A stretch of DNA of 64,000 nucleotides from Kiritimatiellia bacterium (GTDB lineage Bacteria; Verrucomicrobiota; Kiritimatiellia; RFP12; UBA1067). Where the stretch lies: positions 1,489-65,488 of the forward strand of contig JAZTWW010000046.1 of NCBI GenBank assembly GCA_045636065.1, read 5' to 3'. Made by a program: the position numbers and the translations under genes. Under the pieces are notes generated by a model, which had not been told where the DNA came from, did not search any database, and worked only from the letters and a program-made list of their open reading frames with translations. The stretch's first letter is position 1, and the number at the start of each line of letters is the position of its first letter. Positions 1 to 64,000 of the stretch are shown here, piece by piece.

Positions 1-285
1 CTGGGCGTATTTCCGGGCGAGCCGCCAGTACGCGCGGCGGTACTCCACGCCGTCGACCCTTACGACATGGCGGTGGAACCAGTCGAGGAATGCCGCGAAC
101 GACGGATCCTCGCTCCTCAGCCCGTCGCGGATCGCCTTGAGATCGAACTCCTCGTCGGCGTGGTCGGAGAACTCGAACCTCTCCCCCCTGCCCCTTACGC
201 GGACCTCTTTCCTGCGGCCTTCGCCGTCATGGGTGTCCACCTTGACGCCCCTTCTCTCAAGATATCGCCTTTTCTGCCTGTCCAT
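1..285 (-). CDS. hypothetical protein (5' portion; C-terminus outside window)
   Basis: Minus-strand ATG at 283-285 preceded by AGGAGGTG SD. Translation MDRQKRRYLERRGVKVD... runs off window start. High GC like backbone. Not in ORF track because it is open-ended. Confidence 0.4.
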   Translation of the reverse strand, partial: MDRQKRRYLERRGVKVDTHDGEGRRKEVRVRGRGERFEFSDHADEEFDLKAIRDGLRSEDPSFAAFLDWFHRHVVRVDGVEYRRAYWRLARKYAQ

Positions 286-305
286 ACTCCACCTCCTAGA
301 CGCGA

Positions 306-320
306 ATATTATACCAAATC
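306..320 (-). promoter_or_regulatory. extended -10-like promoter motif (TTTGGTATAATAT on minus strand)
   Basis: Plus-strand tattataccaaat ~20 nt upstream of the ATG at 285. Member of a 12-copy conserved motif family in this window. Confidence 0.4.
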
Positions 321-400
321 CGCGACGGGAAGTAAATGAGAATATGTTTCGGACTAATTCTCAGAGGGGAGATCTGGTGGATGATGGGTGGGCGGGGGAG

Positions 401-437
401 CAAAAACAAAACGCCCGGATGGAGGGCCATCCAGGCG
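401..437 (-). terminator. putative rho-independent terminator ending the polysaccharide operon
   Basis: Minus-strand hairpin CGCCTGGATGG-ccct-CCATCCGGGCG (11-bp stem, 1 mismatch) followed by TTTTGTTTTTG. Lies just downstream of the last locus gene (stop 483). Confidence 0.45.
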
Positions 438-482
438 TTTGTGGGAATGTACGGGGGTATGGGGATTTATAACGGTGTAGAG

Positions 483-1436
483 TTACATATCTTCGATCGA
501 TTCGTCCCAGACCGGTGGGTTTGAACTTACAGTCCCCTGCAGTGTCTGGTGTACCTTCTCCGGAGTGGTCGGGCGTGGCTTTCCCGACATTCTTTCCGTG
601 GGAAGCGAATTCGGGGTTCTGTGCGATTTGAAGACGAAACCCCAGATCTTGAAGAGGTACTTGAGGTAGATAAGCGGGAGGCAAGACCAGATGCCGTGGG
701 AGCGGAGAGCACGCAGATCCTCAACGTTTATCTCGACATTCGAGCGCCAGCCGGCGGTGGAAGCCCCACCCATGCGCATCACAACCACACACTCCGGGAG
801 GTACGCCGCTTTCAACTTCGCCAAGTATAGATACCGCAACTCCAGCTCAAAGTCGGCACAGATGCGGTAGTCGAGCGAATAGCCTCCAAGGCGCTCAAAA
901 CACTCGCGCCGGACATAGAACGATGGATGCGGCACCATTGCGCCAAAGCGGAACATCCACGGCCGCCACCTCTTCGCCGAGCAGTAGCGCACAGTTGGCG
1001 CTTCGCGCAAAGCCTCAAGCGTGTCACCAGACCTCACAAAACGGATGTCGGCATACATACAATCCACTCCAGAACCACCGTCTTCCACACTGTCACCCTT
1101 GCGCGCATTGCAGCTGAAAGCACTGGCAATCTTTGCGAGAGTATCGTCCGAGGCAAGGACATCATCCGCATTCAGAATACCGACAACATCCCCTGTTGCC
1201 ATCTTAATGCCCTTGTTGATGGCGTCATACATGCCCCTGTCCGGTTCACTAATCCATCGCATCCTGCCATTGAACTTGGGCTCGTAATCCTTCAGCAGCC
1301 CAACAGTGCCATCCTTGCTACCGCCATCGACAACAATGTACTCAACATCGACGCCCTTCTGCGCCAGGACAGACTCTATCGCCGTATGGATTGTTGCCTC
1401 ACTATTGTAGCAGGCGGTTATAAGGGTTACCTTCAT
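483..1436 (-). CDS. glycosyltransferase family 2 (GT-A fold)
   Basis: Family motifs LITACYNSE...VVDGGSKDGT...ILNADD (GT2 DxD region). ATG confirmed at 1434-1436. Confidence 0.8.
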   Translation of the reverse strand: MKVTLITACYNSEATIHTAIESVLAQKGVDVEYIVVDGGSKDGTVGLLKDYEPKFNGRMRWISEPDRGMYDAINKGIKMATGDVVGILNADDVLASDDTLAKIASAFSCNARKGDSVEDGGSGVDCMYADIRFVRSGDTLEALREAPTVRYCSAKRWRPWMFRFGAMVPHPSFYVRRECFERLGGYSLDYRICADFELELRYLYLAKLKAAYLPECVVVMRMGGASTAGWRSNVEINVEDLRALRSHGIWSCLPLIYLKYLFKIWGFVFKSHRTPNSLPTERMSGKPRPTTPEKVHQTLQGTVSSNPPVWDESIEDM

Positions 1437-1589
1437 ACTTTAGACATGCTCTATGGATTCATCGCAGACGCTTGACTTGCCAGTCTTGCCATCGCCATTG
1501 TACTCCTTCGGCGGGAACAGCGCGGCGATAGTGACGCACACCGAACCTATTTATCAACAAAACAATCCCGATCCCCGCAGCGACTTTCA

Positions 1590-2597
1590 TCAAGATCGAC
1601 ATGCCAATTCCTCAATAGCATTCTTCAGCAACCACACACGCTCTTCAGGAGTGCCATCCCGATAACCCTTCAAGTAAATCAGCCTCCCACCATACCCTTT
1701 CCATATTTGCGATTCTGGCTGGTTATTGGGATTGGATATTGGCAACATTTCCACACTGTCACATTCCTCCGGCCCCCACGCCGGAGCGCCATCTGTGGTA
1801 ATGACTCGCTTGCCGCGTTCCAGGGCTTCGGCGATGACGAGGCCGAAGTTGTCGGATAGGGTCGGGAGTACAAGAACATCACACCATTCCCATACTTTCT
1901 CTAGTTCGTCGCCAAAGGCGTTGGAGATTATTTTCGCGCAGAGACGAGATGCGCCCGCGCCGCAAGGCGTCGGAATGGGTGAGCGAAGCGAACTGCGAAG
2001 CAGCCGCAAGGCCCCGCGAGGCGCAGAGGTTTCTTCAATCTGCCTAAGGGCAGCTTCGAAGCAGGAGAGACCTTTGAGGGGATGGCGGCGGCCGAGATAA
2101 AGCAAGTGGAGCTCCTTATTCTCTGCCTGCTCAAGCTCTACATGATCTACATGATTCAGATTAAAGAAGCGCTTGATGTCGGTGACTTCAACAGGCGGGC
2201 AATGCTTGCCTAGATACGACTGTATCCATCCCTTCTCTGCTTCGCAAGTCGCTACGAGAACCTTTGCCCGGCGAAGACAGAATCGCTCAATTGGGCCTAC
2301 AAGGGCTTTCTTCCAGCCATGGTAGCGAAGGCGGATCGGATCATAGCACGCTTCCGGCATCCAATGCACGTTACGGCCCCACAACGCCGCCCACCATAGG
2401 CATGGCAACCATCCGCAATGAATCCACACTTCATCAGCCGACCTCAGCTCGCGAACCTTCGCCCATGTCGTATATGAAACTTCGCATCCCTCGCGCTGCT
2501 GCTCGTCAATTATCATTCTGGCAATATTTGCCGCACCATTCCACGGCTGCCACCCAGCGCAGATGTGAAGGATATTCATTTGCCTATTTCGTCCCAT
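1590..2597 (-). CDS. glycosyltransferase family 4 (GT-B fold)
   Basis: C-terminal EX7E-type region VLVLPTLSDNFGLVIAEALERGKRVITTD. Contains an unusually GC-rich internal segment at ~1920-2040. Confidence 0.75.
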   Translation of the reverse strand: MGRNRQMNILHICAGWQPWNGAANIARMIIDEQQREGCEVSYTTWAKVRELRSADEVWIHCGWLPCLWWAALWGRNVHWMPEACYDPIRLRYHGWKKALVGPIERFCLRRAKVLVATCEAEKGWIQSYLGKHCPPVEVTDIKRFFNLNHVDHVELEQAENKELHLLYLGRRHPLKGLSCFEAALRQIEETSAPRGALRLLRSSLRSPIPTPCGAGASRLCAKIISNAFGDELEKVWEWCDVLVLPTLSDNFGLVIAEALERGKRVITTDGAPAWGPEECDSVEMLPISNPNNQPESQIWKGYGGRLIYLKGYRDGTPEERVWLLKNAIEELACRS

Positions 2598-3331
2598 CGC
2601 AGGCCACGATACCTGGCAGAATCAATCTTGCGCTTAAACCAGCTTCCGTCCAACATACTTGCCGCCCTTGTCACATTACGCCAAAAACCAGTGGACGCAA
2701 CATCATATTTCGCATTGACCCGCGCCCATTCCTCTAGCTGCGCACCACGATTCTCACCGCTACCCGTCTTAGAGCCGTCATGCGAACGGAAGCCCCAGGC
2801 ATAATCATTAAGACTAGCGAAGCGAACCCCCTCCTTTGCCCAACGAGTCCAGAGATCGATATCCATTACATACTTGAGATTAGCGTCGAATCCGCCAAGA
2901 CGCTCCCATAGGGTATGCCTGAAGAATGCACTTGGACCGCCAGTCCAGACACTCATCATGCACCCAAACCACGGCAGCCATTTCGCATCAGTCCTAACAT
3001 CCTTGATACGCCCATTCTCATCAAGATAGACAGTATCACCTGCGATCCATTCAATCCTGTCGGTCCTATTAATCCTGCCTAAAACTTTCTTAAGTGCCCC
3101 TGGTAGCAGCACATCATCTGCATTCAACCAGAATAACCACTCGCCCTTCGCCTCGGCAAAACCTTTGTTGAGCGCATCGCTCTGCCCCTCATCTGGCTTA
3201 ACGTCTCCATCTTGAACAATAATCTCAAGATCTTTGCCCAAGCCCTGGCTTTCAAGCGATGCTATCGCCTCATCAAAATAAGGACGCCGCCCCTTCACAG
3301 GGACAACGCAGCTGAAGAGAGGAGAAGACAA
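2576..3331 (-). CDS. glycosyltransferase family 2
   Basis: Motifs VVPVKGRRPYFDEAIASL, WLNADDVLLPGA and GGFD...YVMDIDLW. Paralogous to the gene at 17411-18247. Confidence 0.8.
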   Translation of the reverse strand: MSSPLFSCVVPVKGRRPYFDEAIASLESQGLGKDLEIIVQDGDVKPDEGQSDALNKGFAEAKGEWLFWLNADDVLLPGALKKVLGRINRTDRIEWIAGDTVYLDENGRIKDVRTDAKWLPWFGCMMSVWTGGPSAFFRHTLWERLGGFDANLKYVMDIDLWTRWAKEGVRFASLNDYAWGFRSHDGSKTGSGENRGAQLEEWARVNAKYDVASTGFWRNVTRAASMLDGSWFKRKIDSARYRGLRWDEIGK

Positions 3332-3403
3332 ACTCGTTATTAAATGAAATTATTGCCATTAAAGCAACAATTACTGCTTCAATGGCAACAGCTCACGCGC
3401 ATA

Positions 3404-3682
3404 TTAGCAATAATACCGTCTCTCACCAAAATATGAATCCCATTTTGCCAATATTTCATCGACTCTTGCTTCTATTATTCTCTCAATATTGGCAAGCACC
3501 CGCCTATTGATCCCAGAGTTGTTATTGGCAATAAGGCACTTCCCTGCAGATGTAATCCATATCTTTGTTGCATTGGCCACAGGAGCACCCTCTGCCACAT
3601 GCACATGGACTGGCTCCAGCGGAATGTTTTCATTGGACCAGAAATAAACCCAATATGGGCCCGCCTTAAAAACCTGAGGCAT
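3404..3682 (-). CDS. DUF4160 domain protein
   Basis: Small protein MPQVFKAGPYWVYFWSNE...VHVHVAEG typical of DUF4160. Likely start at the internal Met (ORF-track start 3706). Paired with a DUF2442 gene. Confidence 0.55.
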   Translation of the reverse strand: MPQVFKAGPYWVYFWSNENIPLEPVHVHVAEGAPVANATKIWITSAGKCLIANNNSGINRRVLANIERIIEARVDEILAKWDSYFGERRYYC

Positions 3683-3938
3683 TGTCGAATCCTCCAGTTT
3701 CGGCAAACTCCATAATCAAATGCGCAGTTGACTTGATGACTTTCTCGATCTTTGATACATCCGCTTTTGAAAATCCATTAATATCTTCCCACTGATACCC
3801 TGGCAACCAGCAGGTTGCATTGCAAAAACACAGCTTTTCATCAGGTCTCTCGGCAAAAACCTTGACGCGCCCATCCTGCTTTGTTTCAGAATGGACGATC
3901 TCCGTTCCATCATCGAGTGTGAGAAATGGATACATCAT
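3666..3938 (-). CDS. DUF2442 domain protein
   Basis: 90-aa protein immediately upstream of, and overlapping, the DUF4160 gene. This pair is recurrently co-encoded in many genomes. Confidence 0.55.
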   Translation of the reverse strand: MMYPFLTLDDGTEIVHSETKQDGRVKVFAERPDEKLCFCNATCWLPGYQWEDINGFSKADVSKIEKVIKSTAHLIMEFAETGGFDNASGF

Positions 3939-3993
3939 GGTTGTGCCCTCTTCAAATTTTCTGCTGATAGTATACCATTACTCTGATACAAAG

Positions 3994-4845
3994 TCAAATA
4001 CACACTTTGCTCATACTTGCCAATTGTTCTTTGCGCTTGCGCAACCGGCCTATCTCTTTATCAACTAACCATCTATACCACAACCCTTGCCAAAAATGCC
4101 AAAGAAAGCCTGGGAGTCCATCAAGGAAGCCGAGCTTGAGGAAGTAGCGGATGCAGAAATAAGCAAAGGCCCGGAAGTAGGGCGGGAGTTTGTAATACTT
4201 AATCTTCTTCCGATCTGTGGCTGTAGGATTTGCGAGACGTTCTGGATTGTTGAAAAGTGAGACGGCATCCATTGCTTCGCGCTTGGCATAACCACGATGC
4301 TTATCTTGCCACCAATCAAACGAGTTTAGGTTGTCGTCGTAGAATACGCCGTTAAAATCAGCGCAACAACCCTCCGAAAGAAGGATATGTTCATCCATCG
4401 CCCTATCTTCGATGCGCCCGACTCCATACCGAAAAATACGTAAAAGACGAATGCCATTCGTGCCATGATGAATCTCACCGCCAAGGAACTTTCGCTTCAA
4501 TTCCAAAGTCAACCCTGAAATATCATCTGGCACCTTTGGTAGCCCATCCTTAAGCCTTTCAATTGTCTCTGGTGTAAGATACTCATCCGCATCTAGACGC
4601 AGCACCCACTTAGCCTCAATAGGAAGATTATCTAATGCCCAATTGAATTGCTTAGCATATAGTCCAGGCCATTTGTTAAATGCAGTAATCGCCCCCATCT
4701 CGAGAGCGATTTCATGAGTGCCGTCACTAGGCTGAGACTCCACGACAAATGTTTGCCGCGCCTCAAGCGGCTTCAATCGCTCAAGACAGCGCCGAATGTG
4801 AAGTTTTTCTTGCCCTACAAGTATTATTACAGCGATATCAGTCAT
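3994..4845 (-). CDS. glycosyltransferase family 2
   Basis: N-terminal IAVIILVGQEKLHIRRCLERL plus LRLDADEY (DxD) motif. Hydrophobic C-terminal tail FWQGLWYRWL. Confidence 0.75.
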   Translation of the reverse strand: MTDIAVIILVGQEKLHIRRCLERLKPLEARQTFVVESQPSDGTHEIALEMGAITAFNKWPGLYAKQFNWALDNLPIEAKWVLRLDADEYLTPETIERLKDGLPKVPDDISGLTLELKRKFLGGEIHHGTNGIRLLRIFRYGVGRIEDRAMDEHILLSEGCCADFNGVFYDDNLNSFDWWQDKHRGYAKREAMDAVSLFNNPERLANPTATDRKKIKYYKLPPYFRAFAYFCIRYFLKLGFLDGLPGFLWHFWQGLWYRWLVDKEIGRLRKRKEQLASMSKVCI

Positions 4846-4846
4846 A

Positions 4847-5959
4847 TCAATTCAACGCGACATCACCCATACCTGGGCGAAGACGCCAGTTTGCTGGGTT
4901 ATTCATACCCTCTGGCTCCTTGAACGAACTATTGGGACGTACACGATAGCAAAAATTGGCATCACCAATATGCTGCCAACCGAGACGCCGCAGGAACTTC
5001 TGTACGAACAGCTCATATGCCGGGAACTCCACAGCATCCAGTTTTTTGCGGCGCTTCAGCGCCCAAAGGACAATTCTCCACAGCAAATTGTTTTCATATC
5101 CAGGCAAACAACCCCATTCAATAACCGAACCAAGCCACACATTCTTGAATCCGCGATGCGACGCCTGTTCATGAAAACGCTCTTTGACCATGAAGAAACC
5201 TATGGGCTTATCCCTTTTGTACATCAAATACGCCTTGGCCGGGTCATCTTTCGAAAAAGAATTATTTAACACCCACTTAAACCATCTCGCATCATGGATC
5301 TCGGAAAAACGTGCCTCATTAGCTTCTGTCATCTGGCCGAGGACAGACAATTGCGTGTTATCGCAAGTATCAACATTAACTACTTTGATGCCAGCAGCTT
5401 TAAATTTACCAATAAATGATACAATGTGCGAATAAATCCATATGCAACAATCAAGAATCGATGAGACTGGCTTTGCCAACCAATTCTTCACCTTCATCTC
5501 AACGACGGCTCTTGATTTAAGAAGCATGACAAACCGCGGATATTCAAAAACACAGCATCCGAGCAAACGATGTATCTTAACTGCGCGTTGAGACATCCCC
5601 ACACCAAAACCGACATCAAAGTCACCATCTCGACAATCCTCAAACATAGCTGATAACTCTACCCCCAAGCCACTTTTGCGCGCCCAAGGTTCCACACTCG
5701 TTGAACTGCCACCACCTGCCGAAACCTCAGCTCCATCACATTTTGCCAACAATGGGAACACATATTCACTACCCCCAACGCGTCCATTTACAATCCCAAC
5801 TTTTGCTATTACAACATTTTGATGCTGGCAGAATGGATTTGCCGACAATGCCTTGAGGATTCCTTCTGGGATGATAAAATGAGGAGTGCCTCCAACTACT
5901 CCATCGGAGGACACATCGGATAATTTTCTGAAAACAAGTGTAAAATCTTGCATAGGCAT
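4847..5959 (-). CDS. hypothetical protein, possibly FemAB/BioF2-like GNAT-fold acyl/aminoacyl transferase
   Basis: 370-aa ORF in the middle of the sugar-modification genes. No diagnostic motif recognised with certainty. Assignment from size, context and weak resemblance only. Confidence 0.3.
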   Translation of the reverse strand: MPMQDFTLVFRKLSDVSSDGVVGGTPHFIIPEGILKALSANPFCQHQNVVIAKVGIVNGRVGGSEYVFPLLAKCDGAEVSAGGGSSTSVEPWARKSGLGVELSAMFEDCRDGDFDVGFGVGMSQRAVKIHRLLGCCVFEYPRFVMLLKSRAVVEMKVKNWLAKPVSSILDCCIWIYSHIVSFIGKFKAAGIKVVNVDTCDNTQLSVLGQMTEANEARFSEIHDARWFKWVLNNSFSKDDPAKAYLMYKRDKPIGFFMVKERFHEQASHRGFKNVWLGSVIEWGCLPGYENNLLWRIVLWALKRRKKLDAVEFPAYELFVQKFLRRLGWQHIGDANFCYRVRPNSSFKEPEGMNNPANWRLRPGMGDVALN

Positions 5960-5965
5960 CCACCT

Positions 5966-6721
5966 TCAGAGCATACCACCAGAGTCAACTATATACTTCT
6001 GCCCTGAAAGAAAATTCGCCTTGTCAGAAAGCAGAAATACTGCGAAGCTGGCGACATCTTCAACTCTGCCCCATCCGAATGGGTGTTGATCGTCAACAAC
6101 TTCTTTCGCGCCGTATTTGTCACTTTCGGCAGAAGTTGTCATTGGCGTCTTTATCATAGAAGGCAAAAGGCTGTTCATCCGAATACCTCGAAAGGCGACT
6201 TCTCGCGCCATCCCCTTGATCGTTGCGGAAAGCGCGGCTTTCGACCCGGCATAAAGCGTCTGACCCCTTGTCGACACAAATGCATCCAATGACGAAAGAT
6301 AGACAAACGATGCCCCTCTACCGACATTGTTCCGTCTGTCAAGAAGACCTTTTGTCATCATTACTGGCGCAAAGTAGTTTATGTCAAAGATTCGCTTTGC
6401 GTAGTCGTAGTCAAAGGCCTGAACAGGCGAAACCGCCGTTACCCCAGCCGAATATGCCATGCCGCTGAACTTGCCGTATTTTTCACGAAGTTCTTTCACG
6501 TAGTCTGGCAAAGCACCGATATCCTGCGCCAAGTCCTTTACTTCAAGACATATTGCTACTGGATCATGAGCCTTGTTCTTGAGCGCCTGAAGTCTCTCTT
6601 CGTTGCGACCCATCGCAATAACAGTAGCTCCAAGTTCGTTCAGAAGCAAAGCGATACCCTCACCGATGCCCGACGATGCGCCAGTGACGATATACTTCTG
6701 GTCTTTTGTAAACGAAATCAT
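5966..6721 (-). CDS. SDR-family oxidoreductase (3-oxoacyl-ACP reductase-like)
   Basis: TGASSGIG cofactor motif with catalytic YAGSK (Tyr-x3-Lys) context. Confidence 0.85.
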   Translation of the reverse strand: MISFTKDQKYIVTGASSGIGEGIALLLNELGATVIAMGRNEERLQALKNKAHDPVAICLEVKDLAQDIGALPDYVKELREKYGKFSGMAYSAGVTAVSPVQAFDYDYAKRIFDINYFAPVMMTKGLLDRRNNVGRGASFVYLSSLDAFVSTRGQTLYAGSKAALSATIKGMAREVAFRGIRMNSLLPSMIKTPMTTSAESDKYGAKEVVDDQHPFGWGRVEDVASFAVFLLSDKANFLSGQKYIVDSGGML

Positions 6722-6939
6722 TAGAGTCCCGCCTTGCCCATGATGTCACCAAGCGTCGAAAGCGAACGAAAATCTGCCAGCTTCATCTTGACGCCAAAGT
6801 GCTTGTCAAGAAACGCCATCGTCGCCATGATCGAAAGCGAATCCCACTCATCAAGATCCGCAAGGACGGTGTCTGCGGTCAGTTCCGTGTCCGTTTGAAG
6901 GACGTCCTGCATTTCAGTCAGGAATTCATCACGTGTCAT
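6721..6939 (-). CDS. acyl carrier protein
   Basis: MTRDEFLTEMQDVL...DEWDSLSIMATMAF with a DSL phosphopantetheine site. ORF-track N-terminal extension to 7062 rejected. Confidence 0.75.
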   Translation of the reverse strand: MTRDEFLTEMQDVLQTDTELTADTVLADLDEWDSLSIMATMAFLDKHFGVKMKLADFRSLSTLGDIMGKAGL

Positions 6940-6940
6940 T

Positions 6941-8083
6941 TTATTCTCCTTTGTAGTATTTGAGCCAATGCTCAATTTGTTCTTCCCTCGTAGGCCGATT
7001 GGCTGGAGGCCGATAAGTCGTAATCCCGCCATTATACATGCCGGAAAGATCCAATGCGGCACCTGCCCATGAAAGGCCGATACCGAATGTCGCCAACACA
7101 GTCTTGCCTATCGTCTTGCCCACCTGATCACACAAGACGGTTACAACAGAGTTAGTTGAATTGTTCGCGTATTTGGAGAATACGTCAATAGGCGTTTTAT
7201 CAAGAGGTATGCCTGCCTTGCCAACAATCATCTCAAGTATCTGCTTATTCGCCTGATGTACGGCAAAAAGAGAAACAGCGTCAGTTGTCCATTCAGCTGC
7301 AGCCATCGTATCCATGATAAGTTTTGGTGCGACTTCCATTGTAAACGCAAATACGTCCTCGCCCTTCATCATCGACTGATTCGGAGTCCAGATATTCCCT
7401 AACGCATCGGTTGCGGAGTACTTGAACGTATCCTTGTCATATGGCAAGCGCATACCTCCAAATGGCATAATGAGCTTGTCCCATCCTTTGCCATCGGTAC
7501 CCAACACAAACGCACTTCCCCAATCCTCCTCAGTTCTAACAAGAAAAGTAGCCGAGGCCGCGTCGCCAAAAACAGGAGCAGACTTTCTGTTGTCTTGAGT
7601 TATTGTATGTGTAGGCAAATCACCCGCCAGAACAAGGCAATTCCCGACCGCACCCGATTCTATCAGTGCATGAGCATTCCAAAGTGCATACACATATCCA
7701 GAACACCCCAGATTGACGCTAAAACAGGGAATATCCTGTGATAGCCCCAATCTACCATGTGCGATACAAGCATCCGCTGGAGCGACATAGTCTGGACTCT
7801 GATTCACAAAGACAAGCGACTCTATTTCTTCACCCTTTACAGATATTTCCGACAAGAGCTTTTCTGCGGCATCAACCGCCAAATCAGTGACTGTAGTCTG
7901 CGCATCAGCCAGATAACGCCGCCCATAGCCAATCATCTTCTTCTGACGATCCAGTTTCTTCTGGTTCCCGCCAAAATACTTCAACTCATCATCAACATCT
8001 ATGTAATGTTCTGGAAGTGATGTCTTCACTCCGAGAATCTTGACATGAGTAAACTTTGACTTGCTCATATGTATGCACCTCAC
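6941..8083 (-). CDS. 3-oxoacyl-ACP synthase III (FabH-like KAS III)
   Basis: FabH-like thiolase fold: NLGCSGYVYAL (active Cys), VHQANKQI and FGIGLSWAGA. Alternative GTG/ATG starts at 8083 or 8068. Confidence 0.85.
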   Translation of the reverse strand: MRCIHMSKSKFTHVKILGVKTSLPEHYIDVDDELKYFGGNQKKLDRQKKMIGYGRRYLADAQTTVTDLAVDAAEKLLSEISVKGEEIESLVFVNQSPDYVAPADACIAHGRLGLSQDIPCFSVNLGCSGYVYALWNAHALIESGAVGNCLVLAGDLPTHTITQDNRKSAPVFGDAASATFLVRTEEDWGSAFVLGTDGKGWDKLIMPFGGMRLPYDKDTFKYSATDALGNIWTPNQSMMKGEDVFAFTMEVAPKLIMDTMAAAEWTTDAVSLFAVHQANKQILEMIVGKAGIPLDKTPIDVFSKYANNSTNSVVTVLCDQVGKTIGKTVLATFGIGLSWAGAALDLSGMYNGGITTYRPPANRPTREEQIEHWLKYYKGE

Positions 8084-8829
8084 TTGAATGTCAAATCGCA
8101 GGATGCTCCACCATCAACCATGACTTGGCTGCCGGTAATCCACCTTGCGGCGTCGGAAAGCAGGAACGCGACCACTCCAGCGACATCCTGTGGCTTTCCT
8201 GTACCCATTGGATGCCTATGGTTCATTGCAGCAACTGCAATTGGATCATTGAAGATTTCATCCGCCATTTCTGTATGAACTGCTGCGGGGCACACGGTAT
8301 TGATTCTCACCTTCGGGGCCAGTTCCACGGCGGAAGCACGGGCATAGGAATTGAGAATTCCCTTGCTTGCACCATAAAGCGACTTCCCTCTCGTCGCCTG
8401 CATCGCTGCGATACTAGAAACAAAAACGATACTCTTCATACTGGCACCAGCAACCTTGCGCTTCATAAGGGAACCTGTAAGCAGAATTGCCGATGTCGCA
8501 TTTGTGTCCATTATGCGACGGTAACTGGCAAGATCTATAGTCTTGATAGCAGTTAAGTATACCATCCCGGCGCAATGGACAAACTTTGAGATGCAACATC
8601 TGCTCTCCGCAACAAACTTCTCAAAGTCTGCTTGAAGCGTATCAACGTTGGACAGGTCATACGTCCAAATAACATGGTTGCCTTTGCCGCAAAGCCGCAT
8701 AGTCTCTTCCAGTTTTTGCCTATTGCGTCCATGCAAAATCAAATTATCCGTCTTTGATAATTCCACTGCTATCGCCCGGCCAATGCCAGATGATGCACCT
8801 GTTACAAGTGTATATGTTAATTCTGACAT
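8080..8829 (-). CDS. SDR-family oxidoreductase
   Basis: TGASSGIGRAIA motif and YGASKG catalytic motif. Confidence 0.85.
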   Translation of the reverse strand: MSELTYTLVTGASSGIGRAIAVELSKTDNLILHGRNRQKLEETMRLCGKGNHVIWTYDLSNVDTLQADFEKFVAESRCCISKFVHCAGMVYLTAIKTIDLASYRRIMDTNATSAILLTGSLMKRKVAGASMKSIVFVSSIAAMQATRGKSLYGASKGILNSYARASAVELAPKVRINTVCPAAVHTEMADEIFNDPIAVAAMNHRHPMGTGKPQDVAGVVAFLLSDAARWITGSQVMVDGGASCDLTFK

Positions 8830-8831
8830 CG

Positions 8832-9059
8832 TTATTTTGTCCTGTTCTTCTCGAAGAACGCCCAGAGATCCGCGACAGTGGTAAGGCCCTTCACATCAGG
8901 GAAGGTCAACGTAAATCCGAATTTTGAGTCTGCCAATGCGACAATCGAAAGGACCGCCAGCGAATCCCATGAAGCATAATCGCGAAGATTGGCGCCGTCT
9001 TCCACGCTCGCCTCATCAAGAATATTGGCGAGTTCATCAAGGAATGCATGTTTGTCCAT
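8832..9059 (-). CDS. acyl carrier protein
   Basis: 75 aa with a SWDSLAVLSIV phosphopantetheine-attachment motif. Confidence 0.8.
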   Translation of the reverse strand: MDKHAFLDELANILDEASVEDGANLRDYASWDSLAVLSIVALADSKFGFTLTFPDVKGLTTVADLWAFFEKNRTK

Positions 9060-9061
9060 TG

Positions 9062-10141
9062 TTATTCTCCTTTGTTTAGGTAGTTTATTGTTTCACAGAA
9101 ATCAAAGTTACCACAGTTCATCACTATGCCACCATAAGTAAGCCCCACGCCAAAGCCCGAGAAACAGACCAATTTCATTTCGCGGCAAAGCGTCTCGGCA
9201 TCGTTGAGCGCCATAGCAGAAGGTATTGTCGCTCCACTGGAGTTGCCATAGTTCTCGACGACATTATTCGGCATCTTATCATAGGGAACATCAAGCTTCT
9301 CCGCCAGCTTTTGCAGCATGAACCTGTTTGGCTGGTGGAAGTAGTACTTGTCGATTCCGGTGAAGTCCGTTCCAGCGTCCTTGACTAGGTCGGAAAGCAT
9401 AGGCGGCACATCTGCCATCACGAAATTGAAGACTGCCGTACCGTCCATAACAAGATTGTCAGGTGCGCGTTCGTTTCCTTCCTCGTCCGCCGACATGATT
9501 GCGGTCTCTGGTGTCGAAGGCTGGCGGAAGCCACCGGCAGGGACCTTGAGCGCCATAGAACGCGTACCGTCAAAACGGACATCGGCCACGACATCTCCTG
9601 CACCAGAACGATTCTCGACAATCGTTATGGTAGCGGCGTCACCGATGAGCGGATAGCTGTTGCGATCCTTAGGCGAGACCTTGCGACTAAGCACATCTGC
9701 GTTTACGACCGCAACCTTGCTTATGCCCTGCTGCTCCAGCAATTGGAACGCCTGCAAAAGGCCAACAACGAAACCGCAGCATCCCTGCGCGATATCCGTG
9801 CAGAAGCAGTCACGGCGAAGCCCCAACTTGCCATGAAGGATGCATGACGTCGGCGGCATGAAGTGGTCAGGCGAAAGCGTCACATAGACAAGTGCGTCAA
9901 TCTCCTCTGGCTTGACATTGCCAACTTCGAACAGATGCCTGAAACCATATTCCGCAAGATCCGAAGCGCACACGCCGTCCCCCACAACACGGTGGGCATT
10001 GTAGCCCATGACCATCGCCAACTTGCGTGAACGGTTTTCAGGGGCGTTGAACAGCTTCATGTCGTCTACGAACAGGCGTTTCTGTTCGGGGACGACGACC
10101 ATCATGCCAGTTATGGCCTTATCCTTGAATTTGAACTTCAT
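9062..10141 (-). CDS. 3-oxoacyl-ACP synthase III (FabH-like KAS III)
   Basis: Motifs CTDIAQGCCGFVVGL, HQPNRFML and FSGFGVGLTYGG. Paralog of the gene at 6941-8083. Confidence 0.85.
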   Translation of the reverse strand: MKFKFKDKAITGMMVVVPEQKRLFVDDMKLFNAPENRSRKLAMVMGYNAHRVVGDGVCASDLAEYGFRHLFEVGNVKPEEIDALVYVTLSPDHFMPPTSCILHGKLGLRRDCFCTDIAQGCCGFVVGLLQAFQLLEQQGISKVAVVNADVLSRKVSPKDRNSYPLIGDAATITIVENRSGAGDVVADVRFDGTRSMALKVPAGGFRQPSTPETAIMSADEEGNERAPDNLVMDGTAVFNFVMADVPPMLSDLVKDAGTDFTGIDKYYFHQPNRFMLQKLAEKLDVPYDKMPNNVVENYGNSSGATIPSAMALNDAETLCREMKLVCFSGFGVGLTYGGIVMNCGNFDFCETINYLNKGE

Positions 10142-10368
10142 CTTTTCTTCGACCTCTGAACTAGTGCCTCTATTGATTCGACGTTGGCGAAGTTCTCCGG
10201 CAGTATGTCCGTGCCATCGATCTTTATTGAAAAGCGCTCGTCAAGCGTAGAGACAAGCGTCATAAGGTCAAAGGAATCGAGCATCCCCTCGTCGAAGAAG
10301 TTCTCGACCCCCTCGAACTCGAATTCGGGACGGATCTCCTTCAGGATCTCTACAATCTGCTTCTGCAT
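10138..10368 (-). CDS. acyl carrier protein (DltC-like)
   Basis: 76 aa with GMLDSFDLMTLVSTL (serine attachment motif). Confidence 0.7.
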   Translation of the reverse strand: MQKQIVEILKEIRPEFEFEGVENFFDEGMLDSFDLMTLVSTLDERFSIKIDGTDILPENFANVESIEALVQRSKKR

Positions 10369-11210
10369 TACGCATTTACCTTTCCGTTGTTTTGCCCATA
10401 GGCAAATACCGTATCTTTCAGTTCCTCAAATTCAAAGCCGTAGTGCCTATAGCGCTTGATGGCATTTTCGTTGTCGGCCTTAACCCAGAAATACTGACGC
10501 TTGGTGTTCGCTCCTGCAGCAAACATCGAGCGCATCAACCGACCTCCAACTCCATTGCCGCGAGCGCCAGGCGAAACAAACCAATACCGCAGGTATAGCG
10601 CAGCGGGTGAAAGGTCGAAGATGACGAAACCTTCTATGTCATTTGCCGCTCCACTACGTGCGACAAGAATCGACTGCGCCGCAATCCAATCCTGGACTTC
10701 TGCCAGGCAGGGTATCTGCTCCTCCTCCGCAATGAAGTTACCGGTCAAAAGCCGGTGTATTGCGGGGGCATCGGACTGCTTTGCGACTTCTATTCCCATT
10801 TCTGCGCAATACCTGATGCCTGGCGTCCGCCGCGACATGCGCTGTAGTACTGTAAGGTGAGCAAAACCCATGTTTTTGAACACCCTCTCCATTGGCTCAC
10901 GCAAGGCGTTGCGCCCTAGGACATCCACCACCATCCGAACCGAACCATTAACCGAGATAAGCGACGATACATCTTTTGCCAGTGATTCGACATCTGCCGA
11001 CAGGAAATAGATGCTGCTGAAGCCTTCCTGACGGCGCATCAGGAATGTAGACCCGCCTAGTTCTACATAAGAGAACGTTCCGCTTTCGCACCACCTTGTC
11101 ATGCGTTTCTCGTCAGGGAAGAAGTTGGACACCATCCGTCCCTTGTCGCGTGACTCAGCCACGCAACTGGCAACCTCTTCCCATGTGCGGAAATTTGTCA
11201 TGTCAGCCAT
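10368..11210 (-). CDS. GNAT-family N-acyltransferase
   Basis: C-terminal GNAT core RYWFVSPGARGNGVGGRLM...GFEF. Confidence 0.6.
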   Translation of the reverse strand: MADMTNFRTWEEVASCVAESRDKGRMVSNFFPDEKRMTRWCESGTFSYVELGGSTFLMRRQEGFSSIYFLSADVESLAKDVSSLISVNGSVRMVVDVLGRNALREPMERVFKNMGFAHLTVLQRMSRRTPGIRYCAEMGIEVAKQSDAPAIHRLLTGNFIAEEEQIPCLAEVQDWIAAQSILVARSGAANDIEGFVIFDLSPAALYLRYWFVSPGARGNGVGGRLMRSMFAAGANTKRQYFWVKADNENAIKRYRHYGFEFEELKDTVFAYGQNNGKVNA

Positions 11211-12732
11211 TAACCTGCCTATTCAGCAACGCGCGGTCGATCTTGCCAGTACCGCCACGAGGCAGCTCGGCAAGGCGACGGAAATCCGATGGAATCATGT
11301 ACTTCGGAAGTATCTGCCCTATTGCCTTGCGGAACTCCGCAGGGGTAATCTCGCGCTCACACTCGTAGAAGAACACTATAACCTTCTCCGCCTTGTTGTA
11401 CACGATGCAGCCATTCGGCACAAGCTTGAGCGTATTGATGATTACATGCTCTATCTCTCCCAGTTCTATCCGGTAGCCGGAGTGCTTTATGAGCGTATCC
11501 TTGCGTCCCTTGAACATGATCTCGCCGCGCTCGTTGCGTGAAACGATGTCACCGGTTCGATATATGATTTCTGGATAGGCCGTGTTAAGCGGATTCTGCG
11601 TGAACGCCGCCGCCGTCTTCTCCGGATTGTTATAATAGCCCATGGCCAGCGAAGTGCCGCGTACGCAAAGCTCGCCCTCTTCATCACACTGCGCGGGCCT
11701 GTCCTCGGAATTGAGAATAAGGATATCCGAATTGCGGCAGGGGAATCCGATTGGCAGTGGCTCATCGTCCCGGAAGTCGCGCGTAACCTCAAACCATGTG
11801 CAGTCGAGTGTGATTTCGATTGGCCCATATAGGTTGACAAACCGCGCCCACGGGAGATTGCGCTTCCAGACATTGAACTGCTTTGTCGGGAACACCTCCC
11901 CGGCGAACCACACCATCTTAAGGTCTGGAAGAGGCATCTTCTCAAGAAGCCCCATGTTCGCCATGTTGACCATGATCGTTGGCACCCAGAATATCCAAGA
12001 CACCCTCTCCTTCTTAAGAAGTTCAAGTATCTTGACCGGGAACATCGCCCAGCTGTCCGGAATGAGAACCATTGTCGCCCGCTTAGCGACCAAGAGGCAC
12101 AGTTCAAAACTGTATATGTCGAAAATGACTGGGGAAAGAGAGCCAACGACAAGTCCATCCTCCAACTGCCATGTCTCAAACGCGCACTCCATGAAATCGA
12201 AGAAGCTGCGATGGTTCAAGACTACACACTTGGGTGTCCCTGTAGAACCAGAGGTATTGATGAGGCAAAGCGGGTCGGTATCTATACCCTGTTCTATGAT
12301 TGCATTCAAGCGCCCGTCTGCACCATCCTGCAACTCTAGCCTGTCGAGGTCTTCCGTAAGGACAACAGGCACATCGCCAGCAATAGGCTCGATGATGCCA
12401 CGATACCTGGCGTTCGTGATGATTGCCAGTGGCTGCGCCTGCTTCAGCACATTAGCAAGACGCTCCGGCGGCGTCTTGACATCCATGTTCATGTATGCGT
12501 TCCCGGAATGGATGATGGCAAGGTCGGCCACAATTGTATGGATGCACTTTGGCAGAAACACCGCTACCGGGCGCCGTGTCGTCTTATATGTAGACGCGAG
12601 CCAATCGGCTATCTTGGACTCGGAAGCCCGGACCGCCAAAAATGTGGTGCTTTGGTCTCCATCCCTGACAGCTATAGCGTCAGGGTGTGCCTCTACCGTC
12701 GCAATAAAATCCTGTATGAGATTCGTTCTCAT
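11203..12732 (-). CDS. AMP-dependent synthetase/ligase (DltA-like adenylation enzyme, acyl-ACP ligase candidate)
   Basis: Adenylation motifs TSGSTGTPKCV (A3), YGPIE (A5), YRTGD (A7) and GRKDTLIKHSGYRIELGEIE (A8/A10). Stand-alone A domain next to ACPs. Confidence 0.85.
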   Translation of the reverse strand: MRTNLIQDFIATVEAHPDAIAVRDGDQSTTFLAVRASESKIADWLASTYKTTRRPVAVFLPKCIHTIVADLAIIHSGNAYMNMDVKTPPERLANVLKQAQPLAIITNARYRGIIEPIAGDVPVVLTEDLDRLELQDGADGRLNAIIEQGIDTDPLCLINTSGSTGTPKCVVLNHRSFFDFMECAFETWQLEDGLVVGSLSPVIFDIYSFELCLLVAKRATMVLIPDSWAMFPVKILELLKKERVSWIFWVPTIMVNMANMGLLEKMPLPDLKMVWFAGEVFPTKQFNVWKRNLPWARFVNLYGPIEITLDCTWFEVTRDFRDDEPLPIGFPCRNSDILILNSEDRPAQCDEEGELCVRGTSLAMGYYNNPEKTAAAFTQNPLNTAYPEIIYRTGDIVSRNERGEIMFKGRKDTLIKHSGYRIELGEIEHVIINTLKLVPNGCIVYNKAEKVIVFFYECEREITPAEFRKAIGQILPKYMIPSDFRRLAELPRGGTGKIDRALLNRQVNG

Positions 12733-13541
12733 TGATTCTCCACGTAGTTGAGTTTATTAAAGTTCGCCAATTCAATATCTTGCAGTTCGCATCTTTCCCT
12801 GCAAACAGAAAAACACTCTTCCGTGTCAATTCTACGCCACGGCTCGTCAACTCCAGGGTGGACACCTATTTCCGTCACGCCGTCAGGCAATGAATCGACG
12901 GCCTTTGAGAACCATTCCGGATCGCTGGTATGTCCAGCATTCATAAGGAAATGATCTGTCGTCTTGAATCCTGCCTTGTCAATGCGGTTCTGCATTGGCC
13001 CATTTATGACGCGCGACAAAAGACCCAACTTCCCTCCTACAACAGCCAAATCCTGGCACCGCCTGACCTTTGTGAACCCCAACTCTTCCTTCAACGCTGC
13101 CAAAGCTTTGAGGCTTTGAGGGAGCCTGTGGTTATGCCCATGTCCGTCTACATGAGAAATTGGAACCCCTGCATTCTTTAGCGCAAGATATTGCGCGCGC
13201 ATCTCTCGCTTGAGGTCTTCAACCTTTATCAACCCGGCAAAATTCCTCACAATGAACTTACGCGTCTGCCAAAGCCGTCCAGTAGACGGGTCGATCATAC
13301 TCGGTATCTCTTCCGGCCTGCACATCGGTATTTCATCGACCAGATAGAAATGCACCCCGAATGAAAACTGCTGGTGGGATTTGGCATATTCAACCGCCTT
13401 TGCAACAGCTGGCATTCCTGCCATGAGTGTTGCACTCGTTATGGCGCCACACTCAAATCCCCTAATCGTCCACTCAACTGTGTGATCACTCAGTCCAAAG
13501 TCATCTGCGTTTATAATTAACCGTCTCATAGACAGACTCAA
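12729..13541 (-). CDS. YdjC/ChbG-family carbohydrate deacetylase
   Basis: Hallmark N-terminus LIINADDFGLS and HxDGH region HVDGHGHNH. Confidence 0.8.
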   Translation of the reverse strand: MSLSMRRLIINADDFGLSDHTVEWTIRGFECGAITSATLMAGMPAVAKAVEYAKSHQQFSFGVHFYLVDEIPMCRPEEIPSMIDPSTGRLWQTRKFIVRNFAGLIKVEDLKREMRAQYLALKNAGVPISHVDGHGHNHRLPQSLKALAALKEELGFTKVRRCQDLAVVGGKLGLLSRVINGPMQNRIDKAGFKTTDHFLMNAGHTSDPEWFSKAVDSLPDGVTEIGVHPGVDEPWRRIDTEECFSVCRERCELQDIELANFNKLNYVENQ

Positions 13542-14284
13542 TCCATCGCAATCGCTTCTTCTTCCGTAAGCCTATGGGCAAAATATGGAGACTCTACATG
13601 CGGTATCATATCTGACCTGAAATTAGGATCATACTTTCGCCAAGGTCCATATTCATCATCAAGAATGGCCTCAGCATTTTCAGGGATGTCGACAGTGACA
13701 CCATGAACAACCATTTCTTTTATGCCCGTCGGCGCAGAAAATTGAAACTCCAATGCAGAATTGTCTCGCGGTGTTGGATAGTTGCGACCCTTAAACCAGC
13801 GCAAGTACCGAACTGTGAGCTTCTTTTGCGTATCATCCAGATACTCGCTCTGAAATACATCCATTGACAAATCAACCTTAGGGTCCATCACCGTAAACTC
13901 CAACATCCGCCCCTGAAACTTATAGGCATATACAAAACGATATCCTTCAGATAGAAATCCTCTTAGAGCATTGGCAAGCGAGCCGTATTCTGGCAAAACA
14001 GAGAAATCAAAATCGGCATCCCCTTTTATAAAACCACCATCACGAACAAAACCAAGCAACGTCCCCGCATCGCAATAATATGGTATGCGATGCTTCATGA
14101 ACACGGAATGTGCTCTCGCAAGGATATCATATCCGTGTTCACTCATCAGCTTCCTTGCCTTAGGCAGCCGATAACTTAGCCAAATCGGCTTGAGGATCTT
14201 AATGTACACTTTTTCCCCAAGCCACGTCTTCTTGAGGATATTTTTCAACAAGTCGTTGATTTGAAGTACAATTGGTTTCTTCAT
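13538..14284 (-). CDS. LicD-family phosphotransferase (phospho-alcohol transferase)
   Basis: LicD motif YYCDAGTLLGFVRDGGFIKGDADFDF. Confidence 0.8.
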   Translation of the reverse strand: MKKPIVLQINDLLKNILKKTWLGEKVYIKILKPIWLSYRLPKARKLMSEHGYDILARAHSVFMKHRIPYYCDAGTLLGFVRDGGFIKGDADFDFSVLPEYGSLANALRGFLSEGYRFVYAYKFQGRMLEFTVMDPKVDLSMDVFQSEYLDDTQKKLTVRYLRWFKGRNYPTPRDNSALEFQFSAPTGIKEMVVHGVTVDIPENAEAILDDEYGPWRKYDPNFRSDMIPHVESPYFAHRLTEEEAIAMD

Positions 14285-14286
14285 AG

Positions 14287-14718
14287 TTAAAGGTCTTTAA
14301 TTATTGCTTTCAAAACCGTAGTGGAAATCCCTTCCGTTCGTGGCAGGGTCACGACTTCCTTGCCATTCTCTCCACACCACATGAACAACTTCTGAAACCT
14401 CTCGTTCGTATGTTCAGGACCGACAACAAGAATGTCAAAGTCAACATCCTTAACTGCATCGACACCGACAACATCGTACGGTATCGCCTTATCAACAGTC
14501 CGCAGAGTTTCGATCATCTTCTGCCGCGTCGAGAAGTCATACACCCTCTTGCAGCCCTTCTTGTATTTCTCAATCATCTCATCTACCTGAAGCATCACAT
14601 AGATCTTGCCGCTCTCGCCGACGAGCTCTCTGATTCTCCTGAACAGCTCAAAATGCCCAAAGTGGAGCAAGTCAAAGACACCAAATGTAATGGCCGTCTT
14701 GCCATTGTAGTTACTCAT
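14287..14718 (-). CDS. cytidylyltransferase, TagD-like (CDP-alcohol-forming)
   Basis: 143 aa with an FGVFDLLHFGHF (HxGH) nucleotidyltransferase motif. Size matches glycerol-3-phosphate cytidylyltransferase. Confidence 0.8.
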   Translation of the reverse strand: MSNYNGKTAITFGVFDLLHFGHFELFRRIRELVGESGKIYVMLQVDEMIEKYKKGCKRVYDFSTRQKMIETLRTVDKAIPYDVVGVDAVKDVDFDILVVGPEHTNERFQKLFMWCGENGKEVVTLPRTEGISTTVLKAIIKDL

Positions 14719-15323
14719 TTATGCATTGCCTCCGTTATTGCATCATACAGCTCGTCATACTCCTCCAGTGCCACAACATCAGGATTCTCGGCTCTTATCT
14801 TCTCCGGAGCACGGAAGAGGAACCCCGCCTTTGACGCACGAATCATCTCAAGATCGTTGTAACCATCACCTGCGGCAATCGTCTCAACGCCCATACAAGA
14901 CTGCAATCCCCTTACCGTGTCGCGCTTGGTATGCGCCGAGCGGAGACTATACCCAATCATGTAACCATCGGCATCAACTTCCACGTCATTGTGAAATAGC
15001 GTTGGCCAACCCAACTTACGCATCAATGGACGACCAAAGATATCGAACGTATCGGAGACAACCACAACCTGACAAACCTCACGAAGCCGTGCGATAAACT
15101 CCCTTGCACCGTCGAACGGTTCGATAGTGTTGATTACCTCGACCACCTTATCGATTGTGAATCCGTATTTCCTCATAAGGTCAATGCGATAATGCATCAA
15201 CTTGTCGAAATCAGGCTCATCGCGTGTGGTACGCTTGAAATCTGGGATGCCCACTTTGTCGGCAAACGCAATCCAATTTTCAGGCGTCAATACCCCTTCC
15301 ATATCAAGACACACTATTGTCAT
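14715..15323 (-). CDS. HAD-family phosphoserine phosphatase / homoserine phosphotransferase (ThrH-like)
   Basis: MTIVCLDMEGVLTPENWIAFA...VVVSDTF...AAGDGYND resembles Pseudomonas ThrH (MEIACLDLEGVLVPEIWIAFA...). Comparison from memory. Confidence 0.7.
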   Translation of the reverse strand: MTIVCLDMEGVLTPENWIAFADKVGIPDFKRTTRDEPDFDKLMHYRIDLMRKYGFTIDKVVEVINTIEPFDGAREFIARLREVCQVVVVSDTFDIFGRPLMRKLGWPTLFHNDVEVDADGYMIGYSLRSAHTKRDTVRGLQSCMGVETIAAGDGYNDLEMIRASKAGFLFRAPEKIRAENPDVVALEEYDELYDAITEAMHK

Positions 15324-15333
15324 CGCCTTATCC

Positions 15334-16458
15334 TCATTTCCCTAAAAGTTCTTCATAGGAAATTTTCATTCCCGATGCAATGGCTGGCCATGAATATTTG
15401 CTCTCAACCAGTTTCCGGCCACGTTCCCCCATCGCATTTCTCTCTTCATCACTCAAGTCCGTTAACTCCCGCAAAGCGAGATCCATTTCATCCCAACTAC
15501 CCGTATTTCTTGGCATTTCGACGTGCCAACCGCATTTCTCTGTTTCCAATTCATGCCAAGGCGTACCCCTTGTCGTTATAGTCGGCAATCCTGCATACAA
15601 CGCCTCGGCGACAACGATCCCGAAATTCTCAGAATAACTCGGCAGAATAAATGCATCAGCTCGGCGATATGCTTTCCACTTCTCCTCGTCAGGTAATGCG
15701 CCCGTAAAAATTATACTGTCATCCAATTTTAGTTCCCTAACACGGGCAAGAACTTTATCTTCATAATCCTTTTCTGCTTTCTCCTTAGCCGTATAAACAA
15801 GTTCCAACTCCCATCCAACAGGCCGAACCCTCGCCCATGAGTCAACAAGATTCAACAAACCCTTCTTCTCGTGCATTCTGCTTAAAAATAACGCCCTACG
15901 CTTCCCATTAAGGTCCTTGATTCTCGGAGGCATCGTTTCAGGCACATTCACACCGTTGGGACTCATGATTATCTTTTGCATAAACCCCAGCCTGCGGCAC
16001 TGATCCATTTCACTTTTTGCCGTCACATGCAATGCTATTGCATGCGAAAGATCCCTCCCTTGGTATGTTAACAGTGCAAGCTTCTTCTTGAGCCATTTTT
16101 GACGTAACGACCAGACTTCCAATGTCCCTCTCGGTGCCAAAATATATGGGATGTTCCGTCGCCTAGCTTCAACCACTCCAAAATGCAGCATCAACTGCCA
16201 AATGCTATGTATATGAACTAAATCTGGCTTGACTTCATCCATAACCCGTCCAATGGCTTTAGACACTCCAAGCCACTTCATCTTACCTATGCATTGAAAA
16301 TGCACTACCCCCTTCACCCAGGGCACTCCCAAGGGTTTTATTGCAAGTAGATAAGTGTCAACTCCGACTTCCTGCAACCCAGAGACCAATCCCTGTACAC
16401 TCCTAGAGGGGCCTCCGCCTGTCCGGGAAATTGAGGATACTATATGCAAGACTTTCAT
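15334..16458 (-). CDS. glycosyltransferase family 4
   Basis: GT-B C-terminal motif ILPSYSENFGIVVAEALYAGLPTITT. Confidence 0.8.
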   Translation of the reverse strand: MKVLHIVSSISRTGGGPSRSVQGLVSGLQEVGVDTYLLAIKPLGVPWVKGVVHFQCIGKMKWLGVSKAIGRVMDEVKPDLVHIHSIWQLMLHFGVVEARRRNIPYILAPRGTLEVWSLRQKWLKKKLALLTYQGRDLSHAIALHVTAKSEMDQCRRLGFMQKIIMSPNGVNVPETMPPRIKDLNGKRRALFLSRMHEKKGLLNLVDSWARVRPVGWELELVYTAKEKAEKDYEDKVLARVRELKLDDSIIFTGALPDEEKWKAYRRADAFILPSYSENFGIVVAEALYAGLPTITTRGTPWHELETEKCGWHVEMPRNTGSWDEMDLALRELTDLSDEERNAMGERGRKLVESKYSWPAIASGMKISYEELLGK

Positions 16459-17411
16459 TTACTCAATCCGCTCAAATCAATATACGACCCCAATTCATAA
16501 TTGAATGATTGAGGATAAAAGGCATTGCAACCATTCCCACCGGTAAAAGTTAATTCGCCAAATACAATCCGCTTCCCACCAAGTACATATAGATCGACAC
16601 GGCACTGCGGGAAATCACATGCGAGTTTCTGTGCGACATAAATCATTTCGTCAAGACATTCTGGTTTCTTGACAACATCCGTTTCCTTGCATGGATGCAA
16701 ACTGCCGCGCCCTGGCATAAAGTTCCATTTCGCATCATATATATTACGATACCGCACTATCCCATCAACAATCTTTGGCTTGGAATAGCCGACCTCTTGC
16801 ACAATGGGCCGACTATTGGACAATGACTCTGTGAAATCAACCCAAATGTATTTGGTTACGCCCCTGAACGTAAAAAGTTTGTAATCCCTCAAAACTGGTG
16901 TTTCTGAATCAACCAAAAACTTCTCACAGATAATCTGCGGCTTTATTTCATGATACTGCCATTCGCGGCCCACCCTGGAAAAATCACTCCGCAACCATTT
17001 GCGCATTTTTTTCTTAGCCAGATTCCAATCAATCTTTGACTTGTCCGGACAGATAATATTCCAACCCGAACCATGCGTGGCCTTCAAGACAAATTGACCA
17101 GGCAAATCGGCAAATGGTATCATGTCTACATCATCGTATACGTCAATACACTCGGCAAGATACTTTTCTCCTATGCGATCTTTAACAAACTCCCGCACCG
17201 CCCACTTGTCTGCACACGTCACCATAACAGGATTTCGATAGTGCAATTTAAGCCACTGTAGCTTTTCATTGAAATCCATTGGCGGATCAAGGTGCAACCG
17301 CTTGCCTGTCATTACATTGTATTGGAAACGGATATATTGTTCATCAGAGAGCAGGTTCGTCAACCCACTTCTCCTTGCAACTGCCCAAGCCATTCTTTGA
17401 ATTCTGGACAT
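16455..17411 (-). CDS. TupA-like ATP-grasp amidoligase
   Basis: 318 aa ATP-grasp-like protein with NPVMVTCADKWAVREFV...FVLKATHGSGWN pattern typical of TupA-family proteins in polysaccharide loci. Confidence 0.65.
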   Translation of the reverse strand: MSRIQRMAWAVARRSGLTNLLSDEQYIRFQYNVMTGKRLHLDPPMDFNEKLQWLKLHYRNPVMVTCADKWAVREFVKDRIGEKYLAECIDVYDDVDMIPFADLPGQFVLKATHGSGWNIICPDKSKIDWNLAKKKMRKWLRSDFSRVGREWQYHEIKPQIICEKFLVDSETPVLRDYKLFTFRGVTKYIWVDFTESLSNSRPIVQEVGYSKPKIVDGIVRYRNIYDAKWNFMPGRGSLHPCKETDVVKKPECLDEMIYVAQKLACDFPQCRVDLYVLGGKRIVFGELTFTGGNGCNAFYPQSFNYELGSYIDLSGLSK

Positions 17412-18247
17412 CAGTTATAAATCTCCTTATAGTTGTGACCCTTATACTTTCTTGAATCAATATATGAACGTAGATATGCACCTGATACCAATCTTTGGAA
17501 GCGATTTATCCATTCAGATATCTTTCGAATTCTCTTGGTTGCTCCATAACGCAGATTAATCCTGTCGGCCTCATCTGTCGTCCGATTCTTGACATGATGC
17601 TCCGTTATCGTGCTTGCCGTTTTTGATTGTTCATGCAACCTAAAGCACCAAAGATATCTTTTCATTGTATGAAGACATATTCCCTTCTGCCAGAATCTTC
17701 GCCACAAATCCACATCCATCACATAATGAGCATCAACATCAAATCCACCAACCGACCTGAGGTTGTCTAGCAAAAAGACAGAACTTGGTCCGTTCACGGG
17801 AGATGCCGGGGCAAACCTCCCCAAAAATGGCCACACCCTCACACATCTTGAACATCTCCACACATTCAACTCGGCATCCCCATACACCGTACTCCCTGCG
17901 AGCCACTCGCACTTTGGATGGCTGTTCAAGTATTCAAGAATGGCTTTTATCGCTCCTGGCATTAATATGTCATCTGCATTAAGCCAGAAACCGTATCTTC
18001 CTCTCGCATGTGCAAAACCCTTGTTGAAAGCATCAGATTGTCCTTTGTCCTTTTCTGAGACCCACCATGCAATTGATCCTAAATGCTTCTTGATTACATC
18101 CGTAGAATTGTCTGCTGAGCCTCCATCAACAACAATTAATTCGCATAAATCGAAGCCATCCTGTTCGACAACCGACATGAGTGCCGTTTCAAGGAAGCGA
18201 CCATAGTTGTAATTTGCCACAATAATACTAATCAATGGTTGTATCAT
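17411..18247 (-). CDS. glycosyltransferase family 2
   Basis: Motifs ISIIVANYNYGRFLETAL, VVDGGSADNS and WLNADDILMPGA. Paralog of 2576-3331. Confidence 0.8.
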   Translation of the reverse strand: MIQPLISIIVANYNYGRFLETALMSVVEQDGFDLCELIVVDGGSADNSTDVIKKHLGSIAWWVSEKDKGQSDAFNKGFAHARGRYGFWLNADDILMPGAIKAILEYLNSHPKCEWLAGSTVYGDAELNVWRCSRCVRVWPFLGRFAPASPVNGPSSVFLLDNLRSVGGFDVDAHYVMDVDLWRRFWQKGICLHTMKRYLWCFRLHEQSKTASTITEHHVKNRTTDEADRINLRYGATKRIRKISEWINRFQRLVSGAYLRSYIDSRKYKGHNYKEIYN

Positions 18248-19469
18248 TTAACAAATCCTCATAAACCTTACGCATATTGATTGCATAATTTTCCCAAGTA
18301 TAATTCTCTTTCATCATCTTTGACGCATTTCGTCCGATCTCTTCGCGTTCATTTGGATGCTCTATAAGCCACTCGATCTTATCAGCAATGGCATTTGCAT
18401 TTTTCATAGGAACAACGCAGCCATTAATACCATCAGTGATTGGCAAACCACTTTGATATGTTGCTACAACTGGTAGCCCCGCAGTCAGAGCCTCCATACC
18501 GCTCTGTGCGCAACCATCGGCTAGAGAGGGGAAAAGATAACAATCTGCTCTAGCTAAGAAATCCTTTAACTCATCCTGCGGCTTTTGACCATGATAAACA
18601 ACTGGCAACTCTGCATATTTCTCAAGCAAGATTCTTGGTGCTTCTACTCTACCAACTATATCATATTCAACTTTCACACCCCTATCCACCAATACTTTCA
18701 GAGATTCCAAAATATATTCTGCTCCTTTCAACAGAATGAATCCACCTGTAAATAGAACACGAAATGTATCATTGCAACTATAATCATCCTTTAATCCTTG
18801 AAAGTCTTCACGTACCCCCAAGTAAACCACTCGAAGTTTAGAAGCTGGATACCCTTGTTGAATAAATGAATCGCGTATATGATATGCATTGACTACGATC
18901 ATATCAGCTTCATTACAATCCCTAATCACATTAGTCCATACACCCACATCTGGATCAATCGTAGGCTTAAGCCCATATTTAGCGCAGTCGTCCCACAAAT
19001 TCCTTTTACTAGCAGCCGGATGCAATGCACTGTGATCAACCAACACTTTCATACCATGTCGCTTAGCATACCTAATAGCGCCACCTTGTCCGGCACCACT
19101 CCGGACATGAAAAATCTCCCCGCCATGCAAATGACGCTTGCTATACCATCCAAAGAAACTCCAAATATACTTGTACAACTTTCTATAAACGCCATTGAAA
19201 CACCTATCTAAAATCAGCAACACTTGATTCAAAAATTCTGGCGCATAGCAACTGCATACTTTTATCTTCGCATCATGAATCTGCCTCTTTCTTATAGCAC
19301 CAGTCAACTTTTTCCCTCTCAAAAAGGCCAAGAAACGAAGAATCGCCGATTTTTCATTTGTCGGCACATAGCCACAAATAAAACTTAGATTGTCCACTTC
19401 CTTCGCAACACTCTGCGCCGACGAGACTAAATGCAAGGGTCCAATGCCGCATGATAGTATAACTTTCAT
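18228..19469 (-). CDS. glycosyltransferase family 4
   Basis: C-terminal YLFPSLADGCAQSGMEALTAGLPVVAT GT-B motif. Confidence 0.8.
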   Translation of the reverse strand: MKVILSCGIGPLHLVSSAQSVAKEVDNLSFICGYVPTNEKSAILRFLAFLRGKKLTGAIRKRQIHDAKIKVCSCYAPEFLNQVLLILDRCFNGVYRKLYKYIWSFFGWYSKRHLHGGEIFHVRSGAGQGGAIRYAKRHGMKVLVDHSALHPAASKRNLWDDCAKYGLKPTIDPDVGVWTNVIRDCNEADMIVVNAYHIRDSFIQQGYPASKLRVVYLGVREDFQGLKDDYSCNDTFRVLFTGGFILLKGAEYILESLKVLVDRGVKVEYDIVGRVEAPRILLEKYAELPVVYHGQKPQDELKDFLARADCYLFPSLADGCAQSGMEALTAGLPVVATYQSGLPITDGINGCVVPMKNANAIADKIEWLIEHPNEREEIGRNASKMMKENYTWENYAINMRKVYEDLLNDTTID

Positions 19470-19470
19470 T

Positions 19471-20796
19471 TTAACATCCTATAGCAAGATTATTAAAACG
19501 ACGACTATTGGCCTCCTTTTGAGATAGCAAGCAAAGTATTATTATCACTACCTCTGGAATGCGGTTTCCTGCAGGTGAAAACATAATGTCCCATACAAAA
19601 ATTGGTATGCCTAGCGATAAGTACCCGAACAACTCCGGTATCGCATCAAGATTTCTAATTAGGGTCTTGAGCAATAACGCCAGTACATATGCCCAAAACA
19701 ACAAACCGAACACTCCATGCCACATCCAATATGTCATCAAATGCGAATGCGCCGGAATCCTTTTACGAATCCCTGGATGATTTGTAAAAAATTGCAACGC
19801 TCTTGCATAATCTTCCGGAGCACCATACTTATTTAGAAATTCAAGGTAAAGACCATCATAATCTATTGCCCATGATCCCCTACCGACAATTGGATGCTGT
19901 GATGCGGCATATCCGCCAACAAAGAATTCTATTCGCCCTGCCATTATCATGTGCAAGGCTGAACTACTGCCCCTTGTTTGCATTTCATACTTCCTTTGCT
20001 CTTCCTCTCCAAGGCACCCTTTCGTAACGGCATATTGATATAAATACTTGGCTCCCAACATCACACACAGCAATGCCATCCCTATAAAAATAAAATGCCT
20101 TTTTATAAATCTCCCTCCCTTCTTTGATTGTTTCCCAAAATAGACCAACACCAAGGATACTGCAAGGGCGAGGAATCCAGATCTAGCACCTATATACAAT
20201 GAATACGCAGCCACTCCAGCAATTGACAATATGCAATATAAATAAGGTGTAGAAACAAACCAAGCACGAACGGGCAATAAGACGAAATGATCAATTAGAC
20301 CTTTCCAATACAACTTATAAGCAATCGTCTTGTCTATAGCTTGTTCAAGCGACAATTCATCGTCAACAGAAGAAGCTCGCTGGAAAAGAAACGTAGAAAG
20401 CACATACGATAATGCGCATCCTAAAATAAACCATCTTGTCGCCTTTACATTTCTCCTTAAAAGATGATATAAGCATATCACATTACACAAATACACGACA
20501 GGAGTTGCGACACCCTTTAATGAAAATATTAAGTTGATTCCATTATATATATCTGCAAAAACAGCCCCTAAAAACCACAGCAACAGCAACGATATCAAAG
20601 TTATAATACCATCACGCCGAAAATTTGGCATCTCTCGCGTTACAACAAATGGTGTCGCGCAGATAAAAGCCAGCTCTGTAATCGCTAAACTTCCTCCGAT
20701 GCTGATACGTGCCATAGAAAAAAGCCCAACCCAGAACAAAAGAACAGCGTTTTGACGCTCATCCCTTATCGAATACATTTTCTGATTATCAATCAT
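19471..20796 (-). CDS. Wzy-like O-antigen/polysaccharide polymerase (O-antigen ligase family membrane protein)
   Basis: 441 aa, about 10 predicted TM helices with a large loop. Positioned between a GT and the Wzx flippase. Confidence 0.55.
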   Translation of the reverse strand: MIDNQKMYSIRDERQNAVLLFWVGLFSMARISIGGSLAITELAFICATPFVVTREMPNFRRDGIITLISLLLLWFLGAVFADIYNGINLIFSLKGVATPVVYLCNVICLYHLLRRNVKATRWFILGCALSYVLSTFLFQRASSVDDELSLEQAIDKTIAYKLYWKGLIDHFVLLPVRAWFVSTPYLYCILSIAGVAAYSLYIGARSGFLALAVSLVLVYFGKQSKKGGRFIKRHFIFIGMALLCVMLGAKYLYQYAVTKGCLGEEEQRKYEMQTRGSSSALHMIMAGRIEFFVGGYAASQHPIVGRGSWAIDYDGLYLEFLNKYGAPEDYARALQFFTNHPGIRKRIPAHSHLMTYWMWHGVFGLLFWAYVLALLLKTLIRNLDAIPELFGYLSLGIPIFVWDIMFSPAGNRIPEVVIIILCLLSQKEANSRRFNNLAIGC

Positions 20797-20867
20797 TTCT
20801 ACCGTATCTTTCAGACGCTTTATAACAACCTAACATGTGCCTTCAGGACACCTCAGAATCCTTGCTA

Positions 20868-22427
20868 CTAGGATGCCATCAATCTCTTAATATACATTTT
20901 TACCTTAAGAGTTAAATACAACCTATCGTCCGTATCAAAGAGAAAATTCCATGCAGAAATAAACATCACAGAAATCGAACAAAAAGACAAAACCACTAAT
21001 CTCACAAACGACTGAGCCATGACTGTCTGTAGAAAAAGCCCAGAAACAATCCCTACAATCGAAATACAACACAATGGCAAAACGACAAATCTAAGCCAGT
21101 ATCTTGCGCTTAATCCAGTATACAATCTTGCGACAAATACATCTGACAAGCATGCTAAGACTGTTGTAATTATCAATGCAATGCAAACCATGTATGGTTG
21201 TCTACAAATTAAGATCGTCACCATGGACAAAGGAATCGCCGTAAGACACGCAGTTCCCCTGAATAATTGGAACCAAGCGACCTTGCCAACAGCTCGGACC
21301 GCCTGCCCCTGACCAAGTGACAACTTTTCCAAGACAACAACGACAAGCCAACAAAGGCATAGAGATTCTGCATGTTCGGGGGGATTTTTAAGCCATACCT
21401 TCAACACTTCTGAAATCTCAAGGCCTATAGGAACCGCAAAAACCATCGTTAACAACGTCCCGAATTTACTCGCAGTATATGCTAGTTTTGTCATACGTTT
21501 CATATTTCCTTCGCCGTAAGCAGTTGTCACCGCTGGACCAAACGCCCCATTCAGTGCACCTGTTAAGGCAGCCGCCTCTCCCCCTACTGTCGATCCTACA
21601 GTATAAGCTGCGTTTACCTTTGGCCCGAATATCTTATTAACAATAATTTCAAGACACTGATGACGCGCAAGATAACCTATTCCTCCAAAAGCCTGCCACC
21701 AAGCATAGCTAGCCAACTGCTTAATTTTTTTTAAGTTCATTATCGAAGACAGAACCATTCTGCATTCAGGAAAAACTTTGAGTGCACGAACACAAATTAC
21801 CATTTGCGGCACAATAGCAATAATGCACATTGCACACCCATACCCCAACAACCAATCCCTTTCAATAGTAGTCATATAATAAACAAAACCAGTTCTGAAA
21901 AGGACCTGCGTTAAGCTATATGCCGTTAGCTCAGCTATATACTGTTTTGCAGTAAACATAGCCTGAAAAGGGACATTGATCATGCTTATAAAACAGGAAA
22001 TCATGGAGAAACGCCAAAGCCAAAGACATGTTTCAATTCTAGATGCTGGTATTGTGAGCCAGCCGGTGGTTATCGCCATTTTCCCTAACGGATAGCCAAG
22101 AGCAACCAGAAAAAGTGGAAGAATCGTATGAATCATAACACCTGTAGTAAACCATTCACGACATTCAGATATTGCTCTCGTTTTATCTGTTGTAGCGTTC
22201 GCCTTTCCGATTGAGTAAGCGTAAAATCTACTTAACGCTGCACTAAATTGGATATTTATGAAGCTTACAAATAGCACAAGGCTTCCTACAACGCCAAACA
22301 ACCCAAACTTCTCGTGCCCTAAGGCCATCAAAACCCACCTTGTAGAGAAAATACCGCACAATACGCCTACAAGTGTTCTTCCGTAAGTTGCAAGAACATT
22401 AACAACTATTCTCTGATTTGGGGACAT
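20868..22427 (-). CDS. Wzx-type oligosaccharide flippase (MOP superfamily)
   Basis: 519 aa with 12-14 TM helices and polysaccharide-biosynthesis-protein topology. Confidence 0.75.
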   Translation of the reverse strand: MSPNQRIVVNVLATYGRTLVGVLCGIFSTRWVLMALGHEKFGLFGVVGSLVLFVSFINIQFSAALSRFYAYSIGKANATTDKTRAISECREWFTTGVMIHTILPLFLVALGYPLGKMAITTGWLTIPASRIETCLWLWRFSMISCFISMINVPFQAMFTAKQYIAELTAYSLTQVLFRTGFVYYMTTIERDWLLGYGCAMCIIAIVPQMVICVRALKVFPECRMVLSSIMNLKKIKQLASYAWWQAFGGIGYLARHQCLEIIVNKIFGPKVNAAYTVGSTVGGEAAALTGALNGAFGPAVTTAYGEGNMKRMTKLAYTASKFGTLLTMVFAVPIGLEISEVLKVWLKNPPEHAESLCLCWLVVVVLEKLSLGQGQAVRAVGKVAWFQLFRGTACLTAIPLSMVTILICRQPYMVCIALIITTVLACLSDVFVARLYTGLSARYWLRFVVLPLCCISIVGIVSGLFLQTVMAQSFVRLVVLSFCSISVMFISAWNFLFDTDDRLYLTLKVKMYIKRLMAS

Positions 22428-22443
22428 GCTAACCTTGGAATGT

Positions 22444-23151
22444 CTAACCTCTTGCCAAAAAACTCAACCATTCATCCTTATTGCGACTTAAATACCATTT
22501 ATGGTTCGAGTAGTCCTTATAAAACATTGGCGCCATAGTGCTTTCCCATTGAACAACAGGCGTCTTCCAATCGCCGTAAAGCTTCTCTAAAACAACTTCA
22601 TAGTTATCAGGCACAAACGTTGTCACCCCATGAATAGATAGAGTTGCCAAGTTTTTAGGTATTGGCCAATAAAAAACTGGCCAGTAAATGTTCTTTTTAT
22701 CCGTGATATGGCATATTGATCTTCTGTCATCGTCAAAATGCAATTGAAAAAAATCTATGCTTACCTCTTTGTATCGCATTGAGAACTCGTGTAATTTATT
22801 GTCAAGCAACAAGAATCTTTCAAAAACAAACCCCTCATTCTCCAAAGACTCAAAAAAAGGTTTTACTTTCCCATTTTCGGGCATCATCGCAAAATCTATA
22901 TCCTCATCGTGTGGAATAAAGCCACCGTCTCGCACAAATCCCAACAAAGTGCCAAAAGCAGCATGATATGGCATAGAGACGCTCACAGCCACTTTGTATA
23001 TCCTCTCGACAGCTTCATAACCGTAACGCCGGATAAGGCGACGTTTAATCTTCAACACATGTACAGCAAACCATCTAACAAATGGATACAACAGCCTTTT
23101 GAGAATAGCATTTTCTCGTAACTTTATCCGCAAGTTCCTTAAAACGTCCAT
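22444..23151 (-). CDS. LicD-family phosphotransferase
   Basis: LicD motif AAFGTLLGFVRDGGFIPHDEDIDF. Confidence 0.8.
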   Translation of the reverse strand: MDVLRNLRIKLRENAILKRLLYPFVRWFAVHVLKIKRRLIRRYGYEAVERIYKVAVSVSMPYHAAFGTLLGFVRDGGFIPHDEDIDFAMMPENGKVKPFFESLENEGFVFERFLLLDNKLHEFSMRYKEVSIDFFQLHFDDDRRSICHITDKKNIYWPVFYWPIPKNLATLSIHGVTTFVPDNYEVVLEKLYGDWKTPVVQWESTMAPMFYKDYSNHKWYLSRNKDEWLSFLARG

Positions 23152-23167
23152 GTTAAGGTTCTTTCAA

Positions 23168-24031
23168 TTAGACATGGTTATATGCCCTGTGAAACAAATG
23201 CTCAGGTATTCGACTTTCTGGAGGTGGAAGTTCTCGCCAATTACCAAACAACTGCGTCAAATACAACTCCGCCATCGATGGAACAGATATACTTCCATCT
23301 TCAAATGGCACGACACGTCCTTCACCAAACATCCCCTTAGCAAATATTCTGTCTGTACGCATTTTAAAAAAGGCAAATTCAGCCACAGACTTACTTGTAG
23401 CATAAGGCCATCGCATAGCATATGTATCATATAATTCCATCATGGCATCATTATCAGCAGTCCGTGGATAAAGCCATGAAACAAAAAATCCAAGTATCCG
23501 ACATGCTGCATATACAAATGGCCGACTCTTGCCAGTCGCCTCTTTCGTAACTGTTGAACTATTCGGAAATCTATATAATTGGCATAAACGTAATGCACGT
23601 CGTCCGAGCCACCATTTTTTGATATCGCAAATTGACGTAGGTAGCCCATCCAAAATGAATATATCAATGGACGGCTCTCGATCCGTATCAATTCTTGTCG
23701 CTTGTCGCAATTTATCAAGGAGTCCACTCTCAAAATTCAATATTTTCCCGAAATATATAGACGACCGTCTTTCTACGCCACCTCGAATAAAACGCATATT
23801 TTTAGGTAATTCGTCATTAATGATTGCAACAAGTTTATTAAAGTCTTCTCGCGGCATTGCAACGTCAAAATCATCATCCCACGGTATAAAACCCTTGTGT
23901 CGAATTGCACCCAAAGCTGTGCCTCCAATTGCAAAATACAAAAGATTATGCTTTTGGCAAATTCTAGAATATTCGTGGAATATTTTTAATACTTCCAGCT
24001 GATACGGTCTCAAATCCCAACTTGGCATCAT
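23168..24031 (-). CDS. LicD-family phosphotransferase
   Basis: LicD motif AIGGTALGAIRHKGFIPWDDDFDV. Confidence 0.75.
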   Translation of the reverse strand: MMPSWDLRPYQLEVLKIFHEYSRICQKHNLLYFAIGGTALGAIRHKGFIPWDDDFDVAMPREDFNKLVAIINDELPKNMRFIRGGVERRSSIYFGKILNFESGLLDKLRQATRIDTDREPSIDIFILDGLPTSICDIKKWWLGRRALRLCQLYRFPNSSTVTKEATGKSRPFVYAACRILGFFVSWLYPRTADNDAMMELYDTYAMRWPYATSKSVAEFAFFKMRTDRIFAKGMFGEGRVVPFEDGSISVPSMAELYLTQLFGNWRELPPPESRIPEHLFHRAYNHV

Positions 24032-24037
24032 CTTCTC

Positions 24038-25390
24038 CTAAATGAGATATTGCCGCGCACATGTCAGCAATCGGAGTAGATTTTTAGAATTATCAGAAGT
24101 CCAAGCACTGCTTGAACTTTCTTGTTTTTGAATATTATTAATAAGATCTGCTAGTTCATAACGCAATCCATCTCCGACAAAAGAACAAAACACGCGTCTT
24201 GTTGTCTGTCCCATATCATTTCTAACCTCAAAATATTCGGTTTTCCACCAAGGGCTTGGAACATAAATATAACCAGTCGTTCCCGCCACAGTCAAGGCTC
24301 CCTCTGACTTTGCAGACAAGCCTACCGTGAAGATTCCTGTCGCGGAGGGATACTTGATCATACCCGTCGCAAAGGACTCAACGCGATCACTTGGGTCACG
24401 AAGCGGATGAATCGTCATTTGTGATGGGTCAGCCGGACCGAGCAACTTGATAATCGGACAGAGTACATACGAGGCAAGTTCAGATATCGCGCCACCACCC
24501 ATTGCCGGATCGTACTCACGAAGTGTCTTATCGAGCGTTAACTTAGTAAAGACGGCGTTCACTTGGCGAATCTTGCCAATCACGCCCCCCTTCGCCAAGT
24601 TGACAAGCCGTTTGAAGCATGGGGCAAAGGCTGTCTTAAGAGCCTCCTGAAGAACAACACCGTTTTTCGACGCCAAGGCATAGAGATCCTTTGCTTCTTC
24701 ATAGTCAAGCGTCAATGGTTTCTCGCACAGGACATGCTTCTTTGCCGTTAGCGCCTTACGCACATAGTCGGCATGGAATGGATGCGGTGTGGCAACATAG
24801 ACGACATCGACAGATTGCAACATCACGTCAAAATCTGAATATGCATCCTTAATCGAATGCTTCGCGGCAAACTCATCTGCGAGATTTCGCATTGGATTGC
24901 ATACGGCATCAAACACGATGCCTGACACAAATCGACTTTCGACGATAAACCGATTGGCTATTCTCCCACAGCCGACGATCCCACCGCGGAGAATGTGCCG
25001 CGAATCATTTCGGATCATTGTCGAGCTAATGCCCTTCGTTCGCGGCAGATAAACCACTTCGCACCATTCTTTCAGATAATCATACTTTCCGAGCCAGTCG
25101 TCGCCAATGACAAAAACATCTATGCCGTAGCGCTGTACGTCTTCAATCTTCTGCCCCTCATATTCTTCAACAAATATTACGTCTGCCATCCCACTATCCT
25201 TGACTTGCCCCATCCGTTCGATGAGACTTTGCACAACATTCAGCTTGCCGCGCTCACGATCGTAATTTTCGCTTGTGACCCCAACGAAGAGCTTCCCGCC
25301 CGTACCGCAATACATTCGTGCTCTTTCCAGAATGCGGCGATGCCCATCATGAAAGAAATCAAATGTTCCGTATGTTATCACATTAGCCAT
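24038..25390 (-). CDS. bifunctional TagD-like cytidylyltransferase / Gfo-Idh-MocA oxidoreductase fusion
   Basis: N-terminus ITYGTFDFFHDGH (HxGH CTase) followed by a Rossmann GIVGCGRIANRF and Gfo/Idh/MocA dehydrogenase body. ATG at 25390 with AAGGAG SD; ORF-track TTG start at 25408. Confidence 0.75.
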   Translation of the reverse strand: MANVITYGTFDFFHDGHRRILERARMYCGTGGKLFVGVTSENYDRERGKLNVVQSLIERMGQVKDSGMADVIFVEEYEGQKIEDVQRYGIDVFVIGDDWLGKYDYLKEWCEVVYLPRTKGISSTMIRNDSRHILRGGIVGCGRIANRFIVESRFVSGIVFDAVCNPMRNLADEFAAKHSIKDAYSDFDVMLQSVDVVYVATPHPFHADYVRKALTAKKHVLCEKPLTLDYEEAKDLYALASKNGVVLQEALKTAFAPCFKRLVNLAKGGVIGKIRQVNAVFTKLTLDKTLREYDPAMGGGAISELASYVLCPIIKLLGPADPSQMTIHPLRDPSDRVESFATGMIKYPSATGIFTVGLSAKSEGALTVAGTTGYIYVPSPWWKTEYFEVRNDMGQTTRRVFCSFVGDGLRYELADLINNIQKQESSSSAWTSDNSKNLLRLLTCARQYLI

Positions 25391-25533
25391 TCTTTCTACT
25401 CCTTTCAAACTCTAATTCGTAATGTTTAGCACCGCCAACACCCAGCAATATACGAGCAATCCTCATATGAGCGCATACAAACTCCGCCCATATGTGGCAA
25501 CAATGTTCAGAAATATGCGACGATTAGGGGACA

Positions 25534-25734
25534 TTACTTTTCCGGCACCAATTGCGCGGCATCCAACTTATACATCAGCATACTCGCGAACATCAATTTC
25601 CTGACAGCATCTTCTTTACTGATCATCATGTCCTCATGTGCTTTAGGATTCCTTATGGCACTCATCGCCCCAGAAAACATCATCATATATCCACGCTGCG
25701 TATCTTTATTGGTCTGAGTATCAAGATTACCCAT
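25534..25734 (-). CDS. small hypothetical protein (possible C-terminal fragment of a TIGR02391-like gene)
   Basis: 66 aa containing FSGAMSAIRNPKAHE, recalled as a TIGR02391-type RNPxAH motif (memory-based). Confidence 0.3.
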   Translation of the reverse strand: MGNLDTQTNKDTQRGYMMMFSGAMSAIRNPKAHEDMMISKEDAVRKLMFASMLMYKLDAAQLVPEK

Positions 25735-25881
25735 GAATCCTCTCTGTCACGTTCCACGGGCGGCTTTCCTCTTCTTCCTTTGTCATTGGACGACATTCCA
25801 ATATTCTACAAGGATTCTCCGTCGAGAACAAATCTATCTTGTTTAGTGCCATAGGCATAATTCGATAGTCTTACACTTATA

Positions 25882-26580
25882 TCATTTGGCATTGTTTTTG
25901 AGTTTTTCAACCAACACAAATGATGCCAAGAATTCTGAATACTTTATCACGAAGCGCAAATACTGCCATAAGAATGCTAATGATATCATAATGTTCAATA
26001 TCACAGCCACGACTACACATGGCCAAGATGAGCCTGATTCCACAAGTATCACGACAATTGGAAGCAGTGCGAAAACTGATGTCATAAAAAGCACTCTGTT
26101 CAGGCCATAATACGCCATGTAATTCATGCCAGCAGGCGGTTCTCCTCCAAAGCGTGCTTGAGCAATGAGTCGCAATTCCCTCCGAGAATCCTCGCATGGC
26201 CTATAACCGAAAATATGTTCAAATGTCTCATACATGGCCTTTGCTTTATCGCGTATTGAGGATGGAATCTCCGTCTCAGGATTCATTGCATCAATTACGC
26301 CTGCGAATGGGTGTTTCATTCGTGATAGGTGCTTTCTAGCAAATGTATGCTCAACCAGCAAACTCGAAAGCGCATTGGCTAGATGACCCGCTATGTAACC
26401 AAGAATGACAACAACAAAATACGACCACTTTGATGCCTCCATCCAAGAAAACAGTACTTGCGCCTTACCTGGGCAAAAGGCGTACAAGTAAAGCAACCCC
26501 ACACCAAGGAAGGCAAAGCCAGACACCCAATAGCAAAACAAATCGTAAAATGTCGCTCTATTTGATAGTGTGCTAGACAT
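25882..26580 (-). CDS. hypothetical 4-TM membrane protein
   Basis: 232 aa with two N-terminal and two C-terminal hydrophobic helices flanking an ~80-aa soluble loop. No recognisable family. Confidence 0.45.
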   Translation of the reverse strand: MSSTLSNRATFYDLFCYWVSGFAFLGVGLLYLYAFCPGKAQVLFSWMEASKWSYFVVVILGYIAGHLANALSSLLVEHTFARKHLSRMKHPFAGVIDAMNPETEIPSSIRDKAKAMYETFEHIFGYRPCEDSRRELRLIAQARFGGEPPAGMNYMAYYGLNRVLFMTSVFALLPIVVILVESGSSWPCVVVAVILNIMISLAFLWQYLRFVIKYSEFLASFVLVEKLKNNAK

Positions 26581-26598
26581 ATCTACTTTTTTTTATCG

Positions 26599-27123
26599 CT
26601 AATCGCACAAACAAGAAATCGTTGGAATTCCGTACGCAATAATCAGTTTTTCAACCAAAAGCACCGGATTATCCGGTGAGAACACACGCTGCATCAAGGT
26701 CTGCCCATCAAGTTCGATATTGAATCGCGACTGCACCTTAGCTTTGACTGCATTATTGACTTCCTTAAATGCACTCAAAACAGCATCTGCATATTGACGC
26801 GACTTCATACGCGACTCGGCCACACGCCATACTGCAGGATGAGATATACCTTCTGTGCCGTAAAAATCTTGAGATGCCATCATTCGCAATGACATTAACT
26901 TCTTTATAATTGCATTTGCATCCTCAACGTTCATTCGCTGATTTGATCTCGTTGGCAAATGTGCTACGCGCACATCACGAACTTCATTTTCAAGCGAATG
27001 CCAAACCGCAAACGCCAACAACTTATCAGCAAGCTCCGACACCTCCGGTGTATCACCGTCCACACGATGCTTGCTGTACAACTCTAAAACCCGCAAAATT
27101 AAATCATCTATCTCATCAACCAT
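26599..27123 (-). CDS. hypothetical protein (possible N-terminal part of a TIGR02391-like protein)
   Basis: 174 aa. C-terminal YADAVLSAFKEVNNAVKAKV...GQTLMQRVFSPDNPVL resembles the first half of that family (memory-based). Confidence 0.4.
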   Translation of the reverse strand: MVDEIDDLILRVLELYSKHRVDGDTPEVSELADKLLAFAVWHSLENEVRDVRVAHLPTRSNQRMNVEDANAIIKKLMSLRMMASQDFYGTEGISHPAVWRVAESRMKSRQYADAVLSAFKEVNNAVKAKVQSRFNIELDGQTLMQRVFSPDNPVLLVEKLIIAYGIPTISCLCD

Positions 27124-27671
27124 GTCTTACCATATAAATAGAATTCTTTCCGGACTTTCCGCTACACTGGTAGCAGGCTTATATCCAAGTATGCGTAAAT
27201 ATTGGTTACGTTTCTACAAAATGTGATCTTCTCACAAATTACCGTCGCCGTACGGCGCTATAAAACAACCATGCACCATTTGCACAACTGACTATTCGAC
27301 AGTGTAGTATCCACCAGTTTCCTTGTTGCCACGACACCCGATTGAATCCAGTATCTTGGTGTGGACAGTTCACGCGAAAGTATAGCCTGGGATTTCCCTT
27401 TCAATGCAATCAAAGCTAATAGGGATAAGCCCTATTAAAGGCCTTCGCGCATGCCACCTTGCGGTATGACTTCATGTTCTGCAAAGTATTCTTGCCTGTG
27501 AAAATACTGTAGCGGCAGGGATGCCTTCTGTTTTGCCGGAGCGGAGTTCGTCAAGTCTTGTACGGCATTCCGCTAGCCACGCTGATTCAATTTCCAGATC
27601 AGTTGCGTTGCATGCAGGCATAAATCTGCGGTTTTCGTTCACGATGTTCGTCTCGCTCGGTTTGCTTGGGA

Positions 27672-28289
27672 CTACATAGTCCGAACGAATTCACGTACTT
27701 TTGATTCTATCTTCTGCTTGACTTCTTTCCAAGTCATGTGGACTAGCATCTCTGGCATTGGATCAGGCTCGGCGTCATCGAAATATGTCAACCCTCTCAA
27801 GGCAAAAGAAAACTCTGTAAGGGAATACTTGCTTTGATACAGGTCAAACATTTCCTTCAGCGAAAATCTGTCCAAGAGGAATGATATATCGACAAAATCC
27901 TTCTTTCTGCCTCGGTTGGCTGTAGCAGAGATCTTCATAGGTACGATATCAAGGATATCCGCAAGTTTCACGCCATCCTCAACAATTGGAGCTTTCAACC
28001 ATGGGTATGGATAATTCACAAAATCGACCTTGACCCCATCTACTCTTAGAAACTGCATCTGCCCATTATCTCTTCCTTCTGCGGAATGCCCAGAATTCAA
28101 AAGCAGTGAGCGAAATGAAATATTTTCATCAAAACTGCCAAAGAGATCAAGATCTATTGATTTTCTGTGTCCAAGAATCAGTGCAAGCGCAGTACCGCCG
28201 ACAAGACGGATGTCTGCGGCAGCAGGCAACGACTGGATATCCCTCAATATATCCAGGGTGCTGGCGAGGACTGTTTCTGTGTGTAGCAT
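27672..28289 (-). CDS. nucleotidyltransferase AbiEii/AbiGii-family toxin (type IV TA)
   Basis: N-terminal LVGGTALALILGHRKSIDLDLF motif of AbiEii-type nucleotidyltransferases. Confidence 0.7.
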   Translation of the reverse strand: MLHTETVLASTLDILRDIQSLPAAADIRLVGGTALALILGHRKSIDLDLFGSFDENISFRSLLLNSGHSAEGRDNGQMQFLRVDGVKVDFVNYPYPWLKAPIVEDGVKLADILDIVPMKISATANRGRKKDFVDISFLLDRFSLKEMFDLYQSKYSLTEFSFALRGLTYFDDAEPDPMPEMLVHMTWKEVKQKIESKVREFVRTM

Positions 28290-28540
28290 CTGAAGTTCTC
28301 TCTCGGTTCATTGGCTACGCAGGCGATAAAGGATAAGGCCATTGGTTCAAGGGTGCGCAAGGATTTGGCAGTATCTATCACTTCTGGAAGGCCGTATGTC
28401 TTGAATGCAAAGCGCAAGTCGTCAACCGTGCCCCTTTCGAGGACACGCTGGACGACGTACTTCCTGTGCTTCGCCAAATCCAAATCATTGGGATCGGCAT
28501 CCCAAAACAGGTTCGGCGAAAATGTAGATGTGTTGGACAT
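28244..28540 (-). CDS. putative cognate antitoxin (DUF6922/AbiEi-like small protein)
   Basis: MSNTSTFSPNLFWDADPNDLDLAKHRKYVVQRVLERG... overlaps the toxin start by ~46 nt. Preceded by the conserved promoter motif. ORF-track start 28657 rejected. Confidence 0.5.
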   Translation of the reverse strand: MSNTSTFSPNLFWDADPNDLDLAKHRKYVVQRVLERGTVDDLRFAFKTYGLPEVIDTAKSLRTLEPMALSFIACVANEPRENFRCYTQKQSSPAPWIY

Positions 28541-28566
28541 GGTTATCTGATTGGTTTGCATTCTCA

Positions 28567-28578
28567 AGTCTGTGTGTA
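28567..28578 (-). promoter_or_regulatory. extended -10-like promoter motif (TATGGTATAATAC)
   Basis: Plus-strand tattataccata ~27 nt upstream of the antitoxin ATG. Confidence 0.4.
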
Positions 28579-28885
28579 TTATACCATACTTTGCGACAAG
28601 GATGCAAGTGAGCAAATGTAAATAATAAAGGGCTATTTGGATACCGTTGGGGCGCAAGAAAAAGGTAGAGGGCTATATGGATACCGGTGTGGGAAAAGAA
28701 AAATGTGCAAAAGCTCCGCTATCGTCAAGTATGCGGGATGCTTGACGTCTAGTGCCAATTGTAGGATGGTTTGGCATTGGATTTGCCCGGGAACCGTTAG
28801 GTGGTTCAAGGGGCTAATATAATACCATTTTAGGTGGGGAAGTTCAAGTAGAATTAGTAGGGTTTTTCAGAGGGAGGGGATGGGG

Positions 28886-29250
28886 GCTGACGCGATTGGT
28901 GAGGGGACTTAATTATCGCTGACTGTTTGAATTGGCGCTGACGCGCGACCACGAAAATTTGCTTGTCGGGGTATTGGCGCTGACGCGATTGGGGGATGGA
29001 CTAAATAATGGCAAAAAGTTCGATATGGCGCTGACGCGCGACCACGAAAACTGCTTAAGGCGAATCGCGCCCACGGCGCGATTGCAGCGAGCGGGTCGCT
29101 TCCCTGCTTGAAGACCGCGACTGAACTCCCCTTCACTTGGGTCGACTGTAATCTGAGCGGTCTTCGCAGGAAGCGACTCGCTCACTGCAACCCTTCGGGT
29201 TCTCGCCTTAAGCAGACACGAAAACCGCCTTCGGCGGACACGAAAAGGCT
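28886..29250 (+). repeat. repeat element copy 1 (~300 bp, orientation A) with gcgctgacgcg sub-repeats
   Basis: Near-identical inverted copy at 30160-30450 and direct copy of that at 31290-31530. Shared termini cacgaaaaggctggaaa and ggcgctgacgcgcgaccacgaaaa. Confidence 0.7.
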
Positions 29251-29812
29251 GGAAATCATTTGCTTGGAATCTGCATAGCGGTACTTCAATGCTACAAAAA
29301 GAGCATGGGATTGGAAATGTTGGGCATGGTTGACTTGGATGCTGCAAAAAGAGCATAGCGGCACAATGGAGAATATCAAAACATGCCGCCAACTTCAGAT
29401 GTAGGGGAATAACTTGCTCACATGGCGCATGGGGCACAATGGGGTTTATCGATATATGCCGCCAACTTAGGCAGGGTGAGACGTAAATTAATTGCTTGTG
29501 GGGGAGTGGGTGCTGATGCGCAGACACGAAAAGGCTGGAAAATTTTTACTTGGCATGGGACTAGTGTCACTTCAATGCTGCAAAAAGAGCATGGCGGCAC
29601 AATGGAGTATATCGGAACATGCCGGTAACTTGGGATGTAGGTCAATTACTTGCTCTGATGGCGCATGCGGCACAATGGGGGTTATCGACATATGCCGCAA
29701 GCTTGAGGAACTCGAGCGTAGAGCAGAGTCGCAGGTTAATTGCTTGCTCCAAAGGCGCATGCGGCACGAGGGGGTCTATCGACATATGCCGCAAGCTTCG
29801 GGAGCACTAAGA
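29237..29812. repeat. two tandem ~285-bp repeat units with hairpin sub-repeats
   Basis: Units begin ...acacgaaaaggctggaaa. Each contains gctgcaaaaagagcatggcggcacaatggag... and ggcgcatgcggcacaatggggg ttatcgacatatgccgc (GCGGCA/TGCCGC stem). Confidence 0.65.
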
Positions 29813-29894
29813 GAATGCTCTCTTTCACACTGCAATAATGCTTTCTGTATCACGGTGCAATAAAGCGTTTTTTTACGGTTGAATAAAGCTTTCG

Positions 29895-29990
29895 GTCTAA
29901 GGCCCATTGTTCAACTACGGCCTTTTGGCATGCACCGAAATTAACCAAAAGTCCGATTTTGCCACCGGTTATCCGAAGATGGTTCTATTA
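29895..29990 (-). pseudogene. truncated 3' fragment of a GxxExxY-family gene
   Basis: About 95 bp with ~90% identity to the 3' end (30610-30705) of the intact GxxExxY gene. No upstream coding continuation. Confidence 0.6.
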
Positions 29991-30159
29991 TTTGCTCAAT
30001 GGTGGAAATACTATATACCCTTTTGCAACATGCACGTGATTATTTGCCCATTGGAGCAAACGCCATGCTCATTTGCAGCATGCAAGTCACCCCATGCTCA
30101 AGAGTTCCAGTAACATGCTCTTTTGCAGCATAACAGGTGATTGTTCGCAAATTCTAAGC

Positions 30160-30450
30160 AAGATTTTCCAGCTTTTTCGTGTCCGCCGAAGGCGGTTTTC
30201 TATCTGCTTAAGGCGAAAACCCGAAGGGTTGCCGGCTGTCGCGGAGCTTCCTGCGAAGGCCGAGCATATGCAAGTGATGGATCCGTGAAAGAGTTGATAC
30301 TGGCCTTCAAGCAGGGAAGCGACGCGACAGGCGCAATCGCGTCGCAGACGCGATTCGCCTTAAGCAGTTTTCGTGGTCGCGCGTCAGCGCAAATGCAAAC
30401 ATAAGCAGGTTTCGTGGTGGTCGGTTGCGCGTCAGCACCAATGCGGATAG
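30160..30450 (-). repeat. repeat element copy 2 (inverted relative to copy 1)
   Basis: Reverse complement aligns with 28930-29250. Internal hairpin gaatcgcgtc-tgc-gacgcgattc carries compensatory changes relative to copy 1. Confidence 0.7.
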
Positions 30451-30606
30451 TGCGATAAATTAGGTGTCGCTTACGGCACAATAGGGTCTATCGACATATG
30501 CCGCCAACTTAGGCAGGGTGAGAGAACACCTGCTTTCACGGTGATCCAAGCACGAGACTATCTATGATGACGATATTGTGTTTCTATAAAGCATTCTGTC
30601 CAAACA

Positions 30607-30987
30607 TCATCTCGCCCATTGTTCAACTACGGCCTTTGGGTATGCACCGAAATTGACCAGAAGTCCGAGCTTGCATCCGGTAATCCGAAGATAGTTCATC
30701 AGCTGCTTCCTATGCTCCTTTACCAGTTCGGACACGGCCTTAATTTCGACTATGATCTTGTCGTAACAGAAGAAGTCCGGTATATATGTCTTGTCGATTG
30801 GCGCACCTTTGTAGAATAAGCGCAATTCCTTCTTGGCCTCAAAAGGTATGCCCCGAAAGACAAACTCCCTTTCAAGGCATTGCTGATAGACCTCCTCAGC
30901 AAATCCGTTCCCCATCTCTGTGTAAACCTCAAATATCGCACCGCGTATGAGATAGCATTCATCTGGATATGTCATATTGTTTTTCAT
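30607..30987 (-). CDS. GxxExxY-family protein (PD-(D/E)XK-like)
   Basis: 126 aa with GNGFAEEVYQ (GxxExxY) and typical length. Flanked by direct copies 2 and 3 of the repeat element. Confidence 0.7.
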   Translation of the reverse strand: MKNNMTYPDECYLIRGAIFEVYTEMGNGFAEEVYQQCLEREFVFRGIPFEAKKELRLFYKGAPIDKTYIPDFFCYDKIIVEIKAVSELVKEHRKQLMNYLRITGCKLGLLVNFGAYPKAVVEQWAR

Positions 30988-30993
30988 GACATG

Positions 30994-31005
30994 TATTATA
31001 CCAGA
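30994..31005 (-). promoter_or_regulatory. extended -10-like promoter motif (TCTGGTATAATAC)
   Basis: Plus-strand tattataccaga within ~10 nt of the GxxExxY ATG. Confidence 0.35.
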
Positions 31006-31184
31006 ATTTGACGCTTCTGCGCCAGCATTTTCGTTGCCAAAGAATCACCCCCCTCATGTCGTTAGCCCTCATACCTAATATTCCTTGAGTTGCTTCCATA
31101 ATGAGGCTCAAGATGATCCTTTGCTGCACATCAAATAAATGCAGGCATCTTGTGCTTCAAGCAAGTGTCCGCCCAATGGTGCAA

Positions 31185-31290
31185 ATACCATGCTCTTTTG
31201 CAGCATGCAAGTCACCCCATGCTCAAGAGTTCCAGTAACATGCTCATTTGCAGCATGACAGGTGATTGTTCGCAGATTGCAAGCAAGATT
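31185..31290. repeat. palindromic mini-hairpin cluster (CATGCTCnTTTGCAGCATG units)
   Basis: Three ~20-nt palindromic units. Same cluster in the same orientation at 30040-30140 and reverse-complement units (GCTGCAAAAAGAGCATG) in the opposite orientation at 29300-29600. Confidence 0.55.
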
Positions 31291-31530
31291 TTCCAGCTTT
31301 TTCGTGTCCGCCGAAGGCGGTTTTCTGTCTGCTTAAGGCGAAAACCCGAAGGGTTGCGGCTGTCGCGGAGCTTCCTGCGAAGGCCATGCACATGTAAAGT
31401 GGTGGATTAGTGAAAAGGTTGAAACTGGCCTTCAGGCAGGGAAGCGACGCGACAGGCGCAATCGCGTCGCAGACGCGATTCGCCTTAAGCAGTTTTCGTG
31501 GTCGCGCGTCAGCGCCATCTTGGATAATGC
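31290..31530 (-). repeat. repeat element copy 3 (same orientation as copy 2)
   Basis: ttccagctttttcgtgtccgccgaaggcgg...cagttttcgtggtcgcgcgtcagcgcc is nearly identical to 30160-30390. Confidence 0.7.
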
Positions 31531-31600
31531 ACAAACTAGGCGTACGAATCAAAGCGTGTTATGTTGCGCACAAAGCGGACCCTTCGGCAATCTCAAGTCT

Positions 31601-32338
31601 TCACTTCGCCTCTTTATCCCTAACCCAGACATGCGCCCCTGCGCCACCGACTTCAAACCTCTGTATGGCCCTGAGCATCTTGGAAAGCTGCGAATAGCCG
31701 TAGTTGCGGCTGTCGAAATCCGGGCGCTTCTTGCTTATCATGGATCCCAATGTAGAAAGCTGGCATTGCCCGCCCTCTCCGGAGGATTCCAATATGCATT
31801 GCGCAAGGAATTTTACGGTCTTGGGCGACAACGGCTTCTTCTGCGGTTGCGGCACCTGCGGTGAAGCAGGGACATCCACATTGGGCTTTGCCTCTATCTG
31901 AGGTTCAACAAGTATCTCCACATAAATGAATTTGTCGCATGCGGTTATGAATGGTCGGGGAGTCTTCTTCTCGCCAATGCCGTACACCTTCTTGCCTGAC
32001 TCCCGCAAGCGCAATGCCAGCGGAGTAAAGTCGCTGTCGCTTGAAACGATGACAAAGCCCTCAACCTTATCCTTATGAAGGATATCCATGGCCTCAATTA
32101 TCAATGCCGCATCAGTTGCGTTTTTCCCCTGCGTATAGGCATATTGCTGGATTGGGACTGCACCAATTTCAAGCAGCACTTCCTTCCACCCGACAAGCCG
32201 CCCCCAATCGCCATACGCGTGCTTTATCGTCGGGACGCCATACTTGGCGACTTCATCCATGATCGCCTTAAGGTTTGCCTTGGACGCATTGTCTGCATCA
32301 ATCAAAACCGCCAAACGCTGTTCACTATTCAATGACAT
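31601..32338 (-). CDS. NYN-domain protein with C-terminal OST-HTH/LOTUS-like domain
   Basis: N-terminal LAVLIDADNAS...VIVSSDSDFTPLALRLRE (NYN/LabA-like PIN fold). ATG overlaps upstream stop by 1 nt (TAATG). Confidence 0.7.
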   Translation of the reverse strand: MSLNSEQRLAVLIDADNASKANLKAIMDEVAKYGVPTIKHAYGDWGRLVGWKEVLLEIGAVPIQQYAYTQGKNATDAALIIEAMDILHKDKVEGFVIVSSDSDFTPLALRLRESGKKVYGIGEKKTPRPFITACDKFIYVEILVEPQIEAKPNVDVPASPQVPQPQKKPLSPKTVKFLAQCILESSGEGGQCQLSTLGSMISKKRPDFDSRNYGYSQLSKMLRAIQRFEVGGAGAHVWVRDKEAK

Positions 32339-34482
32339 TACTTATCTCCTGCGACGGGACAACTATCCCGCATATTTTCCTTCCAACAATTGACAATTGT
32401 CCCCTCTTCGCTCTTCCAGATCTCCAAACAATCGAAACGAATGGGGATGATCGATGGTGGGAGAGCTGATTCCGTGGGCGCTCCAATGGCATAGACTTTC
32501 TTTCCCTTTAGGGCCTCCTCGCCATATCGATTCAGAAATGAATGGACTGCACTTGCACTGGCGAAATGAACCGCATCAAAAATCGGCATTACAAGGGCTG
32601 TCCCCAAGCTAGATGGAACAGAGGCTGTCCCCGAATTGAGGTGGTAGATGGGGAGGTTGTCATATAGGACGATTTCATCGACTGAGGCGGCGCCGCAGGC
32701 GAGAAGAGCGCCTTTTACCGCTGTTGGGGCAAGGGAGCTTTTAAGCCGCAGGAAGCGCTTACCGGCGACCCTATCCATATTTCTACGAATTTCCGCATCA
32801 AATGGCGCAGTTCCGGCATTTATCGGTTGCAGCGGCTCACACCGTGCCACCCCTTCCGGCACACCGCATGACTTTTCTGACGGATAAAGGTCAGCCTTGA
32901 TACCATGCCTAAGAAGAGCTTCGGCCGTCTGAGCGCCTGTTGTCCATATTTCCGGAAGATGGCGGATATCCCCCTTCCAAGTCTCGAAAAAGCACCTTAC
33001 TGCCGCAGGGCTTGAAAGGATAAGCGCATCATACGAATGGACATCGACACCGTCTAAGGAATCTGACCTCGCCTCAAGTCGCACCATAGGCCACATTACG
33101 GCCCTGCCGCCAAAATCCTCAATCGCTGTCCTGATATGGGCTGAGACATCATTCGAGGCTGTCACGAGCACCCTAGCGCCCTTCAAAAGCCCGAGCCTTG
33201 GCCAGACGTGCCTTGTGCATGGTCCATTGAGCAACACGCCGGGCCTATCGTCTTCACGCTGGGTCCACCCTTTCACGATCTCTTCGCGCGGCCCCATTGC
33301 GTCATAGACCATTGTGCCGCCATCCATCACCTTCGTTCCCATAAAGGCGACTTCATTCTCTTCGCTGCCAGTCGAGCGCGGCGTAAACACCCTAAAGCCG
33401 CGCGCCTCGCCCCGCCTAGTAAGGAGCATGCCAGTTCCAGTGCTTGCCGCGAGAAGCGCACTCACTCCGGGCCTTACGACAAACGGTATGCCGTGCGCCT
33501 CCAAGGCATCAGTCTCCTCGGAAAGCCGCCCAAATAGGCCCGCATCGCCGCCTTTAAGCCGCACGACGCGCTTGAGCTTGCGCGCCTCGTCAAGGATGAG
33601 ACTAGTTATATCCTCCTGCCTAGCGCCCTTACCGCACCTCTTGCCAACATCAACCCACTCGGCGCGCGGCCTTAGCATGGCCTTCAAACCATGCGGAATC
33701 AGAGTGTCGGCAAGTATTATGTCAGCCTCGGCAACGTCGCGCGCGCAGCGTACTGTTATGGACTGGGCATCGCCCACGCCTGCGCTTGCGAACCTCACAG
33801 CCTTGACGAACATATCGCGCATCGAAACGAAACGCCTGTCCCCAAGCCTGAAGGCAACCGCAAGAACTCCCTGCCCTTCCGGCGGCTTGAGTTCCGCCTC
33901 TGGAATCGGGACAATATCAAATCGCGAAAGGTCGAGCCCAAGGCGGTTCAATCCGGCAAGCGCCATAATGGCGCCATCAAAGCGCCCTTCCTCTATCTGC
34001 GTAAGCCTTGCATCGACTGCGCCGCGCATGGGAAGAAGTTCAGCTTTGGGCCACCTCCTTTGTGCGTACTCCCTGCGCCTCGATGATGAAACCCCGATCC
34101 TTGCGCCATCGCGCAAAAGCCTGTCCGAAGCCCCCTTGAGCGACACTACGGCATCGCGCCTATCTTCGCGGCATGGAAGCCACATCCAGTCAAGGCCGTC
34201 CCTCGGCCTCTCCGGCATGTCTTTGGCGGAATGGATGGCGCAGTCAACCGCGCCCGAAAGAACGGCGTCATCAAGGTCGCGCGTGAAGAAATCACCTGCG
34301 GCCGACTCGATTGGAGTTAAGAGGTCACGGTCACCAGGGGTGGAAACAGGCAGAATATCCCAGTCGCTCCCAGGGCAACACCCCTTGAGAAAGGCGATCG
34401 CGCCCTCCGTCTGCCTTAGGGCAAGACGGCTTGAGCGCGTTCCAACCTTTATTGTTCCTAGCCTCTCCACAGGCGCCCCCAT
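32338..34482 (-). CDS. trifunctional HemC-CobA-HemD fusion: hydroxymethylbilane synthase / uroporphyrinogen-III C-methyltransferase / uroporphyrinogen-III synthase
   Basis: N-terminal TIKVGTRSSRLALRQTE (HemC), central tetrapyrrole-methylase region IILADTLIPHGL...LKGGDAGLFGR, and C-terminal HemD-like domain. ATG 34480-34482 overlaps upstream stop (TGATG). ORF track extends to 34524. Confidence 0.75.
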   Translation of the reverse strand: MGAPVERLGTIKVGTRSSRLALRQTEGAIAFLKGCCPGSDWDILPVSTPGDRDLLTPIESAAGDFFTRDLDDAVLSGAVDCAIHSAKDMPERPRDGLDWMWLPCREDRRDAVVSLKGASDRLLRDGARIGVSSSRRREYAQRRWPKAELLPMRGAVDARLTQIEEGRFDGAIMALAGLNRLGLDLSRFDIVPIPEAELKPPEGQGVLAVAFRLGDRRFVSMRDMFVKAVRFASAGVGDAQSITVRCARDVAEADIILADTLIPHGLKAMLRPRAEWVDVGKRCGKGARQEDITSLILDEARKLKRVVRLKGGDAGLFGRLSEETDALEAHGIPFVVRPGVSALLAASTGTGMLLTRRGEARGFRVFTPRSTGSEENEVAFMGTKVMDGGTMVYDAMGPREEIVKGWTQREDDRPGVLLNGPCTRHVWPRLGLLKGARVLVTASNDVSAHIRTAIEDFGGRAVMWPMVRLEARSDSLDGVDVHSYDALILSSPAAVRCFFETWKGDIRHLPEIWTTGAQTAEALLRHGIKADLYPSEKSCGVPEGVARCEPLQPINAGTAPFDAEIRRNMDRVAGKRFLRLKSSLAPTAVKGALLACGAASVDEIVLYDNLPIYHLNSGTASVPSSLGTALVMPIFDAVHFASASAVHSFLNRYGEEALKGKKVYAIGAPTESALPPSIIPIRFDCLEIWKSEEGTIVNCWKENMRDSCPVAGDK

Positions 34483-36617
34483 CAGAAGAGGACGCCTTTG
34501 CTCGGCTCTTCCTTGTCGTCCCACCAGGCGCCCTTTGTCGGGGATATGCGCGCAATGGCCTTGGTCGTCATCTGGAGCCCCTTTGCGGACGCCCCGCGCA
34601 CAGTCACCTGGTTCATGTCGAAGATCTGCTGGTGGATGCGCTGGTTCTTAGCGGGCTTGAACTTGACGTACAGGTTCTCGGGGCAGCCGCTCTGGAAGTA
34701 GAGGATCTTCCCCTTCTCGGGCGCAAGGCGGTACTCCTTGTTGTTTATCATGCCGCCGAACGTGAAGCGCTTGACGTACGTGAAGCCGTACATGGGCTCC
34801 TCGTACGCGCAGACGAACTCCTTGTCCCTGTCCTTCTCGGGGTTGAACACGAATACGTCAAGAAGGTCCTTGTCGACAAACTGCTTCTCTGGGGCCGGCA
34901 TCATCTTGTAGCGGCCGTCCTTCCAAACGAAGAGGAGCTTGTCGAGGCTGGAGCACTTGAACATCTCGTCGCCCGCCTTTATGCCGTAGCCGACGAAGTG
35001 GTTCTCCTTGTCGTGCCTGATGGAAAGCTCGCTTGCCGTTATGGCGCGCACGTCAACCGCCTTGAACGGCGTCTCCGACACCTTTGTGCACCTAGGATAC
35101 CTCTTCTGGTATGTCTTTATAAGGCCCTTAAGGTACTTTACGACATACGCCCTGAGGTGCGCAAGATCATCCTTTACGCTCGCCTCCTCGGCAACGATGT
35201 TCTCTATGTCCTTGCGGTTCTTGTCGATGTCGAACTGGGAGATGCGCCTGATGGGGATTTTAAGGAGTCTATCGACATCATCGTCGGTGACATCGCGTCT
35301 AAGCTCGGCCCTGAAAGGAATGAAGCCGGTCTTGACCGCCTTCTTGACGCCCTCCTCGGTCTTCTCCGTCTCGATCCTCTTGTAGATCCGCTCCTCGACG
35401 AAAATCCTGTCGAGCGTCCTTGCATGGAAGAGATCGTCAAGCTCGCCAAGCCTTATCTCAAGCTCGCGCTTTGTAAGGTCCATGAGGCGGGATGCGTTCT
35501 TCTCGAGTATCTGCGATACCGTCATCTCGCGCGGACGCCCCGCGTCCAGAACGACGGGCCTTGACGAAATGCTCTTTTCGCAGTTCGTGAAGGCGTAGAG
35601 CGCAGTGATGACCTTTTCCTGGCTCGCGCCAGTCTGCAGCTCAAGCTCTATCTCGACCTTTCCGCTTGTAAGGTCGTGAAGCTTCCTGACCTGCACCTTC
35701 TTCTTCTTGATCGCATCCTCGATCGACTCGGCGATGGAGTCGGTCGTTTCGCCCCAGGGAAGCTCCGTTATGACAAGCTTCGACTTCTCGCGCTTCTCAA
35801 TTACGGCCCTCACCTTGACCTTGCCAAGGCCATCCTGATACTCGCTCGCGTCCATTATGCCGCCGAGCTGGAAATCGGGGACGAGGCTGAACGGCTTCTT
35901 CTGGATGGCCGCGATCTCTGCCTCAAGAAGCTCGATGAAGTTGTGCGGGAGGATGCTCGTCGAAAGGCCGACGGCGATTCCGTCCGCGCCCAGCATAAGA
36001 AGAAGCGGGATCTTCGCCGGCAGCAGCACCGGCTCCTCGTTGCGCCCGTCGTAGCTCGGCGTGTAATCGGTAGTCTTCCTGTTGAAGACCTCCTTGCGCG
36101 CGAGCTCCGTAAGGCGGCACTCGATGTACCTTGACGCGGCGGCAGGCATCCCCGTATAGAGGTTGCCGAAATTTCCCTGCCCGTCGATGAGATACCCCTT
36201 CCCCTCGCCCCAGAGCTTGTTGGCGAGAACGACGAGCGCGTCGCTAATCGACGCATCGCCGTGCGGGTGGTACTGCATCGTGTGACCGACGATGTTCGCG
36301 ACCTTTGTGTACCTTCCGTCGTCCTTCTCGAAGAGAGCGTGCATTATGCGCCGCTGCACGGGCTTAAGGCCATCCTCAACTGCCGGTATGGCGCGCGAGC
36401 AGATGACATAGCCCGTATACTGGAGGAAGTTCCCGTCCATGAGGTTCCTCAGCGGCCCATCGCCGGTAAGTCCGACGGATGGCGGCGATGGAGCGGCCTC
36501 GGGGGCGGAGGACGGTTGTTCAGAAGCCGCGCCCGGCTCGGCTTCTGCCGGCGGGGCGGGTTTCTTCAAAGGCTCGAAAAGATCGCAGTCGTCAAATAGG
36601 CTTGGCGGTTCATCCAT
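34482..36617 (-). CDS. type IIA topoisomerase subunit A (GyrA/ParC family), short form
   Basis: Motifs DGLKPVQRRIMHAL and QYHPHGDASISDALV (YHPHGD). Pro/Ala-rich low-complexity N-terminus of ~50 aa. No adjacent B subunit. Confidence 0.75.
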   Translation of the reverse strand: MDEPPSLFDDCDLFEPLKKPAPPAEAEPGAASEQPSSAPEAAPSPPSVGLTGDGPLRNLMDGNFLQYTGYVICSRAIPAVEDGLKPVQRRIMHALFEKDDGRYTKVANIVGHTMQYHPHGDASISDALVVLANKLWGEGKGYLIDGQGNFGNLYTGMPAAASRYIECRLTELARKEVFNRKTTDYTPSYDGRNEEPVLLPAKIPLLLMLGADGIAVGLSTSILPHNFIELLEAEIAAIQKKPFSLVPDFQLGGIMDASEYQDGLGKVKVRAVIEKREKSKLVITELPWGETTDSIAESIEDAIKKKKVQVRKLHDLTSGKVEIELELQTGASQEKVITALYAFTNCEKSISSRPVVLDAGRPREMTVSQILEKNASRLMDLTKRELEIRLGELDDLFHARTLDRIFVEERIYKRIETEKTEEGVKKAVKTGFIPFRAELRRDVTDDDVDRLLKIPIRRISQFDIDKNRKDIENIVAEEASVKDDLAHLRAYVVKYLKGLIKTYQKRYPRCTKVSETPFKAVDVRAITASELSIRHDKENHFVGYGIKAGDEMFKCSSLDKLLFVWKDGRYKMMPAPEKQFVDKDLLDVFVFNPEKDRDKEFVCAYEEPMYGFTYVKRFTFGGMINNKEYRLAPEKGKILYFQSGCPENLYVKFKPAKNQRIHQQIFDMNQVTVRGASAKGLQMTTKAIARISPTKGAWWDDKEEPSKGVLF

Positions 36618-36646
36618 GTCTCAAATCGCATCCCAAAATCACAGTA

Positions 36647-37471
36647 TCAGAAGAAATTGCCCATGCGGCGGAACTTCGCGTACCTTGCCTCGACGAGCTC
36701 GTCCACAGGGACGGCCTTGAGCGCCCTGATGGCGGCGACGACGGCCTTCTTGACGGCCTCGGCCGCAGCCTTGACGTCGCATCCCGCGCCGCCCTCGGGC
36801 TCGGGGATGATGCCGTCGATGACGCCGAGCGAATCGAGGTCGCCGGCGGTTATCTTGAGCGCCTCGGCGGCCTCGGGGGCCTTTGTGCCGTCGCGCCAGA
36901 GGATTCCCGCGCACCCTTCGGGGGAGATGACCGAGTAGACGGCGTTCTCCATCATGAGGATCCTGTCCCCCACGGCGATCGCAAGCGCGCCGCCGGAGCC
37001 GCCCTCGCCAGTTATGACGACGACGATGGGCGTTTTGAGGAGGCTCGCGAACTCGAGGCTCTTGGCGATCGCCTCGGCCTGGCCGCGCTCCTCGGCCTCC
37101 TTGCCGGGATAGGCTCCGGGCGTGTCGACGAACGTCACCACGGGAAGATGGAACTTCTCCGCGAGCTTCATCAGGCGCATCGCCTTGCGGTAGCCGTCGG
37201 GGTTGGCCATGCCGAAGTTGGCCTCCATGTTCTCCTCGACGTTCGCACCTTTGTGGTGGCCTATGACGAGGCAGCGCTCGCCGTCGATCGTGGCGAAGCC
37301 GCCGATGAGGGCCCTGTCGTCGTTGACGAGCCTGTCGCCGTGCAGCTCCTCGAAGTCGCTTGCCATGCACTTGATGTAGTCGAAGATGTGCGGACGCTTC
37401 GCGTCGCGCGCGAGCTTCACGATCTCCATGGCCGTCAGGGGCGCGGCCTTCTTCGTTTTCTTTGCAGCCAT
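36647..37471 (-). CDS. accA: acetyl-CoA carboxylase carboxyltransferase subunit alpha
   Basis: Carboxyltransferase alpha subunit: PVVTFVDTPGAYPG and VVITGEGGSGGALA. Directly downstream of accD. Confidence 0.85.
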   Translation of the reverse strand: MAAKKTKKAAPLTAMEIVKLARDAKRPHIFDYIKCMASDFEELHGDRLVNDDRALIGGFATIDGERCLVIGHHKGANVEENMEANFGMANPDGYRKAMRLMKLAEKFHLPVVTFVDTPGAYPGKEAEERGQAEAIAKSLEFASLLKTPIVVVITGEGGSGGALAIAVGDRILMMENAVYSVISPEGCAGILWRDGTKAPEAAEALKITAGDLDSLGVIDGIIPEPEGGAGCDVKAAAEAVKKAVVAAIRALKAVPVDELVEARYAKFRRMGNFF

Positions 37472-37515
37472 TTGAAACCTTCCTTCCGCCCCGTTCGCGC
37501 GGGGCGCAGCAGATG

Positions 37516-38346
37516 TCAGAATCCGAAATACTTGAGCATCTTGACGATGAACGCCTTGAGCTCGGGACGCCTCACGACCTTGTCGATGAAGCCGTGCGCC
37601 TCAAGGTACTCCGCGCTCTGGAAGTCCTTGGGGAGCTTCTGGTGGATCGTGTTCTCGATGACGCGCCTGCCGGCGAAACCGATAAGGGCCTTGGGCTCGG
37701 TGATGTTGATGTCGCCAAGCATCGCGTAGCTAGCGCTGACGCCGCCGGTGGTCGGGTCCGTGAGGACGCTTATGTAAGGAAGCCCGGCCTCCTTGAGGCG
37801 GCCTATGGCGGCGCTCGTCTTCACCATCTGCATGAGCGAGAGGATGCCTTCGTGCATTCTCGCGCCGCCCGAGGCGGAGCAGATGATGAGCGGACGGCGT
37901 TCGGCTATCGCCTTCTCGGCGGCGCGCGCGATGCGCTCGCCCGTTCCCGAGCCGAGGCTTCCGCCCATGAACGCGAAATCCATTACGCCGATCATCACGG
38001 GGATCGAATCCATCGTGGCCGTGCCGGTCACTATGGACTCCGTCTCGCCGGTCTTCTTGATCGTCGCCTCGACCTTCTCCACGTAGGGGCCGGTGGCATC
38101 GTGGAACTTGAGGTGGTCGGAGTACGTCACTTCGCGGAAGCACTCCTCGAACGAGCCTTCGTCCGCGAGGAGCGCGATCCTTGCCCTGGCGCCGATGCGC
38201 CCATGGTAGTCGCAGTCCGGGCAAATCGAGCCGTTAGCCTTCCATACGTCGTTCGGCACGTAGCGCTTGCATCTCGGGCATACAGTCCAAAGCGCCTTTG
38301 TCGGCGGTATCTTCGCCGGTTGATCGCTCTTCTGAAACCAGGCCAT
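37516..38346 (-). CDS. accD: acetyl-CoA carboxylase carboxyltransferase subunit beta
   Basis: Carboxyltransferase beta subunit: N-terminal zinc ribbon CPRCKRYVPNDVWKANGSICPDCDYH, then MDFAFMGGSLGSG. Confidence 0.9.
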   Translation of the reverse strand: MAWFQKSDQPAKIPPTKALWTVCPRCKRYVPNDVWKANGSICPDCDYHGRIGARARIALLADEGSFEECFREVTYSDHLKFHDATGPYVEKVEATIKKTGETESIVTGTATMDSIPVMIGVMDFAFMGGSLGSGTGERIARAAEKAIAERRPLIICSASGGARMHEGILSLMQMVKTSAAIGRLKEAGLPYISVLTDPTTGGVSASYAMLGDINITEPKALIGFAGRRVIENTIHQKLPKDFQSAEYLEAHGFIDKVVRRPELKAFIVKMLKYFGF

Positions 38347-38402
38347 ATTGAAGAAACTCCTCTTTTTGCAGAAACCGTTACCCTCCCCGAAGGAGGAGTG
38401 GA

Positions 38403-38415
38403 TATTATACCAAAT
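38403..38415 (-). promoter_or_regulatory. extended -10-like promoter motif (TTTGGTATAATAT)
   Basis: Plus-strand tattataccaaat in the accD upstream intergenic region, ~58 nt from the ATG. Confidence 0.45.
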
Positions 38416-38445
38416 TTGAGGGCAGGAGTCAAAAAGCCGCGGGCG

Positions 38446-40596
38446 TCAGCCGCCGCGAAGGAGGCGAGCCTCTTCGTCGCGGTTGAGGACCTCGACGAGA
38501 TAGGGGCCGTGCGGGCCGCGGTGGAAAAGGCCGTGAACCGCCTCGGGGCCATCCGATGCGATGACGTTCTTTATGAGAGCCACCATCGCCTTCGTCACCC
38601 TGAGCCCCGGCAGGAACACCGGGATCCCCGGCGGATAAGGGACGAGGAACTGCGAGGCGATCCGCCCTTCGGACTCCTCGATCGAAACGAGTTCGCCGTC
38701 GCAGAGCGCCGCCGCGTGCGGGAGTACCGCTATCTGCCCCGAGACAGCCGCCGAGACGCCCGCCGACGCACCCGCCGCATCGGGCCTTCCGATAAGCCCC
38801 TTCAAGCTTCGGCAGATCCTCAGGAGATACTCGAAATGCTCCTCCTCCGTGCCGGCCGTCACGAGGAAGAGGATCGTCGTCGCCGTGGCCTTCTCCCACT
38901 GGATATGGGCCTTCAGGAGGGCGTCCTTGAAAGTCTGGCACGCCTTGGCGCTTTTGAGCATCAAGACGATCTTGAGGGGGTCTTTCATGTACCCTTCGCC
39001 GCGCCAGTCGTAGCCGGGTGCGGCTATCTCGGAGAGGTCCGCGAACACGTCGCGCTCCTCCCTCTGGCATATCTCGGCGACGCGCCGCCTGAAGGCCCGC
39101 ACCCATCTCAGCCTCTCGTCGACGACCCTAAGCCCCTCAAGGCGCATCTGGACGCCCGCGATGTCGAGCGTAGCCATGAACGGGTACAGCGGACTCGTCG
39201 AATGCCAGTACCTGAGGATCTCGTGGAAGTCGTGGCTGAACTTCTCGTAGCTTCCTCGTCCGTGCAGGGAGAACCTGCGCCTGAGCCAGCGGAAGCCGGG
39301 GTTCGCGTCCTCTTCGAGAAGCTGCTTGAACCTGCTCGAAACGTGGATCATCGAAGCCTGCGAGAACGCGGCCAAGGTCTTGTGCGTCGACTGCACGGCG
39401 AAGTGCGCGCCCGCAAACGGGTTGATCGCGTTGTACCTCACGGGGTCGTCGTCATCGGTGTAGTGGATGTACTCTGGATGGAACGAGAGGTATGCGGCCC
39501 ACGCCTCGTCGGCGTAGAAGAGGACGCCCGCGCGCTCGCACATCTCGCCTATCTTCCATACGGGATAGAGGATGCCCTCGTAGGTGCATGTGGTGAGGAT
39601 GAGAAGCCTCGGGCTATCGCCCTGCGGTACGGCGGGGAAGAGTTCGCGGCGTATGTCCTCAAGCGCGACTGGGCCCCATACGCCAAGCCTTGCGTTGTAC
39701 ATCGCCGGGAGATAGCGCGGCACCGCGCCCGACATCGCTATCGCGTGGTGGACGCTCTTGTGGCAGTTCCTGTCGACGAGAACGGTCTCGCCCGGCCTAA
39801 GGAGCGTCTGTAGCATCGCCTTATTTGAGGTGCTCGTCCCGTTGGTCACGTAGCAGCTCTGCGCCGTACCGAATATCTCGCTCGTCAGCTTCTGCGCGAG
39901 CGACAGGGGCGAATGCGCCTCGGGGGACGAAAGATCCCCAAGGCTCTCCACGCTCACCGAAAGGTCCGTCCTGAATATCTCGCCAGAGAACGCCTGCCTG
40001 AAGCCTTTGAGGAAACTCGACGAGGCGAACGCGCGCCCGCCGTTGTGCCCGGGCGTATGCCAGTTGGCGCCGCCCCTGTTGCGCACGTACTGCCTGAGCG
40101 CAGTCCAGAAGCGCGGCATCCAGAAGCTCTTGAAAAGGTGCACGAGCCTTTCGTGGTGGCGCTCGGGGTGGACGAAGACCTCGATCGACTTCTTCGTCCA
40201 GCGGCGCTGCGGCATCGCGTGCGCGGCGTGGCCGGGCCACGTGACGAGAACGCGCGGAAGTGCCGGGAAGTAGGCTCTAAGCCAGGTGCGGAGCGGAAGA
40301 TCCTCGACGTACGAGTCGATAAGCGCGTCGTCAACGAGGAAAAGGCATGCGCCCTGCCCGTCCTCGGTAAGGCCCTGCGATTCGTCACCGCCAATGAAGA
40401 GCGCGTTCTCAAGCTCCGTCGCGCTCGACGCCGCAACGAGCTTGAGGGCCGGATAGTCGAGCCGCTCTATCGTGTCGAACGTCTCGCGGCAGAAATCCGA
40501 GAAGGCGTCCGAAAGCCCGGACTCCATCTGCGGAAGGATTTTCGCGTCCTTCTCCCCTGTCTTGTGGAGATAGAAGACGGTCAGGTTCGCGGACAT
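38446..40596 (-). CDS. Orn/Lys/Arg decarboxylase family (large fold-I PLP enzyme)
   Basis: 716 aa with PLP-lysine motif STHKTLAAFSQASMIHV. LdcI/AdiA-like size and wing domain. Confidence 0.75.
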   Translation of the reverse strand: MSANLTVFYLHKTGEKDAKILPQMESGLSDAFSDFCRETFDTIERLDYPALKLVAASSATELENALFIGGDESQGLTEDGQGACLFLVDDALIDSYVEDLPLRTWLRAYFPALPRVLVTWPGHAAHAMPQRRWTKKSIEVFVHPERHHERLVHLFKSFWMPRFWTALRQYVRNRGGANWHTPGHNGGRAFASSSFLKGFRQAFSGEIFRTDLSVSVESLGDLSSPEAHSPLSLAQKLTSEIFGTAQSCYVTNGTSTSNKAMLQTLLRPGETVLVDRNCHKSVHHAIAMSGAVPRYLPAMYNARLGVWGPVALEDIRRELFPAVPQGDSPRLLILTTCTYEGILYPVWKIGEMCERAGVLFYADEAWAAYLSFHPEYIHYTDDDDPVRYNAINPFAGAHFAVQSTHKTLAAFSQASMIHVSSRFKQLLEEDANPGFRWLRRRFSLHGRGSYEKFSHDFHEILRYWHSTSPLYPFMATLDIAGVQMRLEGLRVVDERLRWVRAFRRRVAEICQREERDVFADLSEIAAPGYDWRGEGYMKDPLKIVLMLKSAKACQTFKDALLKAHIQWEKATATTILFLVTAGTEEEHFEYLLRICRSLKGLIGRPDAAGASAGVSAAVSGQIAVLPHAAALCDGELVSIEESEGRIASQFLVPYPPGIPVFLPGLRVTKAMVALIKNVIASDGPEAVHGLFHRGPHGPYLVEVLNRDEEARLLRGG

Positions 40597-42360
40597 CTAT
40601 CTGCGCTCCTCTTTCTCCTTTGCGAAGAATCTTTCCCAGCGCGGTATGTACCAATCGCGGATAAGCTCGGGGTATTCGCGGTTGGCGTAGTCGGAAAGCG
40701 TGGTGACGCCGTACTTGGGGTCGGTCCATGTGGTGATCATGCGCCTCAGGGCCTTGACTCCGCGCTCGCCTGCGCGGCGGCGGGCCTTCGCCTCGTAGGT
40801 GGAGAGCCTGAAAGCGGTGGGGACGTTGTCGGGGTTGGGGGCCATGATCTTCGCCATCTCGATGAAGTTGACTCTCGCCTCGGGATGGGCCTTGAGATCG
40901 GGAGCGATGGCGCGCAGCCTGTCCGCGCCGATCTGGCGAGTAAGGTCGAATATGTCGTACGCCATGTTCTCGAGCTCCGGCCCTTCAGGGATCGCCCCGT
41001 CGGCGATGCGCTCTTTAAGTACGGCCAAAAGCGTCTCGATCGCATCGTGGAGCTTCCAGGGCTCGTACCAGATTCCGAGCTTGGGGCCCCATGTGCTTAC
41101 GCTATCGACGTCCCATGCGGGCTCGGCGCAGATGACGTTCTCGACGGCCCCCTCCTGGCAGCGGGGGCAGGCGTAGACGGTATTCTCGAGTATGTGCCAC
41201 GCATCGAAGGCGCGCGTATCGCCGAAGCCGTAGCGGTTCGCGACCCAGGTGTGCAGCCAGTTGCGAAGCTCGCGCGCCGTCATTTCGCTTCCTTTGGGGC
41301 GCATCATCATCTCCTCGAAGAGATCGTAGCAGACGGGATTTGTGAAGAGGCCCTCGGAGAGCAAGCCGTATCCCCTGAACGTCTTGGCGCCCGGGCCCTT
41401 CGCGGCGCGCCCGAGGCGCGAGAAGGTCTTGAGGTTTCCGTAGAGGCCATTGTTGCCGCCGAAGTTGAGGACTTCGCACCATACCCAGGGAAGATCGCCG
41501 AACTCGATCTTGCAGACGGAATCCTCCGCGTCGAATGCGGACATGTCCTTTACCAGCGCCTCGACGAGCGTGAAGCGAGGATCTAGCCCGGCGCGCACCT
41601 CCTTTGTCGGGTTGGCCTGCCATGCCTGGACGACCCAGGTGACGCCAGGGAACGCCGCCTGCTGCGCGGCCTGCACGGCCTTCGTGGCGGCGGTGACGTC
41701 TATGCCGCCCGACTTGCCGCCTTCGTGGAAGAGGTCGCCTGCAAGGTACTTCGGCTTTATGCCGTACACCTTTTCTAGGTTCCTGTGCCAGATCGCGGCG
41801 ACCTTGGCGTATTCGGCGCCGGTGGGGTCGAGGATCGGCGGGCGTTCGTAGACGCTCCAGAGCCCCTGCGGGATGGTTCCCGGGTGGGCGAGCGGCATCA
41901 TGCCGGTGTATCCCTGGAGGATCGGCTCGATGCCGCGGCGCCTCATCTCGGCGGCGAGCCATCTGCCGCGTTCGCCGTCCTCGTCGACGGTCGCCTGGTC
42001 GAGCGGGCCGCCTTCGCCCGTCAGGTTGCCCATGAGCCACCACGCCCTTGCACATTCATCGGGAAGGAAGTCGAAGATCTCCTTGTCGCCGTAGCCGAGC
42101 TCGCGCAGCGTAAGCTCCCAGACCTTGAACGTGCCGTCCGTAAGGAGCGCGACATTGTATCCGGCCTTTTCTAGGCGGTCGAGCTCACCGGTCCATTCCT
42201 CGCGGCTGTAGAACGCGAAAGTGTACGAGAGCGTGCAGTAGTTGTACGCGATCCTTATAGGCGCGGGCCCTTCCTCCGCAGGCGGAGCTACAGGCGCAGA
42301 CGGCGTTTCGGTCGCGGCCACCGCCGCAGCCAGCATTGTCCCCCAAAGTGAAATTCTCAT
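40597..42360 (-). CDS. secreted alpha-N-acetylglucosaminidase (GH89, NAGLU-like)
   Basis: Signal peptide MRISLWGTMLAAAVAAT. NAGLU tim-barrel-like body with conserved motifs YNVALLTDGTF and NFGGNNGLYG. Confidence 0.75.
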   Translation of the reverse strand: MRISLWGTMLAAAVAATETPSAPVAPPAEEGPAPIRIAYNYCTLSYTFAFYSREEWTGELDRLEKAGYNVALLTDGTFKVWELTLRELGYGDKEIFDFLPDECARAWWLMGNLTGEGGPLDQATVDEDGERGRWLAAEMRRRGIEPILQGYTGMMPLAHPGTIPQGLWSVYERPPILDPTGAEYAKVAAIWHRNLEKVYGIKPKYLAGDLFHEGGKSGGIDVTAATKAVQAAQQAAFPGVTWVVQAWQANPTKEVRAGLDPRFTLVEALVKDMSAFDAEDSVCKIEFGDLPWVWCEVLNFGGNNGLYGNLKTFSRLGRAAKGPGAKTFRGYGLLSEGLFTNPVCYDLFEEMMMRPKGSEMTARELRNWLHTWVANRYGFGDTRAFDAWHILENTVYACPRCQEGAVENVICAEPAWDVDSVSTWGPKLGIWYEPWKLHDAIETLLAVLKERIADGAIPEGPELENMAYDIFDLTRQIGADRLRAIAPDLKAHPEARVNFIEMAKIMAPNPDNVPTAFRLSTYEAKARRRAGERGVKALRRMITTWTDPKYGVTTLSDYANREYPELIRDWYIPRWERFFAKEKEERR

Positions 42361-42387
42361 GATCCCTCTCCTTTCGCAGATGTGCGG

Positions 42388-42400
42388 ATATTATAACATA
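42388..42400 (-). promoter_or_regulatory. extended -10-like promoter motif (TATGTTATAATAT)
   Basis: Plus-strand atattataacata ~30 nt upstream of the GH89 ATG. Confidence 0.4.
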
Positions 42401-42426
42401 TTCACGAACAGTATAGCTAGAATATT

Positions 42427-42888
42427 TCACAGCCATCGCATCAAGGCGCAGAATGACTTGAGCCAGGAGAGCTCGCGGCGGCGCATGCGGGAATAGTCGC
42501 CGGGGGAATTGTCGTCCGCGCCGGAGAGGTGGTCCATCCCGTGGGCGATGTAGAGAAGGAGCTCCTTCTCGCGGCTCCATGTGCGCCTTGACGGGGCCGC
42601 GCGCACGGCCTGGTCGAAGTTTATGAATAGTTCGCCGTAGAGCCCCGGCTCCTCCGGCGGTATCGCGTCGTACGCCTGGGTTATCGCGTCGGTTGGGCCG
42701 TCGATCCCCATGATGGCCACATGCGCCTCGGCAGATCTCCTGTCATCGACGAGATGGACCACAACTTCGCGCCATACGGCCTTGACGCGCGCCGAGGAGC
42801 GCGCGGCGAACATCTCCGCCGCGGCCTTCAGTTCGCGACGCGTAATCTTGAAAGAGGCGGGAAGCCTACCTTCGATCATTATGTCCAT
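42427..42888 (-). CDS. ybeY: rRNA maturation endoribonuclease YbeY-like
   Basis: 153 aa with IAHGMDHLSG metal-binding region. Located downstream of uvrC. Confidence 0.6.
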   Translation of the reverse strand: MDIMIEGRLPASFKITRRELKAAAEMFAARSSARVKAVWREVVVHLVDDRRSAEAHVAIMGIDGPTDAITQAYDAIPPEEPGLYGELFINFDQAVRAAPSRRTWSREKELLLYIAHGMDHLSGADDNSPGDYSRMRRRELSWLKSFCALMRWL

Positions 42889-42889
42889 T

Positions 42890-44359
42890 TCACTTCTCCC
42901 CCGCCGCAGAGGCGGATATGCGCTTCACCTCTTTCGCAAGCTCAAGCCCGATCCCGGCGACGGCTGCGATCTCCTCGGCAGTGCGCCTTGCAATCGATCT
43001 CACGCTGTGGAACGCCTTTAGAAGCGCCGCCTTCTTCGCGGGGCCTATCCCCGGAATCTCGTCGAGGGCGCTTTCGCGGATCGTCCTCTCCCTGAGCGCG
43101 CGGTGGTACGTTATCGCGAAGCGGTGGGCCTCGTCCCTCAAGCGCGTCACCACCATAAGGGCCTCGGAGTCGCGCGGGAGAAGGATGCTTTCGCGCCCGT
43201 CGTCGAGGACAAGCTCCTCCATGCGCTTGGCTAGGCCGATCGCAGGGATGTCGCCCACGCCTATCTCCGCGAACGCGGCGCGGGCTGCCCTGAGCTGCGT
43301 TATGCCGCCGTCGCATATGTAGAGGTCGGCGCGCGGGCTTTTGGGGGCGATCGTCGACTCGGGGCCGTAGCGGCGCGCGACGACCTCGGCCATGGCACGC
43401 GGATCGTCCGCGCCCTTGAACGTCTTTATCCTGAAGTGCCTGTACCACCTGCCGTCCGGGAGACCGTCCACGGCGACGACGAGGCTAGCGACGTTGTGCG
43501 TGCCGAAAAGGTTTGAGATGTCGACGCATTCGATCACCTTCGGCGGGGCCTTGAGACCGATTGCGGCGGCAAGCTCCTCTATGCCTTTCAAGGCCGCCGC
43601 GCGCTTCATTTCGGGCGTGCGCCTTACGAAGTGCGCCTTTGTCATCTCCTTCAGGGCGAAGATCGTGTCCCTTAAGCGCGCGGCCTTCTCGAAGTCTGAC
43701 GCGGCCGCCGCGGCGCGCATGTCGCCGTCGAGCTCGTGGATGACGCCAGGGCGCTCGCCGCGGAGGAACGCGCAGGCCTCGTCGAAGCGCGCGCGGTAGT
43801 CCTCCTTAGAGACGCGCCCGAGGCAGGGTGCGGAGCAGGTGCGGATCACGTCGGCGAGGCAGTGGGTGTGGGACTCGGCATCGGGCAAGAGGTCGGCGCA
43901 TGACCTCAGGCCATAGCGCTTCTCGACGAAGTCCTTGGCGGCGCGCACGACGGGCGCGCTTGGGAAAGGCCCGAAATAGACGGCGCCGTCGTCGCGGACG
44001 ATGCGGCATGTGCGAAGCGCGGGGTAGTCGATGCCGGGATCGGCCCTGAGCGCCAGGTAGCGCTTGTCGTCGCGCATCAGGATGTTGAAATGCGGCTTGT
44101 ACTTCTTTATGAGGTTGGCCTCGGTGAGAAGCGCTTCGGCCTCGTTTCTGACGGTCATGAATTCGAGGTCGGCGACCGAGTTGACCATCGAGCGCACTTT
44201 CGGGGCAAGGTCGGCGCGGGGCCTGAAGTACGAAAGGACGCGCCGCCTGAGGTTCTTGGCCTTGCCCACATAGATTATGACGCCCCGGCGGTCGCGCATC
44301 ATGTAGCAGCCGGGGCGGTTGGGAACGGACTTTAGCCGCTCCTCGACCTCAGGGGTCAA
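42890..44359 (-). CDS. uvrC: excinuclease ABC subunit C (short form)
   Basis: GIY-YIG N-terminus GCYMMRDRRGVIIYVGKAKNLRRR, UvrB-interacting FEKAARLRD, and C-terminal HhH GIGPAKKAALL. Confidence 0.85.
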   Translation of the reverse strand: MTPEVEERLKSVPNRPGCYMMRDRRGVIIYVGKAKNLRRRVLSYFRPRADLAPKVRSMVNSVADLEFMTVRNEAEALLTEANLIKKYKPHFNILMRDDKRYLALRADPGIDYPALRTCRIVRDDGAVYFGPFPSAPVVRAAKDFVEKRYGLRSCADLLPDAESHTHCLADVIRTCSAPCLGRVSKEDYRARFDEACAFLRGERPGVIHELDGDMRAAAAASDFEKAARLRDTIFALKEMTKAHFVRRTPEMKRAAALKGIEELAAAIGLKAPPKVIECVDISNLFGTHNVASLVVAVDGLPDGRWYRHFRIKTFKGADDPRAMAEVVARRYGPESTIAPKSPRADLYICDGGITQLRAARAAFAEIGVGDIPAIGLAKRMEELVLDDGRESILLPRDSEALMVVTRLRDEAHRFAITYHRALRERTIRESALDEIPGIGPAKKAALLKAFHSVRSIARRTAEEIAAVAGIGLELAKEVKRISASAAGEK

Positions 44360-44544
44360 GCGTCGCCTTTCGGCTTGCCTGAGCCGTCCCCGTCAGACGT
44401 CTCCTTCTCGCCCTCCTTCATGCCCTTGGAGAATTCGCTCTTGGCCTTGCCGAGCGAACGCGCGAGTTCGGGAAGCTTCTTGCTTCCGAAAAGGAGGATG
44501 ATTATTATCGCAAGTATAAGAATCTGCCAAGGTCCGCTGAACAT
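44356..44544 (-). CDS. tatA: twin-arginine translocase subunit TatA/E
   Basis: 62 aa with an N-terminal TM helix ILILAIIIILLFGSKKLPELARSLG followed by a charged tail. Confidence 0.8.
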   Translation of the reverse strand: MFSGPWQILILAIIIILLFGSKKLPELARSLGKAKSEFSKGMKEGEKETSDGDGSGKPKGDA

Positions 44545-44589
44545 GTCTTTAGTCTCCTTTGTTTTTTGATGGGGCTACGGGTGAGAGGT

Positions 44590-45747
44590 CTATCTGACCT
44601 TCATGAAAAGCGTGAAAAGAAGCGGGATGAGAAAAAGCTGCAGGAGTGTGAAGCGCATGAGAACCTGGGCGTTCGACCACTTGAGGTTGCGCTTGCAGTG
44701 GTCGTGCAGCGGGCACCTTACGGCCCACGCGGCGCGCACGAGGAAGTTCTGCTTCATGCGCTCCTCCTCGGTAAGCTCCATGGAGGGCCTGACGTCCGCG
44801 CCCATCTTCTTGAAGCTCCTGAGAAGGACGAGCTTCGCGAGCCCCGCGCCGCCGTTGACGATGACGACGGGCATGAATGCGACGATGAGGAAAGGGTTGC
44901 CGGTTGCAAGGGCGCCAGCGCCCGCGAGAAGCCCGAGGAAGCGGCTTCCGGCATCGCCCATAAGGACCTTGGAGGGCTCGGCGTTCCACCAGAGGTAGCC
45001 GGCGAAGGCGCCTGCGGATGTCATGAGCATGACGGACCATCTCGCCGCGCAGCGCGATGCCGTGCCGCCGACGTCGATCAGGAAGTAGTGGGCGGTCCGC
45101 GTGTTGCCGATCACAAGGTAGAGTACGGCCGCAAGGCAGACGAGCGTAACCATCGTGAGGGTCCCCGCGAGGCCGTCGACGCCGTCAGAGCAGTTGGTGA
45201 CGTTCATTATGTACCAGAGGAAGAACGCCGCGGACGGGATGTACACGTACCACGGAACGGCGAGCATCCCTTTCCAGAAGGGAAGCCATACTCTCGCGTA
45301 CTCAAGCTGCCCCGTGCCCTTGACCATGCCGATATAGAGGCATGCGGCGACGCCTATCGCGGCGACGGCGTCGAGGAGGCCCTTTCTGAGCTGCCCCCAC
45401 GGCACTTCGGCGCGGTCGTCGAGGTATCCGCAGACCATGGCGACGAAAAGGAAGAAGATCGCCCCTAGCTCGGCGAGCGTCCACGGGACGACGAGGAGGT
45501 ACACCGGAAGCGCAAGGAGCGTCACGATGAATCCGGCGCCGGTATGCTTACCCTCGCTCTTCATGCCGTCCTTGCCGAGGATGGCCTTTCCGTGGTCCTT
45601 GGGGAGACGGTGCCAGAGGCGCGGCAGCATGCGCTGGACGAGAAGCGCCGTTCCCAACGTGCCAACGGCCATAAGAAACGCATTCGATCCGAAAAGCCTC
45701 AATGGACCCCAGAATCCGGCGAGCTGTTGTGATATACTGGAAAGCAT
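44590..45747 (-). CDS. MraY/WecA-family polyprenyl-phosphate sugar-1-phosphate transferase
   Basis: Motifs NVTNCSDGVDGLAG and MGDAGSRFLG with multiple TM helices. ATG at 45747 preceded by GGAGG. ORF-track TTG start at 45759. Confidence 0.7.
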   Translation of the reverse strand: MLSSISQQLAGFWGPLRLFGSNAFLMAVGTLGTALLVQRMLPRLWHRLPKDHGKAILGKDGMKSEGKHTGAGFIVTLLALPVYLLVVPWTLAELGAIFFLFVAMVCGYLDDRAEVPWGQLRKGLLDAVAAIGVAACLYIGMVKGTGQLEYARVWLPFWKGMLAVPWYVYIPSAAFFLWYIMNVTNCSDGVDGLAGTLTMVTLVCLAAVLYLVIGNTRTAHYFLIDVGGTASRCAARWSVMLMTSAGAFAGYLWWNAEPSKVLMGDAGSRFLGLLAGAGALATGNPFLIVAFMPVVIVNGGAGLAKLVLLRSFKKMGADVRPSMELTEEERMKQNFLVRAAWAVRCPLHDHCKRNLKWSNAQVLMRFTLLQLFLIPLLFTLFMKVR

Positions 45748-45765
45748 CTTTTCCTCCAAGGGACA

Positions 45766-45780
45766 TATTATACCATATTT
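45766..45780 (-). promoter_or_regulatory. extended -10-like promoter motif (TATGGTATAATAT)
   Basis: Plus-strand atattataccata ~20 nt upstream of the 45747 ATG. Confidence 0.45.
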
Positions 45781-45792
45781 GCGCCGGCAGTT

Positions 45793-46506
45793 CTAGAGGC
45801 GATTTATCAAGGCGGATGCGAAGGCGGGGACGGGGGTCTCGAAGGACATTTCGCGGCCGTCGTGCGGATGGAGGAACTTAAGCCGCCATGCGTGGAGGCA
45901 CATGCGCTTGGCGCCTTTGGCCGCGGGATTGTACTTCTCGTCCCCGACGACCGGGTGCCCGGCATCCTTGAACTGGACGCGGATCTGGTTGCGCCTGCCG
46001 CTTTTTAGGGCCACCCTCACAAGACTGTTGCCTTCCGGTGTCACGGCGACGAGCCGCCACTCGGTGCGGGCGAACTTGCCCTTGGACGGATCGGCGACGC
46101 TTCTCACGTAAAGATCCTCGTCCTCGGCGAGATAGCTCTCGAAAACGCCCTCCTCGCTCTCCATGCGCCCCTCGACAAGCGCAAGATACTCCTTCCAGGT
46201 GATCTCGTTCCAATGGCTGCGGAAGTACTGCTGCACCTCCTCGGTCTTGGCGACCATCATCACTCCGCTCGTCTCCCTGTCGAGCCTGTGGACGAGATAC
46301 ACCTTGAGCCGGCTCTTGAGCTGCCCCTTGCGCACATAGTCGCCAAGCATCGACTCGACGCTTCTCGTCTCGCCGCGCCTCGTTGGGCAAGTAAGGATGC
46401 CCGCCTCCTTCTCGACGACTATTACGTCCCTGTCCTCATACATTATCTCCACACCCCTCATCCTGCGCGACTTCGACCCGCCGCGCAGACCTGATCCGTC
46501 TTTCAT
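45793..46506 (-). CDS. RluA-family pseudouridine synthase
   Basis: Catalytic motif HRLDRETSGVMMVAK. Confidence 0.85.
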   Translation of the reverse strand: MKDGSGLRGGSKSRRMRGVEIMYEDRDVIVVEKEAGILTCPTRRGETRSVESMLGDYVRKGQLKSRLKVYLVHRLDRETSGVMMVAKTEEVQQYFRSHWNEITWKEYLALVEGRMESEEGVFESYLAEDEDLYVRSVADPSKGKFARTEWRLVAVTPEGNSLVRVALKSGRRNQIRVQFKDAGHPVVGDEKYNPAAKGAKRMCLHAWRLKFLHPHDGREMSFETPVPAFASALINRL

Positions 46507-47528
46507 CCTACAACTCCCTCTCCCGGAGGCATGTTCTCGCCAAGAAGCGACGCCTCGGGGTTTCTGCTTTCAAATCCCTGAATCCATCCGTTCTCGAACC
46601 CAAAAGCTTCTGCGGCATCCGTCACAAGCGAGTACTCATCCTCCGTGACCCCCCTGTTCCACGGAGCGGTTTCCTTGGCCAGGTAGCTTGGAGTGTACTG
46701 GCTCATGACGCTTATATGAACTTCGTTTGAAAGTTCGTCCGCTATCCACGCAAGATTCTCGACCGCCTCCTCCGCATGGCCCGGCAATACAAGAATCCGC
46801 ACAATTACGCCTTTTTTTGCAATTATACTACCATCCAAAGGGAGTCTGGCACCATTTTCAAGGAGTCTGGCACCGTTTTTGAGGGGACTGTCCCCATTCT
46901 CCGATGGGAGTCTGGCACCATTTTCAGGGAGTCTGGCACCATTTTCGGGGGCGGCTGCAAGGGGGCCGAGACGGGAGTAGAGGCTCTTCAGGGCGGCGCG
47001 GCTCGCCTCCACGTAACGGGGGGCGGAGCTTGCCGCCAAAGCCGTCTCGTTGCGGGAATATCTCAGATCGAAAAGCGCAATGTCGCAGAGATCCGCGTAC
47101 TCCTCCAAAGTCTCCACCCTTTCATAACCGCTCGAATTGTAGACGAAAGGGAGTCTGACCCCTTCATCGAGAAGCGGCTTTACCGCCTCCCTGATGGAGG
47201 GAAGATACGGCGTGGGCGAGACAAGGTTCCAGTTGGAGCACCTGTATTTGACGGCAAGCTCGCGCATGATCCCGGAAAGCCGCCCGACAGTCACGTCCTC
47301 GCCGCCGCCGCGCCAGCTCCAGGGGGAATTCTGGCAGTAGAGGCACTTCATCGTGCAATTCGAGAAGAAGATGCACCCTGAGCCGTTTTCGCCCACCAGG
47401 GGCGGCTCCTCGCCGAAATGCGGCCCCCATCTGAAAAGCCTGGGGCCGGCGCTGGCGCGGCAGAAGCCCAACCTCCCGCCGGCCCTGTCGGCCCCGCACA
47501 TCCTTGGACAAAGCTCGCAGAGGGACAT
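46503..47528 (-). CDS. radical SAM protein (PflX/COG1313-like activating-enzyme homolog) with internal heptad repeat insert
   Basis: CIFFSNCTMKCLYCQN cluster after MSLCELCPRMCGADR. ATG 47526-47528 overlaps the pssA stop. ORF-track start 47903 rejected as GC-rich read-through. Confidence 0.65.
   Translation of the reverse strand: MSLCELCPRMCGADRAGGRLGFCRASAGPRLFRWGPHFGEEPPLVGENGSGCIFFSNCTMKCLYCQNSPWSWRGGGEDVTVGRLSGIMRELAVKYRCSNWNLVSPTPYLPSIREAVKPLLDEGVRLPFVYNSSGYERVETLEEYADLCDIALFDLRYSRNETALAASSAPRYVEASRAALKSLYSRLGPLAAAPENGARLPENGARLPSENGDSPLKNGARLLENGARLPLDGSIIAKKGVIVRILVLPGHAEEAVENLAWIADELSNEVHISVMSQYTPSYLAKETAPWNRGVTEDEYSLVTDAAEAFGFENGWIQGFESRNPEASLLGENMPPGEGVVG
46832..46955. repeat. in-frame 21-bp tandem repeat (ENGARLP)x5 inside the radical SAM gene
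   Basis: Plus-strand units gggagtctggcaccattttc(a/g). Lower GC than the rest of the gene. One unit is degenerate. Confidence 0.8.
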
Positions 47529-48463
47529 CAAGCCTCCTCCACCGCGCCCTCCTGCCTCGTCTGCCCGCGAAGGTACCTGTCGCGGCTGCGGGTGAAGAGC
47601 CATATCGTCAACGGGACGGATAGGATGTATCCGGTACCGATGACGGCCATCGTAAGCCATAGATTGGCGACGAGGAAAGCTATGAGGAAAAGAAGCCCCG
47701 TCATCGTAGGCATAAGCCACTTCCGGGAGATGCGTACGCTCTTCAAGGAGATCGTCGGAAGCGTGCTTGCCATGAGCGAGCCCACGAAAAGGAGCATAAA
47801 GGACGTAAGCCACGGCGAGCGGAGCCACGCAAGGCACTCGACATCGGCCCCGTGCTGCGCAAGCGAAAGGTAGTAGCATGCAGGGACAACCACCATCCAG
47901 CATCCGCCCGGGGCGGGAACGCCCGTAAAGAAGTGCTTCCAGTAGGGGAGCGTCGGCTTTTCGAGCATGGTGTTAAATCTCGCGAGCCTGAAGGCGTCGC
48001 ATAGCGAATAGTAAAGCGCGAACGCGAGAAGGAAGTTCCTCGTGAAGCGCGACGTCTCGAACGGCATCGTGCTCGACACCCAGAAGTAGAGGAAGAGCGC
48101 GGGAGCCACGCCGAAGTTGACGAAATCGGCGAGCGAATCGAGCTCCGCGCCGAGCTTAGAGCTGCTCTTGAGAAGCCTCGCGATCCTGCCGTCGATGCCG
48201 TCGCATATGCAGGCGATGAGAAGCGCCACAAGGCACCAGAGCCACTGGCGCGGCGTCACAGGTACGCCCGAAAGCGTAAGCGCGTAGTTCTGCGCGGCGA
48301 ATGTTATCGACGTGATGCCCGCGCAGACGGCAAGGCTTGTAATGAGATTCGGGACTATCGCACGCACGGGCACCCGGTCGCGCTTCTCGGCGCGAGTCTT
48401 CCGGCGGCGGCCCCTAAGCCTGAACTTCTTCATCTTGCAATCCTCCTTAGGCGAGCCTGCCAA
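47528..48463 (-). CDS. pssA: CDP-alcohol phosphatidyltransferase, likely CDP-diacylglycerol--serine O-phosphatidyltransferase
   Basis: Motif CDGIDGRIARLL...GAELDSLAD (DGx2ARx8Gx3Dx3D). Adjacent to psd. True start may be Met11 (~48433). Confidence 0.7.
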   Translation of the reverse strand: MAGSPKEDCKMKKFRLRGRRRKTRAEKRDRVPVRAIVPNLITSLAVCAGITSITFAAQNYALTLSGVPVTPRQWLWCLVALLIACICDGIDGRIARLLKSSSKLGAELDSLADFVNFGVAPALFLYFWVSSTMPFETSRFTRNFLLAFALYYSLCDAFRLARFNTMLEKPTLPYWKHFFTGVPAPGGCWMVVVPACYYLSLAQHGADVECLAWLRSPWLTSFMLLFVGSLMASTLPTISLKSVRISRKWLMPTMTGLLFLIAFLVANLWLTMAVIGTGYILSVPLTIWLFTRSRDRYLRGQTRQEGAVEEA

Positions 48464-49178
48464 GAACCGTCTCGCCGGCCGTCATGATCTGGCCGATCTT
48501 CACTTCGGGCTTGACGCCCTTGGGAAGGTAGACGTCCAGCCTGGAGCCGAACCTTATAAGCCCGAAACGCGCTGCGCGCTTCAAGGTGTCGCCATTCTCG
48601 ACAAAGGGAACGATCCTTCTCGCGACGAGACCCGCTATCTGCGTCACTCCATACGTTTCGCCGCTTTCGACCTTGATGAGATAGTTGCACCTCTCGTTGT
48701 CCTTCGACGCCTTGTCGAGGCTCGCATTGAGGAACTTCCCGGGGACGTAGACCTTCTTGAGGATCGTGCCCGCCGTAGGCATGCGGTTCACGTGGACGTT
48801 GAATACGCTCATGAACACGGAAACGCGCCAGTACTTCTCGTCCTGGGCCTCGCCAAGCTCCTCGGGAAGAGGGACCTCGGCTATAAGGCACACTTTTCCA
48901 TCGGCCGGGGAAAGTATCGCCTTGGGATCGTCCGGCGGATACCTGTCCGGATCGCGGAAGAAGAGGAAGACGCCCCAGCTGAGAAGAAGGAGCGGCAGGA
49001 CGAGCCAGCTCACGCCCTTGAAGAGGATGGCTAGCACGAAGACGCCGAGCGTCACGGCAAGCGCGATAAGCCCGAACCTTATCCCTTCGGGGTTGATGTA
49101 CGGAAAAAGGTACGCCTTGTTCGAGAAATCGGGCTTCGATTCGCCCACGGGCATTACGGTCTGCGATTTATAGTCCAT
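48447..49178 (-). CDS. psd: phosphatidylserine decarboxylase family protein (short form)
   Basis: Start MDYKSQTVMPV with AAGGAG SD. C-terminal GETVLGRL and a TM segment. Coupled to pssA. ORF-track start 49490 rejected. Confidence 0.7.
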   Translation of the reverse strand: MDYKSQTVMPVGESKPDFSNKAYLFPYINPEGIRFGLIALAVTLGVFVLAILFKGVSWLVLPLLLLSWGVFLFFRDPDRYPPDDPKAILSPADGKVCLIAEVPLPEELGEAQDEKYWRVSVFMSVFNVHVNRMPTAGTILKKVYVPGKFLNASLDKASKDNERCNYLIKVESGETYGVTQIAGLVARRIVPFVENGDTLKRAARFGLIRFGSRLDVYLPKGVKPEVKIGQIMTAGETVLGRLA

Positions 49179-49194
49179 CTTTATCTCCTTGGCT

Positions 49195-49992
49195 TCAGGG
49201 CATCGGCGGGGGCGGCCCGCCCGGGCCCCTTCCCATCTGGGTGGCCTCGTACACGGCCTCGATTGTGTCGATGAAATCGGCGGCATCGTCGCCTTCAAGC
49301 CCCACGGTCCCGGCGGCGGCAGAAAGGAGCGCCGTGCGCTCCTCGCGCGCGGCGGCGCGAAGTTCGCGTTCAAGCTGGCGCATGGTCTCGAAGTTGGCGC
49401 GCCTATCGTCGTCGGAGAGGGATTCGTCGTCCGGCCTGAACGATGCGCGCATCTCGTCGACGGCATTTTGAAGCTCCTGGAACCTCGCATGCACGGCCTG
49501 CTGCTCGCTCGTGAGGATGCTCGTGTCGATGCTCGCTATTATGTCTCGCTTCTCGGCCTCGCGCTTCATCATGCTCGTGAAGTGGCGCTCCATCCTGGCG
49601 ATGCGGTTCGTGGTTCTCGTGTACTCCTCGGGGTCCTCCTTGGCGAGCTTGGCAAGCTCCTCCTCCGTGGGCGGACCAAAGCGCCGCTCGCCGCGCCCCC
49701 CAGGAAAACCACCGCGCTCGGGTCCGGAGACGGCGGGCACGGCCTCGATAGCGCTCTCGCGCGCCGGGGCCTCCTCGGCCTCCTTGAGGCGTGCTTCAAG
49801 CTCCTCGATGCGACGCCTGAGCTGCGGCACGAGATCGGCGCCGTCCTCGGAAGAGGCGGCGGCCTTGCGGACGCGGGTCTCAGGCCTATCCTTCACCTCG
49901 GCGTCGGGCGTGGCTATGGTGAAGCCCGCCCACCCGAGGGCGATCCCTGCAAAAAACGCAAATGCGTGGAATGTAATTGTCTTTCTGTCCAT
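49195..49992 (-). CDS. hypothetical secreted/membrane-anchored coiled-coil protein
   Basis: N-terminal hydrophobic segment FHAFAFFAGIALGWAGF, then a charged helical region and a Gly/Pro-rich C-terminus. Promoter motif abuts the ATG. Confidence 0.45.
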   Translation of the reverse strand: MDRKTITFHAFAFFAGIALGWAGFTIATPDAEVKDRPETRVRKAAASSEDGADLVPQLRRRIEELEARLKEAEEAPARESAIEAVPAVSGPERGGFPGGRGERRFGPPTEEELAKLAKEDPEEYTRTTNRIARMERHFTSMMKREAEKRDIIASIDTSILTSEQQAVHARFQELQNAVDEMRASFRPDDESLSDDDRRANFETMRQLERELRAAAREERTALLSAAAGTVGLEGDDAADFIDTIEAVYEATQMGRGPGGPPPPMP

Positions 49993-50000
49993 GGCCCGAT

Positions 50001-50009
50001 ATTATATCA
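50001..50009 (-). promoter_or_regulatory. extended -10-like promoter motif (TATGATATAATAT), leaderless configuration
   Basis: Plus-strand tattatatc 8 nt from the ATG at 49992. No SD. Confidence 0.4.
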
Positions 50010-51197
50010 TATTTTCGGCGTGTTGACCTTAACCCATTTCGAAATTCCGCCTTCGGCCGATTCGGCCTTTGCGGACTCCTCGATGGCCGTCGCGACGGCG
50101 ACGCTCCTGACGCCCTCCTCGATGCTCATTCCGAGGATCCTCTCGTCGTGCGAGCGGATCTTCTTGACGGTGCCGCGGATCTCGTCGTCGAAGTCGCGGT
50201 AGACGCGCGAAAGAGCCTCGATGTACGCATCGTTCGCGCCAAAGGGCGTAAGCGCGCTCGGGCCCTCGCCGTTGGCGCTGCGGTCGGTGAGTGTCTTCTC
50301 GGTGCCGTCGTTCTCGACGATCCTGAGCTCGCCCGGCCTGTCCTGGCGCCAGTACATGGCGGCCCTGTCGCCCGTAATCTCGAAGCTCAGCCCTTCGCTG
50401 TGCCCGACGGCAACGCTGCTCATCCTGAATACGCCGGCGGGGAGAGTCGTCGTCTTGACGAAGACGGCCGCATCGTCGGGCACCTGACGCCCGGGGACGA
50501 CTGCGCGCGCGAATGCGCAGACACTGCCGATCTCAAGGCCCGTAACCCATTCGAGCGCAAACTGGCAGTGGCACGAAAGCTCCGTTATCACGCCGCCCGG
50601 GCCGCTGTGGTGCGGGTCGGTGCGCCACAGGGCGCCCCTGTTGCCCTGGTTCTCGACGCGCCTCGCCATCCAGCCCTGCTGGAAGCAGATGTCGAAACGC
50701 CTCAAGATCCCGAGACGCCCCTCCTTGACGAGCTTGCGGGCCTTGACGAGCTGCGAGTAGGCCGGATACACCATGGCTATGCGGTATGGCACTTCCATGA
50801 AGCGCTGCTTCCTCGCGAGATTCGTGGCTTCGTCGAGGTTGCATGTGAACGGCTTTTCGCAGAGGACCGGCACATGGTTGTCCATCGCCGTCATCGTCAC
50901 AGGATAGTGGAGAGCGTTGGGCACGAGGACGCTCGCGAAGCGCGCGCGCTCCTGCGGGCTCTTGCGCCCCTCTCGCCTCAGGACGTCACGGTACGCGCCC
51001 ATGACCTGCTTCGAGTCGAGCCCATAGATTCCGGCGCTGTCGAAGCTCGACTGGCGCGTGGAACCGAACGCTCCGCTCGTTACTTCAAGACCGGCCTTCT
51101 TTATGGCCGCACGGTGCACGGCTCCCATGAAGGAGTTCATGCCGCCTCCGATGACACACAGTCCCGGACCCTTGCTAGCTGTAGGCAGTTTGCTCAT
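50007..51197 (-). CDS. Gfo/Idh/MocA-family oxidoreductase
   Basis: N-terminal Rossmann LCVIGGGMNSFMG and conserved EKP motif (VLCEKPF). Confidence 0.8.
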   Translation of the reverse strand: MSKLPTASKGPGLCVIGGGMNSFMGAVHRAAIKKAGLEVTSGAFGSTRQSSFDSAGIYGLDSKQVMGAYRDVLRREGRKSPQERARFASVLVPNALHYPVTMTAMDNHVPVLCEKPFTCNLDEATNLARKQRFMEVPYRIAMVYPAYSQLVKARKLVKEGRLGILRRFDICFQQGWMARRVENQGNRGALWRTDPHHSGPGGVITELSCHCQFALEWVTGLEIGSVCAFARAVVPGRQVPDDAAVFVKTTTLPAGVFRMSSVAVGHSEGLSFEITGDRAAMYWRQDRPGELRIVENDGTEKTLTDRSANGEGPSALTPFGANDAYIEALSRVYRDFDDEIRGTVKKIRSHDERILGMSIEEGVRSVAVATAIEESAKAESAEGGISKWVKVNTPKI

Positions 51198-51207
51198 CTT
51201 GGGTTAA

Positions 51208-51220
51208 ATCATACCAAATT
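51208..51220 (-). promoter_or_regulatory. extended -10-like promoter motif (TTTGGTATGATTT), leaderless configuration
   Basis: Plus-strand atcataccaaatt ~10 nt from the ATG at 51197. No SD. Confidence 0.4.
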
Positions 51221-51254
51221 TACCGCATCCAAATCAAGATAAAAATGCGGAAAA

Positions 51255-52925
51255 CTAAAATTTTATCCGCATATGGCGCTCCGCGCCGTACGGGAAATCC
51301 CCGGGCACGTATCCGGAGAGTCTGGGGCCGGTAAGCGAATAGCGCTGCGGATGGTACATGAATATCCAGGGGGCGTCCTCGCGGACGATCTCCTGGGCCT
51401 TGGCCCATAGCTCAGGCGCATCGGCCCTCGAGTGCGCGCTCGCCTCCATGGCCCTGTCGTAGGCATCGTCGAACGCTGCGCTTCTGTATCCCGTGTGGTT
51501 GGGGCCGGGAGAGACGTTCTTCGAGTGGAAGAGCTGGAGAAAGTTCTCGGCGTCCGGATAGTCGCCCACCCATCCCATCCTGAAAAGCTCGAGCCGCCCT
51601 TCGTCCACGGCCTGGAGAAATCCCGTCCACGTCATGAACCTAAGTTCAAGGTCTATGCCCACCTTCTCGTAGAAACTCTTGACGAGCTCAGCCTCTTCGC
51701 GGTCGGCCTGCGTGGCCCTGCCGAGCGTGTATGTGAAAGAGAGGCGCCTTCCGGTGGCGGGGTCGATCGTGTGGCAAGAACCGGTCGCCTCGTCGAACTC
51801 GACCTTGTACCCCGCCTCGGCGAGAAGGCTCCTTGCCTTGTCGAGATTGAAGGAATATGCGTAAGGAGTTTCAAGCCGCGCCGGCACCCCGGGAGGCACG
51901 GGGCCAGTCGCCTGCTCAACGCCTCCTTTCCTGAACGAGCGCCACTTCGGGAAATCGAAAGCGCAGTTGAGGGCCTGCCTGAGCTTCTTCTTCTCTGCAA
52001 GGCGCGGCGATGTGAGATTCATGCCTATATAGAAGACGTCGAGCGTATCGCCTGTATTGAACTCGAAGCCCTTTGCGGCAAGGCCGGGGTCGAGGCTCAA
52101 GGAGCCGTCGGGGTTCTGCGTCAAGATAGCGTCGCGGTAGTCCTGCGTTAGCTCGGGGAGGAAGTCGAGCTCGCCCTTGAGGAACATGAGCCACTGCGTG
52201 CTCGGGTCGTCGATGACGGAATAGACGATCCTCTCGATGATCGCGCCCTCGCCCGCCGTGGCCGAATCCCCTTCACGCGACCAGCCGGGCCAGTTGGGGT
52301 TGCGCACGAACTCCATCGTGTGGTTCCTGCGCCATCTCTCCATGCGGTACGCCCCGCTTCCAACGGGGTGAGAGCCGAAGCGCTTGGCGTACGTCTCCAC
52401 GGCCTCGTGCGGCACGACACCCGTGTACGCCATCGCAAGGAACCAAGGGAAGACGTGGAGAGAGGATTTGAGCGTTATCCTGACGGTCGTCTGATCCACG
52501 GCCTCAACGCTTTCGACGTTTGCCATAAGCCAGAGGCCGCTTGAGGCGTTGTTCTTGTCTCCAAGGCGCTTTAGGGAGTATACGATATCCTCGGCGACCA
52601 CGTCGCGGCCAAGCCCACCCTCAAAGCACGGGTCGTCATGGAACCTGCTTCCAGGGCGGAGCTTCAACGTGTATACGAGCCCTTCGGCATCGACCTCTGG
52701 TAGTTCGCATATGCCGGGCTTCAGCGTGTAGGGCCGCTTAAGGTAGTCGACTTCAAGAGGCGTCTCGTAGACGAGCTGCACGGCCGTCGCGTCGGGGACG
52801 GACGAGCTCCTTAAGGGGTCCATGCTCGCGACGCGCGATATCGGGCGGCGGAACACCGCCTCGGCGGACGCGAGCGACACGGCCAAAGCCGCAGCGAGAA
52901 AGATTGAACTTTTGAATGCCGGCAT
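51255..52925 (-). CDS. ABC transporter substrate-binding protein, family 5 (peptide/nickel/opine type), orphan
   Basis: Signal peptide MPAFKSSIFLAAALAVSLASA and SBP_bac_5-like length. No permease or ATPase genes nearby. ORF-track start at 52976. Confidence 0.7.
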   Translation of the reverse strand: MPAFKSSIFLAAALAVSLASAEAVFRRPISRVASMDPLRSSSVPDATAVQLVYETPLEVDYLKRPYTLKPGICELPEVDAEGLVYTLKLRPGSRFHDDPCFEGGLGRDVVAEDIVYSLKRLGDKNNASSGLWLMANVESVEAVDQTTVRITLKSSLHVFPWFLAMAYTGVVPHEAVETYAKRFGSHPVGSGAYRMERWRRNHTMEFVRNPNWPGWSREGDSATAGEGAIIERIVYSVIDDPSTQWLMFLKGELDFLPELTQDYRDAILTQNPDGSLSLDPGLAAKGFEFNTGDTLDVFYIGMNLTSPRLAEKKKLRQALNCAFDFPKWRSFRKGGVEQATGPVPPGVPARLETPYAYSFNLDKARSLLAEAGYKVEFDEATGSCHTIDPATGRRLSFTYTLGRATQADREEAELVKSFYEKVGIDLELRFMTWTGFLQAVDEGRLELFRMGWVGDYPDAENFLQLFHSKNVSPGPNHTGYRSAAFDDAYDRAMEASAHSRADAPELWAKAQEIVREDAPWIFMYHPQRYSLTGPRLSGYVPGDFPYGAERHMRIKF

Positions 52926-52956
52926 TGCCCAAGCCTCCGGTTGCGGCAGACTTCCC

Positions 52957-53382
52957 TTAACCGAGAAGCGCCTCAAGGGCGAGGATGTAGCCCTTCGGCC
53001 CGAGGCCGCATATCTGGCCTACGCATGCGCTTACGGTAAGCGACACGCTACGGTAGCTTTCGCGGCGGTGGACGTTCGATATGTGCACCTCGATCGTGGG
53101 AACGCCGCTCGCGAGGATCGCGTCATGCAGCGCCACGCTCGTATGCGTGTAGGCGGCGGGGTTTAGAATTATCCCATCATAGACGCCTTTCGCGCCATCG
53201 ATCATACGGGCGAGGGCGCCCTCATCCTCGCTCTGGAAATCGTCGAGCCTGGCTCCGCGCGCCTCCGCCGCAGCCCTCACCGCGCCGACTATGTCCGCAA
53301 GCGTAGTGGTGCCGTATATCCCGGGCTCGCGCGTTCCGAGCATCCCGAGATTCGGTCCGTTCAAAAGAAGTATCCTCTTCAT
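52957..53382 (-). CDS. aroQ: type II 3-dehydroquinate dehydratase
   Basis: Motifs LLLNGPNLGMLGTREPGIYG and IILNPAAYTHTSVALHDA. Confidence 0.85.
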   Translation of the reverse strand: MKRILLLNGPNLGMLGTREPGIYGTTTLADIVGAVRAAAEARGARLDDFQSEDEGALARMIDGAKGVYDGIILNPAAYTHTSVALHDAILASGVPTIEVHISNVHRRESYRSVSLTVSACVGQICGLGPKGYILALEALLG

Positions 53383-53413
53383 TGCACACCTCCAAAATCC
53401 GTCATGCGGCCGG

Positions 53414-54112
53414 TCAGCCGCCTATCGCGAATGTTCCGCCCATCTCGATGAGATCGGGCCTCATGCGCCCCGTAAGGTCGAAGGCCTGGCGCCTGCGCCA
53501 CGATTCGGCCTTCGCGTGGTCGCCGCAGGAAAGCTCTCCGGGAACGGCGACGCCCCTGAAAACGGGCGGCCTCGTATACTGCGGAGCCTCGAGAAGCCCG
53601 CCCTCCGAGAAGCTCTCCTTTGTCGTGGCGGCCGTGCCGCCGCCGAGAACTCCGGGGATAAGCCTCACGATCGAATCGATCATCGCGGCAGCAGGGATCT
53701 CGCCGCCCGTAAGAACGAAATCGCCGATGGACACCTGGTCCGTCGCCAGGGCGTTGACCCTAGCGTCGATGCCCTCGTAGTGGCCGCAGATGAAAACGAG
53801 GTGTTCCTCCTTGGAGAACGCCTCGCTGTCGCGCTGGGAGTAGCGCCTGCCGGCGGGGGTCGTCATTATTATCCGGGAGCCGGGCGTCGCGACGGATTCA
53901 ATGGCGTCGAACCAGACGTCCGGCTTCATCAGCATCCCGGGGCCGCCCGAATAGGGACGGTCGTCCACGGTGCGGCGCCTGTCGCGCGCGAAGTCCCTCA
54001 GATCGACCGTCCTAATGAAAACCTTTCCCGCGCGGGCGGCGCGGGAAAGGATGCTCTCACCCAGAAATCCCCTGAACATCTCAGGGAACACGGTGATGAT
54101 GTCAATCTGCAT
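53414..54112 (-). CDS. trmD: tRNA (guanine37-N1)-methyltransferase
   Basis: Motifs MQIDIITVFPEMF, FICGHYEGIDAR and VLTGGEIPA. Confidence 0.9.
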   Translation of the reverse strand: MQIDIITVFPEMFRGFLGESILSRAARAGKVFIRTVDLRDFARDRRRTVDDRPYSGGPGMLMKPDVWFDAIESVATPGSRIIMTTPAGRRYSQRDSEAFSKEEHLVFICGHYEGIDARVNALATDQVSIGDFVLTGGEIPAAAMIDSIVRLIPGVLGGGTAATTKESFSEGGLLEAPQYTRPPVFRGVAVPGELSCGDHAKAESWRRRQAFDLTGRMRPDLIEMGGTFAIGG

Positions 54113-54480
54113 TATTTCTTCACGAGCTTGCGCACGGCCTTGTGGCTGCAGAATGTACGCTCGGTGTAGAGCTTGGCGCGGCGGCTCGGGTTGCGCTTGA
54201 CGACCGTGATCTTCTCGACGGCCGGGGAAGCGAACGGGAAGAGCTTCTCGACCCTGACGCCGTATGCGTCGCGGGAGACGGTGAAGTTGCCGGAGGCGTT
54301 CTTGGCGCCGTTGTCGATCGCGAGGACCTTGCCCTCGAAATCCTGGATACGGCTCTTCTCGCCTTCCTTGATGCGCACGGAGACGCGGACGGTGTCGCCG
54401 GTGTGGAACTCGGGGAAGTTCTTCGCGGAGATCTTCTTGGCCTGCTCGGCGTTGATCTTGTCAATAAGTTTGATACCCAT
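54112..54480 (-). CDS. rplS: 50S ribosomal protein L19
   Basis: Motif FHTGDTVRVSVRIKEGEKSRIQDFEGKVLA. Confidence 0.9.
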   Translation of the reverse strand: MGIKLIDKINAEQAKKISAKNFPEFHTGDTVRVSVRIKEGEKSRIQDFEGKVLAIDNGAKNASGNFTVSRDAYGVRVEKLFPFASPAVEKITVVKRNPSRRAKLYTERTFCSHKAVRKLVKK

Positions 54481-54501
54481 TTCTCACCTCTTTCTGGCCG
54501 C

Positions 54502-54792
54502 TTAAGCCTTCTTCTCGGCCTTCTTGGCCTTGACCGCGTGGTGCGGCTTGAGCTGCGGGTTGCGGGCGCGGCGGATGAGGGAGGCGACCGTCTCGGAGGG
54601 CTGGGCGCCCTTCTTGAGCCAATCGTCCACGCGCTCGAGGTCGATCTTGAAGTTGTTCTCCTTCAGCGCGGTATCGTACCAGCCGAGGATCTCGATGAAC
54701 TTGCCATCACGGGGCGAGCGAGCATCCGCCGCCACGATACGGTATGTCGCGTGGTTCTTGCAACCTGTGCGACGCATTCTGAGCTTAACCAT
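54502..54792 (-). CDS. rpsP: 30S ribosomal protein S16
   Basis: Motif MVKLRMRRTGCKNHATYRIVAADARSPRDGKFIE. Confidence 0.9.
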   Translation of the reverse strand: MVKLRMRRTGCKNHATYRIVAADARSPRDGKFIEILGWYDTALKENNFKIDLERVDDWLKKGAQPSETVASLIRRARNPQLKPHHAVKAKKAEKKA

Positions 54793-54872
54793 TTTCTTTC
54801 CTTTTCTCTTCCCCTTTGGGGAGCCTTCCTTCTGTACGCGGAAGACGCCCTCCGAACGCGAGAAGTGGGTGG

Positions 54873-54885
54873 TAGTATACCAAAT
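54873..54885 (-). promoter_or_regulatory. extended -10-like promoter motif (TTTGGTATACTAC)
   Basis: Plus-strand tagtataccaaat ~80 nt upstream of rpsP. Confidence 0.4.
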
Positions 54886-54948
54886 TTTCCGCCCGGTTGC
54901 AAGTGTTTTTTAGATAAGCCGAAATTTGCGGATTTGCGTCAGGGATGT

Positions 54949-55938
54949 TCATCCCCTGAACCTGTGCGTGGCGCTTCTTGTGAAACGCTCCATCGCAGCG
55001 GCCTCGCGCGCCGTTTCGGCCTTGAGCCTCAGGTACGCGCGCCAGCGCGACTCGTCGAGCGTTCCGTCCTCGAGGGCCGCCTTTACGGCGCATCCGCCTT
55101 CCGTATCGTGGCGGCAGTCGGAAAAGCGGCACTTGCGGAAGAGCGCTTCGATGTCGGGGAACGTCTCGCCGATCCCCTCGCCGGCCTCCCACATGCCGAT
55201 CTCGCGCATTCCAGGGGTGTCGATCACGAGCGCCCCTGAAGGGAGTTTCACGAGTTCGCGCTCGGTAGTCGTGTGGCGGCCCTTGTCGTCCCACTCGCGG
55301 ATTTCGAGGGTTGGCATCAGCTCCTCTCCGGCGAGGGCGTTAACGAGCGAGCTTTTGCCTACGCCGGAGCTTCCAACAAGGGCGATCGTGCGCCTTGGCG
55401 CGGCGATCTCGCGGATGGCGTCCATGCCACGGCCGGTCAAGGAGGATATCGCAAGGACGCGCGAGCCCTGCGAATGGCGTTCGGCCTCGGCCACGCATTC
55501 CGCCCCGAAGTCCTCCGTGAGGTCGCACTTGGTTATTACGGTGACGACTTCGGCGCGGCTTGCCCTGCCGAGGGCGAGGAAGCGCTCAAGGCGCCTTACG
55601 CTGAAGTTCATGTTGGCGCTCATGAGGAAAAGGAGCGTATCGAAGTTCACAGCGACCGTCTGCGCCCGGCGCCCGGCGGACGAAGGGTCGGCCCTTGTGA
55701 ATTCGCTCTTTCGCGGAAGTGTTTCCGTTATGCGGCTTTCTCCGTGCGGATTCCAGCGGATCCGAACGAAATCGCCAGTGGCGGGCCTTTGGGCCCCTTC
55801 GCGCCTGAAGTACGCGCCCTTCTTCGTGCGCGCCACCCCCTCGCCCTCGTCGCAGACGATATGGAAGTAGTCGCCGTAGGCGGCGGTGACGCGCGCTACG
55901 CCGGCGGAATCGCCGTCATATCCCCAGTCATACAGCAT
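54949..55938 (-). CDS. rsgA: ribosome small-subunit-dependent GTPase A
   Basis: Motifs VGSSGVGKSSLVNAL, TTTERELV and zinc finger CRFSDCRHDTEGGCAV. ATG at 55938. ORF-track start 56124 rejected. Confidence 0.8.
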   Translation of the reverse strand: MLYDWGYDGDSAGVARVTAAYGDYFHIVCDEGEGVARTKKGAYFRREGAQRPATGDFVRIRWNPHGESRITETLPRKSEFTRADPSSAGRRAQTVAVNFDTLLFLMSANMNFSVRRLERFLALGRASRAEVVTVITKCDLTEDFGAECVAEAERHSQGSRVLAISSLTGRGMDAIREIAAPRRTIALVGSSGVGKSSLVNALAGEELMPTLEIREWDDKGRHTTTERELVKLPSGALVIDTPGMREIGMWEAGEGIGETFPDIEALFRKCRFSDCRHDTEGGCAVKAALEDGTLDESRWRAYLRLKAETAREAAAMERFTRSATHRFRG

Positions 55939-56299
55939 AAGGCCCGAGAAACTCCTCGGCGAAATCGAAGCCGCCGATGAAATCGTCGCGCGAGTCGCAC
56001 TCCGACTTGCCGACCATGCCTGCGTCATGCAGGTTGTAGACGATGTTACCCACGTCCTCGCAGCACTTGATCCCCCAGTCCTCCATGACGGCGTACGCCA
56101 TGGGCCCGAATGCGTCGAGCGCAAGGTCGCGGAAGGTGTCGACGAGGACGCTTCCGGGGACGGACTCCCCCTTCGCCTCCTCGGACGCGCGCTCTAGCAC
56201 GGCGAGTATGAAGTCGTACGCGTGCGCGTCGTATCTCGAGTCCTTCGCAAGTATGGCCGAATAGTCGGCCGTGCCGTATGCTATCTGGGGTATCTGCAT
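55928..56299 (-). CDS. hypothetical protein
   Basis: 123-aa acidic protein between HIT and rsgA genes in the same operon. No motif recognised. Confidence 0.45.
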   Translation of the reverse strand: MQIPQIAYGTADYSAILAKDSRYDAHAYDFILAVLERASEEAKGESVPGSVLVDTFRDLALDAFGPMAYAVMEDWGIKCCEDVGNIVYNLHDAGMVGKSECDSRDDFIGGFDFAEEFLGPYAV

Positions 56300-56704
56300 C
56301 TACTGCATCCTGATGCGAGCGGCGAGCGCGGCGAGCTCGGCCATGTCGGCCTTGCGGCCCGCAAATTCGAGAGGGTCGCCGTTTTTGCGCGGGATGATGT
56401 GGAAATGTATGTGGGGGACGGTCTGCCCGGCGGCGGCTCCGTTGTTCTGGAGGATGTTGAAGCCGTCGGCGCCAAGGGCTTCCTTCAGGTGGGCGGCGAC
56501 CTTCCTTACGCGGGCGATGAGGGATGCGAGCAGCTCGTCGCCGGCATCGAGAAGGCCCGTCCTGTGCTCTTTCGGTATCACAAGCGTGTGGCCTTCAGCA
56601 AAGGGATTGATGTCAAGGTAGGCAAGGGCGACGTCGTCCTCGTATATCTTGAACGAAGGGATTTCCCCTTCCGCTATCGCGCAGAATATGCAATCGTTTT
56701 TCAT
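56300..56704 (-). CDS. HIT-family (histidine triad) hydrolase
   Basis: Motifs MKNDCIFCAIAEGEIPS and HIHFHIIPR. ORF-track start 56926 rejected. Confidence 0.8.
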   Translation of the reverse strand: MKNDCIFCAIAEGEIPSFKIYEDDVALAYLDINPFAEGHTLVIPKEHRTGLLDAGDELLASLIARVRKVAAHLKEALGADGFNILQNNGAAAGQTVPHIHFHIIPRKNGDPLEFAGRKADMAELAALAARIRMQ

Positions 56705-56710
56705 GCGCGT

Positions 56711-56723
56711 ATTATACCAAAAC
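56711..56723 (-). promoter_or_regulatory. extended -10-like promoter motif (TTTGGTATAATAC), leaderless configuration
   Basis: Plus-strand tattataccaaaa 7 nt from the HIT ATG. Confidence 0.45.
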
Positions 56724-56750
56724 GCCGCATGCGAGGCAAGCCTCTCGGCA

Positions 56751-57548
56751 TCAAGACGCGAGGAGGAGGGTGAGGAGGCCGGCGAAGATGCAGTACGGGC
56801 CGAAGAGCCAGAAGCCCCTTCCGCGTATGACCTTGACGAGAAGCGCGAGAGATGCGTAGCCGATGACGGCAGAGACGGCAACGCCCCAGAAAAGCCAGCC
56901 CCATCCAACCTCCACCGCGCCTTCAACCGCGCATGCCTCGGATGAAAAAGCCTCGAAAGCCTGAAGGATCGTCCCGCCGATGATCAGCGGCGCGCTCATA
57001 AGGAAGGAGAACTCCGCAGCCTTCGCGCCGTCCACCCTTGCGCCGCGCGCCGCGGCAAGCGTCATGCCGCTGCGGCTGACGCCCGGAAGGAGCGCCACGG
57101 CCTGCCCTATGCCCATTATGACCGCCCGCCACCAGCCGACGTTCTTGTAGCCGCGCGGCATAAGCCTCGTGCCAAGAAGAACCGCGCCCGTGAACATGAG
57201 AAGCGCGCCGACCATCTGGACGTTCTCCTGGAGAGACTCGATCCCGTCACGGAAGAGGAAATAGACGGGCACCGCGGGGATGGCCGCAACGATCAGCTTC
57301 CCTGAGTATTCGAGCCAGTCGCGCTCGAGCCTGAGGCACCCGGCAAGGATCGCAAGGATCTCACGCCTGTAGTACGCGAAGATCGCAATGAGCGTGCCGA
57401 AATGGAGCATTACGTTTAGCCTCATCCCGGCATCGTGCATGCCGAGGAAATGCTGCCCTATCACAAGATGGCCGCTGGACGAGACCGGAAGGAACTCGGC
57501 CACGCCCTGAAGAACTGCAAGTGCGGTTACGCTTAGAAATTCACCCAT
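56751..57548 (-). CDS. uppP: undecaprenyl-diphosphate phosphatase
   Basis: BacA/UppP motifs FLPVSSSGHL, LPGVSRSGMTL and multiple TM helices. Confidence 0.85.
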   Translation of the reverse strand: MGEFLSVTALAVLQGVAEFLPVSSSGHLVIGQHFLGMHDAGMRLNVMLHFGTLIAIFAYYRREILAILAGCLRLERDWLEYSGKLIVAAIPAVPVYFLFRDGIESLQENVQMVGALLMFTGAVLLGTRLMPRGYKNVGWWRAVIMGIGQAVALLPGVSRSGMTLAAARGARVDGAKAAEFSFLMSAPLIIGGTILQAFEAFSSEACAVEGAVEVGWGWLFWGVAVSAVIGYASLALLVKVIRGRGFWLFGPYCIFAGLLTLLLAS

Positions 57549-57563
57549 CGGAAATCCCCTTCA

Positions 57564-57595
57564 ACAAAAAAAGAATCCTCTTTCCGAGGATTCCT
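57564..57595 (-). terminator. rho-independent terminator downstream of tRNA-Asp
   Basis: Minus-strand GGAATCCTC-ggaaa-GAGGATTC hairpin followed by TTTTTTTG. Confidence 0.6.
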
Positions 57596-57613
57596 TTTTC
57601 CACGCTTCACAAC

Positions 57614-57688
57614 TGGCGGGCTCAAGGGGAATCGAACCCCTCTCTCCGGATCGACAGTCCGGGGTCCTAACCGATGAACGATGAGCCC
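57614..57688 (-). tRNA. tRNA-Asp (anticodon GTC), CCA encoded
   Basis: Manual fold: acceptor GGGCTCA/TGAGCCC, D-arm GTTC...GGAC, anticodon stem CCGGA/TCCGG with loop CTGTCGA, T-arm AGGGG-TTCGATT-CCCCT, discriminator G. Confidence 0.8.
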
Positions 57689-57710
57689 CTCGTGTCGTGA
57701 AGACGGTGTG

Positions 57711-57723
57711 TATTATACTAAAT
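57711..57723 (-). promoter_or_regulatory. -10-like promoter motif (TTTAGTATAATAC) for tRNA-Asp
   Basis: Plus-strand tattatactaaat ~23 nt upstream of the tRNA 5' end. Confidence 0.45.
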
Positions 57724-57749
57724 CCCCGTTTGAAAATCAAGTGGTATTT

Positions 57750-58748
57750 TCAAAAAATTTTCATCTCCTGGCATGCCATCACTGCCGTATAGGCAACCAT
57801 TATAAGAAGCCACACGAGGCCCTTCCATCGCGTCACGAGACCGTTCTCGCGCACGTTGCGCCAGTTGAGGCCGAAAAGCGTTATGAGAACGCTCACAAGG
57901 ACCATCACGGGCATGTCGCGCGTAAGCACGTACGGGGATATCCTCTCGAACGGCTGGATCGTCCCTGCAAGGCCGACGACCGCAAGGATGTTGAAGAAGT
58001 TCGAGCCTATTATGTTCCCGAGAACGAACTCGTGCTCGCCCTTCCTCGCGCTCACGATCGCGCTCGCCAGCTCGGGGAGGCTCGTTCCGACGGCGACAAT
58101 CGTAAGGCCGATCATAAGGTCGCTCACACCGGCCGAGCGCGCCGTCTGGACGCAGCCCCATACGAGGATGTGCGAACTGCCGGCAAGGAGCGCAAGCCCC
58201 ACGGCGAGCTTGACGGTAGAGCTCCACCCTTCGCCCTTGGCGGGCGGCGCCTCCTCCTTCTTCGGAGCCTTGGAGGATATGCGCTGGTCGAATATGCAGT
58301 AGAGCGGCAGCAGTATGAAGAAGGCCGCAAGCTCGAGGATGCCGTCCGTCCTGCTGAAGCCGTCACCAGCGCCGACGAGAAGGCAGCTGAAAAGCGATAT
58401 CGCGACCAAGGCCGGCGCCGCCACGAGGCTTACGCCCGGCTTGACGGGAAGAGGCCTTATGAGCGCCGCGATTCCAAGTATGAACGCTATATTGAAGATC
58501 GCGCTTCCGTAGGCGTTGCCGAGGCTCAGGTCGCTGTGGCCGCCGCTCGCCGAAAGAGCGCTCACGCAAAGCTCGGGCGCGCTCGTCCCGAAACCGATTA
58601 TCACCATGCCGACGATAAGCGGCGATATCCCCAGGACGCGCGCAAGGGATGCGGCGCCTGCGACGAACATGTCCGCGCTCCACGCGAGAACCGCAAGCCC
58701 CGCGACTATGAACAAAATGGCGATCCAAAGCTGGATTTCAGGATACAT
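57750..58748 (-). CDS. calcium/sodium:cation antiporter (CaCA / YrbG family)
   Basis: Duplicated alpha-repeat motifs GTSAPEL and GTSLPEL. About 10 TM helices. Confidence 0.8.
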   Translation of the reverse strand: MYPEIQLWIAILFIVAGLAVLAWSADMFVAGAASLARVLGISPLIVGMVIIGFGTSAPELCVSALSASGGHSDLSLGNAYGSAIFNIAFILGIAALIRPLPVKPGVSLVAAPALVAISLFSCLLVGAGDGFSRTDGILELAAFFILLPLYCIFDQRISSKAPKKEEAPPAKGEGWSSTVKLAVGLALLAGSSHILVWGCVQTARSAGVSDLMIGLTIVAVGTSLPELASAIVSARKGEHEFVLGNIIGSNFFNILAVVGLAGTIQPFERISPYVLTRDMPVMVLVSVLITLFGLNWRNVRENGLVTRWKGLVWLLIMVAYTAVMACQEMKIF

Positions 58749-58749
58749 C

Positions 58750-59760
58750 CTAGAGTCTCCCCGTTTTGCGGACCTGATCGAGTGCGGCGTCCACCGCCGG
58801 GAGGCCAGAGTGCTGGACCATCCTGAAGGGAAGCTGCATTGAAAGCGGCCTTAGAAAGCGCATCATGCGCCCGTTTCTCACGCGGATTGTGCCGGGCACC
58901 CGCCCTTCGCGCACCATCACCGTAAGAAGCCTCTGCGCAAGGCTCTCCCAGAGCCTCTGAAGCCCCGCGCCAGGGCCTGAAAGTATCGCATGGGGATCGT
59001 TCTCGTCCGCGGGGACGTCTCCAACGCTCATCATGTTCCAGAGGATGCGGCCGCCGCCCTGCGAATCCATCACGGCGAAGATGTAGAGGATCCTCGGGCG
59101 CTTCTCGTTCGTGCGCCACTCGGGCATGGGAATGAAGTCGGCCTCCCATTCGACATCCTTCTCGACGGGAAGCTTCTTCGCCTTCGCGAGATCGGCGTTC
59201 CTCAAAGCGACGCGCTCGGAACGCGCGAGCCCGGGATCGGGTGGAAGAGTGAACTTCCCGTCGCGCCATGCGCCGCCGCCGTCCTGCCGCCTTGCGAAAA
59301 GCGCCCTTTCGGACGCATGCTTCATGAGAAGTTCGGGATCCTCCTCTATGCGCATCATAAGCCCGTAGCATTCGTAGAGGACGTGCGCGAGCGTCTGCCT
59401 CTCGCGCTCGTCATCGACAAGGTGGGGGATGAAACCCGGCATGTAGGAGAATATCTCGAACCCGCCGTCGGAGCCTACGAGAAGCGCCGTGTGCATGAAA
59501 TCGAGCTGGCTACGCCCGACGCCGTACTCGGGGAAACGCTGCGCGATCGCAAAATCGCGGAACGTGTCGAATCCGCTGAACATGAGCAGCTTCGCCTTTA
59601 TGTACTTGCCCGAGGAGGCGGGCTTTGCGGCTCTCTCCACGGCGCAGATGAACGGCGCCTCCGCCCCGCGCGGCACGACGGCCCACTGGTGCTTGACCCT
59701 GTCCCAGACGTCAAGGGCGACTATCGCCTTCGCGACCTCGTATGGATTGTCCCTGTCCAA
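58750..59760 (-). CDS. hypothetical protein
   Basis: 336-aa soluble protein between fkp and the antiporter in one operon. No family recognised. Confidence 0.45.
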   Translation of the reverse strand: MDRDNPYEVAKAIVALDVWDRVKHQWAVVPRGAEAPFICAVERAAKPASSGKYIKAKLLMFSGFDTFRDFAIAQRFPEYGVGRSQLDFMHTALLVGSDGGFEIFSYMPGFIPHLVDDERERQTLAHVLYECYGLMMRIEEDPELLMKHASERALFARRQDGGGAWRDGKFTLPPDPGLARSERVALRNADLAKAKKLPVEKDVEWEADFIPMPEWRTNEKRPRILYIFAVMDSQGGGRILWNMMSVGDVPADENDPHAILSGPGAGLQRLWESLAQRLLTVMVREGRVPGTIRVRNGRMMRFLRPLSMQLPFRMVQHSGLPAVDAALDQVRKTGRL

Positions 59761-59785
59761 GATGCGTTTCCCTTCGCAGAAGATG

Positions 59786-62569
59786 CTAGAGGACCGTCAC
59801 CTTCATGCCTTCGTCGTCTATCGCGAAATCGAAGAAACGCCCGTCGCCGTTCGGCGGATCGGCTTCGAAGTCCTCCCTGATGGCGCGTGCGTCCTCAGCG
59901 CTCTTTGCGATCATGAAGACGAATCCGCCGCCGCCCGCGCCAGGGAGCATCGCGACAAGGACGCGATCCTTGACGCGTTCGAGCATCTCCTCGATCTGCT
60001 CCGTCGTGGAGCCGGGATCGATCGACTTCTTGAGCGACCAGTATTCCGCGACACCCTGCGCAAAGGCCTCGAGGTTCTGCGCGTCAAGGGCGCGGCGCGT
60101 CCTCTCGGCGCCTTCCTTGAGGCGGACGACTGTATCCATAAGGCCGCGGTCCCTGTCGAGATAGCGGTTGACGACGTTCTTGAGGATGTTCTTCGCAAGC
60201 CTCTTGCGGCCCGTGAAATAGAGGAGCGAACGCGCCCTGAAATCGTCGCCGAAGAGCCTCGCGGGAGTCCACCTGAGGCTCGGGGTCTGGTCGGGGCCGG
60301 GCTCGGTCCTGACGAGCTTGACGCCCGGGAGCATGCCGCCGAGCTGGTCCTGCCAGCCGCCGCCGGTACTCATCCTCTGCTCGAGGACGCTCGTAAGAAG
60401 CGTAAGGCGCTCCGGGTTGAACGGCTCGCCCGAAACCCTGTCGAGGCAGGCGAGAAGCGCGCAGCCGAGGATGCTCGAAGTGCCCATGCCGCTACCCTTG
60501 GGAAGCGCGGAGAATATCGTGATGTCAAGGCCTCCGCCAAACGCCTCAAGCCTCCTGGAGAGGCTCTCGCGCGGATCGGAGGGGACGATTCCCGTAAGGA
60601 CTAGCGCGGCCCTTGCAAGCGAATCCCATGCGTGGGGGTCGGGCGGCGCGAGAAGATCGGCCGTCTTCGTGTACGTTATGCTCTCGCCAAGGTCTATCGA
60701 GCTTACGCGGATCGCGTTCTTGCCGTTTAGCTTGGCCATCACCTGGACGGGGTACTGGCCATTGAGCGTGACGGCCGCATTGAGGACGCTTCCGCCAAGC
60801 TCCGTGGAGATCGGGGGAGTGTCGCTCCAGCCGCCCGCGAAATCGAGCCTCACGGGAGTCGTCACCCACACCACCTGGTCGCGGAGGATTGCGGCCTTCC
60901 TAGGCGGCATCTCGGGCGCGTTCTTCTGCACCCCGGCCGCAACCGCGTCGAGCGCGCGCTGCTGCCACTCCTGGGCCTCCTTCGCCCCCGAGATGTGGAC
61001 CATCAGCCGCGCGGCGCGCGCCTTGAGCGCCAGATCCTGCGTCCTTTCGACATACGCCGAAAGGACCTCCTTGAGCGAACGGCGCTCAGAGGGCGTTCTC
61101 ACGTCGGCAAGGATCGAACGTGCCTCAAGCCTGTCGTCTGATTCAAGCCTCGCTATGACCGTCTTCAAATTTACCGTGCGGGCGATCTCGCGCCTTACCG
61201 CGAGGAGCCTCGCGTGGTTCACCTGCGGCATCAGCTCCTTGAGCGAGCGCTTGCGGCCCCTTGCCGTGCCGGAGACGACGGCGTTGATCTCCCCGACCGC
61301 GAAGAGCGGCGCGTCCCAGAGGGTGCCCTCGCCTGTCATGGGCCTGTTGAGATACGTGCCTCCGCGCTCGAATGGCGTCTTGAAGTCGTCCTCGAGGCCG
61401 TACCTTACAGCGGCCCAGTCCTTCTCGCCGACAGGTATCGCGACGAGCCCCTCCCCCTGGCCGAGGATCACGTCAGCCGTACACTCCTTCGGAAGGCCGG
61501 TAAGGATGTTGCCGCCTGAAAGTATCGTGCGGCCCTTGACGCGGTGGCAGCCCTCGATGACGGCGCGCCCCCTGACATCCGGCGGAACGGAGAAGGAACT
61601 GTTGAAGATGAACGCGGAGCCCGGCGCGCCAAGGGGCGCAGGATCGTCAGGCGCGCAGCCGGAGCCTGCCGCGAAGGCGTACTGCGCGGCCGTCTTCGTG
61701 GGCTCCGTGAAGCCGGAGAGGAATTCCCTGGAGCTTCCGATGTGGAAGAACTCGCAGAACGGAAGGACGTTCACCGTGAAGCCCGTCCCCTTCATGGCGT
61801 CCCAAAGTTCGCCAAGCGCGGGGTTCTTCTTGGCGGCGAAGCGTTCGAGGTAGGCGTCTCGGCCGGTGACGAGAGCAAGGGTGAACTCCTCGTAGATGTC
61901 TGTTGCGGGAAGGTCGATCGTCCAGTTCCACGAAACGAGGCTGCGACAGGCGGCCGCATCGAGCGAGAGGATGCCCGTATCGACGGCGACGCGCGAAAAG
62001 ACGTCGCAAGCTCCGGCGGTGCGGGCCTCTGCGGGGGACGGCTTCTGCAGGAAGCCCGTCACCTTGACGCCGTCTGGGGCGACATATACGCCGTGGCGGC
62101 TTCCCTGGTCCATCGAGTCCCAGTAGGCTACGCCGGTGACGCCCGGGCGCGAAAAGTCGACGCCGCGGGGATCGAAGGTTAGAAGGACGTCGCCAGACAT
62201 GACGAGGAGCTGGCCGCCCTCGGGTGCGGGAAGCTCGGCGGCGTTCCTGACGATCAGGTCGAAGAGCGACGCGCCGCACGGCATGGGCGTAAAGATCTTT
62301 CCTGCGGCGGCATAGGCCGGGAGGCGCTTCGAATCGCCGCCCGAATGGCAAACGAGAATGCGCCTCGAACCGATGTCCCCCACGAGCCTCAGGACGTTCA
62401 CGGTGGCGGCGAGGCTTCCGACGCGCTTCCCGCCCGGATCGCACACGACGCGCACCTCGTCGGCGAACGCCTCAAGCCCCGAGCCCATGCGCCAGGCCAG
62501 TTCGGCCCTGTATCCGGCGGCCTGCGCCTCGTTCGCGGCCGTCACAACGAGCATATCGAATTTTTGCAT
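59786..62569 (-). CDS. fkp: bifunctional L-fucokinase / fucose-1-phosphate guanylyltransferase
   Basis: 927 aa with N-terminal pyrophosphorylase domain and C-terminal GHMP-kinase motif LPKGSGMGTSSILGCALLACL. Architecture of Bacteroides Fkp. Promoter motif abuts the ATG. Confidence 0.8.
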   Translation of the reverse strand: MQKFDMLVVTAANEAQAAGYRAELAWRMGSGLEAFADEVRVVCDPGGKRVGSLAATVNVLRLVGDIGSRRILVCHSGGDSKRLPAYAAAGKIFTPMPCGASLFDLIVRNAAELPAPEGGQLLVMSGDVLLTFDPRGVDFSRPGVTGVAYWDSMDQGSRHGVYVAPDGVKVTGFLQKPSPAEARTAGACDVFSRVAVDTGILSLDAAACRSLVSWNWTIDLPATDIYEEFTLALVTGRDAYLERFAAKKNPALGELWDAMKGTGFTVNVLPFCEFFHIGSSREFLSGFTEPTKTAAQYAFAAGSGCAPDDPAPLGAPGSAFIFNSSFSVPPDVRGRAVIEGCHRVKGRTILSGGNILTGLPKECTADVILGQGEGLVAIPVGEKDWAAVRYGLEDDFKTPFERGGTYLNRPMTGEGTLWDAPLFAVGEINAVVSGTARGRKRSLKELMPQVNHARLLAVRREIARTVNLKTVIARLESDDRLEARSILADVRTPSERRSLKEVLSAYVERTQDLALKARAARLMVHISGAKEAQEWQQRALDAVAAGVQKNAPEMPPRKAAILRDQVVWVTTPVRLDFAGGWSDTPPISTELGGSVLNAAVTLNGQYPVQVMAKLNGKNAIRVSSIDLGESITYTKTADLLAPPDPHAWDSLARAALVLTGIVPSDPRESLSRRLEAFGGGLDITIFSALPKGSGMGTSSILGCALLACLDRVSGEPFNPERLTLLTSVLEQRMSTGGGWQDQLGGMLPGVKLVRTEPGPDQTPSLRWTPARLFGDDFRARSLLYFTGRKRLAKNILKNVVNRYLDRDRGLMDTVVRLKEGAERTRRALDAQNLEAFAQGVAEYWSLKKSIDPGSTTEQIEEMLERVKDRVLVAMLPGAGGGGFVFMIAKSAEDARAIREDFEADPPNGDGRFFDFAIDDEGMKVTVL

Positions 62570-62575
62570 AGGTGT

Positions 62576-62588
62576 ATTATACTAAATC
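62576..62588 (-). promoter_or_regulatory. -10-like promoter motif (TTTAGTATAATAC), leaderless configuration
   Basis: Plus-strand tattatactaaat 7 nt from the fkp ATG. Confidence 0.45.
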
Positions 62589-62664
62589 CATCCCTTTAGT
62601 TCAAGGACAACGCGCGGAGGGGAGAAACGGACGCATTGGAAACGTTTCAGCGATCAGCAGCCGA

Positions 62665-63360
62665 CTATTGCATGGCGGCAAGGCGCTCGAGGACGAGATG
62701 GGCGAGATTTAGGCCCATGGCGGCCGTGACCTGCATGGCAGAGGCAAGCGTAGTCGAGCCGGCAGGGCGCGAAACGCGTTCATCGCTCCAGGCGCACATG
62801 AAAGGCCTCTCCGGGATGCCGCCCGTCCGGCGGAACGTGTGGCGCAGGGCCCTTGCAAGCGGATCGCCTTCGATGCGGGAGAAGAGATCGGTCCTGACCC
62901 TGCGCGGATCGAACCTCAAAGCGGCCCCCATGGCGGAAAAAAGCTCCGTCCCTTCAAGGGAGAGGGCATGGCGTATGAGATCGGCCTTGTCGGGGACGGA
63001 ATCTATCGCATCGACGATGGCATGATGGCCTTCAAGATCGAAAGAGGTGGCAGTCTCTTTTGTGTACCGCGATGGAAAGACGGCGAGGGATATAGCGGGA
63101 TTGATCTCCTTTAGCCGCGCTGCAAGAACTTCCACCTTGGGTAGGCCGACAGTCTTCGCTGTCGCCATCACCTGGCGGTTTACGTTAGTCTCCTCGACCT
63201 TGTCGAAATCGACGAGCGTGAGATGGCCTACGCCCGAGCGTGCAAGGCATTCCGCGCACCATCCGCCCACCCCGCCGACGCCGAACACGGCGACGCGCCC
63301 TGAGGATATGCCGCCGAAACGTGGCCCGTAGAGGGCCGCAACCCTGTCGAAAGCGCCCAC
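62665..63360 (-). CDS. tcdA: tRNA threonylcarbamoyladenosine dehydratase (ThiF/MoeB E1-like)
   Basis: Motif VAVFGVGGVGGWCAECLARSGVGHLTLVDFDKVEETNVNRQ. Confidence 0.8.
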   Translation of the reverse strand: MGAFDRVAALYGPRFGGISSGRVAVFGVGGVGGWCAECLARSGVGHLTLVDFDKVEETNVNRQVMATAKTVGLPKVEVLAARLKEINPAISLAVFPSRYTKETATSFDLEGHHAIVDAIDSVPDKADLIRHALSLEGTELFSAMGAALRFDPRRVRTDLFSRIEGDPLARALRHTFRRTGGIPERPFMCAWSDERVSRPAGSTTLASAMQVTAAMGLNLAHLVLERLAAMQ

Positions 63361-63375
63361 GGGAAGACTCCGGCG

Positions 63376-64000
63376 CTAGCGCTTGGACTGGACGAACCTG
63401 ATGAACTCCTCGCTCTCCGCCTCGTTCGCAGTGTGGGCGATGTAGAACTGCTGGCCCATCTGCGGCCACATGAGCGGAGGGTTCCTGCCGACCATGGCGA
63501 TCTGCGGACCCCAGCGGTCGAGGATCTCCTCGTTCGAATGGACGTAGGTGTGGATGTCGCGGCGGCCCGCGTAGACGCACGAGTGGTCCTCGTGCCTGTC
63601 GGGAAGGCGCCTGCCGTCGAAAGTCACCATGTCGGCCCAGATCTGGAAGACGTCCGTGGAATGGCCCCAGTTCATCATGTCTGGCGTATGGCCGCCCGGC
63701 GGACGCATATTCACCTCAAGGCCCACGAAATCGCCTGCCTCGCCGAGCCCGGGCTTGGCGCTTCTCAGGCGGAAGAACTCGAGATGCACGAAGCGGCTCT
63801 TCGCGTTGAACGCCCTCACGCTTGCACGCCCGAGCTTCCTGAGCGAATCGGGCATCGAGGGGGCCGTGTAGTATGCGAGATCGAGCTGCTTCGTCACGAT
63901 CTCAGCGATGGAAGGCGGCCACACCGTCATGTTCTCGAAAAGCGGATGGCAGTGGGAGTCGGTGATGGCGTCGTACGAGAAGATGTCGCCGTCGATGAAC
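63376..64000 (-). CDS. ATP-grasp domain protein (partial; N-terminus outside window)
   Basis: Reading frame stays open to the window end. C-terminal ATP-grasp ExN motif GLEVNMRPPGG. ORF-track internal Met 63930 probably not the start. Confidence 0.4.
   Translation of the reverse strand, partial: FIDGDIFSYDAITDSHCHPLFENMTVWPPSIAEIVTKQLDLAYYTAPSMPDSLRKLGRASVRAFNAKSRFVHLEFFRLRSAKPGLGEAGDFVGLEVNMRPPGGHTPDMMNWGHSTDVFQIWADMVTFDGRRLPDRHEDHSCVYAGRRDIHTYVHSNEEILDRWGPQIAMVGRNPPLMWPQMGQQFYIAHTANEAESEEFIRFVQSKR

Follow-up and report, generated by a model that had tools for sequence, protein, structure and literature searches.

Predicted extended −10 promoters, some abutting start codons, head transcription units in a Kiritimatiellia genome segment

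In promoters of the sigma-70 type, the −10 hexamer is TATAAT; sigma region 3.0 contacts the T(T/A)TG ahead of it, known as the extended −10 or "−16 TRTG" element, and TTGnnn positioned 17-18 bp upstream is the −35 box. Extended −10 (TGn) sigma-70 promoters, and the "−16 region" promoters of Firmicutes SigA, take the form T(A/T)TGnTATAAT and may have a TTGACA-like −35 spaced 17 bp away; the start is expected ~7 nt downstream. The leaderless promoters of Actinobacteria typically consist of TANNNT alone. In published work (bioRxiv 10.1101/2025.01.23.634641), transcription starts centre 7 bp past the −10, and TRTG is recognised as an extension of that element. In the "group C" genomes of GeneMarkS-2, the Pribnow box lies ~10 nt from the starts of first genes and the leaderless share is 25-50% (PMC6028130). 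Cappable-seq in the mouse gut mapped the transcription starts of Akkermansia muciniphila: these show −35 and TATAAT signals, and 10% of them coincide with an annotated start codon (PMC4782308). Extended −10 promoters, group C leaderless genomes and the leaderless starts of Akkermansia thus make the mechanism considered here a well-known one.

We analysed a 64,000-nt window from a GC-rich gut or rumen bacterium of the class Kiritimatiellia, in the PVC group (Planctomycetes, Verrucomicrobia, Chlamydiae). Searching the whole window with up to two mismatches allowed returned 12 matches to TTTGGTATAATAT, whereas ~0.6 were expected (mean 0.63, maximum 3, in whole-window dinucleotide shuffles), which confirms the original observation of a repeated motif upstream of minus-strand starts. 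A stricter null, in which each non-coding segment was shuffled separately (these segments are 48% GC), had the same outcome (0.26 expected). The matches, at 306, 28576, 30993, 38402, 42388, 45765, 49999, 51206, 54872, 56709, 57710 and 62574, are all on the minus strand, lie within or adjoining non-coding DNA, and are 6-81 nt 5′ of start codons or, in one case, 23 nt 5′ of tRNA-Asp. These positions agree within 1-2 nt with those first listed, apart from "28567", which should read 28576; the description "near-identical" was an overstatement, as only two copies are exact, two have one mismatch and eight have two. Strict TGnTATAAT, found in eight of the 12 copies, occurs nine times in the window vs 0.92 expected, eight of the nine being at gene fronts; the lone plus-strand match is antisense within an AMP-binding gene and is at chance level. 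TG is present in ten copies and replaced by TAG at 57710 and 62574, and the hexamer is TATAAT except for the variants TATGAT and TATACT. The motif is far from equally frequent on the two strands within the window (12 sense and 0 antisense in non-coding DNA). Because all real genes of the window are on the minus strand, this bias is not independent evidence by itself; the position of the motif relative to gene starts, unlike strand bias, is.

A matching −35 box, TTGnnn at a spacing of 17-18 bp, accompanies about nine of the 12 copies, and is not convincing at three or four sites (30993, 42388, 49999 and, less so, 45765). When the 12 sites were aligned, conservation was confined to cTTGa (−35), AAAT-T-TGG (extended −10) and TATAAT. 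An untrained consensus promoter scan returned the same sites, and in the half of the window with 62% GC, 11 of its 12 top matches fell between genes on the minus strand; the twelfth lies inside tatA. These elements, their spacing and their position were observed directly; promoter activity is what we infer. An operator for a global DNA-binding regulator, or a piece of some dispersed repeat or mobile element resembling TATAAT by chance, could account for a 13-nt core (AAAT-TTGG-TATAAT-A) more uniform than typical promoter sets. That uniformity is partly a product of how the sites were chosen, since selection by a 13-nt pattern biases conservation at −6 and −5. Across the 12-site alignment, the copies had nothing in common beyond the −35 and −10 blocks and no inverted-repeat symmetry was found, spacing to the −35 boxes and to the starts fits RNA polymerase geometry, and the same core recurs at non-orthologous genes in relatives whose proteins are only 60-66% identical; we give this explanation scarcely any chance. 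The presence of TG and −35 boxes, with nothing else common to the copies, points instead to independent sigma-70 promoters, not a repeated element. We therefore favour, with a probability of about 0.8, the reading that the TTTGGTATAATAT sites would be ordinary housekeeping promoters (sigma-70, SigA-type; TRTGnTATAAT) and that five of them would give mRNAs with little or no leader; the promoter part of this reading is supported by everything testable in silico.

The sites are immediately 5′ of first genes in co-directional strings, plus one 5′ of a tRNA. Promoter 1 (308..336) combines TTTACT, 17 bp and TTTGG-TATAAT; the ATG at 285 is 22 nt away and has the SD AGGAGG. The gene it precedes extends past the left end of the window. 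The toxin-antitoxin pair DUF6922 / AbiEii is, as proposed, headed by a promoter (28578..28607; TTGCAT, 18 bp, TATGG-TATAAT), and its leader is 16 nt long for one candidate ATG and 37 nt for the other. The string accD, accA, GyrA/ParC-like, HemC-methylase-HemD and NYN follows 38404..38432 (TTGACT, 17 bp, TTTGG-TATAAT), which scores 11/12 plus TG; its 57-nt leader begins with a stem-loop, and a terminator-like hairpin (38435-38451) overlaps its −35. The labels "topoA" and "hemCDA" used in this string were wrong: the former is a GyrA/ParC-family subunit and the latter a HemC-methylase-HemD fusion. Ahead of the string GT4 (MraY/WecA-like)-tatA-uvrC-ybeY are TAGAAC, 17 bp and TATGG-TATAAT (45767..45795), with the rluA stop codon inside the −35 and the ATG at 45747 19 nt away with the SD GGAGG. 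The rpsP-rplS-trmD-aroQ-SBP promoter (54874..54902; TTGCAA, 17 bp, TTTGG-TATACT) has a leader of 81 nt. The proposed operon map is largely right, and it overlooked two units. NAGLU (40597-42360) and an Orn/Lys/Arg decarboxylase (38446-40596) are predicted to be driven by the 42388 promoter (42390..42400; extended −10 TATGT-TATAAT), 29 nt from the ATG at 42360, which has the SD AAGGAG. A 13th promoter, on the minus strand (3969..3997; TTGACT, 17 bp, TGG-TATACT) and with a leader of ~30 nt, precedes two small overlapping genes, one of 90 aa (3666-3938) and one at 3404-3682. The map is also incomplete because several first genes, including uppP and that of a ~25-kb polysaccharide cluster starting at 25390, lack the motif. 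The canonical SD sites reported at 285, 25390, 45747 and 49178 are present.

The tRNA-Asp unit (57573..57740) provides an independent anchor. Its promoter (57712-57740; TTGATT, 17 bp, TTTAG-TATAAT) ends 23 nt before the 5′ end of the tRNA (57614-57688), 3′ of which is an intrinsic terminator (hairpin plus T-run, 57573-57593), in keeping with the claim that the motif heads this gene.

Five further mRNAs, those of HIT, fkp, Gfo/Idh/MocA, a 265-aa membrane protein and a PD-(D/E)XK nuclease, are probably leaderless, as their hexamers lie 6-10 nt from the ATG and none of the five has a Shine-Dalgarno site. The HIT promoter (56704..56739; TTGCCT, 17 bp, TTTGG-TATAAT) is 6 nt from its ATG at 56704, the A of which is the seventh nucleotide past the hexamer; behind HIT (56300-56704) come a hypothetical gene of 123 aa and rsgA. 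The Fkp promoter (62569..62604; TTGAAC, 17 bp, TTTAG-TATAAT) is likewise 6 nt from its ATG (62569), and downstream of Fkp, a fucose pyrophosphorylase/kinase (59786-62569), lie DUF6930 and a CaCA exchanger. For the Gfo/Idh/MocA oxidoreductase (50007-51197), TTGATT, 18 bp and TTTGG-TATGAT (51197..51237) precede the ATG at 51197 by 10 nt. The 265-aa membrane protein, whose gene opens a string that continues with psd, pssA, a radical-SAM gene and rluA, has an extended −10, TATGA-TATAAT (49992..50011), 8 nt from its ATG (49992), and the TG lies within the TGA stop (50007-50009) of the upstream Gfo gene. These distances (8, 10, 6 and 6 nt at 49999, 51206, 56709 and 62574) bear out the 7-10 nt originally claimed for these four genes. 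The fifth candidate, PDDEXK_3 (30607-30987), was overlooked; its extended −10, TCTGG-TATAAT (30987..31005), with a weak −35, is 7 nt from the ATG at 30987. The reported lack of SD sites at the four named genes also holds, their duplex energies (−2.5 to −3.1 kcal/mol) being at background (−3.25), whereas other genes average −5.5 and 46% of them reach −6 or below, vs 15% of background positions. The start codons of the four are unambiguous. For Gfo, a leader of 2-4 nt is more likely than none; its 10-nt spacing and, less so, the 8-nt spacing of the 265-aa gene predict a leader of 1-4 nt, not zero.

Since these genes are co-directional and closely spaced, read-through from upstream (uppP into HIT, Gfo into the 265-aa gene) could reach every "leaderless" gene. 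On such transcripts the hexamer, at an SD-like distance of 6-10 nt from the five starts, might serve as an A/U-rich non-SD ribosome-binding or enhancer element and not as a promoter. The non-SD motifs of group B (Bacteroidota) genomes in GeneMarkS-2 would be comparable. We consider it distinctly unlikely: the same motif, with TG and −35 partners, lies 19-81 nt from starts that have their own SD and also ahead of a tRNA, an untranslated product; the HIT, fkp and Gfo sites have −35 boxes at 17 bp (18 bp as placed above for Gfo); and none of the 12 copies in the window is ahead of an operon-internal gene, in contrast to group B motifs, which are found in front of every gene (PMC6028130).

It is also quite improbable that the promoters are real and the five start codons wrong, with true starts and leaders further downstream. 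In-frame ATG or GTG codons do occur at codon 5 of PDDEXK_3, codon 6 of Fkp and codon 20 of Gfo, the last after GGAGG, but these alternatives lack an SD or cost conserved residues. Starting Gfo at codon 20 would cost the Rossmann fold its first strand and its glycine loop, the GGG of which is encoded by that GGAGG; codons 5 and 6 are likewise without an SD. A downstream HIT start would lose the CIFC motif. In-frame stops or domain coverage pin down each of the five starts. Stops 3-5 codons 5′ of the 265-aa protein, Gfo (3 codons) and Fkp leave no alternative start further upstream; the Pfam alignments of HIT and PDDEXK_3 open at residues 12 and 10, corresponding to profile positions 2 and 3; the 265-aa protein opens with a hydrophobic N-terminal segment; and the HIT start matches an independent gene call in a public assembly. 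The start codons and the absence of SD sites are observations; we infer where exactly transcription starts and how the mRNAs are translated, and the leaderless reading of the five genes is supported at that level.

The same arrangement was observed in the closest relatives, Kiritimatiellia genomes assembled from metagenomes, which encode proteins with 60-66% identity to the RsgA of the window. Their loci repeat the layout TGGTATAAT + 6-10 nt + ATG. Nearly all of the 19 unique TGnTATAAT sites in these loci face a long, high-GC3 ORF, with an ATG at 6-10 nt in about half and at 19-85 nt in the others, most of which have a GGAG-type SD; there is almost no −35 conservation. A −10-like hexamer was present 5-10 nt 5′ of 15 of 127 ORF first-ATGs vs 0.87% of all ATGs (p = 6e-13), a count that takes in a few orthologous duplicates (L003/L006, L007/L008).

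Our data suggest that each site would be used as an independent promoter by the primary sigma-70 / SigA-type holoenzyme, with transcription beginning ~7 nt past the hexamer. Eight units (seven protein-coding, including that of the 13th promoter, plus tRNA-Asp) would have leaders of 13-75 nt, usually with an SD, and in five the predicted start coincides with the A of the ATG or precedes it by 1-4 nt (30987, 49992, 51197, 56704, 62569). Ribosomes carrying initiator tRNA would directly recognise the 5′-terminal AUG of the leaderless mRNAs, and downstream genes of each string would rely on SD sites or coupled stop/start overlaps.

Like known extended −10 promoters, several sites in the window and most in the relatives have a poor −35. 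Unlike those of Firmicutes and E. coli, they belong to a GC-rich PVC bacterium and are predicted from sequence; the TRTG consensus demands a purine at −16, whereas here T occupies −17 and either T or A occupies −16, most copies reading TTTG. As in group C (Actinobacteria, Deinococcus-Thermus), the Pribnow box ends 6-8 nt from first-gene starts and the remaining genes use SD sites, and ~40% of units appear leaderless (5 of 12 protein-coding promoters), inside the group C range, an estimate that comes from 163 kb and not whole genomes. The lineage differs, however, and the −10 here departs little from TATAAT, is extended by TG and is often paired with a −35. Akkermansia muciniphila, of a related phylum in the same superphylum and also a gut inhabitant, belongs to another phylum and class and has lower GC, and the apparent leaderless fraction per transcription unit is higher here. 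Bacteroidota are also gut-associated, with many genes lacking an SD. Promoters and non-SD starts of that type (TAnnTTTG at −7, TTTG at −33) were rejected for the window, given its different consensus, canonical TATAAT plus TG, and SD sites clearly in use. SD usage in Kiritimatiellae was 63% in a published survey (PMC10783764). We regard the finding as real and, at the level of transcription starts, as a prediction. The arrangement in which a promoter abuts the ATG is known elsewhere and is not yet described for the Kiritimatiellia lineage.

A search of the window with TTTGGTATAATAT, allowing up to two mismatches, returned 12 matches, all on the minus strand (at 306, 28576, 30993, 38402, 42388, 45765, 49999, 51206, 54872, 56709, 57710 and 62574). 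These are the 12 sites named in the original prediction, in which one position had been given as 28567 in place of 28576; its description of them as near-identical copies overstates the likeness, as only 2 of the 12 match exactly. Whole-window shuffles yielded 0.63 expected matches and a maximum of 3, against the 12 observed. The ~63 credible genes and the tRNA gene of the window (as judged from the ORF list, Pfam matches and codon-position GC, which is ~0.6/0.45/0.8 in the half with 62% GC) all lie on the minus strand, a complete co-orientation over 64 kb. Strand bias by itself is therefore weak proof, and we used a stricter null model in which sequence was shuffled inside each segment of non-coding DNA (9.8% of the window, 48% GC). 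Under this model 0.26 matches were expected on both strands combined, and 12 sense and 0 antisense matches were observed; within the window, the copies are not divided evenly between strands, the outcome that would have counted against the original prediction. The observation holds, at a count well beyond what chance would give. The only other strict TGnTATAAT in the window, TGTTATAAT on the plus strand at 11628, was rejected as a promoter: it lies antisense inside a gene for an AMP-binding enzyme, and about one chance match is expected. An ATG 5 nt further on opens a 369-aa ORF that has no Pfam match.

When the 12 sites were aligned on their hexamers, three common blocks emerged: the hexamer, an upstream AAAT-T-TGG, and cTTGa 17-18 bp upstream. 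The hexamer is TATAAT at 10 of the 12 sites, with one TATGAT and one TATACT, so that all are close to the sigma-70/SigA consensus and keep the A at position 2 and the T at position 6. TG is present one base before the hexamer (-15/-14) at 10 of the 12 (57710 and 62574 read TTTAG), and a T at -17 is kept throughout, by the relatives as well as by the window. Matching -35 elements, whose presence was a check on the original prediction, occur at ~9 of 12 sites as TTGnnn or TTTACT, which is TTGACA-like and at 17-18 bp falls within 17 +/- 1 bp; they are weak at 30993, 42388 and 49999, as also in relatives, and the -35 element is optional for the extended -10 class. Recurrence of one motif at 12 places might also be expected of a regulator's operator or a dispersed repeat, a reading to which we give low weight. 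The alignment contains no similarity outside the -35 and -10 blocks, and because nothing else is shared, the 12 sites are independent and not copies of a longer repeat; a longer repeat or mobile element was rejected on this ground.

The promoter reading also emerged from scoring that had not been trained on the sites. A generic consensus scanner recovered TTGACT-17-TATAAT (38402), TTGAAC-17 (62574), TTGATT-17 (57710), TTGCCT-17 (56709), TTGCAA-17 (54872) and TTGATT-18 (51206). In a second untrained scoring the 12 sites ranked highest, and the GC-rich half held one other match, at 44501-44530, which was set aside as lying within the coding sequence of tatA. This scoring exposed a thirteenth site of the same build, absent from the original prediction (TTGACT-17-TGGTATACT, minus strand, 3969-3997, hexamer TATACT), which precedes two small genes (3666-3938 and 3404-3682) that form a pair within the polysaccharide cluster. 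The reading of the 12 sites as promoters is very probably right, and they are very probably textbook extended -10 sigma-70 promoters, down to a TRTG-type extension that has been noted mainly in Firmicutes (bioRxiv 10.1101/2025.01.23.634641). Base composition shifts sharply, from 40-52% GC in 1-32000 to ~62% in 32001-64000; the former holds a ~25-kb cluster of glycosyltransferase and polysaccharide genes, with GC lowest at 16-28 kb and no consensus promoter at its head (~25390-25530), and this low-GC cluster looks horizontally acquired.

Every one of the 12 sites lies ahead of a transcription unit and points into it, at a distance of 6-81 nt where a start codon follows and of 23 nt where a tRNA does, with none facing the other way. 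On the minus strand, each protein-coding site stands before the leading gene of a string whose members are tightly packed and run in one direction. The site at 38402 precedes accD, accA, a gene for a GyrA/ParC-family subunit, a HemC-methylase-HemD fusion and NYN; that at 42388 precedes NAGLU and an Orn/Lys/Arg decarboxylase; that at 45765, GT4 (MraY/WecA-like), tatA (an assignment we confirmed), uvrC and ybeY; that at 49999, a gene for a 265-aa protein, psd, pssA, a radical-SAM gene and rluA; that at 51206, Gfo/Idh/MocA (Gfo, an oxidoreductase); that at 54872, rpsP, rplS, trmD, aroQ and SBP; that at 56709, HIT, a 123-aa hypothetical gene and rsgA; that at 62574, fkp, DUF6930 and CaCA; that at 28576, DUF6922 and AbiEii; and that at 30993, PDDEXK_3. 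The operon map proposed originally lacked the NAGLU-decarboxylase unit at 42388 and is otherwise largely right, and the motif does head both the toxin-antitoxin pair (28576) and the tRNA-Asp gene (57710). The stop codon of the Gfo gene (TGA, 50007-50009) supplies the TG for the extended -10 of the promoter that follows it, and that of rluA (TAG, 45793-45795) lies inside the -35 of its own following promoter, so the transcription units are very tightly packed. Terminator-like hairpins adjoin -35 boxes at 38435-38451 and, as found by eye, at ~51219-51250.

The closeness of five of the sites to start codons could also be explained by a non-Shine-Dalgarno (SD) ribosome-binding element carried on read-through transcripts, a possibility to which we give little weight. 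One copy stands before a gene that is not translated: the 5' end of tRNA-Asp lies 23 nt past the hexamer, and a hairpin with a T-run follows the tRNA as a terminator. This is the cleanest independent anchor for the promoter reading, because the 5' end is defined by structure and not by ORF calling. Above Rfam gathering thresholds the window contains the tRNA only, and no known leader RNA that would anchor other transcription starts.

Other features were seen near these units. The predicted accD transcript would carry a stable stem-loop, CTCCTCCTTCGGGGAGGG (38383-38403, minus strand), at the very start of its 5' end, which may be an mRNA-stabilising hairpin. A 12-bp GC-rich hairpin with a T-run (54022-54050, minus strand) falls in the first 30 codons of trmD, directly past rplS, and may act as an attenuator or terminator within the string, between rpsP-rplS and trmD-aroQ-SBP, or be a coincidence. 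Around the PDDEXK_3 gene, 28900-31600 is a repeat-rich non-coding mosaic that contains three copies of a ~345-nt element (two in direct orientation, at 30046-30390 and 31171-31515, with 94% identity, and a third that is inverted and partial, at 29025-29255), four copies of a 71-nt repeat, and a truncated second copy of the 3' end of PDDEXK_3 (29902-29985). As minus-strand RNA the ~345-nt element would fold into a long hairpin of ~170 nt (-100.5 kcal/mol, z = -6.7) followed by a hairpin of CCGCCGAAGGCGG plus T-run, and it has no credible Rfam match; the mosaic could represent a structured RNA, debris of cassettes or a miniature mobile element. A good extended -10 promoter-like site, TTGAAC-17-TGGTATTAT, lies in non-coding DNA at 28819-28847 (minus strand), 278 nt upstream of the DUF6922 start with no obvious gene immediately downstream, and could drive a small RNA or serve as a second toxin-antitoxin promoter.

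Across bacteria, transcription starts are centred 7 bp past the -10 element (bioRxiv 10.1101/2025.01.23.634641). Taking as leaderless a transcript that begins at the start codon or has a 5' UTR of at most ~5 nt, we applied this 7-bp rule to the spacing between hexamer and ATG, which is 6 nt for HIT (ATG at 56704) and Fkp (62569), 7 nt for PDDEXK_3 (30987), 8 nt for the 265-aa membrane protein (49992) and 10 nt for Gfo (51197). By that rule the predicted +1 of HIT and Fkp is the A of the ATG itself, and for the other three it is predicted to fall within 1-4 nt of that A. Wrongly assigned start codons could produce such calls, and for Gfo there is one downstream alternative with an SD-like sequence (GGAGG), at codon 20; a start there would lose the glycine loop of the Rossmann fold, and it was rejected. 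It is the sole downstream alternative of this kind. All five start codons are ATGs at unambiguous positions, no alternative starts exist upstream, and in-frame stops lie 3-5 codons upstream at three of the five; Pfam coverage sets in near residue 1 to 12, with alignments beginning at residue 12 of HIT and residue 10 of PDDEXK_3, and the HIT start is matched by an independent gene call in a public assembly. In an exact-sequence look-up of public assemblies, HIT occurred on one 3-kb Logan contig alone, and the 927-aa Fkp had no match. We consider misplaced starts improbable.

The five candidates also have no SD: with the anti-SD sequence taken as canonical (the 16S gene lies outside the window), their duplex energies are -2.5 to -3.1 kcal/mol, which is background. 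Energies of -6 kcal/mol or below are seen at 46% of the other genes, compared with 15% of random coding positions, and the four SD sites cited in the original prediction are real. These data indicate that the organism uses both modes of translation start, consistent with the 63% SD usage found for Kiritimatiellae in a published survey (PMC10783764). Leaderless transcription is the most economical explanation for the five genes, and is offered as a prediction.

The proteins that best match RsgA, with 60-66% identity, come from rumen and gut metagenome assemblies labelled Kiritimatiellia or Kiritimatiellae; some carry the label Verrucomicrobia, Lentisphaeraceae or 'uncultured bacterium' instead, and the placement is a tentative one by a single marker, with no rRNA gene in the window. 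Synteny with these relatives is limited to the 123-aa hypothetical gene and rsgA, plus HIT in one locus (L016). Such poor synteny does not permit orthologous promoter footprinting, and we therefore compared architecture at non-orthologous genes. The relatives (~130 kb) contain 19 unique TGnTATAAT sites, almost all facing a long high-GC3 ORF, and the spacing is bimodal: 6-10 nt without an SD, or 19-85 nt, where an SD of GGAG type is present in most cases. In a start-anchored test not seeded with the motif (127 GC3-filtered ORFs, 163 kb), a -10-like hexamer was present 5-10 nt before the first ATG of 15 of 127 ORFs (11.8%), compared with a base rate of 0.87% for all ATG trinucleotides (p = 6e-13). 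HIT, a leaderless candidate in the window, is leadered with an SD in L016, and RsgA, operon-internal in the window, has its own predicted leaderless promoter in two other loci (L003 and L006). Orthologous genes appear, from these predicted forms, to be leadered in one genome and leaderless in another, with free exchange between the two.

Our data suggest that the window combines extended -10 promoters with the spacing typical of GeneMarkS-2 'group C' genomes, in which a Pribnow box lies ~10 nt from first-gene starts, and which are common in Actinobacteria and Deinococcus-Thermus, with 25-50% of operons leaderless (PMC6028130). A Pribnow-like motif peaks sharply here at 5-10 nt from first-gene starts and SDs are enriched at other genes, a match judged on a sample of 163 kb and by comparison with the published description. 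In Akkermansia muciniphila, a related gut bacterium, 10% of experimentally mapped transcription start sites fall on start codons (PMC4782308); for Kiritimatiellota, our literature search turned up no paper that describes promoters or leaderless mRNAs. We put at roughly 50% the probability that Kiritimatiellia, which stand apart from Actinobacteria and Deinococcus-Thermus, are a lineage rich in leaderless transcripts that has so far gone unrecognised, in which ~40-50% of units would start at AUG, driven by unusually consensus-like TRTGnTATAAT promoters that mostly lack a -35. The finding places a known kind of arrangement in a new lineage; it is not mechanistically surprising and reveals no new mechanism.

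The value of the finding is chiefly for annotation. The motif is distinct in these GC-rich genomes and delimits transcription units, fixes true start codons that SD-tuned gene finders may misplace, and yields an operon map that can be used for this uncultured lineage, whose members degrade polysaccharides in gut and rumen. If the leaderless reading is true, a lineage of the PVC group would join those bacteria in which leaderless translation has a large share. The sites of the motif are also ready-made, predicted strong promoters for genetic tools in this group.

Follow-up and report, generated by a model that had tools for sequence, protein, structure and literature searches.

Nine co-oriented genes in a Kiritimatiellia glycan locus, together with the two that bracket them, probably form one operon-encoded pathway (we put this at roughly 55%) for a short, amino-acid-containing acyl group that would be amide-linked to a hexosamine of the polysaccharide. 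The best reading is of a free-standing hybrid NRPS/type-II-FAS line yielding an amino-acid-containing beta-hydroxyacyl group that N-acylates the hexosamine; what we infer in this scheme is the amino acid, the KAS_A primer, the donor that each GNAT uses and the acceptor sugar.

Locus organization

The window is the whole 64,000-nucleotide stretch of DNA that was analysed. A sequence-only reading had placed an acyl-chain module at 5966–12732, with a ligase, three ACPs, two KAS III enzymes, two SDRs and a GNAT. A Pfam search bears out all nine, each domain lying on the minus strand (as do all features below) and scoring above its gathering threshold (20.8 bits for PF00550, used for the ACP calls). 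These boundaries hold for the nine genes but not for the functional unit, which is wider, taking in the YdjC and G370 genes on either side. Neighbouring genes overlap or stand only 1–12 nt apart, so that they form a single operon whose nine module genes are translationally coupled; the ligase and YdjC genes overlap by 4 nt, the LicD, YdjC and GT2 genes share the operon through the same coupling, and a strong terminator (440–409) marks its end. Two starts lie inside the ORFs as first scanned: ACP_C begins at ATG 6939 (scanned as 6721–7062) and KAS_B most likely at ATG 8068, with an AGGTG ribosome-binding site (scanned as 6941–8083).

The flanking locus encodes GT2 and GT4 glycosyltransferases, Wzy, a MATE-like flippase, LicD and cytidylyltransferases. 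Most related loci examined likewise place the module among glycosyltransferase, flippase and amino-sugar genes, in keeping with the earlier view that it serves a glycan and is not an independent lipid cluster. One locus (L005) has only a MurG-like GT28 near the cassette and no large glycan locus, so the acceptor could be a glycolipid in some organisms. Profile searches of the locus ORFs found no dehydratase or enoyl reductase, as previously read. The window holds no aminotransferase and neither FabD nor a phosphopantetheinyl transferase; for the latter two, housekeeping enzymes must be assumed.

A predicted amino-acid adenylation enzyme and its carrier

The stand-alone ligase (11203–12732; 509 aa; PF00501, 191.7 bits) carries the adenylating-enzyme motifs TSGSTGTPK, YGPxE, YRTGD and GKIDR, which we confirmed in translation. 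Its best NCBIfam models are TIGR01733 (290.9 bits) and the DltA subfamily (246.7 bits), with 229 bits on the DltA equivalog against a cut-off of 560, and its top PDB matches are the NRPS A domains of LgrA, TycA and GrsA, plus DltA. The 10-residue pocket code reads DIFFWALLDK, including Asp235 and Lys517; a GrsA control returned the expected DAWTIAAICK. The code is near-invariant in 16 homologues (44–89% identity) and conserved across phyla, Asp235 being retained in 17 of 17 ligase sequences. It is unlike the DltA code (DLMTMCTVAK) and, to our knowledge, unlike any established specificity code. The TIGR01733 and A-domain matches, Asp235/Lys517 and the pocket code exclude a fatty-acid ligase; judged by sequence, the protein is an amino-acid adenylation enzyme of the NRPS/DltA type. 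The chain made by the module therefore very probably includes an amino acid, and not acetate units alone.

The presumed partner of this enzyme is ACP_A (10138–10368; 76 aa; PF00550, 29.6 bits), a DltC-like carrier with weak NCBIfam matches to AmcB and DltC, an LDSFD serine motif and 79–95% identity across related loci. We propose that the adenylation enzyme loads a small amino acid onto it. DltA/DltC and other stand-alone A-domain and carrier pairs similarly place a ~500-aa enzyme near a ~76-aa carrier, but here a GNAT gene stands between the two, DltB and DltD are absent, and the carrier is wired to a KAS III.

That intervening gene encodes GNAT280 (10368–11210; 280 aa; PF00583, 37.6 bits), a tandem-GNAT protein whose domain is closest by sequence to the N-alpha-acetyltransferases Ard1, Naa50 and RimI and closest in fold to MshD. 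In the mycothiol pathway, MshD acetylates an aminoacyl alpha-amine. GNAT280 may act on or with aminoacyl-ACP_A, whether by N-acetylation or N-acylation of the aminoacyl group or by aminoacyl transfer.

Condensing enzymes and ketoreductases

Both FabH-type condensing enzymes, KAS_A (9062–10141; 359 aa) and KAS_B (6941–8068; 375 aa), match PF08545 and PF08541 and keep the Cys-His-Asn triad, also intact in 15 KAS_A orthologues. KAS_A is 86–94% identical in the closest loci, and KAS_B orthologues (67–91% identity) come after SDR_A in four of them (L003, L024, L041 and L044). The remaining carriers, ACP_B (8832–9059; 75 aa; PF00550, 23.6 bits) and ACP_C (6721–6939; 72 aa; PF00550, 25.7 bits), bear the serine motifs WDSLA and WDSLS. 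ACP_B, presumed to carry the malonyl extender and the beta-ketoacyl product, always forms a two-gene block with an SDR, before or after the ligase-to-KAS block. The two classical ketoreductases, SDR_A (8080–8829; 249 aa) and SDR_B (5966–6721; 251 aa), match adh_short_C2, adh_short and KR and retain both TGxxxGxG (TGASSGIG in each) and YxxxK (YGASK and YAGSK, respectively). The nearest NCBIfam models of SDR_A are FabG-like, all below equivalog cut-offs; SDR_B and ACP_C are 91% and 92% identical to their L041 counterparts. Two KAS III enzymes and ketoreductases with no dehydratase would fit a short beta-hydroxyacyl product.

A deacetylase and a second GNAT-fold protein bracket the module

Upstream lies a YdjC-family carbohydrate de-N-acetylase (12729–13541; PF04794, 160 bits) with NADDFG and HVDGHGH motifs; among NCBIfam models it comes closest to HpnK (131 bits, under the cut-off) and to chitin disaccharide deacetylase. 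Downstream, G370 (4847–5959; 370 aa) has no Pfam or NCBIfam match and a predicted tandem-GNAT fold of the NMT/Eis type. L005 and L027 have YdjC orthologues (75–82% identity) alongside this module, and the YdjC and G370 pair also occurs in L023 (YdjC, G370, KAS, ACP, unknown, ACP, SDR), in L029 (hexapeptide acyltransferase, YdjC, KAS, ACP, KAS, SDR, G370, GT2) and, on its own, in L028; the pair thus recurs with or without the ligase and GNAT genes. It is the likelier agent of a step that frees an amine and then N-acylates it: the deacetylase is the more likely source of the acceptor amine, and we propose that YdjC frees the amine of a HexNAc residue and that G370 is the terminal N-acyltransferase partnering it. 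The adjacent GT2 glycosyltransferase (3994–4845; PF00535) shares 72–75% nucleotide and 66–77% protein identity with GT2s of L023, L027 and L029, which lie downstream of the G370 sets and share a gene cluster with them (directly adjacent in L029 only). Travelling with the pair, it may install the HexNAc due for re-acylation.

Recurrence of the cassette

Our survey took in 35 loci, redundancy removed, each flanked by 5 kb or more of sequence; they come from Bacteroidota, from Verrucomicrobiota and from metagenome contigs without an assigned source. The ligase gene sits immediately upstream of the GNAT gene in all 35, with an ACP immediately downstream in 32; within 5 kb there is a KAS III in 35 and a reductase in 34. 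Ligase-GNAT-ACP_A-KAS_A is the predominant order, excepting L011 and L012 (ACP-KAS before the ligase) and loci of the Phocaeicola vulgatus type, a divergent version with the same logic in which an aldo/keto reductase replaces the SDR. L041 has all nine genes in identical order, followed by a G370 homologue. The notion that sugar loci seldom carry such a gene set is accordingly not upheld. In near-identical cassettes such as that of L041, the GNAT-fold proteins are 48–54% identical and the chain-building proteins 80–96%, and the low conservation of the former fits acceptor-facing enzymes.

The terminal step varies among these loci: 27 have DegT with a hexapeptide acyltransferase, three have YdjC with G370, and none has both. 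Five YdjC-containing loci (L023, L027, L028, L029 and L037) also have a hexapeptide acyltransferase beside YdjC, which could there be the N-acyltransferase instead of G370. GNAT280, inseparable from the ligase/ACP pair, is found whichever terminal class a locus has, so it is not clearly the enzyme that passes the finished chain to the sugar. The sequence-only reading had given it that ACP-to-sugar role, which is weakened by separate candidate terminal transferases in 30 of the 35 loci.

Proposed pathway and alternatives

In the proposed pathway, the adenylation enzyme would load a small amino acid onto ACP_A; KAS_A, ACP_B and SDR_A would add and reduce one malonate-derived C2 unit, and KAS_B, ACP_C and SDR_B a second. 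YdjC would remove the N-acetyl group from a HexNAc residue, and the NMT-like G370 would pass the completed acyl chain from the ACP that carries it to the freed amine. Two wirings are conceivable, both tentative. GNAT280 might N-acetylate aminoacyl-ACP_A, protecting the amine, with KAS_A priming on the acetylated aminoacyl group to give a 4-acetamido-3-hydroxyacyl chain, or a 6-acetamido-3,5-dihydroxyacyl chain after two rounds. The clustering of ligase, GNAT, ACP_A and KAS_A in most loci, with ACP_B-SDR mobile as a separate block, speaks for this, as do the relatives of GNAT280 by sequence and fold; we know of no glycan with such a product. The KAS/SDR sets might instead turn acetyl-CoA into 3-hydroxybutanoyl or 3,5-dihydroxyhexanoyl, and the two GNAT-fold enzymes could then form a pair of amide bonds, so that an N-(hydroxyacyl)-aminoacyl sugar results. 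The divergence of both GNAT-fold proteins favours this possible route, whose product class is represented in E. coli O123 and Salmonella O58 by Qui4N bearing N-[(S)-3-hydroxybutanoyl]-D-alanyl (named in a reference title of PMC7685785).

Two independent decorations could also be encoded, with ligase, ACP_A and GNAT280 providing an (N-acetyl)aminoacyl group and KAS/ACP/SDR with G370 a hydroxyacyl group, on separate amines with no covalent link. The two GNAT-fold transferases and separate carriers suit such a division, L029 has a KAS/ACP/SDR/G370 set without the ligase genes, and sugars bearing N-acetyl-aminoacyl groups, as well as sugars bearing 3-hydroxybutanoyl groups, are on record (in part from reference titles in PMC7685785). 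We consider it unlikely, as the constant company of KAS III (35/35) and, in 34/35, a reductase around the ligase/GNAT/ACP trio holds even with non-orthologous partners (for example, the aldo/keto reductase of L017), which is not expected of independent functions.

Quite unlikely is the original proposal, in which a simple carboxylic acid starter passes through two condensation-reduction rounds to a poly-beta-hydroxyacyl-ACP and GNAT280 transfers the chain to an amino sugar. Its short beta-hydroxyacyl product is supported by the KAS III/ketoreductase content and by the wfpC–wfpG precedent (below), but not as an acetate-only chain, given a ligase of amino-acid adenylation type with Asp235 in every sequence. 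Against it, too, are the separate terminal candidates that accompany GNAT280 and the plain KAS/ACP/SDR sets, lacking GNAT280, that YdjC and G370 bracket; the known vio and wfp modules for plain 3-hydroxyacyl groups work without a ligase. Very improbable is a product other than a glycan substituent, namely a small molecule, free or attached to a lipid (an N-acyl amino acid, an aminolipid or a compound resembling a tetramate), with the glycan island as mere location: the cassettes of L005 and L022 do lie amid housekeeping genes with only GT28 and a tRNA-synthetase-like gene nearby, and an unprotected 4-amino-3-oxoacyl thioester could on chemical grounds cyclise off its carrier, but the module here is coupled in one operon to LicD, YdjC and GT2, profile searches of the locus found neither thioesterase nor lipid acyltransferase, and DegT/hexapeptide or YdjC/G370 genes plus glycosyltransferases occur in 30 of 35 well-flanked loci.

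Comparison with known systems

The Pseudomonas syringae viosamine island (vioS, acp, vioR, vioB) makes N-3-hydroxybutanoyl viosamine, as mass spectrometry of mutants indicates, and a vioR mutant lacks the modified sugar (PMC3927599). The island (vioA, vioS, vioB, vioR, acp), which has a homologous counterpart within the P. aeruginosa PAK flagellin glycosylation island, likewise sets a KAS III, a dedicated ACP and a 3-oxoacyl-ACP reductase in a glycan locus. Unlike the present module, it has one of each, no adenylation enzyme, GNAT or deacetylase, an amine supplied by an aminotransferase, and transfer by the hexapeptide-type VioB. In Flavobacterium psychrophilum, a 3,5-dihydroxyhexanoyl amide on Qui2NAc4N is ascribed to wfpC–wfpG, which resemble our module in combining two ketoacyl-ACP synthases with an ACP and a ketoreductase for two rounds without dehydration (PMC6519341). 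That function was assigned by homology alone, and the system differs in lacking an adenylation enzyme and GNAT, in its PglD-like transferase, and in an acceptor that arises through PglE/PglF-type enzymes and not through deacetylation.

The GNAT SbzI depends on a carrier protein (PMC11685415). SbzI/SbzG (altemicidin) differ from the proteins here in that SbzI has a single GNAT domain and serves a secondary-metabolite pathway, while a carrier donor for GNAT280 or G370 is putative. The Vibrio cholerae O1 rfbK–rfbO genes, raised earlier as a possible parallel, pair an ACP with an adenylate-forming enzyme for amino-sugar N-acylation within an O-antigen locus; as the sequence-only reading itself stated, that perosamine pathway has no KAS III. 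LpxC/LpxD, NodB/NodA (with NodF/NodE), HpnK and MshB/MshC/MshD follow a deacetylate-then-reacylate logic in which a de-N-acetylated GlcNAc derivative receives an acyl or aminoacyl group on its amine, from acyl-ACP for LpxD and NodA. YdjC is nearest HpnK and GNAT280 nearest MshD in fold, but most of these deacetylases and transferases belong to families unrelated to ours, and the donor here would be a dedicated, amino-acid-containing short chain.

KAS III/ACP/ketoreductase modules for sugar N-hydroxyacylation were thus already known; the present cassette is a widespread, uncharacterised one within a polysaccharide locus. Its enzymes seem to work on carrier proteins, coupling an amino acid with one or two short hydroxy-acid units, the product most likely being hung on a sugar stripped of its acetyl group, so that the outcome is probably an unusual side chain on a surface sugar polymer.

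The module and its genomic setting

Nine genes on the reverse strand at 5966–12732 encode an AMP-binding enzyme (the loader, or ligase; 11203–12732, 509 aa), the tandem-GNAT protein GNAT280 (10368–11210, 280 aa), the carrier ACP_A (10138–10368, 76 aa), the KAS III enzyme KAS_A (9062–10141, 359 aa), a second carrier ACP_B (8832–9059, 75 aa), the ketoreductase SDR_A (8080–8829, 249 aa), a second KAS III, KAS_B (6941–8068, 375 aa), a third carrier ACP_C (6721–6939, 72 aa) and a second ketoreductase, SDR_B (5966–6721, 251 aa); these products fit the families named in an earlier sequence-only reading. Neighbouring genes overlap by 1–8 nt or are separated by 12 nt or less, the KAS_B start codon is preceded by an AGGTG ribosome-binding site, and the operon continues past the module through three glycosyltransferase (GT) genes, with a strong terminator at 440–409. 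The extent originally assigned to the module leaves out two neighbouring genes with which the proposed pathway is complete, one for a YdjC protein directly upstream (12729–13541) and one for a 370-aa tandem-GNAT protein, G370, directly downstream (4847–5959). No dehydratase or enoyl reductase was found among the locus ORFs scanned.

The module lies inside a 30-kb island of 43–50% G+C (62% in the surrounding genome), which also encodes GT2 and GT4 transferases, Wzy, a MATE-like flippase, a TupA-type ATP-grasp enzyme, three LicD proteins and two cytidylyltransferases. An Rfam search of the window gave a tRNA as its sole match. One group of island genes (13538–15323, reverse strand) comprises a ThrH-type HAD protein (248 bits, cut-off 133, for NF010109, phosphoserine phosphatase/homoserine phosphotransferase), a small cytidylyltransferase and a LicD, and resembles a route that would supply a CDP-activated phospho-(homo)serine-type substituent; the equivalent position in a related locus, L027, holds a LicD, a class-V aminotransferase and a cytidylyltransferase. 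A second CDP-type set (22444–25408, reverse strand) consists of a 456-aa fusion of cytidylyltransferase and GFO/IDH/MocA oxidoreductase with two further LicD genes. At 2576–3938 (reverse strand), a DUF4160 gene (3404–3706) and an overlapping 90-aa ORF are flanked by two GT2 genes; in the one at 2576–3331 the best PF00535 stretch spans only profile positions 64–112 of 168, and this gene may be truncated or disrupted.

Between the island and the 62% G+C core, several mobile or defence-type genes (27672–32338, reverse strand) encode an AbiEii toxin with a DUF6922 partner, a PD-(D/E)XK nuclease and a protein with NYN and OST-HTH domains, consistent with horizontal acquisition of the glycan island. 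The core flank carries, on the same strand, a 728-aa three-domain fusion of HemC, uroporphyrinogen methylase and HemD (32338–34524) and a NAGLU-family alpha-N-acetylglucosaminidase (40597–42360).

The loader is an NRPS-type adenylation enzyme

The loader matches PF00501 (191.7 bits, cut-off 29.9) and has core motifs A3, A5, A7, A8 and A10 (TSGSTGTPK, YGPIE, YRTGD, GYRIELGEIE and GKIDR). Its top NCBIfam model is the amino-acid adenylation domain TIGR01733, at 290.9 bits just under the cut-off of 317.4; both DltA models also fall below theirs (TIGR01734, 229 bits against 559.85; NF003417, 246.7 against 476). A search of solved structures placed NRPS A domains (LgrA, TycA and GrsA) best, with DltA and beta-aminoacyl-ACP synthetases next. 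Alignment to a GrsA fragment, with GrsA itself as a control that gave the canonical DAWTIAAICK, reads the specificity-conferring residues of the loader as DIFFWALLDK. The two residues that hold an amino-acid substrate by its amino group and its carboxylate, Asp235 and Lys517 in GrsA numbering, are kept here and in 16 homologues. By these comparisons we assign the loader as an NRPS-type amino-acid adenylation enzyme; on the kind of loader, the sequence-only reading is wrong.

Of the 16 homologues, 44–89% identical and from different phyla, 14 share the code or nearly so (DI[FYL]FWALLDK); more divergent codes are DIYFWAFLDK (L006) and DNLFFALVDK (L011/L017). Phe, Phe and Trp line the predicted pocket, suggesting a substrate with a small side chain, and the code matches no specificity code known to us. 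Position 301 is Ala, where the D-Ala pocket of DltA has Cys, and the DltA code as a whole differs from that of the loader. ACP_A is itself weakly DltC-like by NCBIfam.

Chain-building enzymes

Both KAS III enzymes match PF08545 and PF08541, and their Cys-His-Asn residues align with those of E. coli FabH, as do those of 20 relatives. KAS_A and KAS_B score 236.6 and 190.1 bits against NF009519 (cut-off 436) and 175.5 and 170.4 bits against NF006829 (cut-off 249), and we classify them as FabH-like paralogues, not fabH itself. Trp32, a CoA-binding residue of FabH compared along with Arg151, is absent from all the glycan-locus KAS III examined. The three carriers exceed the PF00550 cut-off of 20.8 bits (29.6, 23.6 and 25.7 bits), each with a phosphopantetheine serine in a DS[LF] motif (LDSFD, WDSLA and WDSLS). 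SDR_A and SDR_B combine adh_short and KR domains with classical TGxxxGxG and YxxxK motifs; because both fall below the FabG equivalog cut-offs (113–126 bits against 222–332), we infer their substrate, a 3-oxoacyl-ACP, from context.

GNAT280 and the terminal step

GNAT280 has a GNAT fold with an R/Q-x-x-G-x-G/A motif and is predicted as a tandem GNAT (pLDDT 87). The best structural matches of the model are mycothiol synthase MshD, glucosamine N-acetyltransferase and the TDP-fucosamine acetyltransferase WecD, with the carrier-protein-dependent SbzI ranked lower; in sequence, its GNAT domain resembles N-alpha-acetyltransferases. Residues 29–41, in the N-terminal pseudo-GNAT half, form an invariant NFFxDxxRM...WC motif that includes an invariant Cys41, for which a covalent intermediate and carrier-protein docking are both possibilities. 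A tblastn search with GNAT280 against a plasmid collection returned no match. The apparent fusion of GNAT280 in a 496-aa protein (P0308) is probably a gene-calling artefact, its N-terminal part having no significant domain.

The YdjC protein belongs to the YdjC family of carbohydrate deacetylases (PF04794, 160 bits, cut-off 29.7); its closest models are HpnK, which deacetylates hopanoid GlcNAc (131.4 bits, cut-off 232.6), and the chitobiose deacetylase ChbG (85.7 bits, cut-off 227). G370 has no Pfam or NCBIfam match; its predicted structure is again a tandem GNAT (pLDDT 89.9), closest to N-myristoyltransferases (NMTs) and Eis-like enzymes and matching FemX as well.

Across 35 non-redundant related loci, 27 carry a DegT aminotransferase, a PglD-like hexapeptide acyltransferase or both, three carry YdjC with G370, five have neither class and none has both. 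We read these as two alternative routes to the acceptor amine and the terminal N-acyltransferase, the first of which, transamination with a hexapeptide enzyme, is that of the characterized vio and pgl systems, and the second de-N-acetylation by YdjC together with G370. Profile and Pfam searches over the opening 32 kb of the window gave no DegT or hexapeptide match; we read the window, from gene content, as taking the YdjC/G370 route. Outside the 35-locus set, YdjC and G370 bracket KAS/ACP/SDR sets that have no ligase or GNAT280 (L029 and L023) or stand as a bare pair (L028). As a caveat to this division, a hexapeptide gene also lies beside YdjC in five YdjC-containing loci (L023, L027, L028, L029 and L037). 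A homologue of the window GT2 at 3994–4845 is found downstream of the YdjC/G370 sets in L023, L027 and L029, directly adjoining only in L029. In L027, CD-NTase (CBASS-like) and Cap15-like effector genes (9140–10627) lie directly downstream of the G370 homologue, within the glycan locus.

The cassette is recurrent

The GNAT280 family has 219 matches in a 90%-clustered database and 251 clusters (50% identity, E ≤ 1e-30) among 1.84 billion representatives; scans of metagenome contigs yielded 215 relatives and those of genome contigs 17 loci, with carriers among Bacteroidales, Odoribacter, Phocaeicola vulgatus, Flavobacterium, Verrucomicrobia and one Acutalibacteraceae genome. Using profiles built from the window and the first matches, we annotated the 17 genome loci, 80 metagenome loci and a dozen from exact-protein look-ups, and took counts over the 35 non-redundant loci flanked on each side by 5 kb or more. 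The adenylation gene lies immediately upstream of GNAT280 in all 35 and an ACP immediately downstream in 32; within 5 kb there is a KAS III in 35/35, a reductase in 34/35 and a second ACP in 31/35, and ten loci hold a second KAS III. The ligase–GNAT–ACP_A–KAS_A block stays intact in most loci, with the ACP_B–SDR pair on either side of it; in L011/L012 an ACP–KAS pair lies upstream of the ligase instead. A divergent version in Phocaeicola vulgatus (ACP, KAS, ligase, GNAT, ACP, aldo/keto reductase) is the same logic with non-orthologous parts, and in L041 all nine genes and G370 follow the order of the window, the chain-building proteins being 82–96% identical. These counts, the P. vulgatus version and L041 show that the arrangement, which had been thought uncommon, is recurrent, and that the ligase trio is linked in function with the enzymes that condense and reduce.

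In the metagenomic locus L003 (1–20807), a flippase gene is surrounded by genes for five KAS III, no fewer than five ACPs, four SDRs and two adenylation enzymes, so several acyl-building sets can share one glycan locus. In Verrucomicrobia bacterium UBA3783 (L005/L022), the YdjC-to-G370 cassette (L005 4121–14249) sits outside any large glycan locus, preceded by a 442-aa protein of unknown function, a MurG-like GT28 and a 285-aa class-II tRNA-synthetase-like protein, suggesting that the acceptor there may be a glycolipid or small glycoconjugate. Proteins encoded in the flanks of the window do not match those of L022. At the nucleotide level, blastn of window genes and two low-G+C homologues against all complete E. 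coli genomes identified no homologous cassette.

Proposed pathway

At the sequence level the inventory shows an enzyme that activates amino acids, three carriers, intact decarboxylating condensing enzymes and ketoreductases (two of each), a sugar deacetylase and two proteins with an N-acyltransferase fold. In our best overall explanation (probability about 0.55), an amino acid would be loaded on ACP_A, one or two malonate units would be added and reduced, and the product would be amide-linked to a hexosamine freed by YdjC. The outline of an acyl module serving a glycan survives from the sequence-only reading, while its loader and its rarity do not; its choice of GNAT280 for the final hand-over is probably also wrong. 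A CurA-type malonyl decarboxylase/loading role for GNAT280 was dropped, as it would leave the adenylation enzyme without a role.

Two wirings of the amino acid fit the data. Tentatively, the cassette may be a miniature hybrid NRPS/type-II FAS line for glycan decoration, in which GNAT280 would acetylate the alpha-amine of aminoacyl-ACP_A, blocking lactamisation of the later 4-amino-3-oxoacyl thioester; KAS_A would extend this primer onto ACP_B to give a 4-acetamido-3-hydroxyacyl (gamma-acetamido-beta-hydroxy, or statine-like) chain, a KAS_B round would yield the 3,5-dihydroxy C+4 homologue, and the NMT-like tandem GNAT would install the group on the de-N-acetylated hexosamine. The ligase–GNAT–ACP_A–KAS_A block, intact in most loci, argues for this order, as does the likeness of GNAT280 to N-alpha-acetyltransferases in sequence and to MshD in fold; KAS III extension of adenylate-loaded ACP primers has a precedent in pactamycin biosynthesis. 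We know of no glycan bearing a statine-like acyl group. If this wiring is true, GNAT280 and G370 both act on carrier-protein-tethered substrates, which are presented as atypical for GNATs, mostly users of acyl-CoA (PMC11685415).

In the other wiring, also tentative, the KAS/SDR sets would turn acetyl-CoA into 3-hydroxybutanoyl or 3,5-dihydroxyhexanoyl, as proposed for vio and wfp, and the two GNAT-fold enzymes would make two amide bonds to give an N-(hydroxyacyl)-aminoacyl sugar. GNAT280 and G370 are each only 48–54% identical between cassettes whose other proteins are 80–96% identical, as expected of acceptor-facing enzymes, and products of this class are known from E. coli O123 and Salmonella O58, according to a title cited in PMC7685785.

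Relation to known systems and implications

With KAS III, ACP and ketoreductase in a glycan locus, the cassette is like the vio/wfp sugar N-hydroxyacylation modules, which have the same kind of core in the viosamine island of P. syringae and among the wfp genes of F. psychrophilum; formation of a beta-hydroxyacyl amide on sugar by these three proteins is already established and not new. Unlike those modules, the opening 32 kb of the window has no counterpart of their aminotransferase (VioA/PglE) or hexapeptide N-acyltransferase (VioB/PglD). A full-text literature search found no paper describing the cassette, and none among the papers returned with an obligatory NRPS-type adenylation enzyme plus its own carrier and a tandem GNAT, with a YdjC and NMT-like GNAT terminal step, or with a second elongation set; by these three features the cassette differs from the known modules of its kind.

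Recognition of surface polysaccharides by antibodies, phages and host lectins is largely decided by non-sugar substituents. Working out the cassette would add a predicted substituent class to sequence-based prediction of glycan structure, explain what a 370-aa family does for which the Pfam and NCBIfam collections searched have no model, and test whether carrier-protein donors are in common use by GNAT-fold enzymes. Should the statine-like product prove correct, the system would be a common one among Bacteroidales of the gut and rumen, Phocaeicola vulgatus among them.

Follow-up and report, generated by a model that had tools for sequence, protein, structure and literature searches.

A widespread cytidylyltransferase-reductase fusion and a ThrH-type HAD protein in a probable surface-polysaccharide operon of a Kiritimatiellia bacterium

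Introduction

Three LicD-family proteins, two HxGH cytidylyltransferases, one of which is fused to a Gfo/Idh/MocA (GFO) reductase, and one ThrH-type HAD protein are encoded at positions 13538-25390 of a 64,000-nt stretch of contig JAZTWW010000046.1 (the window). This gene content, recognized in a preliminary description, raises the question whether these proteins serve one common pathway, and which alcohols they would activate and attach to a polysaccharide.

Results

Layout of the locus

ORF calls together with Pfam and NCBIfam profile searches resolved 12 tightly packed genes in one orientation on the minus strand (Table 1), with all previously noted features at the positions and with the family matches expected of them. 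Neighbouring ORFs abut or overlap at 13538-13541, 14715-14718, 16455-16458, 17411 and 18228-18247, as expected for a single operon, which extends on the minus strand from 25390 down to at least 483, is low in G+C and differs between strains. Six related functions lie inside 12 kb with E-values from 1e-9 to 1e-74, far beyond chance. These genes are best explained as the 5′ half of an operon of 25 kb or more for a surface polysaccharide, in a Kiritimatiellae host (gut-type). An initiating phosphoglycosyl transferase was not seen within the examined part of the operon. The host, which we take to be diderm, would therefore carry the phosphodiester substituents on a capsule, O-antigen or EPS and not on a wall teichoic acid, which qualifies the earlier label teichoic-acid-like.

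Table 1. Genes encoded at positions 13538-25390 of the window
Feature	Position	Strand	Remarks
Fusion of a TagD-like cytidylyltransferase (~residues 1-130), a short linker and a dihydrodiol-dehydrogenase-like Gfo/Idh/MocA reductase (~residues 135-450)	24038..25390	-	450 aa; first gene of the locus; proposed donor synthase of cassette B; PF01467 60 bits, PF01408 89.5 bits, PF22725 39.6 bits
LicD-c, full-length LicD-family phosphotransferase	23168..24031	-	287 aa; directly downstream of the fusion; PF04991 115.9 bits, profile positions 1-227
LicD-b, short-type LicD-family protein	22444..23151	-	235 aa; PF04991 45.3 bits
Polytopic membrane protein in flippase position, putative Wzx-like	20868..22427	-	519 aa; ~12 hydrophobic segments (simple hydropathy scan)
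Wzy-like polymerase/ligase candidate	19471..20796	-	441 aa; PF04932 Wzy_C 29.7 bits (below the 31.7 cut-off); TIGR04370 17 bits; ~9 hydrophobic segments
GT4b, GT4-type glycosyltransferase	18228..19469	-	PF00534 75 bits, PF13692 75.3 bits
GT2 glycosyltransferase	17411..18247	-	PF00535 80.6 bits
TupA-like ATP-grasp protein	16455..17411	-	PF14305 169.6 bits; 78% identical in L087 and L097
GT4a, GT4-type glycosyltransferase	15334..16458	-	PF00534 85.9 bits
ThrH-type HAD phosphatase/phosphotransferase	14715..15323	-	202 aa; first gene of proposed cassette A; NF010109 248 bits
Free cytidylyltransferase	14287..14718	-	143 aa; proposed activating enzyme of cassette A; PF01467 58 bits
LicD-a, short-type LicD-family protein	13538..14284	-	248 aa; proposed transferase of cassette A; PF04991 39 bits

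The gathering score of PF04991 (LicD) is 22.6. The translations of all three LicD proteins contain the motif GT(L/A)LG...D-x-D-x-D, in the forms DAGTLLG...DADFD, AFGTLLG...DEDID and GGTALG...DDDFD. LicD-b is 31% identical to LicD-a across 232 aa, while its alignment to LicD-c is confined to the GT.LG/DxD region; LicD-c weakly matches the catalytic region of fukutin-related protein. For the 519-aa membrane protein, zero Pfam and no meaningful NCBIfam matches were obtained; it shares 33-40% identity with proteins of 514-524 aa at the same position behind the HAD or fusion gene in related loci. A repeat-unit polysaccharide carrying CDP-activated phospho-alcohols transferred by LicD proteins remains the best reading of the locus, but the Wzx and Wzy assignments that had been attached to it are weak.

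A two-domain protein of many phyla

The fusion gene starts at the ATG at 25390, although the mechanical ORF extends to a TTG at 25408, because a 100%-identical database protein (P0001) has 450 aa and homologues start with MxxVITYGTFD. An origin of the fused ORF from a sequencing or assembly frameshift is refuted by this identical NCBI protein, by the same two-domain architecture in 118 of the 120 best 90%-clusters and by continuous tblastn alignments spanning both domains in all of the best 80 relatives, which come from many phyla and one archaeon. Altogether, relatives are encoded by 271 GTDB species of about ten phyla, many of the hosts being Actinomycetota. Their labels in public records are only "Gfo/Idh/MocA family oxidoreductase", "glycerol-3-phosphate cytidylyltransferase" or "adenylyltransferase/cytidyltransferase family protein". 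Judged by these searches, the protein is unstudied but common in public genomes, and its earlier description as unusual does not hold.

The fused cytidylyltransferase domain carries the motifs HDGH and RTKGISST. Across 62 homologues H14/G16/H17, R117/T118/S122/S123, E223-K224-P225, E304 and Y308 are invariant; the catalytic motifs of both domains (HxGH, RTxGISST, EKP and E-x3-Y) are therefore kept, and both domains are, by this sequence criterion, under selection. AF2 yielded a confident two-domain model (pLDDT 93.3, pTM 0.84). Searches against PDB matched the fusion to TagD (1coz, 94.7 bits) and dimeric dihydrodiol dehydrogenase (2o48, 105 bits). Among the structures nearest to the GFO domain, some belong to uncharacterised proteins and others to a broad-specificity dihydrodiol/xylose dehydrogenase, to KijD10, which is an NDP-sugar ketoreductase, and to 1,5-anhydrofructose reductase.

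The free cytidylyltransferase (motifs HFGH and RTEGISTT) matched TarD (2b7l, 67.7 bits) and TagD (1coz, 58.6 bits) best, so that the nearest solved structures of both cytidylyltransferases are glycerol-3-phosphate cytidylyltransferases. The two are only 30% identical to each other, and with 61 bits (free) and 86.5 bits (fused) both stay far under the 165.4 cut-off of the TagD equivalog TIGR01518.

Genomic neighbourhood of the fusion

A CDP-alcohol phosphotransferase is encoded within 10 kb of the fusion in 63 of the best 80 loci (TagF-like 45, LicD 17, CDP-OH_P_transf 12), and the 121 direct neighbours scanned include 30 PF04464 (TagF-like), 14 LicD and 4 CDP-OH_P_transf proteins. Another cytidylyltransferase or IspD is lacking nearby in 32 loci with a TagF-like gene, while an IspD/TarI-like cytidylyltransferase also occurs in 16 of the 80. 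A ThrH-like gene was found within 10 kb of the fusion in none of these 80 loci. Together with the phosphotransferase neighbours, this makes the fusion look like a self-sufficient, uncharacterised CDP-alcohol synthase, the product of which is most likely a glycerol-type alcohol donor.

The sugar genes flanking the fusion are highly variable. In the nearest relative (L111, 86%), the fusion is followed by a 283-aa LicD protein and the downstream gene order is kept; a 77% relative has a TagF-like gene as partner instead of LicD. In R. albus, the order is LicD, aminotransferase, fusion, LicD, GNAT, LicD.

The HAD protein and its cytidylyltransferase

The assignment of the HAD protein to the ThrH rather than the SerB type was borne out. 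It scored 248 bits with the ThrH model NF010109 (cut-off 133), 202 bits with TIGR02137 (below the cut-off of 223) and 66 bits with the SerB model TIGR00338 (cut-off 144); the P. aeruginosa ThrH structure 1RKU matched with 180 bits at 47% identity, whereas the best phosphoserine phosphatase of the SerB type reached 42 bits. The overlap at 14715-14718 is that of the HAD stop with the cytidylyltransferase start, and the same arrangement is present in L087-L102 and in L113, where the cytidylyltransferase also has 143 aa. In the related loci L087, L097 and L101, the HAD protein is 92-93% and the cytidylyltransferase 86-92% identical, whereas LicD-a reaches only 43-68% and GT4a 31-57%, a pattern expected for shared precursor genes beside acceptor-specific transferases. 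Reading 6-10 kb to either side of related HAD-cytidylyltransferase pairs gave no GFO match.

The contexts of the HAD gene vary. In L113, a weak TagF-like protein takes the place of LicD, which suggests that the product of the pair is again a CDP-alcohol donor, and the pair is followed by a gene of the Asp/Glu/hydantoin racemase family, the one such case among six contexts. In two of the six sampled HAD clusters, an adjacent cytidylyltransferase gene is missing and a membrane protein of 517-524 aa is encoded directly after the HAD gene. Related loci hold an additional cassette of a class-V aminotransferase, a cytidylyltransferase and a LicD protein; with the R. albus locus, these aminotransferase cassettes suggest that nitrogenous headgroups are in play for this enzyme repertoire.

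Discussion

Starting from the established family memberships, intact catalytic motifs, operon packing and conserved partnerships, we infer substrates, step order, acceptor sugars and export route as follows. Instead of the one integrated toolkit proposed before, the recurrence of the HAD pair without GFO and of the fusion without ThrH-like genes points, with moderate confidence, to two independent cassettes, each of which would make a CDP-activated alcohol and attach its alcohol-phosphate to the repeat unit in phosphodiester linkage. The identity of either alcohol is more tentative.

Cassette B would consist of the fusion, LicD-c and LicD-b. Starting from the phosphate of a keto or aldo triose (or small sugar), and using NAD(P)H and CTP, the fusion would form a CDP-alcohol, either by reducing the phosphate ester before activation, as TarJ/TarI do, or by activating the keto-phosphate and reducing the CDP-ketose, as in Mnp1/Mnp2 and HS5.18/HS5.17. 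The most likely product, a CDP-glycerol-type donor, would be used by one or both adjacent LicD proteins. Glycerol is a guess here, since the nearest GFO structures are uncharacterised or of broad specificity. Bacteria already make sn-glycerol-3-phosphate, which leaves the need for a dedicated reductase unexplained unless another isomer or alcohol is made.

Cassette A would comprise the HAD protein, the free cytidylyltransferase and LicD-a. The HAD protein may move a phosphoryl group from a phospho-donor (phosphoserine in ThrH) via an aspartyl-phosphate intermediate to a free alcohol, from which the coupled cytidylyltransferase would form the CDP-alcohol for transfer by LicD-a. By analogy with pneumococcal Gtp3/Gtp2/WchX, this alcohol would most likely be glycerol phosphorylated at C2. 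The decorated unit would be built by the GT2 and GT4 enzymes, with export and polymerisation probably falling to the Wzx-like and Wzy-like membrane proteins.

By described functions, the pneumococcal capsule genes for Gro-2-P, gtp1 (dehydrogenase), gtp2 (nucleotidyl transferase), gtp3 (phosphotransferase) and wchX (glycerol phosphotransferase), already provide a set of reductase, cytidylyltransferase, phosphotransferase and glycerol phosphotransferase. Gtp3 is presumably ThrH-like. Given this set of genes, the recruitment of a phosphotransferase for such a headgroup, put forward earlier as a novelty, is not new in its logic; the CDP-2-glycerol pathway of pneumococci was reportedly described by Wang et al. 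(2010, J Bacteriol 192:5506). The proposed analogy of the fusion with TarI/TarJ or Bcs1 is correct at family level: reductase and cytidylyltransferase are combined alike but from non-homologous domains, PF01467 instead of the IspD-like PF01128 and GFO instead of MDR/SDR. As a whole, the cluster varies a known theme and is not a new type of system, with a widespread, unstudied bifunctional enzyme in one cassette.

For cassette A, the HAD protein could instead be the housekeeping phosphoserine phosphatase of the clade, or a conserved anchor gene at a recombination hot spot, and stand outside the decoration chemistry, the free cytidylyltransferase taking a phospho-alcohol from central metabolism, e.g. 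sn-glycerol-3-phosphate as TagD does. Its conservation (at least 90% identity in all 120 best clusters) exceeds that of the core gene product ParC (just two clusters >80%, most relatives 72-76%), and in two of six clusters it stands alone before the membrane protein. Moreover, ThrH homologues of 43-53% identity are found in amino-acid or sulfur-metabolism contexts, which makes a housekeeping role possible, and the HAD protein of the window is no further from them than they are from one another. We consider this reading unlikely, as all the contexts sampled place the gene within a polysaccharide locus or at its margin, translational coupling ties it to a cytidylyltransferase of equal conservation in the window and in four of the six clusters, a variable island of low G+C is an untypical site for a core biosynthetic gene, and otherwise conserved motifs show the clade-specific changes PEIW to PENW and GDS to GDG. 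A phospho-amino-acid or phospho-amino-alcohol (e.g. O-phospho-homoserine or a serine-derived group), installed via a CDP-linked intermediate by the phosphoserine:homoserine phosphotransferase chemistry of ThrH, would agree with the match to one of two curated ThrH models, with the kept catalytic motifs and with the aminotransferase genes of related cassettes and R. albus. The racemase-family protein of L113 suggests a chiral amino- or carboxy-acid substrate and is easier to reconcile with an amino-acid-like headgroup than with achiral glycerol-2-phosphate, but it occurs in that one context, and the cytidylyltransferase is nearest to glycerol-phosphate enzymes, ahead of ethanolamine- and choline-phosphate ones. 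To our knowledge, neither a CDP-amino-acid donor nor a phospho-homoserine substituent of a glycan has been documented. The phospho-amino-alcohol headgroup suggested previously is thus possible, if rather improbable.

Regarding cassette B, sugars and cyclitols are the typical substrates of GFO enzymes, the PF04464 TagF family includes ribitol-phosphate polymerases, and varied polyol-phosphate wall polymers have been reported for Actinomycetota, to which many fusion hosts belong. These points and the structural neighbours 1,5-anhydrofructose reductase and KijD10 would suit a CDP-alditol other than CDP-glycerol (CDP-ribitol, -erythritol, -arabinitol or a hexitol), with the GFO domain in the role of TarJ, AbpB or Mnp2. 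We give this little weight, since the fused cytidylyltransferase domain is nearest to TagD, the surveyed characterised CDP-alditol routes all use PF01128 cytidylyltransferases, and the IspD/TarI-like enzyme in 16 of 80 loci suggests that CDP-ribitol-type donors are made there separately. Less probable still is that the domains act on unrelated substrates, e.g. in CDP-glycerol synthesis and NDP-sugar oxidoreduction, and are fused for co-expression only. NDP-sugar GFO enzymes are common in polysaccharide loci, KijD10-type matches are present and the reductase substrate is putative; however, a constant NDP-sugar partner is not evident because the flanking sugar genes vary so widely, and 32 TagF-like genes have no cytidylyltransferase nearby other than the fusion. 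A fixed arrangement of the two domains is suggested by the high pTM of the model, and the fusion has been kept over about ten phyla, without change at the catalytic positions of either domain.

Gene content and layout

The twelve genes between 13538 and 25390 lie in the same direction on the minus strand, with tiny gaps or overlapping stop and start codons between them (Table below). Families were assigned from Pfam and NCBIfam scores over the curated cut-offs, with the exception of the Wzy-like protein, which stayed just under its cut-off, and the putative flippase. The latter, a 519-aa membrane protein, had no profile match in Pfam or NCBIfam, and its Wzx-like label rests on hydropathy and position. 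The open reading frames and profile matches confirm the gene set of the preliminary description. Downstream, the operon extends to at least base 483 with more glycosyltransferases and a carrier-protein module (5966-13541, minus strand) that directly follows LicD-a. An Rfam search of bases 1-32000 returned no RNA element.

Genes of the locus, in order of transcription, and of the carrier-protein module and its downstream neighbour
Product	Position	Strand	Evidence or remark
450-aa cytidylyltransferase-Gfo/Idh/MocA fusion	24038-25390	-	first in transcription order
LicD-c	23168-24031	-	PF04991 115.9 bits, whole model covered
LicD-b	22444-23151	-	PF04991 45.3 bits
519-aa polytopic membrane protein, putative flippase	20868-22427	-	position and hydropathy
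Wzy-like protein	19471-20796	-	Wzy_C 29.7 bits, cut-off 31.7
GT4 glycosyltransferase	18228-19469	-	
GT2 glycosyltransferase	17411-18247	-	
TupA-like ATP-grasp protein	16455-17411	-	PF14305 170 bits
GT4 glycosyltransferase	15334-16458	-	
ThrH-type HAD	14715-15323	-	NF010109 248.2 bits
143-aa cytidylyltransferase	14287-14718	-	PF01467 58 bits
LicD-a	13538-14284	-	PF04991 39 bits
YdjC-like protein	12729-13541	-	
DltA-like adenylation enzyme	11203-12732	-	
GNAT-like protein	10368-11210	-	
Two PP-binding carriers, 75-76 aa	10138-10368, 8832-9059	-	
Two FabH-like KASIII	9062-10141, 6941-8083	-	
Two FabG-like SDRs	8080-8829, 5966-6721	-	
370-aa protein without assigned family	4847-5959	-	

The composition of the module suggests that an acyl or aminoacyl substituent is made within the locus. 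Its genes had no counterpart in three related loci that carry the HAD-cytidylyltransferase pair (L087, L097 and L101), except for a weak YdjC match (27%) in L097. The TupA-like ATP-grasp protein, 78% conserved in related loci and without an NCBIfam match, could attach an amino acid or a group of similar kind.

The G+C content is 40-50% over 2-32 kb compared with 60-65% in the remaining window, and the GC skew across the operon is strongly negative. Both features fit a variable island that is exchanged horizontally. The topoisomerase IV subunit A encoded in the flank (ParC, 34482-36617) is closest to Kiritimatiellae MAGs. Since the host belongs to the PVC group and is, we assume, diderm, the product should be a capsule, O-antigen or exopolysaccharide rather than a wall teichoic acid. 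Taken as a whole, this is a variable cluster of the ordinary capsule or O-antigen type, and its interest lies mainly in two conserved, apparently uncharacterised donor-synthesis modules. These belong to cassette A, consisting of the HAD, the free cytidylyltransferase and LicD-a, and to cassette B, consisting of the fusion, LicD-c and LicD-b.

The cytidylyltransferase-Gfo/Idh/MocA fusion is widespread

The fusion had initially been considered unusual, with a frameshift artefact as the possibility to be checked. It is neither unusual nor an artefact: NCBI holds a 450-aa protein that is 100% identical, PF01467 and PF01408 occur together in 118 of the 120 best 90%-identity clusters, and 80 genome loci contain both domains. 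When one genome was scanned for each GTDB species, relatives were recovered in 271 species, rumen Alphaproteobacteria among them. In the best 80 of these 271 species loci, which were analysed in detail, the alignment runs across both domains at 46-79% identity. Their hosts include Kiritimatiellae, Akkermansia, Gastranaerophilales, Alphaproteobacteria, Bacillota, Bacteroidota and many Actinomycetota, as well as Thermosipho, Treponema, Fusobacteriaceae and a Methanobrevibacter. Within a plasmid database, the sole full-length match was located on the Ruminococcus albus 7 megaplasmid pRUMAL01.

The cytidylyltransferase domain scores 60.1 bits against PF01467 (gathering score 21) and contains HDGH and RTKGISST; the Gfo/Idh/MocA (GFO) domain matches PF01408 (89.5 bits) and PF22725 (39.6 bits), with E223-K224-P225 invariant. 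The HxGH histidines, RTxGISST, the GFO E-K-P and an E-x3-Y pair are invariant in 62 aligned homologues, which argues that both halves are under selection. AlphaFold predicts two domains with confidence (pLDDT 93.3, pTM 0.84), and Foldseek aligned the GFO domain to GFO structures with TM-scores of 0.85-0.90, normalised to the target. The nearest structures are uncharacterised GFO proteins and dimeric dihydrodiol dehydrogenase for the reductase half and TagD for the N-terminal half; no solved structure spans both domains. Public databases label these proteins 'Gfo/Idh/MocA family oxidoreductase', 'glycerol-3-phosphate cytidylyltransferase' or 'adenylyltransferase/cytidyltransferase family protein', and a full-text search of a literature library found no paper on a TagD-GFO fusion.

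Partner genes of the fusion

Neighbours within ±10 kb were counted in the best 80 loci with locally built profile HMMs (phmmer matches, then hmmbuild and hmmsearch). TagF-like genes occur in 45 of the 80 loci, LicD genes in 17 and CDP-alcohol phosphatidyltransferase (CDP-OH_P_transf) genes in 12; at least one of the three is present in 63. The same families recur among the 121 genes that directly flank the fusion (30 TagF-like of family PF04464, 14 LicD and 4 CDP-alcohol phosphatidyltransferase genes), of which another 5 are IspD-like. No other cytidylyltransferase accompanies the fusion in 32 of the TagF-like loci. A 58-locus single-linkage cluster of BLAST neighbours was discarded as a count of TagF-like partners in favour of the profile counts, because GT2-TagF fusions join unrelated GT2 proteins in it.

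The closest relative sampled (86% identity) keeps the order fusion, LicD, GT2, a 518-aa membrane protein and, further on, Wzy, GT4 and GT2; a relative at 77% has a TagF-like partner in place of LicD, and one at 80% has neither of them within 10 kb. On pRUMAL01 (locus L103, 8037-13807) the order is LicD, class-V aminotransferase, fusion, LicD, GNAT, LicD. Another type of cassette, found in the related loci L101 and L102 (1291-3595), consists of a class-V aminotransferase, a 157-aa cytidylyltransferase and a 255-aa LicD. These cassettes hint at aminated or N-acetylated headgroups.

A conserved HAD-cytidylyltransferase pair

As proposed, the HAD protein resembles ThrH. It scored 248.2 bits against NF010109 (ThrH, cut-off 133), but stayed with 202.1 bits under the cut-off of 223.4 of the stricter ThrH model TIGR02137. 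Against Pseudomonas aeruginosa ThrH (1RKU) it reached 180 bits at 47% identity. A SerB-type identity was ruled out by the score against the SerB model TIGR00338 (66.4 bits, under the cut-off of 144.15) together with the only 42 bits of the best SerB-type structure. The ThrH family is a small one: at E≤1e-30 and 50% clustering, 1.84 billion representatives yielded 178 clusters. Ten low-G+C representatives of these clusters included no streptococcal names. Homologues at 43-53% identity (Lachnospira, Pusillibacter, Acinetobacter, Deefgea) stand in amino-acid or sulfur-metabolism contexts, and those in the plasmid database in non-polysaccharide contexts. A full-text literature search found no paper linking ThrH with LicD.

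Each of the 120 best clusters in the database shares at least 90% identity with the HAD. More than 120 clusters reach this level, compared with two clusters above 80% for ParC, most relatives of which are at 72-76%. That a gene of an accessory locus is more conserved than the core gene parC fits horizontal exchange of the cassette or an unusually strong constraint. The free cytidylyltransferase (gathering score 21 for PF01467) contains HFGH and RTEGISTT, and in the plasmid database it had TagD-level matches only. Related contigs from metagenomes carry both the HAD (92-93% identity) and the 143-aa cytidylyltransferase (86-92%), again with overlapping stop and start codons, whereas the following LicD is 43-68% and the surrounding glycosyltransferases are 30-78% identical. 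These identities fit conserved genes of donor synthesis placed beside acceptor-specific transferases. As far as we could find, there is no biochemical study of this highly conserved pair of Kiritimatiellae.

The arrangement around the pair varies. In one related locus (L113, 4539-6562), a protein of the Asp/Glu/hydantoin racemase family and a weak TagF-like protein (23.2 bits, cut-off 22.1) follow the pair, and LicD is absent from that place. Two of the six clusters sampled have a lone HAD, ahead of the large membrane protein.

Three diverged LicD proteins

All three LicD proteins exceed the PF04991 gathering score of 22.6. LicD-a and LicD-b share 31% identity, and LicD-c matches both only around the acidic DxD motif after GT.LG, which reads DADFD, DEDID and DDDFD in the translations of LicD-a, LicD-b and LicD-c, respectively. 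Such divergence fits different donor/acceptor pairs. Within this family, LicD is a phosphocholine transferase, fukutin and FKRP are ribitol-phosphate transferases, and Mycoplasma Mf1 is a further member. There are weak matches of LicD-c to the catalytic region of FKRP and of all three proteins to the Mf1 model. Unlike full-length LicD, the two other forms are short (235-248 aa) and divergent and match only the N-terminal part of the PF04991 model, which is fully covered by LicD-c only.

Comparison with characterised pathways

The CDP-2-glycerol pathway of Streptococcus pneumoniae, found in serogroups 15, 23 and 28, comprises the reductase Gtp1, the cytidylyltransferase Gtp2, the glycerol-2-phosphotransferase Gtp3 and the Gro-2-P transferase WchX. 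The same four functions can be recognised here in a reductase domain, two cytidylyltransferases, a phosphotransferase-type HAD and LicD transferases, and the pneumococcal set adjoins wzx in the capsule locus. Presumably, Gtp1, Gtp2, Gtp3 and WchX belong to the GFO, PF01467, ThrH-HAD and LicD families, respectively. With Gtp3, a functional precedent exists for the recruitment of a ThrH-like phosphotransferase, which had been thought not to be described for such loci. The Kiritimatiellae locus differs from the pneumococcal set in its presumably diderm host and in that its reductase is fused to one cytidylyltransferase and its phosphotransferase is coupled to another. Comparative genomics also separates the two halves: no ThrH-like gene lies within ±10 kb of the fusion in any of the 80 loci, and in the HAD-cytidylyltransferase loci, the 6-10 kb covered to either side contained no GFO match. 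Hence, within these distances, cassette A is independent of the fusion, the two cassettes occur independently of each other, and one integrated Gtp1-2-3-like pathway over both, which would have them co-occur, is ruled out.

Both cytidylyltransferases share the fold and the HxGH and RTxGISST motifs of TagD/TarD, which are their best solved matches, and homologues of the fusion usually adjoin PF04464 genes, as in TagD/TagF systems. Neither reaches the TagD equivalog model TIGR01518 (cut-off 165.4), with 61.2 bits for the free enzyme and 86.5 bits for the fused domain. Differences from TagD/TagF are the attached reductase domain and, in the window, LicD instead of TagF-like partners.

The CDP-ribitol synthases Bcs1 of Haemophilus influenzae and TarI/TarJ combine an IspD-like PF01128 cytidylyltransferase with an SDR or MDR reductase. 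They likewise yield a CDP-polyol by reduction and cytidylyl transfer, and Bcs1 is also a single fused polypeptide. The fusion consists of non-homologous domains, PF01467 and Gfo/Idh/MocA, and Pfam and NCBIfam gave no PF01128, ADH or SDR match in it; the analogy, as proposed in the preliminary description, is one of logic only. S. pneumoniae Mnp1/Mnp2 (CDP-mannitol) and Campylobacter jejuni HS5.18/HS5.17 (CDP-6-D-glucitol) also pair a cytidylyltransferase with a reductase in two steps. They illustrate that a keto-sugar phosphate may be activated first and the CDP-ketose reduced afterwards; the two steps of the fusion could follow this order or the opposite one. Unlike the fusion, these systems are encoded by separate genes of families PF01128 and PF01370 and use hexose phosphates. 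Judged by family assignment, the fusion differs from all characterised CDP-alditol synthases compared, which are built from IspD-like and SDR or MDR domains.

P. aeruginosa ThrH (1RKU/1RKV) is both a phosphoserine phosphatase and a phosphoserine:homoserine phosphotransferase. The HAD is of equal length, aligns with it over 192 residues and retains the DxE...SDT...GDxxND motifs, but it is located inside a polysaccharide operon, is coupled to a cytidylyltransferase and carries the clade-specific substitutions PENW and GDG.

Possible products of the two cassettes

The features named in the preliminary description are real and its general interpretation is reasonable; the fusion is widespread, not unusual, and the two cassettes are independent. 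In cassette B, the simplest reading is that the fusion alone would use NAD(P)H and CTP to convert a carbonyl phosphate into a CDP-alcohol donor, which LicD-c and/or LicD-b would then transfer. Our leading guess for this product is a glycerol-type alcohol, given the TagD-like cytidylyltransferase and the TagF-like genes as its most frequent partners. In cassette A, the HAD may transfer a phosphoryl group to a free alcohol by way of an aspartyl-phosphate intermediate; the cytidylyltransferase coupled to it would form the CDP-alcohol, and LicD-a would pass the alcohol-phosphate to the repeat unit. The pneumococcal gtp3/gtp2/wchX precedent for glycerol-2-phosphate makes glycerol the first candidate here, too. 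We keep alive an amino-acid-like headgroup for cassette A, in view of homoserine as the known acceptor of ThrH and of the racemase-family neighbour of the pair in L113.

It seems rather improbable to us that the fusion is an undescribed, self-contained route from triose or another small carbonyl phosphate to a CDP-alcohol and, at the same time, the HAD pair activates a headgroup other than glycerol. If both were true, the fusion product could be a glycerol-phosphate isomer not supplied by bacterial central metabolism, used by transferases of the TagF-like, LicD and CDP-alcohol types across hundreds of species, and a phospho-amino-acid headgroup of the homoserine or serine type would be a glycan substituent of Kiritimatiellae with a CDP-donor new to nature.

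Small phosphodiester-linked headgroups of surface glycans, such as phosphocholine and glycerol-, ribitol- and ethanolamine-phosphate, shape immune recognition and the specificity of phages and antibodies. If the assignments hold, the fusion, present in at least 271 species, and the ThrH-like/cytidylyltransferase pair are two enzyme sets for which we found no biochemical study. Identification of their products could uncover a new CDP-donor, and knowing them would improve the annotation of many polysaccharide and teichoic-acid-like loci.

Adjacent small ORFs and defence genes

Upstream of the fusion, the minus strand (25882-28657) encodes a 232-aa membrane-like protein, a Hypoth_Ymh protein (26599-27123) and an AbiEii toxin (27672-28289) with a DUF6922 partner (28244-28657). 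In two related loci (L107 and L108), a pair of 174-aa and 209-aa ORFs precedes the fusion; tblastn detected no similarity between this pair and the upstream pair of the window. A 662-bp gap between glycosyltransferase genes of the operon contains a DUF4160 protein (100 aa) and an overlapping 90-aa ORF (3404-3938, minus strand), which look like a small inserted two-gene element. Defence islands adjoin polysaccharide loci of this kind: a CBASS-like island with TIR-STING and CD-NTase-like genes lies just upstream of the lone HAD in the related loci L081-L085 (about 3600-6250; in L085 about 2550-5150), and GmrSD and AAA-ATPase defence genes precede the HAD-cytidylyltransferase pair in L113.
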